Positions 1-64,000 of a stretch of DNA of 64,000 nucleotides are shown in pieces (the stretch's first letter is position 1; each line of letters opens with the position of its first letter). Source of the stretch: Reclinomonas americana ATCC 50394 (lineage: Eukaryota); assembly GCA_048213135.1 (NCBI GenBank), contig PS015022.1, positions 395,004 through 459,003 on the forward strand. The letters run 5' to 3'. The notes beneath the pieces were generated by a model. It saw only the letters and a program-made list of their open reading frames with translations, was not told the DNA's origin and did not search any database. The translations under genes and the position numbers were made by a program.

Positions 1-303
1 CCAGCTGGTACGTCGAGCCAGTTCATTGCGTTTCCCTCACCGCTGCGCTTCCTCACCGCGAACGACACAGGTGGCTACAACAACGGCGTCGGCCGTGCCA
101 ATTACTGTTGCGTGCACTTGCGTCGACACACCATCACATTCTCTGTTTGCTCACTGTTTCCCTCTATCTCGTTTGCCACAGATGGTTTGCCGCCGATGCT
201 TCACCCTTCAACGTATGCTTGTGTGCCGCGTGTCTCACTCCCTTTTCTTCTTCACACAGACGCGGCCCCACCTGTACCGTACCAGCAACCCGGACGCTGG
301 TAG
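1..303 (+). CDS. 3' end of a spliced gene of unknown function (partial)
   Basis: Short GT-AG-bounded exons join to roughly ...GGYNNGVGRANY/DGLPPMLHPST/AAPPVPYQQPGRW*, with the stop at 301-303. Confidence 0.4.
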   Translation, partial: PAGTSSQFIAFPSPLRFLTANDTGGYNNGVGRANYCCVHLRRHTITFSVCSLFPSISFATDGLPPMLHPSTYACVPRVSLPFLLHTDAAPPVPYQQPGRW

Positions 304-515
304 TTCGCTCTGTCGGCCGCCACCTCTCTCTGTTGCTTCCTTTCTCTCCATGCATCTATGATATAAAAAAGAAAGAGGCGGTGGCTAGATAGTGCATTGA
401 ATGAATGTGCTTATGTGTGATTTCACATTCATATTCGCAACATTTGTTGCGGCGTTGTCTCTATATTTCTCTCTCCGTCAGGCAATATATGATACTACTG
501 CTGCATCCCCACTGC

Positions 516-961
516 TCACAGTGGTATGCACAGTCGCACCAGCTCGGCTGGCGAACCGGCAGACAAGAGCACCAGGCGACGACGATCGACCTCCGAGGAT
601 GCATCTGTTGTTGTGCGTATGAAAAGGCAAGCGAGTGAGCATAGGCACAACAAAACAGAGGAAGAGCCGAGTGGACGAGACGCAACGAGAGGGGTCAATC
701 AGACCCTGCTCGGCAAACTTGTCCACCAGACTCAAGCTTTCACTCTGCGTGAATGAGCCGACGCGCACAATCTGCGCTCCAGGGAACGACTGGGTGGGCG
801 GAGAAGAACGTGAGTGAATGTCCTTTGTTATCGGTGCACGGCAAGGCCATTTGCGCAACTTGCTTCAGCGACGGCAGCGTCTTTGGCAAGTCCCTCGCGG
901 TGTACGACGTGGCGGCGAGCACGCTGCCGCGACGCTGTGCGATGGAACGTGAATGAGAAGA

Positions 962-1013
<52 letters not shown>

Positions 1014-1128
1014 GCTCACCAGTGGGTGGTGGTGGAGGGAGGGAGTCGCGACGACCACTCACGACGACGCGGCGACGCGTGACGTGGCGACGGCCGACCG
1101 GGCGCACCNNNNNNNNNNNNNNNNNNNN

Positions 1129-1173
<45 letters not shown>

Positions 1174-1858
1174 GCTCACCATGGGTGTGGTGAGGAGGGA
1201 TCGCAGACCCATCACGAGCGGCAGCTGACTGGCAGGCACCGGGCGCACAGGCGGCGGGAAGCTGGTCGCGCCCGACATGATTTCCGGCATCAGGTAATTC
1301 ACACTGTCCATGACAACGCCGACCGGCTGCTGTTTCACCAGCGGCAGCAAGCGGCACAGAGCCAGAACAGCAGCCAGTGCATTGTCGCGATGCACAGCAC
1401 CGAGCTCGGCCACGTCCGTCAGAGTCGCAAGCAGGCGCTTCTTGTCGCTATCACGACGGCGCTTCACAATCGCCGCCGACTCCACGTCGGTCTGTGCCGA
1501 GGGTGTCAGATACAAGCGCACAAAGAGCATGCTGTCGACCGCACAACAACGCACCAGCGCAGCAGGCAGTGGAATGGGATTCGCACGCTGCAGCTCCGGC
1601 ACCCAGTGTCGCAACAAACGCAGTGCATCATCGTGCTGCAGGTACCGATCGCCCTCACGCGTCCACGAGTCAGGCGCCTTGACGAGCTCACGCACTAGCA
1701 CACACTCGCGTGAGACCACACAGCGCAGACAGAGAGAACGAAGGTAAGGCCACACCATTCGGCACCGACAACAACAACCACTTTTCATGCTCAGCCTGCG
1801 CCGCCGCAAACGCCAGTGCCACCGACTTGCCACTTCCCTGCGGTCCATCTGCAAGAAT

Positions 1859-1895
<37 letters not shown>

Positions 1896-2451
1896 ACGCA
1901 CTCAGCACACACACATGCACAGAGACAGAGAGAGCTGCATACACACACACACACACACACTCACCAAACACGAGTGGCAAGCCTCCCGAGGTCGTGCGTG
2001 CAGCGACAGCGCGCGTGAGCAACGGGTTCAGCGTGTCGCGCACCAGCAGTGGTGTCGAGGCCGACGAGTTGCGCGCGCGGGCAGCTGCAGCACCGCGCGA
2101 GGATGCCAAGCCAGAGCCGTGTGCACCGACCAGTGCACTGGCCACGTGCGCTCGCGTGAGCACACCAGTGGCTTGTGCAGAGGAGGCCAGCGAGAGGAAC
2201 TTGGAGGCGGCGGGGACATCTGCTGATGATGATGATGGTGGTGGTGGCTCTGCGGCTGACGATGGAGGTGCAGCGGTCTGTGTGTGTGTGTGTGCGCGCG
2301 TGAGTAAGCGAGTGTGACATGTGCGTGCGTGCGCGTGAGCATATGGTACCTCGGCGGAGGATGAGAAGCAGCGTGCGTGCAGTCTGCTAAACGGCAATGC
2401 GGGGCCACCGTTGCGGTGGGCGAGTGGCCGCAGAGCTTGTCGCCACAGCAT
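516..2451 (-). CDS. DAP3: Mitochondrial ribosomal protein mS29 / DAP3 (spliced)
   Basis: Arg-rich presequence MLWRQALRPLAHR...CFSSSA; LLVR motif; P-loop DGPQGSGKSVAL; WLLLSVPNG; VGVVMDSVN; C-terminal LVLLSAGSPAELVRLC typical of DAP3. Confidence 0.85.
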
Positions 2452-2503
2452 TGTTTATGTGGTGAGAGGCAACGAGGAGGACAGGACGCATGCATTCGTT
2501 TCT

Positions 2504-5500
2504 TCATTCCCTGTCACGGAAGCGCGGTCGCTTTTGTGGCTGCTCTTCGCCGTGGCGTGGTGCGGATGCTGCCACTGCACCGTAGGCCATTGGCGGGCGT
2601 CGGGGGAAGCGGCCTTCCGGCTGGTACTGATCGCCTTGTTGCCGGCGGAAGGATTCTTCTTGTGAGGGAAGACCGGAGCTGATGCCGCTGGTGCCCGAGG
2701 CGCTGCCGCCTGCAGAGGCGGCGCGCTTCTCGCCCTTCTCTTCGTCGTCGTCGACCCACACACCGGCGGCGACCAAGCCTGCGTCTTCTGTCGCCACCTG
2801 CTGCAGGCGACGTTTCCTGAATACCTTGCGGTATTCGGGTTCTTCGTTCGCCAGTGCCGCAGCGGCGGCGGCGGCGGCAGCGGCGGCCGCCGATACCGGT
2901 CGAGTCACAGGTGTGAGCACGCTCATGGCGTCGAGGGTGTAGTCCACCAAGTACGTCTTTTGCAGCAGGCGCTCCAATCGGTGCGAGTGCCGCTCGTTGT
3001 ACGCCGTCAAACTCGTGACAATCTGCGGCCAAGTACCCATGAGCAACTCCAAGCCCTCTGCTTCCTTTGCACACATATGGCCACGCACCTCACGGATTCG
3101 CGGAAGTTCCAGAACGGTGGATGTGGGATGCACATGGAACACGGCGCCCAGCACAATGTTGGCAACCAAGCTGTGGGCGGGGTGGAGGTGAGCGAAAAAG
3201 GGAAAGGGGGAGGGAGGGGGGGAGAGAGAGAAGCAACCGGGCGTTGTGTGTCACCTTGTTCTGGAATTGGTAATCCAGTCGCGCACATACAGCAACACCT
3301 CTTGCATCTGCGTCGACGACCACTGTTGCACGCAGTCGTTCAACTTTTCCGGACCTGCGCGCTGCCGTGAGACACCTTTCGCCACCTCAGCCCCTCTCTG
3401 TAAACGACGCCGTACCTTGGCGACACAAGCTGGTGAGTGCCGTCAGCAAGCGTGCCGGCTGCCGCAGCTCCACCGCCAACTGAATGGCTCCCATGTGATC
3501 GCCCGCACGCAGCAAATTGCTCAACTCTTGCTCCTTGACGATAAACTCCTCCGATTCCGCCGCCTCTTGCATCTCCTCGTTCAGCGTGTTGTCGCGCCAC
3601 ACACGCACCACACCATCCGAGCCAGCACTGGCAAAGGCAAGCTCGTTCGTGACGTCCTTGGTCGCCGACAAGCACCACACCTTGTCCTCGTGCCCCTCAA
3701 AGGTGGCCGTGCACTCCGACGTCTTCACCGTCCACAGCTTCAGCAGGCCATCGGCACCCGAGCTCAGCACCTGCAGCCCGGCGTTGATGAAGCGCGCATT
3801 CAACACGCCCTGCAAGTGGCCTTGGAGCGTCTGTCGGCCCACGAAACCAAGTGAGTCGAAGGTGAAGAAGAGGGAGAGTTGGAGGAGGGGGAGAAGAAGA
3901 ACACCAACATCACGACGAAGTAAAAGCTAGGGGAAGAGGGAGAAGCAGAACAGACATGGCGTGCAGTCGTACCTTCAAACACGTGCCATCGGCGACGGCC
4001 CAGATGCGAATCGTCTTGTCGCCCGACGTTGACAAGACGCACTTGTCGACTGTGGAGAACTCAGTGTACCACACACCGCGTCGATGCCCGATGCACGCCA
4101 CCGACAACTGCAGCTGCGGTTTCGGGTTGCTGCCAGAGACATCAAACGTCCACAGCTTCAACAGACGATCCTGACTGGCCGTGGCCACCAACTGGTCATT
4201 GGGACTGATGGCGACACAGTTGATGTCCTTTTCGTGCGCCTACACACGATGCAGAGCATGAGCGTCGACGAGCAAGGGAAGTCCTCCTCTCCACCCCTCT
4301 TCATGGACTCACCACCGTGGTCGCCAAGCAAGCAAATGTACCAGGTTCCTCGAGGCGTGCCAGCACTGTCGTGGTGGAAAGGTGAGCAATGGAGCGATCG
4401 TTCTGCAAGCTGGAGAGGGACAGAACAAAACGCAACGAGTCTTCTTCTTGGTCAGGTCGCTCGTGTCCCATACTTTCAGTGTGCGATCCTCTGACACGGT
4501 GTACAAGTGTCGGTGCGAGCGCGCCATGACCACACTTGCCACACTGCCTGTGTGTCCGCGGCAGGTACCGACCAAACTGCAGGAGAGCGACACGATAAGT
4601 CGACCGCAAGGAGTAGGCACGAGCAATGACACACAAACCTGAACTGCAGCGTACTGCCATCGGCCGTCACCGGTTGCTCGCCCACCTCCATTGTCGGTGG
4701 ATGAGGGCCGCAGTAATACACGCGGGCCGTGCTGTCCTTGGAGCACGTGCTCAAAAAGTGACCGTCGGCACTAATGTGGACGCCGAGTACCACATCGCCG
4801 TGTCCACCGACCAGCGTGCACCCGCCATGCTGCAGATCGTACACGCGCACCTCGTCACTGTTGTTGGCGACCACCAATGGAGGCAAGTGACCCGCCGCAG
4901 CTGGTTGCATCGACTCGTCGCCATCCGCTATCATTTGCGAGAGTCAGACAACTGTATGTATACAGGAGAGGAATGGCAGGAAATACCTTGCTCAAAGGGT
5001 CCGAGCTGGGGGAAGAACTGCACAGCGGTGATCTGGTCATTGTGGCCGATCAGCAGGCGACGTTGATCGAGCACCGTGCTGCCTGTGAACTCGCACTCGA
5101 TAATGCAATGATCGCTGGTGGCGTACACCACTCGATTGTCGGCGATGCTACACACGAAAGAAAAAGAGGAGGGCACGCCTGGTGAGAATGTGGTTATTGT
5201 TACGCATTCCACTGCAAGCACGAAACTGCAAATGCTGAATGGTGAGCGGTGAATCCTCGCGCGGGTAGGCCACCTGCAGTGTCGCCAGGTGCTCGCCGTC
5301 TGTTACTCGATACAGCTTGAGCTTGCCAGATTCACCGCCCGTCATCACCACACACGGCGGCGGCTCATCCGCGCCCACATCAATGCCCACATGCACATCG
5401 GCCTCGTCGATCACCGCAATCGTCTCGATGCACTGCGGTGCAGATTGCGCGTGTGAGACCGCGCAACGCTGCAAGTCAAGGCCATGTTGCACGCACCTCG

Positions 5501-6577
5501 TACACTGCCGTGGTCTTGATGCGCTTCAGCGTCGCCACCTCGTACGCAATGACAACGCGATCGCGACCGGCGCTCAACAGCGTGCCCGTGCGACTGCACC
5601 AGCGCAGACACGTGATCGTGCCCATGTGATCCGCCAGCGTCCGCACGCACTGACCACCTGGTGGGAGGGTAGTGGCGTCAGTGCACACGCGTGCAGGATG
5701 CACGCACACGCACACACATGCACACACATGCACACACCTTCACTCAAGCTCCACACGCGCACCACATTCTCGTCGCCCGCCGTTGCCAACATCACCTGGT
5801 CCTCGTGATTGAAGAACACCACGCGCGTCACCACCGACGTGTGGCCGCGCAAGAAGTGCGTCAAGTATCCCTGCTCCACATCCCACACTTTCACCGTGTG
5901 ATCCGCCGAGGCCGTCGCCAACAGCGTGCCCGTCGAGTCAAACTCCAGCTCCAACACCGCCAAGTTGTGCGGCTGTGATGACATCACGAGCACGCGTCAG
6001 TCGCCACTGCCCTGCAACTGCTCCGCCACCAGTTGCTTGGTCGACTCACCTTCCACTTGCGCACCACGGTCGGGCCCGCCACACCATCGAGATCGTAGAC
6101 GTACAGCAGCAGACTCGTGGTCACCACATACAGCTCGCGTCCACCGCTCTCAGAGGGTACCGGCCGCGGTCGCAACACAAAGCTGGTCACCAGATCGCCA
6201 TCCTACAATGATGAGCATGTGTGTGTGAGAGCAAGAGAGAAGAGAGGGAGGGGAAGAGAGGCAATGCATGACTGACCGGACGCAGACGATGCAACTCGGC
6301 TCCACTGCTGGCCTCCAGCAGCACCACCTCGGTGCCACATCCCGTGACCATAGTCGACCCATCATCACTCACCAACACCTAGGTGCACGTGCGCGCGTGT
6401 GAGTGCGTGTGTGCGAGGCTGCAGGATATGTGCACATTCACATGCACAACAACACGCACGCCCAAGAAAACGAGAGAGACACGCGCGCAAACAGACCTTG
6501 CCACCAGTGTACGTGCTGGCCAACTGCGTATCCGCACGCAGCGCATTCACAAGTCGCGGTCCACTCCCCGATGCCAT
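2504..6577 (-). CDS. UTP13: U3 snoRNA-associated protein 13 / transducin beta-like 3 (WD40 repeats plus Utp13 C-terminal domain)
   Basis: N-terminal YTGG; many WD repeats (GHRRGVWYTEFS, AHEKDINCVA, GHEDKVWCL); C-terminal WITNSR and AYNERHSHRLERLLQKTYLVDYTL. Confidence 0.92.
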
Positions 6578-6648
6578 TCCGCCAACAACGAAGACAAACA
6601 AAGTGACGTGCTCGCTCTGTCACACGCAAACACACAACACTGACTTTG

Positions 6649-9277
6649 ATGGCCGACGGCGCAGCAGCAGTTGCGTCACACAACACACACTCACACACAC
6701 ACACTCTCTCTCTCTCTCTCCCTGTCTCACACGATTGAGCACACAGGAAGCGCCTCGTGCACCTCCTCCTCCGCCTCCTCCTCCTCCGGGCACTCAAGCC
6801 GCCGCAGCAGCCGCAGCCGCTGCAGCTGCGGCCGCTGCGGCGATTGGAGCCAATGGAGTGGCAGCAGCAGCAGCAGCGTATCAAGTGCGTCCCTCACCTG
6901 TGTTTGATGGAGGTCGCCGTGCGTTGTTGTTTGCGCTGGGGCGACCGCGACAGGGTGCGACCATCGGGCAGTTGTTGGAGAGTGTGACGGCGGTGGTGGC
7001 GGGCGTGTTGCTGCTGGTGGTTGTGGTGTTGCATGTGACCACGTCGTCGCCGGCTGTTGCGTTGTGTGCTTCTTTGCGTGCTGGTGTGTGTGTGAGAATG
7101 AGAGATTGAGTGACAATCACAATGTGCAGTCGTCGCCACTGAGTGTGGCGCTCAAGGAGAGCGGAGCGGTGGAGAGTGATGTGGTGATTATCATGGTGCG
7201 GTGTGGTTGCTGTGGCTGTGTGTGAGTGAGTGGAGCGATGGTGATGACTTGCTGCGTGTGCGCAGCTGGACTCGCCGGCCTATGTCACGTGGGCGGCTGA
7301 CAAGAGACACTTGGAGGAGCAGCAGCAGCAGACGACCTCTCCTCCTCCCCCTCCTCCTTCTTCTGCGTCTCCTCCAACTCCCAATTCCACATCAATGCCA
7401 CCAGAACCATCATCGCCATCACCACCAACATTGACGACAGTCGAGACACAAGTGGAAGAACCGCAGACAACAACGACAACAGAGCCAGCGACCGAAGAGG
7501 TTGCTACCTCTCCTTCACCTCCCACTCCATCACCACCGCCACCGCCTCCACCGGCGAGTGGTCTGTCGCCGGAGCTGAATGTGCTGGTGGATCTCACGTC
7601 GCACGTGTACACCGACATTGCGGGGTGGTGGGAGGCGGCGCAAAATGGTCTCCCGTCGGTGATGGATTTCGTGTTCAGCAGTCCCACGCAACGACAGCAG
7701 AATAAGAATGCGCGTGCGCAGCAGGCGGCCAGCGCTGCGGCCATGGGTGGCGCTGCGCCGGCTTCGTTTTTGCTCGATCATGGAGCTGAAAATTTGGCCA
7801 TGGTGCCGTACTCGTGGCCACCAAATATCCGGCGGTGAGTTTACTCTTGCGCTCCCGTGGTGATGAAACGAGTGTGTCAATGTGTTTATTGTCGTCATCA
7901 GGTGGGAGCTGAACAGTCAGGAGAAGCGCACGCTGATCGACGCCGCCCACCATGCGGCACTGGACCGCTTGCGTGCCGGTCGATTCGTATTCGCTCGTCA
8001 CCGCGGTCTGCTGCAGCTGCCGCTCGCGTACCTGCGCAAGCACAATATTCCGGTGCGCGTCTTCTCGGTTGACGCCTCGCGGCTGGTGGACAATAGGTGA
8101 GCGCGCGCGCGTGTGTGTGTGTGTGATGAACCCTTCTCCCCCCTCCGGCTCATGTTGCAACTGCTCAGCGTGGTCTCATTCATGCTCGACGAGTGGGTCG
8201 GCTACGAGTCGTACATGCTGCAAGTGCTGTCCCACGTCTTTGGCGGTACAGGTGGCGTCCACTGTCGCTTCTCCACTCGCGTATCAATTAATCTTTGCGC
8301 TTTCGCTGACTGCACACCGCAGGCTTCATGTACCACCCGGAAGAGGATCAAGTGTTCTCACTCGACTCCGAATCGATGTCCTCGCTGAATCCGGTCACCG
8401 ACGATGTGGATTTGTCGGATACGGAGCGCGATCTGGTGATCCGCGTCGGTCACCGCATCACCGCCATGGTCGTTGCTGTTCTGTTGCACGGCGTGTGCGG
8501 CTTCGCCGTGTCGGTGCTGATCAAGGAGACGCACGATCGTATGCTGCACATTATTCGTTGCGTGCGTGGAAGTAGGAGGCACGAAGATGTTGTGACTCAC
8601 GCGTGAGTCGTGAAAATGCAGTCATGATTCACGCCAACACTCGAGCGCGCCGGCAATTTGGTCAGCATCGCGCGGTAATCACGCCGTCCGTGTTGCTGGA
8701 TTTCCTCGGTATAATACCGGTGAGTTGTGCCGAGTGACAGCGTGTGAGCTGCGTGGTTCTCAAGCCGTGCGCGCGTGTTTCTGTGTGCACATGCAGTTAA
8801 TGCTGGGAACCATGTACTTTGTCAGCGAGGGCTTTGACGACACGCGTGTCTGCATCGCCTTTATCTGCATGCGCTGGTGCTACTCGCTGATTGTCGAGCT
8901 GCTCGTGCGGACGTCGGTTCTGTCACCAGAACGGCGGCGCTTCATGCTGCTGACACACCTCTACTGTGTCGGCTATCTGCTCTTTGCGCTGTTGCATCCA
9001 CTGTCGCACACCCTCGTGGCCGCCGTGTGGTTTGTCACCTGGTTTGTTGCGAGTCGGTGTATCATTACTTGTCCTCATCGGCCGTTCGCTGCGCAGCTGT
9101 AGCGCCTTTGTCGGGCACGCCACGCTGCGCTTCATCAACAAGATCGAGATCCCGACATTCCTTCGCGAAGTCGCTCAAGGTGCCGCCGTTCGACCAGTTC
9201 CTCCACGTCCCGGTTCTCCACCACCACCACCAGGGGCAGCAGCACCACCACCAGCAGCAGCGCCAGCGCCACCTTAG
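6649..9277 (+). CDS. TMEM259: Membralin (TMEM259)-like ER membrane protein
   Basis: LLESVTAVVAGVLLLVVVVLH TM segment; RGLLQLPLAYLRKHNIPVRVFSVD; LDEWVGYESYML; KETHDRML; IPLMLGTMYFVSEGFDDTR; RFINKIEIP, in membralin motif order. Confidence 0.8.
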
Positions 9278-9357
9278 AACAAAATGTATTATCAATGTGT
9301 CCTCCTCGTCGTCCTCTACAATATCCGGCGAAGAGGTCAACAGTCAGAGTGGGCGCC

Positions 9358-10659
9358 ATGGCGTCGCCTCTCCGTTGCGCTGTCACACACACTCACTCAC
9401 ACAGTAGGCAAGAGTGCCACCGACTCACATTCTCACGCAAACAGAGGTGCTGGACTCGTATATCGATCGATTTCAAGACGAGCTGGAAGAGTTGTGTGAG
9501 CACACTCTCTCCCACACGCCCTCTCTCTTCGTGCTCACTAGCGATCATCAGGTTCTGTCAATCAGACGAGTTCCGAGCGCTCTCCTCACGACTCTTTGCG
9601 CTTCTCGATGCCGACTGTGACGGGAAGATTGATGTTGGTGGCTTGCATGCGGCACTGGAGGGAGTGTGGCGAACAGTCACACGGTTATATGTGGGCTCAC
9701 CACTTCCGCAACCAACACGACAACAGGCGGAGATCATTCTGCAGTCCATGGACAGAGGTTGGTGGAAAGAGTGGAGGAGAAGAGCTCTCTCTTGCTCATT
9801 CGCTTATCGCAGACAAGGATAACATGCTGGGCGCGGACGAGTTCCTTCCGTTTGTGGAGAAGGCGAGCTTGCAGATCTCGCACGCCATGCTGATGCAGTT
9901 TGAGACCAAGGACGCGCCGTTACTGGAGGAGCGCCTGTTGGCGGTCAGTGGAGGCTTACCTTTGGTTTGGCGGACATGTGTTCGTGTGGCTAACACAGAG
10001 TTTGCGTGCAGTTCACCAAGACCAAGGACTTTTCCGATCTGGTGGTGCGCACGTTTGTGCAACACGACTCGGATCGCAGCGGAAAGGTGTCGTTTTTGGA
10101 GTTTTGGGGCGCCCTGATTTCATTGCGAGACGGTGAGTGATGTGAGGGAGGGAGGGAGAGAGCGGCAAGCTTGACAGCTTCTCATGGGGTTTTCGATCTG
10201 GGCGCAGAGCTGGTCGAGCAGAGCGGTTTGGCCAATGTCGTAATCACCAAAGCCGTGGCCGAGCAAGTGTTCACCGCCGTGCGTTCATTTTCTTTCAATA
10301 GTTCCGACATTTCTCGTGCCACTCACTCGTTGCATCGTGCCGCTGTAGTTTGACAAGGATGGTGATGGGGTGAGTACTCATCCTTTTGTGTCTCTGCCGA
10401 CGACCGCTCACCCACCTTTTCTGCAGGAATTATCGCTGCACGAATACGGCGTGCTCGGTAAGAGTCGCTCCTCTTGTGCGCCACACCTCTTGCAACCCCA
10501 CGCCTCACTGCGCTTGCCTTTTCTTTTGCAGTCACGGAAGTCATCCGACTGGAAGCACGTGTACTCAAACAATCCAATGTGACGCTGCTGTCCGTCATGG
10601 ACGCAGTCGTCGGCGCAGTAGAAGATGCTGCGTCACATATGCGCTTGTCAGCCAAGTGA
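9358..10659 (+). CDS. EF-hand calcium-binding protein (about 4 EF hands in two pairs)
   Basis: Spliced EF loops DADCDGKID, DRDKDNMLGADEF, DSDRSGKVSFLEF and DKDGDGELSLHEY; stop after ...MRLSAK. Confidence 0.8.
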
Positions 10660-10721
10660 AATCCGTGTGCACTCAGCAGTGTGCCTTGTTGTATCTCTCA
10701 TCTTATTTCCGCACGCTTACA

Positions 10722-13622
10722 TTATCGCATGCTATCATTAAACATTTGCCGCAGCTGCACATCCTTGTGCAACTCGCTGCGACGGAACCGCGGCCACGAA
10801 TCGGTCAGCAGCAGTCGGTGGATTTCTCTGCAGCGTGTGGGTGAGGACGCACTGGGGAGAGAGAAAACGAAAGAGTAGAGGTCCAGGACAGCAGTGCACA
10901 CGCGCACCTGTACAGGGGCTCGAACAAATCGACGAGGTCGTCGGTGACGGAGCCAAACACCACATGATCGGCTTGCGGCGATCGCGGCGCTGGCGAATCC
11001 GACATTTCCGTTGCTCTGGCGGGCGAGCGCGGAATGAGAGCCGCCACCTCGCCCACCTCTTGTTGTTGCCTAACGGGAGATCAACACAATATGGATGAGA
11101 TGCCGTGAGTGAGAGGGAGGGAGGATGAAAGAGATCCATCTCACGCACCGTTCACTCTCCTCGTCGTGCGCCACCGGAGCGTTGGCCACCACAGCCGCCT
11201 TGACCACGTTGATACCCAGGCGCGACGCCACAGCACTCGCTTGTCGGCGCGATATGTTGAGTTCTGACGGAGAGCCTGTGAAGGCGCGTGCAAGTCAGAA
11301 TGTAGAGGTCACGACGCGGCCTGCACTGCCGCGACGCACGTACCATCGGCAAGAAACTGAAAGTAAATCGTGCGACCGACATCGTAGCGGGAGGTGATGG
11401 ACTGCAGTTTCTCATACGCCAGCACCGCCTGCGTGACACGCAGTGGGGGGGTCAGAGCTGGAAATTGAAACGATAGTCTGTTCATCTGCTCACCAGCAGA
11501 AAGTGCAAATTCTCGGCGCTCTCCTCCGAGACTGCATCACAACAGTCAGTCGCGCCCTCTCACATCGAGAGGTATGCAGCTTGTCGCAACTCAGGTACTC
11601 CTCAAACGCGTGGCGACCGGATGGATCGTCGTCGGTAATCATCAGCTCTAGGGCACTCGGCGCTCGTCGATTTTCCGAGTCGATCGGGTACCGCTGCTGC
11701 GGGCCAAACTGCTTCTTGGTCCGGTGATCGCGGAACGACTGGTACAAGCTCAGCAGTACGCCAGTGGCATTGATCTATGACGTCCACTGTCAGCATGGAA
11801 GTAGCTGTTGTTCCGCTCCGTGTGTGCGAGACTCACCGCCAGCGACAGAATGCCGTTGCCGATCCAGGTGGCCTGGGTGACGCCGGTGATTTTTGTCATA
11901 GTCAGGATGAACGAGGCCAGCAGGTACACGCCCCACAGCATGTAGATGGTGATGAGTTCGACCGAGACGCCGAAGGGGTCGTGAACTGGGCGAGAAGGGA
12001 AGGGGGCAAGGGGGAAGGGGGAAATGGGAAAGGGGGAAAGGAAAAGAGAGAAGGTGGAGGAAGAGAGGATGGAGAAGAAAGAGAGGGAAAAGAAGGAGGA
12101 AGGTGATCAAGGAGTTGAGAGACGACGCAAGCAGCAAGGAGGCAACAACGAGGTTGCAAGCGCAAGGGACGAGAAAGCAGGGTGAACACGAACGCACAAA
12201 AGAAAGAAGCGAAGATGCAACAACAACAGAAGCATAGAGCGACGCGCCATGCCGAATAGGAAGAACACAGAGGCGTGCAGTGAACTCAGTGCACACAGTT
12301 GTACAGAGGCAGACAGGGAGGGAGACCGGGAAAGAGAAGGGAAAGAGAAGACAGCGAAGCACTTTAACGACACAGGAGAGTGGCAGACGGGCACAAAACG
12401 AGAGTACAACGCATGTCGCACACCACCGATACTCACGTTTCCTTGCAAACAGGCACATGATGATGGAGAAGACGGCAAACACCGTGCCAAACACCATGGA
12501 CCTTATTGGTTTGAACAGGCAAAGAGGTTAGCACACAAGTGGCTCCACAGAGAGTCACCGAAACCAGCGCCCACGCAACACGACTCCCACGGCAATCATG
12601 GTCGCCGTACTGCAGACGCCAAAGATGGCCGCCGTGACCGCCATGATGCCACAAAAGAGCAGCAGCAGCGACACCGAGCCAAGCAGCAGTCCCCAGTTGC
12701 TGATCGAGAAGCGAACCAAGCGCAAGGAGCGCGACAAGATGATGCGCTGCCCGCACGGCGACACTCGCGACTGGCCGAGAATCCTGCGCAGCAGTGGTCC
12801 CAACTGATAATGCAGCTTCCGTTTGCCCGCTGCTGGCACTGCAACTCGTCCATCCACCGCCTCCGACGCCTCATCTGCAGTGGCCTCGCTGCTCGTGCGC
12901 AGGTGCGCCCCTCTGTGTGCGTGGCACACAAGTCGGCGAGGGAAACAAAAAAGATGCGCATACAAGTGACTGCTGCGAACCCGTGCTCAGCGTCGGCCCA
13001 CGACGCATCCTGCATGACATCAGCGCGCCATCTTTGTACGCGATTGAGCACCCACAGGCGATAGCCACTGAGAGTGAGCGAGCGAAAGGGAGACAAGAGT
13101 GAGGAAGGGAAAAGAAAGATCCGAACAAACAACAACAACTGCAACACTGACCGCAAGATGCATGTTGTCTCAATGCTCGACTGTGTGGAGAAGGCAATGA
13201 GTGGATGCGTGATTATGAGAGGAGGCAGTGGAGCTGACCATGATGATCGGAGGGAGCATGATCACCGCCCAACATCTGCAATCAAGCTAGAACATGAGCG
13301 CGCACTTCTCCTCCACTCTCTTTCTCTCTCCCTCTGCTCGCACACGCGCAACGCTAATGTGGAGTTCTGAATGAGTGTGTTCTCTTGCAGCACACACACG
13401 TCCAGTTGAATGAGCGCGCACAGGAAGAGTGAGTAGAGAGTGAGGTGAATGCTCCGTCGTCTGCAAAGAAGCAGGGCGAGAGTGAGCGAGTGAGAGTGTA
13501 GGAGAGAGAAGGAGAGACAAGACTGACCGCACGGGTTCACTGTTGCGCCACACAATGACGAGAGCGGCCATCACGGCAGTAATGCCGAGTGTGACTGACA
13601 AGTAGATGGTGATGTTCACCAT
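10722..13622 (-). CDS. Seven-transmembrane RGS protein (7TM-RGS, AtRGS1-type architecture)
   Basis: Seven hydrophobic segments with RRRS after TM1, LRGYRL after TM3 and DPFGVSVEL before TM6. RGS box follows: GRHAFEEYL..EESAENLHFLLAV, IYFQFLADGSPSELNIS, DLFEPLYREIHRLLLTDSWPRFRRS. Confidence 0.85.
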
Positions 13623-14021
13623 TGTGTGCAAGAGAGAGAGAGAGAGAGAGAGAGATGCACTGCTCTCACACAGGCACGAGGCACGCTGTGGCTGAGCGCG
13701 CACAGAGAGATGGGGCGGAGATGGGAGCGGAGATCACGCGCACGAGGACAACTCGACGTTGTGCAGCCATGGAGGCAAACGAACTCCAAAGTAGAGAGTG
13801 GAGTGCAAATAAGCAGGGGACGGGCTTGAATGGAGGAGAGAAGTGCACCTCACACCTCACAGTAATCTCAGCGCAACGTGAAGGCAACGAGGTGCATACT
13901 TCCGCATGTTGCAGTTCCACGGTCGTCTGCAGAACTGATCCCGAGTAACACAACTCGAAGCACACCTTGCACTGCTGCTTGTAAAACTCTACATTCATTT
14001 ACCCATGCTGAGTCGCGCACA

Positions 14022-14486
14022 TCACAACGACGACGACGATCCCTCCCCTCCAACTGCAGCCGACGGAGGTTGCTGAATAGAGGCGGCATTCTGCTCCCAG
14101 TTCCGCCCATTGAACGGCTGCACCTCGGCCACCTCAAGGCCTGAGCGTGCACGATCCACACAGTTAAGGTTGACGCTGATGCCGTCGGGGTGTGAGCGAG
14201 GATAGTAGAACGATTTCACGCCGCAAACGCGGCAAAACACGTGTCGTGCGGTGCGTGTGCCAAAGAGGTACTCGGTGATGAACTCCTCCGAGCCTGTGAA
14301 AGAGAGGAAGAGAGTGAGTGAGAGAAGGAGAGATAGAGAGACGGAGAAAAGAGTAGGTCACAGAGGAAGAGAAAGCGAGACAGACTGAGAGACAGAGAGG
14401 GATAGGGAGAGAGAAGGGAAAGAACGAGCACAAGCAGAAAGCGAGACAGAGAGCGGGAGAGAGACCAGCCAGCCAGCCAGAGCGAG

Positions 14487-14567
<81 letters not shown>

Positions 14568-14657
14568 GTACGGTACGGTACGGTACGGTACGGTACGGTA
14601 CGTACGTACGTACGTACGTACGTACGTACGTACGTACNNNNNNNNNNNNNNNNNNNN

Positions 14658-14699
<42 letters not shown>

Positions 14700-14946
14700 T
14701 CCTGCAGGTGGAAAGCGTCTTTGCCAATGATAACGTGCTTGAAACCTGTCATGGAACACACAGAGCAGTCGCAGTCGACGACAAGCACGCTTTGTGGTGC
14801 GCGGAATGTGTATGAAACCTGCACGCCAAGTCAGTCACACTCTCACTGTGACAAGAGCCGAGAGGGAGAGAGAGGAAAGAGAAGCGCACTTTGCCACAGT
14901 GGCAGCCGCCATAGTGCTCGATCCACTCAACATCCGTGCGTTGCAT
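14022..14946 (-). CDS. CENPV: CENP-V / GFA (Mss4-like) zinc-binding protein
   Basis: GGCHCGKV, CDCSVCSMTG, YLFGTRTARHVFCRVCGVKSFYYPRSHPDGISVNLNC, FNGRNWE. Confidence 0.9.
14491..14696. repeat. Compound microsatellite (GA)n-(CGGTA)n-(CGTA)n-gap-(GA)n inside a CENP-V intron
   Basis: Read directly from the sequence; spans an N gap. Confidence 0.9.
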
Positions 14947-14950
14947 GGCT

Positions 14951-14983
<33 letters not shown>

Positions 14984-15014
14984 AAGAAGAGACACACAAA
15001 TGTAGGACGACCTT

Positions 15015-22301
<7,287 letters not shown>

Positions 22302-22736
22302 CGGAGAGAGACACAGACAGGACCCGACACAACCGGCGGGACGAACATGCATACGTATGCATCATCCCTTCATAACAAAGCACCAGCGGCAACGCAGCTG
22401 ACCATCTTTGCGTATCAACATAAACGCCACGCAGTTGCACAGGAGTTTCTGTGATTCGATTTGGAGCATTTGCAACTGCAAGACGTCGACGTCGCGATCG
22501 AGAACCGCGACCTGCTGAGTTGCATTGCGTGGGTGATGACGATCAGTGTTGTAATGACATACTCCATGAGAGCAGTGCATGATGATCACCATCCCGAGCG
22601 AGCAGCAGAGAGTCAACGATGGCAAGCCGGCTGGCAATATCAACCATTGATGGTCAGCTGCTGGTGGGAACCGAAGACGAGCACGTGTGAGACAGCGCAC
22701 GAATAGAGTCAAAACATCGGATACTATGCATTTTCA

Positions 22737-25686
22737 CTATCTCGCCCCCCTCCCGTACGGCCTCAGTCGACTGGACAGCGGGACGTCGGCTCGGCTGGGC
22801 GGCTGCGCCTCTTCACCCGTGATGCGCTTGATCTCGCGCAGCGTGTCGGTCATTTGAAGACGCAGCTCGGCCACGTCACTGACGGTCCACGCTCTCTTGC
22901 TGTCGCCACCGAAGGTGCTGTTGACGCGACTGCCACTTGCGTGCGTCACGGCGGAGGCATTGGTGCGACTGGCGACGACTCCACCGCTGTACCACTCCTG
23001 GCGACGACGTTCAACGCGCTGCGCGACACACACACCAATGAGATGGAGCGCAACACGATCGCCACCAACTACACAAGACCTCTTCGTCGGCTGGTGACTT
23101 GGGTTCCGGCAAGATGTCGTCCTCCTCGGTGGCCGCCAAGGAAATCAGCCGGTATTTTTCGCCAACAGTCAGGCGCTCGAGATCTGGCGGCAGATTCTCG
23201 CCACACACTGCGCGCAAAAACCATGAGTGCCTCTCGCTTGACCAAAAAAGACAACTATAGCAAAAAAAAGGACGCAACAGCCGGCGAGGCAGACGCGGAA
23301 CGCACGAATCCTGGCGACCTCCGTCCGAGCAAGCAGGCGCGCGTGATCCTCTTCCACCACTGCAATTCACAGAACTTGAGTCCAGCTGTCGCCTCCTTCG
23401 CTACCATTCTCTGTCCCTTCTCCGCAACATCTTGCATATGCCGACTGCCGCAAGCGTGACTGCGCCTCGGCAATGAGACGCTGCTCACGTTCCGAGTGCG
23501 CCAGTCGCGCCTGCTCGCCTGGTGACATTGCCTCGTCACCGTTCAACTCACGAGCGGCGGCCAGCATAAACTCCTGCACGAGCTGCATTTCGTGCTCCAC
23601 GCCCACCGGATTCGCCAGGCGCACCACCCGCCGTCTGTACGCCTCCTCACTGGCCTTCTCGCGCACAGAAAGTGGCACGCGCGGATCCGAGCGCACAGGC
23701 TCCGATACCACGCACAGCTGATCCACCAGGTCCACATGCAGAACACGACCGTCGACCAGCTGCACAAACACGCTGCGACCGTCGCGAAGCAGCGAGAAGC
23801 GTCCGACGCCCTCGAGCCACCGCTCCACCTTGTCGGCCACAAACGCATCACCGGCGGCTTTCGTGCCCGCGGAAGCCGGGGCATCTGACTCTGCCGGAGC
23901 ATCGTCCTCCGCCGCGGTGGTGAGGTTGCTCGGGCGCAGTGCCGTGTCGATGGCTCGTCGTGTGACAAATCGACACATTGCGTCGACCACAAACACGCGG
24001 TACGAAGTGGAGCTGGTGGACACAAGGAAGGAAGGGTGAGTGGTCAGGAGAAAACTTCAGGTTGGCGAAAAAAGGGTATGTAACATGGCGCGCGAGGCAG
24101 CGGTCAGTGTCAATGGCAACCCGTCAAGCGGGAACGACCGGTCGAACGAGGTGCCCGGCAGCCAGATACGCACTTGCCCACTGGCCCAGTCGAGCATGAA
24201 TAGTGCTCGGTAGCCGCAAGGGAAGCGCCAGTCGAATGGCACATCATCTTCGGCAGCACCCTCCACCTCTGTCTCGGCAGGCTCACTGCCGACCACGTTG
24301 GCACCCATAAAGCCGTACACCTGGAGGTTGATGAGCAGCCGATTGGGGAAGACAGAAGCACAAGGCTTTCTTCTCACTTACAAGGTACACGCTCACTCAC
24401 ACTCTTTCTGTCTCGCGCTCTCGATTTTCTTCACGCTAGCAGAACATTTATCTCGTTCACAGCACACCCCTCACCAAACGCTCGATCCACGCGGACATAA
24501 CCGTTCTCGCTCTCGCCCATCGCGCACACTCCACAACTCTCACCCATTTTCACACTCGCCGCACACATTCTCCTCGCTCTCTATCTGTCTCTCCCCATTC
24601 TCCCCCACCCCCTTCTTCTTCTTCTTCTTCTTCTTCTATCTCACTCTCTACCTGTCTGTTTCCATCATCTCTCCCTTTTCCCCCCTTCGTCTCTCTTGCA
24701 CTTCCTCACCAACTTGCTCCTCTTGTCAAACACCATGGCCGTGCCCCGTCGCACGCACACCACCGCATGCGACAACTGCTGCTCCGTCGGCGGCTCCGGC
24801 CACGCCACCGCATCGGAGACAAGAGGCATGGTCTCCGGCACCTCCACCCACCACGAGTTGCGAGTGGACTCTCGATCTGCCCTCGCTCCCGCCCGCTGCG
24901 GCGGTCCGCCCGACCGCACCTCATCGCCCTCCACCGAGTGCCGCAACGCGATGCGCAGCGCTGGCCAGATCCACGCCGGCACAGTGCTGCCACCGCCATC
25001 GTCGTCATCATCAACATCGCCAAACACAATCACTTGCGATACCCACGTGCACATGCGAGTCGACAGCGACGACGTCTGCACCAGCTGGTCGACATGCTCC
25101 CTCACCAGTGCCGGAAACGTAATGGTGCATGATCGTCGCGACACGTGCAGTCGCAGCGACACCGTCTCACACCGACTGCTCACTGTCACCGTGCGGGTGG
25201 ATCGCGACAACGTGACAAACTCGGGCGCATCGACCCACTCGCACCGAAATGGGTCGGGGAGCTTGGAGTCCTGCGTCGACAGTGTGAGAGAGAAAGGGAG
25301 GGAAAGGGAGAGAGAGAGGAGGAGGAGACGCACCAGCACAAAGAGAGGGGCGCGTTGATCGAGCAGCTGGCGACAGAGGTATGGTCTGTGGTGATTGGAG
25401 GGCAGCGAGTTGCGCAGACGCAGGGCGGCACCCACGCGTGCGCGGAAGCGACTGAGTGCGAAGACGGAGAGTTGGCGCGTGGCCGTCAGCTCGTCTCGTG
25501 CGTTGCGCTCGATCACAGTGACGCGATCGCCGTTGGGCGCGAGAGCGATCTGTTGGCCTGTGTGTGTGAGTAATGGTGAGAAGGAGGGAGGGGGAGGGAG
25601 AGGGAGGGGAGATAGGAGAGAGGTGTACCATCGTCAAAGGTGGCCACCACCACGCCGTTGTCGAGCAGCCAGCCCTCGCAGAGCAT
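22737..25686 (-). CDS. C5orf34-like protein (DUF4524/DUF4520-type)
   Basis: N-terminus MLCEGWLLDNGVVVATFDDGQQIALAPNG...RQLSVFALSRFRARVGAALRLRN...PYL and later GVGRFSLLRDG..VFVQLVDGRVL resemble animal C5orf34, recalled from memory. Confidence 0.7.
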
Positions 25687-25713
25687 GGTTGATTTTTGAT
25701 TTTGGTCAGTGTG

Positions 25714-25724
25714 TTCGCGCCAAA
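25714..25724 (-). promoter_or_regulatory. Putative E2F site TTTGGCGCGAA about 30 bp upstream of the C5orf34-like ATG
   Basis: Exact match to the TTTSSCGC consensus, in a lower-GC promoter region. Confidence 0.45.
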
Positions 25725-26106
25725 TTTGATCGTTTCGTTTACACAGCAGTATACAGCTCCATGATAATCAGCGTGAGGGAGAATCAGTAACTGACGCATG
25801 TCAGAGATGGTGCGAGATCCAGAAAAAGTCAAAAGTCGTGCTGGCGGCTCGCCATCGATGCCAAAATGTCAAGCCGGAATTCGAATTCGAATGCGGAATT
25901 CATGAAAGCTTCTGATGGCACGTATTATTGGTGTTGTACACAAGAGAGCATGTCGTTTTGTCGGTGATGTCAGCATCGGCTATCTCAACCCCAGATCGAA
26001 ACCTTGGCCAGCTGTGGACGTCTGTGTATACTGTGAAATACTCGCTACGTTGTTCTCCCCCCACACATCACCACCCCGTCCACGCACCACCCACCCACCA
26101 GCAGAA

Positions 26107-26178
26107 GGTCGTGTCGTATAGTGGCCAGTATACTCGGTTGTGATCCGATTGACCCCCGTTCGATTCGGGGCACGACCA
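26107..26178 (+). tRNA. tRNA-His (GUG)
   Basis: Cloverleaf: acceptor GGTCGTG/CACGACC; D arm GTAT-AGTGGCCA-GTAT; anticodon arm CTCGG-TTGTGAT-CCGAT; T arm CCCCG-TTCGATT-CGGGG; A73. A T-run Pol III terminator follows (TTTTGTTTTTT). Confidence 0.92.
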
Positions 26179-26480
26179 TGCCTTTTGTTTTTTCTTGCTC
26201 CTATTTTCGGCCTCAGCAATTTTGCCCATTGTCCATCACAGCCACCACGAATTCCCGTTCCCCTGACACTCCCACGCACACACATACACACACATGCACA
26301 TCAACGTACGCGAATGCAAAGCCACCACAGAAATGTGAGTAACAACTTCCCCCCGTCCCCAGTTTTCGTTCCTACTACATCTTCACACAAATTAAACATC
26401 CCAAAACTGATAAACAAATATCAAAACTGCCTGCTCCTTTTCCTCTCTCTCCTCCTCCTCCTCCTCCCCCTCCCACCTCC

Positions 26481-29400
26481 TCACTGCGTCAGCGAGAGCG
26501 ACGACATCATATTCTTAAACGCCGCATTCAACACACGATCGCAATTCGCCGCATGCAATCCCACCGTCTGCCGCCGGCGCAGCTCCTCAATGTGCTCCGT
26601 GGTCGATTGCTGCACGGCAGCAGTCAGCCATACTGTCACTAACACCACCACCACACCAACTACAAACCTCGTCCACATCCCTCAACGACGTCGCCGGATC
26701 ACTCATCAACGCGGCAACGTCGGCGTACATGGCGCCCTCCGAGCGGCCATGCATCACGCGCTCCTGCAACGCCTTGATCTGCGTCTCGCGCAGCCGTCGT
26801 TCCCGCTCGCGCTCCGCCTGCTGGAACGTGAGCTGCGCTCGCACCTCGGCCAGCCTCGCGAATTCGCTCGACAGCGCCTCGTGTGGTGGCGACCGTGGTG
26901 CGCTTGCCACCGCTTGCGGGGGCGACAATGGCACCTGGGCGTCGGCTACCTCACGCGGACTTCGCCCGCGTGGGGACAGCGACGAGGCCGAGGACGCCGA
27001 TGCCGTCGGCGATCCGTGTACGGGATCGGGCGCCGAGAGGGGCTCGATGGTATGCAGCACGGCATGGATGCGCTGACGCCGCTCACGCTCATCCGGAGGC
27101 AACATCGACCAGCGAGAGTACGTCTGCTCGATGCGCTCGCGGGTGGCCAGTTCCTCGGCCGTCAGCTTTGGAGCCGCCTCCAGCTCCGCGCGGCGCCTCT
27201 CTTCCTCCAGCTCCTTCTTGACCTCCTCCACCTCGTCACTCAGCCGCTGTATCGTGTCCGGGGCGCCATCTCGCGGCGACGGCAGCGCACTGTCTTCACC
27301 CATGTGTGGCATGGCGAAACCGGCCTTCATAACTCGTCGTCGCTGCTCTCGGCGCGTGTCCAGCATCTTGCGGTGGCTGTCGCGCAGCGTGGCACTGCGG
27401 TCGGCCTCGAACTGCATCGGCGATAATTCCTGGCGAGCGGGCGCGAGAAAATGTTAGCATGGAGGCACGAAGGAAGTCTCTCACTCGCTCACTACGTGAT
27501 CCTCAACTCATTCTTGTTCGATCATCCGCTCACGGGCACAGTTCATCAATCCCTTGCTCCCTTACACATCTCGTTATCACTACTCACTCTCTTACCACAC
27601 CACAACTCGCCACTCGACAAACTCTCCGTCACACAGACACACAATCGACTCTTTGAGTCTCTGCTCACTCACTCATTTTCTCGCCTCGTCTCGTCTATTT
27701 GTACTTCTGCCAACCTCTCCAATCTCTTCTCGCCCATCTCTTCCCCTTTTCCCCTTTCCCCCTTTCTTCGTCCTCACCTCATGCCTCCTCAACCGATCCA
27801 ACAAATTCAACCGGTGCATCCACTCGCGATGCCTCTCCGACGGCGTCGTCACCGCCGCCACCTCCATATCCAACGGATCAATGTTCCCCGCCGCCGCGGC
27901 ACCGCCAGGTCCACCGCCACCACCAACATCACCGTCACCATCGTCAGTGCCAGCGGGTGCCGCCGCCATGAAATGCGTCTGGTGCACACGCTCGACCGCA
28001 CTACGAATGTCGTCGCGCAACGCCTTCTTGGCCACCGCGGCCTCGACCTGAGCCGCGGTCACCACACCCAGCGAGCGGCGTCGGCGAACTGCCTCTGCTT
28101 CCTCGTCTTCCTCCTCGTCCCTCATTACCCCCTCCTCTTCCATATCAATAATCGACACGGGCGACTTGCTGCCGCCGTAGGCGTCGTCGGTGAAATCGTC
28201 GTGGTGATGCAGTGAGATGTAGTTGCGACTGTTGGTGAGGCCGTAGCGCGGTCGCGACACGGGCGGGATGATTGATATGCTGCTGGTCACCACCGGCGGT
28301 TTGTCGGAGCGACCAATGGGCGGCGGCATCTGGCCGCTGAACACCGACGCCCGACTCGCCGTGGCACTGCTGCTGGTGAGCGACGGTGCTTCGAGCGAGT
28401 CCGGCGACGGATCTCCGGAGCGCGGTTCGCGCGAGAATGCCAGCCCGGATCTCCGATGCATGCCGAGAAAGGAGGCGGCGGCCACGTCGGGAGCGTGCAC
28501 GGCCAACTTGTGCGGGTTGCCCCATGTCGGATTGGCACGATCGGCGGGATTGCTTGACAGCGGGGACGACGGACGCGGCGGGAGTTTGTGCAGCGAGTGC
28601 CGCCGCTTGGATGAGAGCGGCGATGATTGCGCGGGCGGTGAACGGGAGGGTGGTGGCGGCGGCGGTGGTTCCGGCATCGCCGACGACGACGATCTCCTGC
28701 GGTCTGCTTGTTGCTGTAGTGACTGCTGCTGCTGCTGCTGCTGCTGCTGGGGAGCAGGTGGAGTGGGCGACGGTGTGGAAAACAGTCGGTGTCGCATCGA
28801 TCCATTTGGGGTGGAGGGAGGCGACGTGGGCGCCGACATGGACATGGACGGCGGCGATGGCGATTCGTAAGCATTGTGGTACGAAGCAGGAGGTCGAGAT
28901 GGCGGCCACAGTTGGCGTGCAGTCGACAGGGCCGACGGGGAACGGGGTGAGCGAGCGCGCGGCGATGGAATGCCGAGGGACTACACATGTGACGGCGGTG
29001 GTGAGTGACTGTGAAGGTAACGAGCGGCCGTCACAAGAGGAAAAACAAAGAAATGTACCTCCGTGTCGGGCAAGCTGTCGTCGTCGTCGTTGTCGTGAGC
29101 GCCACCACGCAACATGTGCTCGTGTTGCTCCTCGTCGTCAGCAGCGACCAAGACACGCTCGGTCCACAGTGAACGCGCCGTCGGCGGGCTGCTGCCCGCC
29201 TGCCACGCATTCACAGCGGCCGGTCTATCGTCAGGCGGCAGCGGAGGCATGCTGCCGCGGCGATCTACTGTGGGGTTGTACGATGCCGTGGGCGTCGGTC
29301 GCGTGGCCGGACGGAGAGCCGAGCGCACACTCGGTTGTGAGGTTGGTGGTGGTGGTGGTGGTGGTGGTGGTGGTGGTGGCAGAGATGGGTCCTTTGGTCT

Positions 29401-32400
29401 CGATCGAGGCGACAGTGGTTGAGGTGTGGCCTCGGCGGGTGACACCGCGAGAGGAGACACGGGTCGGGTGAGAGCGTCACGCGACGGAGCCGACAAGTGC
29501 ACAACAGGCAGACTGGGAACATGGCGAGGCTCCGGAATGAGTGGTCCCGCAGTCGGTGGCGCGTGCACGTCCAGTGGCGGCAGCGCGCTGCCGCGTGGAG
29601 GTGGTGCAGCAGGTTTCAACTCCGACGAGGGCGTCGGAGGTGTGAAAAACACATCGTCACCGGCATCGATGGAGAGCACAGATAGCGGAGTGTGATGCTG
29701 CGGTTGTGCACGAGGTGCAGCCTTGGCTGGTGATGCGCTGCCGTCCAGCAGGCTGCGCGCCTCTGGTAGAGAGTCGCCACTTGCGCTGGCGTCGATGGCG
29801 GGAGGCCGTGGACGCGATGCGGGTGTCGGCGTCATTGTGGTAGCTTGCTTCGGCTGCGTGTAGTAGACACATGGCGATGAGAAGACAAGAGGCGTGACGA
29901 GCACTCGTTCAACACGACGAACCGACTGATCCGTGGTCTTGGGTGCAGTGTGGCCCTTGAGCCTCAACTTGGCCACGGCGCCAAGCACCAACGCTGCTCC
30001 GTCGACTTGCACAGGCGGCATTGAACCCTCGGCAACCACACGCAGGATGGACGATGTGGGCTCGGAACGCAGACGCAGCGGTGGTGGTCCCAGGCGCTGC
30101 ATTTCCGCACTGGCGACTCCCTGACTGATGCCGCCCCGCACGGCGCCACTGCGCCTCTGCGATGCCGACACAAAGAATTCCGGTAACGCGCCGTGCCCTT
30201 CGGCCATATGACCGGTGAACGACAGTGGCCGAGAGAGCAGGCGCAGGGTCGGCGGACCATCCAAATGCGTGTCACGAATGGCGATACCAATCACTCGTCC
30301 CTTGGCGGCATTTGCCTTGACGAGTCGATTGGATTGTGTTGGTACCGCAGGTTGCTGCGGGAAACAGGAAAGAAAGAGAATGAGCGACCAGACGACGACT
30401 CGCGAGTGGAGCCACAGGCAACGACGCAACTGTCTCACGCTCCGACTGCGCAGACTGCGGAGCCGATCGTCGTGTCCGCGGCGATGGCAAGTCGTCGAAC
30501 AGTGGATGTGGCGACTGCGGAAGTGAGACAGACGGCGATTGCAGTTCGGCATCACCATCGTCGCTGTCCACATCTTCCAGCTGATGATGATGATGACGAC
30601 GATGGCACACAGACATGAATTCAGAAATAAGCACAATCTCAATCAACGGCGGGTGTTGTGAGTGTGTATGTGCAACACAAACCGCTTCAGTGGGGGTGAC
30701 ACGCTGTACCAGTGTCTGCGACTGAGCCGAGGTGGAGCGAGGTGATTTTTTCTGCATCATATCATGTTGAGACACGTGATGGCCTGGCACGCAACACACG
30801 GCGGATTGAGACACAAACCGACACTGGGAGCCGCTGCGCGCCAGGTGATACCTGCAAGAAGCAGACTGGTCAGCAAACGCACACCACCATATATTTACTG
30901 CTGCGACGAGTGACGAACCGAGTCATCATCGTCGAGCTCAGAGGCACTGGGTAGGCGCAAGGGAGACGGCAGGGCTGCGGTGCGTTGCAGCTGACCAGGG
31001 ACTCCACCCCACAGCTGCACAGGTTCTGCGAACGGTGTCACCACCTGTGGCATAGAAAGCGAGGCCGAGTCAAAACAAAGCGGATGCGAGGCGACAGGGG
31101 ATGGGTGGAGCACGCAACATCTTCCAGGTGCATGACGGGCTCCAGTTCGTCGGGTGTCATGGCAGGCGGGGGCGAATCGGGAGACGACGGGGTTACCGAC
31201 GGCGCGCCGATGAGCGGCGACGGAATGTGACCTCCGCGGTCTATGTTGCCCTCCTCCTGAGGCGTAACCACGTAGCCGCGAGAACGGAACCGATCGGCTC
31301 GTCTGTGGGATGCCGTGAGATGCCGTCCACATCACATCATCATCATCACCACCACCACCGCCACAGACCTCTTCAAGTAGCGGAACCACAACTGCTGCAA
31401 AGCAAAGGCCGCAAAATCGCACGCTTCCACCCACTTGCGTACGCGATAGCCGCGCCAAACAGCCTGTATCATCTTGGCTGCACGATGTTCGCGGCAACGG
31501 CTGTGCATACACAAATCAGCAAGTGCGCACAGCATGAACTGTCGCTGTCGTCGACTCACCGTTGTATTCTCAGCCGTCGGGCAAACATCTGCAATCGCAC
31601 CGCCGCCATCTCCCTGCAACGCCACAATCAGCATAATGCTCAGACAGACACACAAACACTCACGCGCGCACGAAACCACAAGTACCTCTTGCGCAAATAG
31701 TGGCCGACCACACGCTCAATTTTTTGCACGGCCGCACGTCGCAGTCGCTGCAACATTCGGCGCTGCACCACTGGCGTCACGAACCGCTGGATAGTCGTCA
31801 CCGTAGACACGAGCAACGAATAGTTGCGTCGTAATCTCCATCCGCGCACCAGCGCCTGTATTCTCGTGGCCGCCAGTCGTCGCACACGAGCAATTGCAGC
31901 CTGGGTGCGTTAGGCGCGTGTGAGGGACATCGTCAGAGAGAGAGAGAGAGAGGTTGTGCAGGAGTACCGCTTTGCGAATGTCGCTCGTGGTCCATCCCTC
32001 CATTAGTTCTCGGAACAGAGTTTGCGTCAAAGAGTCCGCCCGCTGTGCGCACACTTCGTGCAGTCCACTCTCCATCTCCATCTCCATCAGTGACAAGCCA
32101 TAGTCATCACCATCATCATCACCATCGTCCTCCTCTTGCTCACCGCCGTCGCTTCCAGCTCCACTGTCATTGCCTGGATCGGTGCCGCTGGCGTGACTGA
32201 GATCGTCACTGACTCGCAGTCGACTCCGTGCGTCTCCCGACTCTACCTCCTCCTCCTCCTCCTCCTCGTCAGTGTCATCCAGTTCGCCGTGCGCCGCCAG
32301 TCTGTCCCGCTCACTCTTCTTGGCGAGCAGTGTCGATTCGCGGGCAGACTATGTCGCTCACGAGTGAACTCACAGGAACTGAGCGATAGCAAAAGACACA

Positions 32401-34618
32401 TGTCACTGTACCGACAAGTCAAGATTCGCACGAGTGGCGTAGCCTCGAAATGCGCGCTGAATATCGGTGGCGGAGCACGCCAAGATAAAAGCGCACAACG
32501 AGTCGAGCGCACCCATAGTGTCGACCACGCTACCTTGGCTGCAGAGTCGCTCAGTCACCAGCACAGATGATTCACCTCCCCTCGTCGCACACACACACGC
32601 ACACGAACCTCTCCTCCAGCCACCGATGCAGAATCTGCAACGCGTAGAGCGGCGACACGTACGTCACGTGCTCCACAAAGGGTCCACAGAGCGCGCGTAT
32701 CACCAGTTGCACACCCTCAGTGAATTTCATGTGACCCAGCACACTCATGTCCTCGAGCTGCTCTTCGGTGGCCTGCAAGGCCTCACGAGGCGACACGGGG
32801 CCAGAGGAGGAAAACGACGACGATGACGGCGAGGCGCCGTCGCTGCTGGTCAGCGTCTCACCAAGCGACTCCAGCGACGAGAGCGACAGCGGCTGCGGAG
32901 GTGGAGGCGAAGCCGAGCGTGCGTCTTGGCGTCGACCGCCACGGGAGCGACCCTTACGAACATGCGACGCCGACATGTACGTGTGCTCCAGCTCGGCCGA
33001 GATGCCATGTTGCGAGGACCTACGACACATACACACAAACACAAACGCGGCAGGTGAGACGAGGAACCAGCAGCGACGTATTGCAGGCGCGAAACTTGGC
33101 GATTCGCTCAAAGCGAATCCCGGGTGCCGCCAGAGCCGCCGCCGACGCTGGCGACAACGGCGAACCATGCGACGAAGCCGACGAGGCCGGTGAGTGCGCC
33201 GGGGACGCCGACTGTGATGATGATGGTGGTGGTGGTGGTTGTAGTGAAGGTGACGAGGGCGAAGTGGCGGTCGAGGGCTGTGTGCTGTCCGCGCCGACCA
33301 CAGGTGATGGTTTTCCGCGGCGTGCAGCACGCGGCAGTGGTGGCTTATTCCGAGCCTCCTGCATCACGGCGGCCAACTGACCGGCGGCGCGCACGATTCA
33401 GCAACTGCCACAACAAGAGGGGAGAAGAAAAATAATCCGCGCGCAACTTCGTCGGGTGGCGCCGAGATGAAGCGCTGACCGAGAGACGGGGACGTGCGCT
33501 GCACGTACTCGGCGATTTTCCGCGCAGTGGTCGTGCGCAGTGGGTGATTGTGGGGCAGATGCTGGCGTGCTGTCGCAGCGGCCAACTCGAGAACCTCGTA
33601 GGCCTCGCGTAGTCGCGCCAAGCGCTCCAGTACCACCGCCTCGGTCAGCAGGCAAATGATTCCCAGCGGTGAACGCGGCGGTGCAGGGTGGCCACTGTGC
33701 GGTGCCGGCGGCGACGACGCTGCCGCGGTATCGCGTTTCGATCCGCGCTTGTCTCCTGCGCCACACGATGATGAGGATGATGACGATGATCATGATTTTG
33801 AGAGGGGAAGCGCGTCACACCTCCGTGCTTTGGCCGGCCGGTGTTGGAGAGATGATTGCCGGCAGCGACCGTGGCAAAGTCCATGGCCGCCCGCAGCTCC
33901 TCCAGCGCCAACTCGCACGCACTGAGCCTGATGCACAAACGCGCGGCCTTCCAGTGATTCGCCGCCGCCTCCTCCGGATGCAAGCGCGTCTGCAGCACCG
34001 TCAACTTGGCATACGTATGCGCCCGCAACACGCGATGCCCATCACGCGTCAACAACCAGTGCGTCAGTCCCTGCTCCAGCAACAACAAGTGACACAACGA
34101 CGCCGCCTCCATCTCGCCCGGTCGATCCACCGCACACGCGCGTAACCTCGGCGGCGACCACGCATCCTCCACCGGGCCCACCAGCTGCCGCTTCTGCTCC
34201 TCCGACAGCGTCTCCACATCCGTCGCTCCCACTCCCAACACGTGCGTCTGCAACAGCGCCAGCGCCTGCCCAAACATACCCAGCACCTCCTCCGCCATGG
34301 CCGACGACGTCGATGTCGACAGTGTCGATGTCGACGACGAGGCAATGAGCATCGCCTGCCCGTCGGCATGCAACGCGCGCGCCAGCAACAGCACCGCCTC
34401 GAGGAAGGCCGGGTGACGCGATCCGTGCACCTCTTGCAGAATGACACACAGTGACTCGCACACGCGCACCGCACATCGCGAGAGACCCTGTTGCGCGCGT
34501 GTGAGAGTGTGAGTGTGTGAGAGTGAGAGTGTGACAGTGTGTGAACCTTGGCCAGTGACCAGCGAGCGGCAACCGACAGTGCGAATACGAGTGCGGAGAG
34601 CCCGCGATCTCTCCACAT
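26481..34618 (-). CDS. Large IQ-motif protein with helical/TPR-like N-terminus, long Pro/Ser-rich regions and coiled-coil C-terminus
   Basis: IQ motifs ATDIQRAFRGYATR, AATRIQALVRGWRLRR, AAVRLQMFARR and AAKMIQAVWRGYRVRK. The exon junctions I checked join in frame; it could still be two genes. Confidence 0.65.
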
Positions 34619-34763
34619 GACGCACTGTGCGGTGTTGCTCACACACACACACTCGCACGCACACACGCACGTGTGATTGTGTGTGTGCGTGAGTGAGAGA
34701 GTGAGGGCGAGAGTGAATGTCGGACAGTGCGCAGGACAGTGCTCGTTGGTGATTGATTTCAAG

Positions 34764-34962
34764 ATGGCGATCAGAGTGCAGATTGTGACGACGTGGGATG
34801 AGACGCTTGTGTGTGAGGTGGAAGGTGTGTGCTTTGAGGGAGAATGAGTGTGAGAGAGAGGGAGAGTGACTCAGATGTTCGAAGTGTGTGTGTGTGTGTC
34901 ATGCGTGAAAGAGAGAGAGAGAGTGTGTGTGTGTGTGTCATGCGTAGAAAGAGAGAGAGAGA

Positions 34963-34997
<35 letters not shown>

Positions 34998-35142
34998 CGA
35001 GAGAATGAATGAATATTCGATGTATGAGTGTGAGTGTGTGTGTGTGCGTCTGTGTGTGTGTGAGAGAGTGAGACTGATTGAGTCGCGATCAGCACATGGA
35101 CGCGTCTCGGACATTGAGGCATGGTTGCGAGGTGCGTTTTTC

Positions 35143-35173
<31 letters not shown>

Positions 35174-35721
35174 GCTGTGCTTAGTGAGTTGTTTGTGTTG
35201 TTGTTTGTGTAGAGGTGCATCATGTGCAGGGACATCGAATCTCTTTTGGCGGCAAGCATCTGGAGCCGAGTGAGCATCTGAGTGTGGTGGGTATTGTGGA
35301 TGGGTCGACGGTGACGTTGGAGGGGATGCATGCGAGACCGCCTTCGCATTTTACGAGGTGCGGGGGAGGGGAGATGAGGGGAGATGAAGGGAGAGGGAGA
35401 TTGAGGGGAGAAGAGAAGGGAGGAAGGNNNNNNNNNNNNNNNNNNNNNNNNNNNNNNNNNNNNNNNNNNNNNNNNNNNNNNNNNNNNNNNNNNNNNNNNN
35501 NNNNNNNNNNNNNNNNNNNNNNNNNNNNNNNNNNNNNNNNNNNNNNNNNNNNNNNNNNNNNNNNNNNNNNNNNNNNNNNNNNNNNNNNNNNNNNNNNNNN
35601 NNNNNNNNNNNNNNNNNNNNNNNNNNNNNNNNNNNNGGAGGAGACGGCAGGAAGATACGCACGGACACAGCAGAGACAGAAGCGCGTTGAGTGAACTGCA
35701 GAAAAGATACAGCTTTGAAGG

Positions 35722-35782
<61 letters not shown>

Positions 35783-36645
35783 GAGACGCCAAGAAGATAT
35801 GCACGGAGACAGAGGGAATGGTCCAGGAAGAAGGGAGGATTTGCAGAAAGAGACAACTGGGAGGGCTGTGTGTGTGCGTGCGTGTGTGCGTATGTGTGTG
35901 AGAGAGAGACTCAGGGGAAAGAGTTTACACGAGCACGGGCACACAAACAGATAGACGAAAGAGGAGGGAGAAGAGTGGACTTGCAGAAAAGTGACAACTC
36001 TGAAAACAAAGAGGGAGAGAGGAGGTGCGTGAGTCCTGCGGTGCACAGACAGAGAATAGCGTCTCTGGTGATTGCACAGCTGACCAGTCACTGCCTGTTA
36101 TCTGTCGCAATCTTCTCTTCTCAGTTTCACTTTATTATTTCACATCTCTGCTGTCTGTTTTTCTCGCTCTCACTCTCTTTCTCTCATGTCACTGTTCCTG
36201 TGCCCTCGTTGTCAGTGGAAAGTCTGCTCCATCGAATATTTCGTGTGGACCCGTGAGACCCCCCAGTTGTCCCCCGAGGCCCTTGATCGCTCCTCAGCGC
36301 ATTCTATCTCATCCCCAGAGCACCCTTTCTGCCTCACTTCCAGAGCACTTTCTCCCTCACTTCCAGATCACCATTCTCTCTCACCCACCATTCTGCCTTT
36401 CCTCCAGAGCACTCTCTGCCCCACTGCCAGACCATCATTCTCTCTCACCGCCAGAGTAACAGTCTGTCTTTCCCTCAGAGCACCTTTCTGCCTCACCTCC
36501 AGGGCACCCTCATGTCTCGTCACCCTTCTCCCTCTCCCTCACCCTGAACTCCCTTCTCCCGGTGCATCGGTCTCACTTTCCCCCCACTCTCTCTTGCAGC
36601 ACCGACCTGCCGCTGGAGGCCACGTGGCTCCCGAACGCCGAATGA
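34764..36645 (+). CDS. Protein with an N-terminal ubiquitin-like domain
   Basis: Spliced MAIRVQIVTTWDETLVCEVE-AHGRVSDIEAWLR-EVHHVQGHRISFGGKHLEPSEHLSVVGIVDGSTVTL fits the beta-grasp pattern. Downstream exons are uncertain because of an N gap. Confidence 0.6.
36260..36560. repeat. Degenerate intronic minisatellite (CCAGAGCAC...TTCTGCC units)
   Basis: Repeated CCAGAGCAC / CCAGA(T)C(A)C...ATTCTCTCTCACC units. Confidence 0.65.
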
Positions 36646-36759
36646 GCATCCACTCAGGAGAGAGTGCATGTGTGCGTGCAGTGGACACGGCGCTCTATTT
36701 TTGTTTGTGATGGAGAGAGAGAGAGAGAAGAATGTATAGGGTGTGCGTTGCGTTGATGA

Positions 36760-38158
36760 TTAATTTACAGCGGCGGCACGGAGTGCTAGCAGTCGCGCGT
36801 CTTCGGCGAGGAAGCAGCGTAGAGTTAATTGCGGCAGTGGCTCGCCATGATCGTCGCCATCCTCCTCTTCTTCGTCTTCGCCCTGCAGCTCCTGGCGCAT
36901 CTCGTGCAGTGCGTCAATGGCCACCATCAGAGCGCGCCACTCCCACGCCGCGCAGCTGGCCGTGTTCCACTCGGCCGGCCAGATGCGCACGGAGCCGTCC
37001 TCGCAGCCACTGACCACGCGTCCGTCGAGCAGAAAGGCCACCGAACGCACCTCGTCGTCGTGGCCCTGCAGAACCGCGAGGCATTCGCCCGTGGACACGC
37101 GCCACACTCGAACCGTGTGATCTGCACGACCCACGATCAACAAACAAACAAAAACTCTCCTCCCTTTCCCTATCCCACAACAACAAACCTCGCGACCCAC
37201 TGGCCAGGAACTGGCCGTCGGGCGAAAAGGCCACGCTCGTGACCCAATTGGTGTGCCCGGAGAACCAGCGACGCGACTCACCCGTGGCCAGATCCCACAG
37301 CCGCAAGCGATTATCGTGCAGCGCGCTGACCACTGAGGCGCCATCGGGCGACAACGCCATGGTGTCCATGATCTCCTCCAGATGCTGCAGCACGCTCTCG
37401 CCCGTCTCCACCTCCCACTTGTGAAAGACGCAGGTGACAGCCGCCCAGCCCGCCGACAGAATAACAGGCTCGTCGGCCGAGGCCACAGCCAGGCCGACCA
37501 GGATGTTACCGGCGACATCATGCGGGTCGAGGACGCGCACCACCGATCCATCGCCAGCGTGCAACACATAGATGGCACCGTCGATCGTGCCCGCAAACAC
37601 CTGCTCTCCGTCGCTAGAGACCGCCACGGAGTGGATCGCTGCATCGCCGCCACACCGCCCACCATGCCCTCGCTCGCGCGGCCACACTCTCCGCGCACTC
37701 GCTCCTCCACTACGATGGGGCACAACAAAGAGCGGCGAGAGATCCCACATGAACACTCCATCGTCGTCGCTGGAGACAAGTCGCATGCCATCGACGGGCG
37801 AGAAGACCACCGAGTTGACAGGGCGATCGCACTCAATGGAGGCCACCAGCATGGCGGTCTCAGAGTCAAACACGCGAACGCGGCAGTCGGAGCAGGCGGT
37901 GGCGAGGAGTTGTCGCGCGGGAGGCATCAAGGCCCACTGAGAGCGGGACGAGTGGCCAGTGGAAGGCCACGTCACGGGCGGCGACACGGCCACGCTGGTG
38001 ACGTGGCGAGGGTGGGTGGGAACGTGTGGCATGCCGGTCCAGCGCAGTCCCGGCGCCTTCTCGAACAGCGACTCGGAGTCCGAGAAGGAGGAGGGGCGCG
38101 CATTGTCGCGATTGTCGTCGCCTGCGATGCTTGTGTCGCGGGTTGTGCAGGCGCCCAT
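36760..38158 (-). CDS. WD40-repeat protein with N-terminal MGAC acylation motif
   Basis: GHTNWVTSVAFSPDGQFLASGS and GHDDEVRSVAFLLDGRVVSGCEDGSVRIW; a single intron near 37125-37188. Confidence 0.85.
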
Positions 38159-38439
38159 CTTCTTGCTGGAGAAGGAAGGGGGAGAAGGGGGGAGTGCGCT
38201 CGCTCTCTCAATCTGATGTAAAAGAGCACAAACCGACCGGCAATGATATTTTCGTCGACACGTGTGTTGGATAATACACAGAGACAGAAAAAAAAAGTCG
38301 CGTGCTTCTCCGTCTGCTGCAGTGCGCAATCGTTTTTTTGGCTATTCTTGCACCCGTGCGTACACTTGGTCATTGTGTGTGTAAACAAAAACGGGGGGGG
38401 ACAGGGTGCGTCTGTGGGCTAGTGGGATTCTAGGCTTCG

Positions 38440-40524
38440 TTACTGAGCGCGGCAAGGAATGCCGCCACCGCCACCGCCACCCCGCTCGTCACCGTCGTCG
38501 TCATCGCTATCGTAGGCCGCACGGTAGCTGGCGGCCGATGGACCTTGTACGTAGGCTGTGCGACAATCAGCAACACAGGCGATGGAGGGGAAGAGTGGGA
38601 AGGAGATACGATCGCGACGAACCCGACAACAGCACCTCGTCCACGTCCATGGCGGCCGACTCCACCGCCTCCGCCTCACCCTCGGCGGTGGCCTCTGCAG
38701 CGGCAGCGGCAGCAGCTGCCGCACCCTTGTTCTTCTTATTCTTCCGGTTTCCGGAGGCACCAGCTGCAGCAGCTGCGGCTGCTGCTGCGGAGGCGCCTGC
38801 GGGTGCTGGCGACGGTGGTGCTGGCGGTGCGTGCGCCGCCAGTGGTCGCGGTGGGAGCACGCGCTCGAGCTGCAGACGCACCTCAGTCGTCATGTCCTCG
38901 GCCGTCGGCCACTCAATGTTGAACTGTGCGCACGCAATGCATGTTAGACAAGAGCGATGCCTCGCGACAACTTTTCTTCCGCACCTCAATGTGCAGATTG
39001 CCCTTCAACGTGCCGCCGGTGTTTGGCAGCGGCATTCCGTGACCAACCACGGTTCGGCGACATCCTTGTGTCAGCAGTTCACCCGGGGCGGTCGAGAGGC
39101 GCAGATTGCGCCCATCAATGTGCTGCATGACAAACACGGTGCCGCACAGCGCCTCCACCAGTCGCACAGTTCGCTTCACATGCAAATCGTTTTCTCGTCG
39201 CTCAAACACCGGATCGCTCTCCAGCTGCAACACCACCACCACGTCGCCCGACTCGGCATTCGGCTGCCCAAGCGATAACAATCAGCAAAGGGACGACAAC
39301 GGGTGCGATATGAACGGGACGACGAACCGCCATGTCGCTCTCGCCCGTCAGCTTGATTTGCGTCTCGTGCTTCATGCCCTGCGCGCACGGTTAGGTCGGA
39401 GCCGTGAAGCACAAACAGCAGCAGGGGAGAGCCATACCGGCTCCACATGCACTTCCAGCGTCTTGACCTCGCGCGCCACCCGCGTTCCCGCACACGACGA
39501 GCACGCATGCGCCGGATCAATCACCACACCACGCCCACGGCACATCTGACACGCAATGCGCATCTGCTGAATGAAGAACGCCTGTTGCACCAGCGCTACA
39601 CACGCCGAGTGCGTCAGACAACTGATCATCATCATCATGCACGGAGGAAACCAGAGAAAAGAGGCACACCAATTCGGAATCCAGCTCCGCGACACACCGA
39701 GCACTTGCGCACGGCATCGGGCGAGTCGGCGCCAACTCCGCTGCACGTGGCACAGAAGCACTGCCGACTCAAGCTCACCGTCCTTCGTGTTGTGTAAGCA
39801 ACAACAACTGGACGACTGACAACAAAAAAACCAACTCACTTGGTCGCTCCCTTGTACAAGTCGGCCAGTGTGACACGCAGTGGCACAGCACGATCCTCAG
39901 TGCGTCGCTTCGGCATCGACGAGCTCACACGTTTGCCTACATGGTAAAAGTCAGTCACAAAAGTGTGTGCAGTTGCTGTTTGCATGTGCGCGAACCCGCA
40001 AGTTTCGCGTCGTATTGCTGCACATAAGAGAGAGAGATGGCAGTGGTGGGTTGTCACAATGAGAGACAGAGAGAAAGTGTGTGTGTTTTTGTGTTAGTGA
40101 TGTGCATGGTCACAAAACTCACCGCGCGCAAGTCGGCATTTATCAGCGTCTCCTTTGCTGTGGTCATCTTCTTGAAGCGCTCCTCGGCTGCTGCGCGCTC
40201 GTCCTCCGGCAAGTGGCCTGTCCGATCGGGATGACAGTCCTTGGACACTACGCGGTAGTTGCGCTCAATCTCCTTGGTGGTCGCCGTCGGTGACACCTGC
40301 AGCAGCTCATAGTATGTCTCCTCCTTTTCCTCGCCTTCCTTGGCCTCTCCCTCCTCGTCGTCGTCATCACCACGAGAGCCACTGGGATGATTGTGATGGT
40401 GGTGATGGTGATGGTGGTGGTGGTGGTGGAAGTGGTCCTCCTCGTCCTCCTCCTCCTCGTCGTCGTCGTGACCGGGGCGTCCGCCACCGAGAAGATCTTC
40501 AAAGGAAAAGAACCCGCGCGACAT
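38440..40524 (-). CDS. Divergent class A DnaJ/Hsp40 with an acidic/His-rich N-terminal extension
   Basis: J domain YYELLQVS...CHPDR; four CxxCxG repeats (CATCSG, CSVCRG, CQMCRG, CSSCAG); CTDs GDVVVVL, FERRENDL, GHGMP..GNLHI; ends in CaaX CRAQ. Confidence 0.9.
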
Positions 40525-40613
40525 TATGCAAGAAAAACCTTGAAATAGCACAGGACGCGGCAGGACACGGCGGACAATACCCAATCACAGTCACGCACGA
40601 ACGGAGAGCGAGC

Positions 40614-41339
40614 ATGAGCCGCGGTGGAAGCAGCAGCGAGGAGAAGGACTTGTACGAGATCCTTGGAGTTGCGCGCTGTTTTTTTGTGTTGAGCGTCGTC
40701 GACCATTAAAAAATTGCTGACTTGTGTGTGTGTTGACAGGTGGCCAAGGATGCCACCGATAAGGAGATCACCAAGGCGTATCGCAAGTTGGCGTTGCAGG
40801 TGCGTTGCTGCTCGTGTCTGTGTGAGAAAGAGCGCGTGTGAGTGTGTCGTCATCGACATGCTCTCTCTCTCGCGCGCGCGCTCTTTGTGTACACGTGCTG
40901 ACTGAGCATTGTGTGGTGATGCAGTACCATCCTGATCGCAACCCGAGTCCCGAGGCGCAGGAAAAGGTGTGTGTTTTTGTCGCTCTTCACACCCACGAAA
41001 GGGCAGTTTGATGTTGTCCTCAACACACTCTCACACACACTCTTTCTTTGTGTGCGCCACAGTTCAAGGAGATCCAGGGCGCCTATGAGATCCTGAACGA
41101 CTCTGACAAGCGACAGGTGAGGCAGACGGGTTGGGCATTTGCGTCATCGTCGACCTGTCAAGCTCTCTCTCTTGTCGTCCGCTGCACTACTTTTGGTGCT
41201 TCCATATGTTGTTGTTGTTGTTGTCTGGGCGAGTGTGGAGAGTCACTGTGCAAGGTGGTGTCGAGTGTCAGAGACTGATTGATGACGCCATCGAAGTGAC
41301 TGACGTGGCGAGTTCGATGAGGGAACAAGCTCACACACA

Positions 41340-41383
<44 letters not shown>

Positions 41384-42825
41384 GCAGCACACAAAGTAGT
41401 GAGAAGCAAGAGAGCGATCAACAGCATGTGGTATTGATCTGTTATCGCGTGTCACGTGTTGTGCAGACGTATGACAAGTATGGTCTGGAGGGTCTGCGTG
41501 GCGGTGGCATGGGAGGTGGTGGTGGTGATATTTTCGACATGCTGTTCCGCGGTGGTCGTCCCGATGGTCCCAGCCGGCCGAAGCGCACCGAGGATTTCGT
41601 GTTCTCACTCAAGTGCACGTTGGAGGATATGTACATTGGTAAGAGAGCACGTTGTCGGATCACAGGTCGGCTGCCTAGTGCTCACGCAGTTTCTGTTTCA
41701 TCTTGGTGGGCAGGCTCACGCAAGCGCATTGCCGTCAATCGCAACCGTGTGTGTGTCACGTGCCAAGGGTGCGTTTCTTGACAGTGTGAGGATGATATGG
41801 GGCAGCAAGCAAGACTGACGTTCACTGTTCGTGCAGCTCGGGCGCCAAGTCCAAGGATGCTGTGAAGCGCTGCAGTGCTTGCAACGGCAAGGGCATCCGA
41901 GTCAGTTGCGTCGCGCGCCCCTCGACCAGCCCACCACTACCTCTCTTCCATGTCTTACATGCACACGCGTACACACACGCAGTCATTCAGCGCATGGGTC
42001 CGCTGGTGCAGCAGTTCCAGACGCGCTGCGACGAATGCCAAGCCAAGGGCTTCACCATTTCTGCGGATCAAGTGTGCGAGAGCTGCAACGGTGCACGAAC
42101 GGTGCCGGAGCGCAAGCTGCTGGAGGTGTTTGTGGAGAAGGTCTGTTGCTCTATTCTCTCGCTCACCCTTGTGCCTTCATCTGAACTCGTTGTTCGTCGC
42201 TTCACAGGGTATGCGCCACGGACAAAAGATCAAGTTTGCAGGCGAGGCCGATCAGATGCCAGAGCACGAGGCTGGTGATGTAGTGGTGGTGTTGGAGCAG
42301 AAGCCGCATGATCTGTTTGAGCGCAAGGAGAACGATCTGGCCATGCTCAAGACCATCAAGCTGGTGGAGGCATTGTGCGGCTTTGAGTTTGTGTTTGAGC
42401 ACTTGGACGGACGCAAGGTGCTGGTCAAGTCGCAAGGTGATGTGGTCAAGGACGGCGATCTGCGCACCATTGTGGGTGGCGGCATGCCATTCCAGCACAA
42501 CGTCATTCAAAAAGGCAACCTGCACATCAAGTTCGCCATTGAGATGCCGACGGCCGCCGACATCACACCGCAGGTGGCTGCGCAGCTCGAAAGGTTGCTG
42601 CCGGCACGACCAGAGCGACCAATGGCCACTGAGGATATGGATGAGGAGGAGCTGCGACGTTGCGGACTTTTATTCTCAAGTTTTCTCTTTTTTGCGAAAT
42701 CGCCACTCACACTCTCAATCACAGCATTCACCCAAGGCGCCAAGTCTTCAGCACATCGCGAGGCATATGACAGCGACGACGACGAGGGTCCGCGCGGCCA
42801 GCGTGTCGGATGCGAGACGCACTAA
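40614..42825 (+). CDS. DNAJA: Class A DnaJ/Hsp40 (DNAJA/Ydj1-like)
   Basis: DLYEILGV...YHPDRN...FKEIQGAYEILND; G/F region GGGGDIFDMLF; four zinc-finger CxxC repeats; CTDs; ends AYDSDDDEGPRGQRVGCETH. Confidence 0.95.
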
Positions 42826-43148
42826 ACAGGCCGCCCCGGCCGGCCGTTCGTCCGCACCGAGAGCCTGCGTGACGCTCGTTTCTTATTCCTTTCCGTTTAC
42901 AGTTAGACCACCCGGCCGTCGTGGCTGTTGGCGTGCCTAGTTCTTTTCCCCATTTCCTCCCTTTCCGTTGTCTCTATGTGTGTGTGTGTGTGTGCGTGGT
43001 GTTTTTTGGCTTGCAAGAAAAAATTACAACAAGAGTATTTGTGTTAACAGCGTTTACACTCTTTTTTCTGCACAAGGTGTCAAATCAATCATTTCAACCA
43101 AACTACAGCACACACACACAAAACACAAACAGAAGAGCAATACAAGCA

Positions 43149-44804
43149 TCACACGCGATCCTGTCGCGTGCGACCAGCACGACCGCCCGCAGGGGTCAGT
43201 GTGCGGCGACTCGCGTCGAGGACCAGCGTGTCCACCATTTTCAAGAACAGCTCCTTGGCCGCCGTGGATTCTTGCTGGAGCAGGGTGGGGACGGAAAACT
43301 CTAGCTGACAGTGCAGCCAGGGACTCACAACAATCACAGCAGTTGATGCCATCATGCTGTGCTCAAACTAGAGAGAGAGAAGGCGGAGAGTGAGTTGGGC
43401 GAAGAAGACGAAGAATGCACATAAACACGGATCATGATCGCGCACCGAATTCACGTAGAGTGCCGACACGTCACACTGCGGCAGCTTCTTGATGCTGAAC
43501 GACGACGGATCCCATTCGCAGCCGAGATGGCTGGTCAGACGTCGTCGCTCCTCCTCCAGTGTAGCCGCCTGGGTGGACTTGCGGTTCTCGAACACGACAC
43601 GGATCTGTCGGGAGCACGTGAGCACACACACACACACACACACATCTCTCGCGCAGCACTGTGGGAGTACACAAACCCGCGGATTGAAGAACGAGTCGTC
43701 CTCCTCATCGTCATCACCACCATCGTCGGTACCGGTACCGGGCGTCGGGTCCACACAATCAAAGCTGACAATGTAGGCCACGTCGGGGATCTTCTTGCTC
43801 GAGTACGTCCACTGCTGCGGTGCGGAGAATGTCACGCCAAGCTCCGGGTCACTGAACGAGTGCCACAGGACGTCCGATGATGCCGGTTCTGGGAGAGGGA
43901 GAAGAATAGGGGAAGGGAGGGAGGGAAGGGGGGAGGGAGGGAGAGGGAAAGGGAGAGGGAGGGAGGGGGAAAAGGGAGAGAGAGGAGAGAGAGAGAGGGA
44001 GAGAGAGGGAGAGACAGAGAGAGACAGAGAGAGAGGGAGACAGAGAGAGAGGGAAAGGGAGACAGGAAGGAGCGAGGAGAACGAGAGGGAGAAGGCGAAA
44101 CAGGGAGGGAGAGGGAGAGACAGAGAGGGAGAAAGAGAGAAGGCGAGGGAGAGGGAGGAAGGAGGGAAACAGGGAAATAGGGAGAGGAGAACGCGAGGGG
44201 GATGGTAACGACACGAAGACGGACACAGAAGACGGAGAGCGAGAGACAGGAAGGAGCGAGGGAGGGAAGAGAGAGAATCAGAGAAGGAGGGAGAGGGGGA
44301 GGGAGGGAAAGAGAGAGTGAGTCATCGCGCACTAATCATGGCAATACACACACGCACGCACGCACCATTGTCACCCGATACCACCCCCTGCGTGGTGTGG
44401 AAAGTGTCGTCGGGTTCGCCAGCCAGCATTTCTTCGTCAGTCTCGTCGAGTGTGGAAAACGATCGGCGCAGTGGCGGCTGTGGCGCCGACGCCAGCTGCT
44501 GCTGCTCCGCCATCCAGTCCGCCAGACGCGTTCGATGGGCGCACATGCAGAACTCACGACCCTCACGGGCCATGGCTGTGAGCTCGCCATTCGCTTCGCA
44601 AACACACAGGGTGAGGTTGGGTCGCCAGGCGGAACACGCTCGTGCTGGCACCGACGCCTTCTGCTGTCGTCGTGGCTGCGGTCGCGGTTGCGCCTGCCTC
44701 TGCGATTGTGCAGCCACGGCGGCCACCACAGTATCCTTGACGGCACGCTGTTGTTGACTGTCGGTCGCAGGCGACACTTCGGTTAATGGTGGCGACGGCG
44801 GCTG

Positions 44805-44835
<31 letters not shown>

Positions 44836-46522
44836 GAAGTCTGATCCTCGGCACCTTCCCTCAAACTGGTGGGTTCGCTGACAGGTTCCTGTGTTGCTGA
44901 AGGCTCGGGAGAGTGGCCGCCGCTAAAGAGACCAATCACCCAGTCCCACGCTGCTCGCAACCATCGGAGCAAGCGGGAAAAGAAGCCCTCTGCTGCCGGA
45001 GACGCCGCCGCCGCCGATGACGACGACGACGACGAAGACGACATCAATTCGCTGTGTGCATCATCTACCGCCTGCCCGACCTGTGGCGACACGAATGTCA
45101 ACACGGGCGACGACGAGCGGCCTCGGGCCGCCGCCACCACAGTTCGACGAGCTCGATCAGAGGCGTCTTCCGCCGCCGCCGCCACTCTCCACTGCACCGA
45201 GGCCGACGACAGCGGTGACGAGGGCGCCGACGATGTCGACGAGCCCGACGATGACGACGACGACGACGAGAACGACGGCTGCGATTGCACCGAGTACGCA
45301 TCGGCAGGCGGCGGCAGCGTCATGGCCGGCACCGCAGGCATCACAGCCGCAGACGACACAGACGACGATCGCTGCGAGGCATGGAGAATGAGCACAGATA
45401 CCAAATCAAAGTCGGCAACTCATCCAAGGCCTCACCGATGACCCTGACGTTTTGTGATGATGATTATGGTGATCATTGTGGTAATTGGTATGGTTATGGT
45501 TGTGACGAGCGCCACTGCCACCTCCACCTCCGCCACCTCCACTCTTCCCAGGACCAGCGGCATTGCTTCCACTTGCACCGCCACCTCCGCCACCTCCGCC
45601 ACCACTCGCACCTCCATGTCGATGATGCCGCGCAGATGCCGGTTTCCCCATGAATACCGCGTGATTGTCGTCTGACAACACATACGACGACTCCTCCTCC
45701 TCCTCCAACTCCAGCGTCGATGTGGACACGGAAGACGCGGAAGACGACAATGGCCGTCGCGGAGACGGAAGCGCCATCAACAGCCGCCCATCATACACAT
45801 CATCAAAGCGCGCAGTCACCGATCGCCAAGCCGCACGCCACCAGCTCTCCGCCTTCAACTGCTTACTCGACGACGCACTCCATCCGCGTCTGGTGTTGTT
45901 GTTGTTGTTGTTGTTAACATGCTGCTGGTCATCGTGACGAGCGAGATAGTGACGCGTGAGCGAGGACGAGGGCACTTCAAAGGCGGAAATGGCGGCCATG
46001 GACGCCGACGGAAGCGAGGCCACGGCCGCCGCCTTGTGCGTGCTGTCGCCGGCCCACTGGAGCACAAGACACGCGCCACTGGCGGCCATCACACACGGAA
46101 CCACAAGCTGTGTGCCCGAGGTGAAGGTGTGTGTGTGTAAGAGCACTTATTTTTGACACTTTTATGTGTAAGTGTATGTGTGCGCGCTCACCGTGGACAG
46201 CGACGAGACCCACTGTTTCGCCTCGACTTTCCCGTGCGTGATGAAGCGTCGCGTGGCGCCCGAGAGCCATGAGCTCACCGGACCGCCACCACCGCGTAAG
46301 AGCAACATGTGTGCGCTCTCTCGCACCTCGACAATGAATGAGAACGAATATTCACCCGACGACAAACATTGACTCACTTTGATGGCTGCGCAGCCGCCGC
46401 CTCCACTAGTGTCGTCATCGGCGTCCTCTGCTGGTATTGTGTGAGTGGGTGTGTGCGTGTGTGCCTCTTTGTCTCTGTGCTGAGTTGCATGCTGTTTCCG
46501 AGATCCATTGGAGGCATTGCTG
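43149..46522 (-). CDS. Uncharacterised protein; C-terminal domain possibly of Mog1/PsbP-like fold
   Basis: Long low-complexity exons (45406-46146 and 44322-45404 ORFs). Terminal exons read WHSFSDPELGVTFSAPQQW...IRVVFE...LEFSVP...KELFLKMVDTLVL. The 5' end is probably the exons at 49680-49910. Confidence 0.5.
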
Positions 46523-46719
46523 CGTGCGCGTGAGGTCAGTGTGTGTGTGAGGGAGAGGGGAGGGAGGGAGGGAAGGAGAGAGAGGAGAGAGGAGAGAGGG
46601 AGAGAGAGAGGGAGGGAAAGAGAGAGAGAGAGAGAGGAGGAGAGAGAGAGGAGGGAAGGAAGAGAGGAGAGGAGGAGGAGGAGTAGTAGTGTGTGTAGTN
46701 NNNNNNNNNNNNNNNNNNN

Positions 46720-58900: not shown

Positions 58901-60655
58901 CTGTTGGTTACCCTCTTTGCTCACCATCTTCGCGCTGCAGAATTCGGGAGAAAAGTTGTCATGTTCGCGGAAAAGCAACAACACACTTTCGCCCTTTGTC
59001 GCACGAGTTCGGCAAGCGTTTCGTGACTGTTACGGCCTTCAAGCCTCGTTGGTCCTCAACCGTCGTCTTGCGGAGGCTGAGATTGCCCGCGCCGTCAAGT
59101 GGTGCACTGAAAGAGGTATTGCGGACCACGCTCTGGTCGATTTGGTGCGCATGCTCCATGGTGTGCTGAAAAGTGTGGTGCAGCTCTGATGGAGGCAAAG
59201 GTGGAGGAAAGGAAGGGAGAGATGGAAGTTGACGCCAGGGATGATATACATGGAGACGTGTCAGGCGCAGGCTCAGCTGAATGGAGCAAGGCACGTGCTT
59301 CACGATTATTGGGCAGGTGCCCTCTTGCGTAGTATTCTAATTGTGCGGATTCACAGCGCCGTAGGAATGGTCACGCAACGTTGAGTGGGGAGGAGCAATC
59401 GATGCTTGAAAAACTGCTAGTTGCGTTTGTTGGCGATCATTGCTCACCTCAAAGCCGTGTTACTGACGTTGTGCTTATTCATGCGGATGCAGTGCTGCAA
59501 CCGGAAGAGGATACTTGTCAAGACATTTGGTATCAGGGCGTCCGTGGTACTTGGATCCACTGTGTGCCTTCATCAGCGGATTCTCTTCCGACTTGCTTGT
59601 GAAGAATGCGGAATACCGTTGGAAGGGCCGAGTCGCCCATCATCCGCCGTCATGTATGCATTTAGCAAGAGTACTTGCAACATTGCAGAGCACGTTCGCA
59701 AAGTAACAATCAAGTCAGTGGAGGGTGTGCTTGAACGAATCACCAATTACATCGAGGTGAGTGTTAGCATGTTGCTCTGTTCATGATAGTCCGTGGCGAG
59801 CCACGTTTCTGATCCTGCTCCGTGCACGTGGTGTATGTGGGCGTGTTTGATTATTAGAAGAGCGGTCTTCGAGGACCTGCGCTCTTGGATGCTGTAGAAA
59901 GACCGCTTATTGTGCTCGACAACTGCGGCTACTCGGAGGCATGTGATCACGTTGCGTTTTGTTATGTGTATTAATGATGTCGACTCACTCTCGTAAGGGG
60001 ACAGGAGTCTGCAAAACTGGCGAAGAACAGAGGCAAAACAAATGTTCTTCTGCCATTTGTCACACAGGCCATGCAGACTTTCCACAACTGTCCTGGCCTG
60101 TTCGCCACTCTGCTTCGAGACGGGTTCCTCCCCAAGGAGGAGATTGTACGTGTCGGTGTGTGGTATACACCTACCCCGATTGGTGTCTGCTGGCCTGTAT
60201 GCTGACATGTTTGCTGATTCAGCGCTTAGTGGCGGAAAGGTGGCGAAGGAGATGGTGAACAATGTGGATATGCATATGGAAGAAGAAGATGATGAGGATG
60301 GTGTGAGAGAAGACGAGGACTACGACGACGAGGAGAAAGATAAGCGATCGAAGATCAAGGAGGAGGTGGTGGACCTTGTTGCGAGGAGAAACACACTACC
60401 GTGCATGGACATCGACCTTCCCGCACCGGTGCGTGACTAGAGTGGAACTGAGTGGTATCAGGAAGGGGAGAGATTGATAGAGAGAGAAGAAGAGAGGGGG
60501 GAGAGCAGGAAAGGGGGAGAGATGTCGACAAGTGACGGCTGGTGGATTAGAACACGGGAAACAAGGCAGTCAGTATCGATGATTGATTTCGAAGCACAGC
60601 GTAAGCTGAGACTGTGTACATGGCTTAGCTGATTGCTGCGCTCGCAGGAGGATGA
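55989..60655 (+). CDS. Orphan, probably nuclear protein with three tandem copies of an unrecognised ~160-aa Cys/His domain
   Basis: Three homologous exon sets (264-nt exons at 57291, 58467, 59493; 81-nt exons at 57626, 58796, 59858); NLS-like PPKKKK; acidic linkers; IKEEVVDL. Final exons at 60441-60600 and 60648-60655. Confidence 0.75.
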
Positions 60656-60993
60656 ACTGTAACTGCAAGACGAGTGAAACGTAAAGGCCGATCTTGTCAC
60701 ACCCTCCTGTGTGTCTCAGTTGTGTCAGTTTCTCGTGTTGAGCACACACAGCGACTGTGAAGTGGTTTCAAGAGAAAGTACTGTTGTTACTACTGAGGAG
60801 AGTTGCAATATCCGATTCGCCGCTCCAGTCGTAAAATTGGTGTTTGAAGTTTGTCAAATCACACTGCCCATTTTATTCAACCTCAGCACCCTGCTGCCAT
60901 ACATCGTTTAGTTTCCTGTCCTCTTCCTTTCCCCCCAACCCCTTCCTGTCCCCTTCGACCCACCAACTTCCAGTCCCACCGTCCCGTCGACCG

Positions 60994-61006
60994 TTTTCAC
61001 GCGAAA
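60994..61006. promoter_or_regulatory. E2F/MCB-like quasi-palindrome TTTTCACGCGAAA upstream of the DDIAS-like gene
   Basis: TTTCGCG on the minus strand with an ACGCG core, about 30 bp before ATG 61038. Confidence 0.35.
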
Positions 61007-61037
61007 TCAGAGAGAGAGAGAGTGAGAGAGACCGACA

Positions 61038-61942
61038 ATGGAGGCCCAGGTCATCCGCGTGGTGTACCGACGACCACACCGTCTACCACCCACGACTCTT
61101 GTCGATCACGATGTCCCGGCATCGATTGACGACGAAGACGAGGAGGTGGAGACGAGGCAGCAACGGCGGCGGCGACGGAGAGACAGCATGGAAGATGACG
61201 CGCGCATGGAAGTGGAAGGCGGCGACGACGAGGAGGACGAGGACGAGGACGACTGGCCGTTCTTTGCGTACTTGGCGTGCCCGGCGTGTCGACGAGCGCG
61301 ATCAATGCCCACGCTCTTGCGAGTGGTCTCTGCAGGTGACGTCGGTCTTTTTTTGCGCCTGCTGCATCGATGCTTATGTTGCTTGCTTGTGGGCTTTGCA
61401 GAGGCGCCAGAGCAGCAGCAGCATCGTGACATTCCGTGTCACTTTGTGTGTCACGGATGCGGTAGTGCAGAGGTGCCGCGACCGGCGTATCGCCTGTCGC
61501 TGGATGTGAGGCCAAGGGATGACTGCAGCTCGTTGGTCACTGGTGTGCGAGAGAGAGGGGGGGGGTAGGGANNNNNNNNNNNNNNNNNNNNNNNNNNNNN
61601 NNNNNNNNNNNNNNNNNNNNNNNNNNNNNNNNNNNNNNNNNNNNNNNNNNNNNNNNAGGGAGAGGGACAGGGAGGGATAGGGAAGGGAGAGGGAAGGGAG
61701 TGGGAAGGGGGAGGGACAGGGAGAGGGAGAGGGAGAGAGGGAAGGAAGAGAGAGAGAGAGACTGGAAGTGCGTGAAAGAGAGAGAGGGAGAGAGAGGGAA
61801 GGGAGATAGAGAGACAGACACTGTGAGGAGAGACTGAGAGAGAGAGAGGGACAGAGAAGGGTGATAGCGGAGCGAGTACTTGTGAATGACAGTGTGAGCG
61901 AGAGAGGTACACAGAGAGTGACGTAGTAAGACAGAGTGACAA

Positions 61943-61974
<32 letters not shown>

Positions 61975-63629
61975 AGGAGAGAGGGTGTGAGAGAGAGACA
62001 GCGTGGACTAACTCAGTGTGACCATCACGCAGTGGTGCTCTTTGCGGCAGCTGTTCCCGTGTTTGGGGCCAGTGCCGCGCTGTGGATGCGCGAGCGACGC
62101 CAGTTTGCCTCCACCGGTGGTGGCGACCCCTCCAGTGCGTGTGCCATGTCGCGCCTGTTGTCATGACGACTTCAACTGACAGTTCGGCGCGCAATGCAGA
62201 GTTTGACGCGTGGACGCTGCAGTGTTTGCGCGAGACGTTGGAGCGTCGGTGGTTCATATTCACGCTGGCGCCTCCTGCAGACCGATCGCACACCTCGCGA
62301 GTGTGCACGGCGATTCAGTCCACGGCACCGACACTCGACGCGATCGATGGTCTCCACCCAGCCGACACGGCCGTGGTTTGTGCATCAACCATGAGCGCAC
62401 AAAAACGGTTGTTTGTGTTCACGTGAGGCATGCAACCTCTCCTATACAGGCTCTGTGCCAACGCAAACCACAGCCGTCCGTCTGGTGCTTTCCATCGGCG
62501 TTCCACCAGTGGCGCACCTTCCTGTCAACCCTTGCTGCGGCTGGTGACACGTTTCGGCGACCGCGCACGCAGTCGCGACAACTCGAGATGGAGGAGGGAG
62601 ACGATGAGCAGATGGTCGTCTCTGCACTCGTTTCACCACCACTCGCCAAGCTGCCGTCGCCCGATGTGCCAGAGGAGAGTCCGTTGATGTTTCACGAGGT
62701 GCCGACGCCAGATGCAGGTGCGAAATCTCGTCTTTGTTTGGTTTCTTGGCTTCTCAGCTCCTGTTTGCGATCTCCAGCTTCTCTCTGCTTCCCCTACTTC
62801 TCAGCTCCTTTTTCCTCGCCTCCCTGATTTCCCCACTTTCTCACCTCCTGTTTGCTTTCTTATTGATTCCCCTGCATCTCATCGTCCTTCGGTTCGCCCT
62901 TACCCTGATTGTCAGCTGCTGTTTGCTCGCCTCGCTAGTTCCCCTACTTCTCAGTTGCTTGTTGCCTGCCTCCCTGTTTCCCCTGCTTCTCAACTCCTTG
63001 CTGCTCGCCCCCTACTTCTCAGCTCCTGTTTGCTCGCCTCTCTGCTTCCCCTGTTCTTCAACTTCTCGCTGCTCGACTCTTTGACTCCCTTCTTCTTATG
63101 GTCCTACAGCTCGCCTGAGTATCAGCTGCTGTTCGCTCGCCTTACTAGTTCACCTTCTTCGCAGCTTCCTTGTTGCTCGCCTCATTCTTTCTCCAACTTC
63201 TCAGAGCCCGTTTCCTCGCTTCCCTGGTTCCCCTACTCCTCATCTCCCTTTCAAGTCCCCCTTCATTTGACCCTCCCCTCCTTTCCCCCTCTTCCAGGCA
63301 CCGCATCACAACCGTGCAGTTCCTCCGGCGCACAGTCGACCTCCCCCCACTGCGGCCAGAAGCGCCCGCGCACCGTCCTGGCCCTACTCTCTCCTGTACC
63401 CGCCGTCAAAACACGACGACGACCGCCAAGCTCGCGCTCCCGCTCACGCTTGCGTCTCATGTCGCCGCCTGAACCCGTGTCGGCGTCGCCGGCGCTAAAG
63501 AGACCAGCCACGGCCAAACTCGCCGCCTCGGTGCTCGTAGACGAACCTATGCCATGCAGTCAAAAGGGCGACGAGAACGCACCTCCGCTCGGCGATGCGT
63601 GGCCAGTCCGCGCACTGTTTGGCGATTAG
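61038..63629 (+). CDS. DDIAS/noxin-like protein with an RPA70 C-terminal-type OB fold and zinc ribbon
   Basis: PFFAYLACPACRR...CHGCGS...YRLSLDV...VVLFAAAVPVFGASA...LRETLERRWFIFTL, followed by a Ser/Pro-rich tail. Confidence 0.75.
62720..63295. repeat. Degenerate pyrimidine-rich minisatellite in a DDIAS-like intron
   Basis: Recurring CCCCTACTTCTCAG(C/T)T and TGTTTGCTCGCCT units. Confidence 0.75.
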
Positions 63630-63719
63630 TGAAACGGACGACGAATTCGTCGAAGAGAGTTGTCCTTATCGCACATGCGCCATGAGTTCCCCTCACTCCA
63701 ACGACCGTTGCTTGTCGTG

Positions 63720-64000
63720 TTAGTGCTGGCCGTCCTCGTGTGTGCCATCGTGTTCTTTGTGGTCTCCTCTCGTGACACCTCCACAGTGCACTCGGAAGAA
63801 CCTCGTCGACCTGTCGCATCCGTCGCAGCTCACGTTGCGTTCTTGCTGCTTCTCAAGCATGTGTGTGTACCTGAGGCCGACGACATGCACGTTGCAGAAC
63901 TCGTGTTTCCATTTCACGCTCTCGTCGGTGGCCTCGTTGAGTGCCTTTGACAGTGGTGGCGGTCTGCTGGGGCACGGTGTGTGTCGCGAGCCTCTGCCAC
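63720..64000 (-). CDS. Possible 3' end of a spliced gene (partial)
   Basis: Open frame ...LSKALNEATDESVKWKHEFCNVHVVGL with a gtacac...gacag intron; convergent with the DDIAS-like gene. Confidence 0.3.
   Translation of the reverse strand, partial: GRGSRHTPCPSRPPPLSKALNEATDESVKWKHEFCNVHVVGLRYTHMLEKQQERNVSCDGCDRSTRFFRVHCGGVTRGDHKEHDGTHEDGQH

Follow-up and report, generated by a model that had tools for sequence, protein, structure and literature searches.

GTTGCG as a second, apparently register-shifted 5' splice-site motif in introns of Reclinomonas americana

The introns of Reclinomonas americana, as seen in a single 64-kb stretch of its DNA (here called the window), are opened by two kinds of 5' splice site. 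On the evidence of sequence comparison, W/GUUGCGU (in which W is A or U and the slash marks the splice junction) is a discrete second 5' splice-site motif of genuine U2-type GT-AG introns; it begins roughly 10-17% of the introns in the window, about 1 in 8, and selection acts on the motif itself. The class has the form of the usual donor moved by one base, and the RNAs that recognize introns in this organism appear to work in an unusual way.

Existence and frequency of GTTGCG donors

The GTTGCG hexamer has 78 copies on the two strands; dinucleotide shuffles give 56.5 +/- 8.1, and 78 is attained in 2 of 100. Relative to genes there are 50 copies on the sense and 24 on the antisense strand. Introns were modeled with a donor-agnostic gene finder, which accepts any GT as a donor and is given posteriors by a later EM step. 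The commonest donor hexamer among its 142 introns is GTTGCG, with 15, an excess (binomial p = 2e-10) over the 1.2% of sense-strand GT sites that the hexamer makes up as background. In total, 24 GTTGCG donors are recognized, in at least 12 genes (Table 1). An earlier note on this DNA had listed 15 such donors and understated the frequency of what proves to be a real and major class. All 15 coordinates carry GTTGCG on the strand assigned to them, without G at -1, and 13 are counted here, whereas those at 9374 and 60378 are unverified as donors; a further 11 lay beyond its list (859, 686, 11590, 16757, 16954, 20628, 23278 and 31118 on the - strand, and 7056, 8557 and 9046 on the + strand).

Homology support was obtained with a spliced protein aligner restricted to GT..AG introns, using 8 ABCC and 7 DnaJ homologues. 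These homologues fix 8 GTTGCG junctions to the residue, five of them at sites in the earlier note (40668, 41905, 15515, 15754 and 16612), and the junctions that it had regarded as fixed by conserved reading frames (SIA/IIPQDP, QE/NGANLS, AQR/WLG and ILG/VAK) are borne out by the homologue alignments and by BLASTP of the exons. A one-base move of the intron boundaries would break the conserved RWL and IIPQDP motifs in the ABCC homologue alignment. When the aligner was rerun with GC donors allowed, the GC alternatives were not preferred over GTTGCG; at 16954, one of four homologues keeps the donor, two use a GC three bases on and one lists neither. Tandem paralogues support three more donors (57199, 58398 and 59420): the peptides that flank the intron are conserved in all three copies, and the intron bodies (92, 69 and 73 nt) are unalignable, with the heptamer alone retained. 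Where DnaJ(+) intron 7 has A/GTTGCG, the DnaJ(-) paralogue has G/GTGTGC at identical position and phase. Both paralogue comparisons speak for selection on the motif.

At the 8 homologue-exact junctions the introns have GT...AG termini and their removal restores the conserved frame, as is the case for U2-type introns. U12-type introns are distinguished by a rigid RTATCCTT-type donor and a TCCTTAAC-type branch site near the 3' end. This assignment was rejected, the donor here being GTTGCG and the branch motifs (CTCAC, CTCAT and CTGAC) being spaced from the 3' end like those of ordinary introns. An introner or mobile intron family was likewise rejected: among 128 intron bodies, the 24 hit rows at E <= 1e-3 contain no GTTGCG-GTTGCG pair and consist of simple repeats and one overlapping model.

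Table 1. GTTGCG sites considered as donors in the window, with the base at -1, intron length and support
Gene or context	Coordinates	Strand	-1	Intron (nt)	Support
DnaJ(+) intron 1 (ILG/VAK)	40668..40673	+	A	72	Phase 0; aligner 6/7 homologues; exon BLASTP contiguous 2/3; kept with GC donors allowed
DnaJ(+) intron 7	41905..41910	+	A	78	Phase 1; aligner 7/7; BLASTP gap of 1, as expected, in 3/3
DnaJ(+) last intron	42659..42664	+	C	66	Aligner 4/7, other 3 take GT at 42680; gene-finder posterior 1.00; poorly conserved region
ABCC	20623..20628	-	T	61	Aligner 7/8; BLASTP contiguous 4/4
ABCC	16949..16954	-	A	60	Aligner 4/8; BLASTP contiguous 3/4
ABCC	16752..16757	-	T	58	Aligner 8/8 (7 with acceptor 16700); BLASTP contiguous 2/2 informative
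ABCC (AQR/WLG)	16607..16612	-	A	62	Aligner 7/8; BLASTP gap 0 in 2/2 informative
ABCC (SIA/IIPQDP)	15749..15754	-	A	77	Aligner 8/8; BLASTP contiguous 4/4
ABCC (QE/NGANLS)	15510..15515	-	A	57	Aligner 6/8; BLASTP contiguous 4/4
Tandem paralogue 1 (..KLL/RCN..)	57199..57204	+	T	92	Paralogue comparison
Tandem paralogue 2	58398..58403	+	T	69	Paralogue comparison; stop codon on read-through
Tandem paralogue 3	59420..59425	+	A	73	Paralogue comparison
fn3-repeat gene	48124..48129	-	A	150	Sole in-frame GT candidate, donor-agnostic gene finder; stop codon on read-through
	51490..51495	+	A	76	Length not a multiple of 3; sole in-frame GT candidate; read-through stop at codon 5
	854..859	-	A	88	Sole candidate, donor-agnostic gene finder
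	681..686	-	C	82	EM posterior 0.94; donor-agnostic pass took different GT
	7056..7061	+	T	74	Donor-agnostic pick from 9 candidates; stop codon on read-through
	8557..8562	+	C	65	Donor-agnostic pick; stop codon on read-through
Possible donor, uncertain	9046..9051	+	T	51	Donor-agnostic pick; intron in frame without stop; rival parse exists
RGS-like membrane protein gene	11585..11590	-	A	59	Donor-agnostic pick
Moderate support	13347..13352	-	C	77	EM step only, posterior 0.64
Moderate support	23273..23278	-	T	71	First-pass donor-agnostic pick; EM posterior 0.67
	31113..31118	-	T	104	Donor-agnostic pick, posterior 0.99
After candidate start codon, moderate support	6670..6675	+	A	77	First-pass gene finder only; different parse in second pass
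Candidate site, plausible first intron of EF-hand gene	9374..9379	+			Start-codon logic only: ATG 9358, phase-1 donor and acceptor 9444 keep frame open; gene finder took 9343 instead
Doubtful donor	60378..60383	+			Sole model needs 270-nt intron; unspliced frame stops about 66 nt on

Sequence context of the class

The last exon base of the 24 GTTGCG donors is A in 12, T in 8, C in 4 and G in none, whereas G occupies this position in 71 of 124 other donors (p = 2e-8), and the difference is also found in the homology-supported set taken by itself (0/9 versus 24/31, p = 4e-5). Against copies of the hexamer that are not donors, 9 of 54 of which have -1G, the lack is only borderline (p = 0.05); -1A is found in 12/24 donors versus 9/54 non-donor copies and +7T in 16/24 versus 16/54. 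All 12 phase-0 GTTGCG donors follow codons that end in A or T, often rare ones, against a G/C share of 74% at third codon positions, a bias with p = 4e-8 given the amino acids.

Within the intron, +3U, +5C and +6G are present in 24/24 donors, and -1 is limited to A, T or C. The hexamer hardly varies, unlike the degenerate ordinary donors. Hexamers that differ from it by one mismatch are not used as donors in the case of GTTGAG (0/31), GTTGCA (0/63), GTTGCT (0/56), GTTGTG (0/55) and GTGGCG (0/119), the sole such neighbor in use being GTTTCG (4/22 occurrences). At the 3' end the two classes are alike. A YTNAY branch motif is found in 20/22 GTTGCG introns and 80/106 ordinary introns, its median distance to the 3' end being 18.5 and 18 nt, respectively; both classes have a YGCAG acceptor, and intron length is also alike. 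The introns in the window are short, with a median of 70 nt, and have strong branch and acceptor signals. Both donor classes occur within single genes, as in DnaJ, where three of the nine introns begin with GTTGCG.

A one-base shift of the donor

A donor profile built solely from non-GTTGCG donors was used to score the GTTGCG sites in the normal and +1 registers, the cut-off being the 95th percentile of the null. Median scores are -4.4 bits in the normal and +4.1 bits in the +1 register, with 0/24 and 21/24 sites, respectively, above the cut-off. The base at -1, A or T in 20/24 GTTGCG donors, also resembles the base at -2 of GTGCG donors, A or T in 11/14. Since the ordinary-donor profile fits the GTTGCG sites only one base downstream, the proposal of the earlier note that the class equals the usual donor moved by one base holds as a description of the pattern.

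Of the two options that came with it, variant U1/U6 snRNAs and routine dual-register recognition, the second does not fare as well if a single standard U1 is meant. GTTGAG goes unused despite GTGAGT being the commonest ordinary donor, and at GTTGCG sites the duplex that RNAduplex predicts with a standard U1 5' end is negligible in any register, at -0.3 to -1.7 kcal/mol; together, the two argue against a plain shift on standard U1. At the matching slot, A and C stand at 25:17 in ordinary donors versus 0:24 in the shifted class (p = 5e-7).

Mechanism and alternative explanations

The strict C at +5 suggests a G opposite that slot in the pairing RNA, as would be supplied by an ACGUAC-type U1 5' end like the one reported for Mastigamoeba. 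Our favored reading, to which we give about an even chance, is that GUUGCGU is read through such a U1, the sole U1 or a second variant, by pairing one base off the cleavage site. W/GUUGCGU would then be paired in what Roca and Krainer termed the 'shifted' register: +1G would fill the usual -1G slot, A or U at -1 the -2 slot, +3U the +2U slot, and GCGU at +4 to +7 the slots +3 to +6, with cleavage staying at the sole available GU. A second variant might also serve W-G/GUGCGU donors. This U1, which is predicted and not observed, would explain both the disuse of GTTGAG and the weak duplex with standard U1. With the hypothetical ACGUAC-type end, the register that RNAduplex itself chooses at sites with -1A and +7U is the shifted one, at -6.3 kcal/mol; the predicted energy is -5.0 kcal/mol with -1U and -3.6 for a site without +7U, and the unused GUUGAGU reaches only -1.6 kcal/mol. 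The -1U of 8/24 sites would not pair with U10 under this model, and for GUUACGU, whose hexamer has only 5 copies in the window, the predicted pairing equals that of GUUGCGU. Against the model, a preference for +4C occurs with a standard U1 in Thecamonas and Mamiellales, according to the account of Roy and Bowser (10.1101/2022.06.08.495308).

A hypothetical -1G version of the site would, with the same U1, adopt a bulged register at -10.7 versus -6.3 kcal/mol. As -1G is predicted to pair better and yet is absent, thermodynamics alone does not explain why it is avoided. This bears on the improbable case that U1 (and U6) pair in the normal frame with one U of +2/+3 bulged, described by Roca and colleagues as the bulge +2/+3 register, with 68 human sites predicted (PMC4856993, Table 3). 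The invariant UU at +2/+3 and the GCGU that follows, which matches slots +3 to +6, fit such a duplex, but -1G would pair with C9 and hence be favored, whereas synonymous codon choice favors A or T at this position, and the enrichment of -1A would be left unexplained. A dedicated second U1-like snRNA or guide RNA, with a 5' end fully complementary to W/GUUGCGU and serving this class alone, is unlikely. The near-invariance of the hexamer beside degenerate ordinary donors, the disuse of its neighbors and the negligible pairing of standard U1 are all in its favor, as are the co-evolved U1 5' ends reported for Entamoeba and Mastigamoeba (10.1101/2022.06.08.495308). However, the GTTGCG sites match the shifted ordinary profile position by position, for which one shared reader is simpler; the two classes do not differ in branch site, acceptor or length, and the 64-kb window contains no snRNA gene. 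To our knowledge, there is no eukaryote in which two U1 specificities each serve a major donor class.

It is also improbable that the class is recognized chiefly by later steps or by proteins, such as pairing of the U6 ACAGA box offset by one base, U5 loop 1, factors of the U1C/LUC7 type or a protein that binds a specific sequence, in which case it would be an extreme form of the 'intron-side' 5' splice sites that are independent of -1G. U1 pairing may matter less in short introns with strong branch and acceptor signals, and -1G and the intron-side consensus are reported to be generally anti-correlated (AG//GUNNN versus NN//GURAG; PMC11732430). The intron-side class, though, has +5G and a free -1, where here there is +6G and a -1 selected to be A or T, and the match to the shifted profile includes the exon base, which argues for pairing that continues unbroken through the junction, the footprint of U1. 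Finally, there is very little likelihood that the sites are unused as donors, through an artefact of the gene models, or that what they share at the start is left over from a single mobile intron family. Of 40 introns supported by homology the gene-finder models reproduce only 28-31 exactly, but the homologue-fixed junctions are residue-exact, GTTGCG starts only 4/322 introns in a wrong-strand control, which is at background, no two intron bodies of the class hit each other at E <= 1e-3, and the introns of the tandem paralogues have only the heptamer in common.

Significance

In the organisms treated in the literature compared here, donors have G at +5 by consensus, and U1 pairing in non-canonical registers is exceptional. 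In the window the commonest donor hexamer instead combines +3U, +5C and +6G with selection against -1G. If the shifted pairing with a co-evolved U1 is true, the choice of cleavage site would be routinely uncoupled from the U1 frame across a whole genome. The organism would offer a natural experiment on how the spliceosome places its cut when the U1 duplex does not dictate it, on how much joint evolution of U1, U6 and their target sites an intron-rich species permits, and on whether two donor 'dialects' can operate in one cell. In practical terms, training a gene predictor on GTNNGT-type donors would cost it the correct position of about 1 in 8 introns in this organism.

Comparison with known systems

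The intron-side class NN//GURAG (Parker et al., PMC11732430) shares with the present donors an anti-correlation between exon-side -1G and intron-side signals. As it is described there, that class has +5G, R at +3 and any base at -1, in contrast to the +6G after UU and the selected A or T at -1 found here; membership was rejected on the U, C and G that all 24 donors have at +3, +5 and +6.

Two donor consensus sets in one genome have been described for Ostreococcus lucimarinus (Irimia and Roy 2008, PMC2483917), in which introns with a GTGCGTG donor, an ACTGAC branch site and a CGCAG acceptor exist beside a GTRNGT set, and for which the question of two splicing machineries was raised. GTGCGT-type donors, a CTGAC-type branch and a YGCAG acceptor are common to both species. 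The two Ostreococcus sets lie in different genome compartments and differ in their branch sites, whereas here the classes are mixed within genes and have their 3' signals in common, and, on that description, neither Ostreococcus set is register-shifted.

In the Archamoebae, the U1 5' end is AACAAAC in Entamoeba and ACGUAC in Mastigamoeba balamuthi, the latter with GUGCGC donors (Roy and Bowser, 10.1101/2022.06.08.495308). The likeness to R. americana lies in an atypical donor consensus with a C that faces U1 position 5, and a U1 of the Mastigamoeba type is predicted to pair well with both GUGCGU and the shifted GUUGCGU. In the Archamoebae, however, one transformed consensus replaces the usual one, and that account describes no second, register-shifted class.

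The closest parallel in register is found in the human shifted-register sites (Roca and Krainer 2009, as given in PMC4856993), which have the same one-base displacement of the U1 frame that is inferred here, together with +3U, no -1G and a consensus one base downstream. By the figures in that source, all validated non-canonical registers together account for 1.5% of human sites (3119/201,541), whereas in the window a single shifted motif tops the donor hexamers and begins 10-17% of introns. A further difference from the human sites is that the motif here varies hardly at all, demands C at +5 and forms no more than a negligible predicted duplex with standard U1. It is conceivable, although we would lean against it, that R. 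americana is the first eukaryote in which an out-of-register 5' splice site forms a major selected class served by a co-evolved U1 of the ACGUAC type, a variant that might be shared with W-G/GUGCGU donors while standard U1 serves GUGAGU.

Frequency of GTTGCG donors

Counted over both strands, the window contains 78 copies of the hexamer GTTGCG, compared with 56.5 +/- 8.1 in shuffles. At each of the 15 coordinates that the earlier note had listed as donors (5' splice sites) of this kind, the hexamer is present on the strand assigned to it, and the last exon base (-1; intron bases are counted from +1) is never G (0/15). A donor-agnostic gene finder, which combines codon log-odds with an acceptor profile and allows any GT as donor, was applied to 16 regions, on their coding strands, and returned 142 short introns. 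The top donor hexamer was GTTGCG, with 15 introns, followed by GTGAGT (13) and GTGCGT (10), and EM over the 256 GT-hexamers gave GTTGCG a value of 17.3. On the wrong strands, the same program chose GTTGCG in 4 of 322 cases, which equals the share of 1.2% expected from background; for 15 of 142 against that share, binomial p = 2e-10. The claim that this is a major class holds. Copies of the hexamer number 50 on sense strands versus 24 antisense, a surplus as large as the number of donors. The gene finder is imperfect, with exact recovery of 28-31 of 40 homology-supported introns; random misplacement of introns cannot create a specific hexamer.

The GTTGCG share is 22/128 in the curated set and 9/40 in the homology set, whose genes were picked because the earlier note had flagged them. 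The resulting list comprises 24 donors from 12 or more genes; 11 of these donors are absent from the original list, two of whose sites, the mere candidates at 9374 and 60378, are left out. The original observation is confirmed and extended.

Homologue and paralogue evidence

All gene structures were inferred within this analysis. Homologues were placed with a protein-to-genome aligner written here, whose sole splice rule is GT...AG and which contains no donor profile. With seven DNAJA homologues, it finds nine introns in the DnaJ gene at 40629-42822 on the + strand, where the donors outside the GTTGCG class are G|GTGCGT (twice), G|GTGTGT, G|GTGAGG, G|GTAAGA, and G|GTCTGT. The support for GTTGCG donors in this gene and in the ABCC gene on the - strand is listed in the table, together with the results of exon-by-exon BLASTP, which served as an independent check. 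Two other placements of the boundaries were rejected. GC-AG introns starting three bases on were allowed penalty-free, and GT was still picked at conserved junctions; TT-starting introns, with both boundaries moved by one base, would change the conserved RWL to RGL and IIPQDP to SIPQDP in the ABCC alignment. Together with the homologue alignments and BLASTP continuity, these checks at conserved junctions therefore bear out all four arguments that had been made from conserved reading frames.

Paralogues provide a second line of evidence. In three tandem paralogues (56.9-59.7 kb), the peptides on either side of an intron are conserved (..LL | R/C-C-N..), and the spacers of 92, 69, and 73 nt are unalignable but for a GTTGCGT start in each at the same position. 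The DnaJ gene has a paralogue on the opposite strand, with which it has two intron positions in common, at residue 171 (phase 1) and residue 224 (phase 0) in homologue numbering. The first common intron, at the same position and in the same phase, begins A|GTTGCGT in one paralogue and G|GTGTGCC in the other, and introns therefore switch class in place.

Gene content of the window

The window has a G+C content of 58%, and its genes are densely packed with many short introns. The closest proteins in protein collections show around 50% identity, the best matches being animal DNAJA2 and opisthokont ABCC, and a metagenome scan with a DnaJ exon returned a single distant locus at 28% identity. A search for a Utp13 homologue gave no match at E <= 0.001. 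Searching representative proteins with the exon at 8797-9045 gave three matches, repetitive and unrelated, and Pfam assigned no family to the exons of this gene or of the tandem paralogues. The donors in these genes are therefore supported by the gene finder or by paralogy. The gene at 6.6-9.1 kb may resemble membralin, a likeness that no tool supported. Rfam, applied to the window at the gathering threshold and then at E <= 1, returned the tRNA-His and low-complexity chance matches, and no snRNA. Two regions (see table) lack a convincing coding signal on either strand under the codon model, despite long open frames, and could be non-coding or contain genes with different codon usage. Six N runs look like assembly gaps; one falls in the stretch that follows the ABCC gene and another within the fn3 gene region.

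Coordinates of donors, genes, and other features in the window
Feature	Position	Strand	Homologues	BLASTP continuity	Remarks
DnaJ GTTGCG donor	40668	+	6/7	residue-exact
DnaJ GTTGCG donor	41905	+	7/7	residue-exact
DnaJ GTTGCG donor	42659	+	4/7
ABCC GTTGCG donor	20628	-	7/8	residue-exact
ABCC GTTGCG donor	16954	-	4/8	3/4 homologues
ABCC GTTGCG donor	16757	-	8/8	residue-exact	acceptor 16700 in 7
ABCC GTTGCG donor	16612	-	7/8	residue-exact
ABCC GTTGCG donor	15754	-	8/8	residue-exact
ABCC GTTGCG donor	15515	-	6/8	residue-exact
Candidate GTTGCG donor	33442-33447	-			43-nt intron; first gene-finder pass only
GTTTCG, minor donor variant	5226	-			-1 A
GTTTCG, minor donor variant	15964	-			-1 G
GTTTCG, minor donor variant	16342	-			-1 C
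GTTTCG, minor donor variant	33095	-			-1 A
G|GTACCG donor	15368		8/8
DNAJA-type paralogues	38800-40350; 40629-42822	-; +			head to head
fn3 gene	46752-49900	-			large Ser/Thr/Ala-rich protein, fibronectin type III repeats; very few introns; top coding score of window
Tandem paralogues, region	56900-60400	+			lower G+C (0.52), weak coding scores, no Pfam family
tRNA-His (GTG) gene	26107-26178	+			between two protein genes on opposite strand
No convincing coding signal	34500-36800; 60700-64000
N runs	1109-1128; 14638-14657; 35428-35636; 46700-46719; 56301-56347; 61572-61656

A donor pattern moved by one base

The earlier note had described these sites as the usual donor moved by one base, and as a pattern this is what they are. 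A donor profile made from the other, non-GTTGCG donors only gives them a median score of -4.4 bits when they are read in the normal register, and 0/24 pass the 95th percentile of the null. A shift of one base downstream raises the median to +4.1 bits and brings 21/24 past that percentile, a better score than ordinary donors reach on their own profile (median 2.0). The exon base also fits the shift: A or T is found at -1 in 20/24 of the class, much like -2 of GTGCG donors (11/14) and unlike -2 of GTGAG donors (9/19). Written out, the two donor forms are W-G|G-UGCGU and W|G-U-UGCGU.

At -1, the 24 donors have A in 12, T in 8, C in 4, and G in none, compared with G in 71 of 124 other donors (p = 2e-8); in the homology-only sets the counts are 0/9 versus 24/31 (p = 4e-5). 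Against non-donor copies of the hexamer, the lack of G is borderline (9/54, p = 0.05), and A at -1 (9/54 in the copies, p = 0.005) and T at +7 (16/24 versus 16/54, p = 0.003) are enriched. In all 12 phase-0 cases the last codon ends in A or T (CAA, GCT, TTT, AGA, GAT, GGA, CTT, CTA; p = 4e-8, given the amino acids), although G/C fills 74% of third positions in this genome and the usage of several of these codons is 2-15%. Ordinary phase-0 donors have -1G in 33/51. The motif is nearly invariant, since the one-mismatch neighbors GTTGAG (0/31), GTTGCA (0/63), and GTGGCG (0/119) are not used as donors and only GTTTCG is (4/22). From the GTTTCG and GTACCG donors, it follows that G at +6 also occurs in other donors.

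Alternative explanations and predicted pairing with U1

The strong and uniform 3' signals of introns across the window comprise YGCAG in around half and a CTCAC/CTGAC branch motif around 18 nt upstream. GTTGCG introns have a median length of 72.5 nt (70 nt for others), their branch motifs are CTCAC, CTCAT, and CTGAC (CTCAC, CTGAC, and CTCAT in others), and the median distance from branch to 3' end is 18.5 nt (18 nt). A U12-type class was rejected on these ordinary branch motifs and distances, and introners or mobile introns were rejected as the intron bodies have no mutual similarity. Covariation of donor class with CGCAG/TGCAG acceptors was dropped; YGCAG is the acceptor of both classes (15/22 versus 54/106, a small apparent difference), and pairing of the 5' end with a GCAAC box in the intron or next exon is not enriched (5/22 versus 19/106).

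The suggestion of dual-register recognition fails in its plain form, a second register of standard U1. The commonest ordinary donor, GTGAGT, lacks a shifted counterpart, with A:C at the matching slot 25:17 in ordinary donors versus 0:24 in the class (p = 5e-7). With the standard U1 5' end as printed in PMC4856993, RNAduplex predicts energies of -7 to -11.5 kcal/mol for typical ordinary donors and -5.9 for GUUCGU, but for GUUGCG sites a negligible -0.3 to -1.7 whichever register is used, and -4.8 for the unused GUUGAGU. In Mastigamoeba balamuthi, an ACGUAC U1 is described beside GUGCGC donors (Roy and Bowser, 10.1101/2022.06.08.495308). Such an end would pair perfectly with GUGCGU (-13.0) and still pair with GUGAGU (-8.3); on A|GUUGCGU, RNAduplex itself picks the shifted register (-6.3, or -5.0 with U at -1), and GUUGAGU drops to -1.6. 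As a single assumption, an ACGUAC-type U1 would account for the strict C at +5. For a -1G version of the site, a bulged duplex is predicted (-10.7), and the model would not explain the ban on -1G. The same source reports a +4C preference with standard U1 in Thecamonas and Mamiellales, and an ACGUAC-type U1 in this organism is therefore only a prediction. Statistically, a non-standard reader that forms a shifted U1-type duplex with the site is favored over a duplex with a bulge, a class for the minor spliceosome, or the remnant of a mobile intron.

Comparison with known systems

At human sites, shifted and bulged registers are established, all those validated together making up 1.5% of sites, and 68 cases are predicted for the register with a bulge at +2/+3 (PMC4856993). 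The intron-side class of NN//GURAG donors differs from the GTTGCG class in having G at +5 and, as described in PMC11732430, an unconstrained -1. Among the matches listed in the full-text literature, which were primers or human variants, no report of a GUUGCG/GTTGCG donor class was found; this is not proof of novelty. Two sets of donor consensus within one genome are known from Ostreococcus, one having GTGCGTG donors and a CGCAG acceptor, but in the account given there the sets occupy separate compartments, and no shift is present in either (PMC2483917). The uniform YGCAG and CTCAC/CTGAC 3' signals of the window resemble the CGCAG/ACTGAC pattern of Ostreococcus (PMC2483917).
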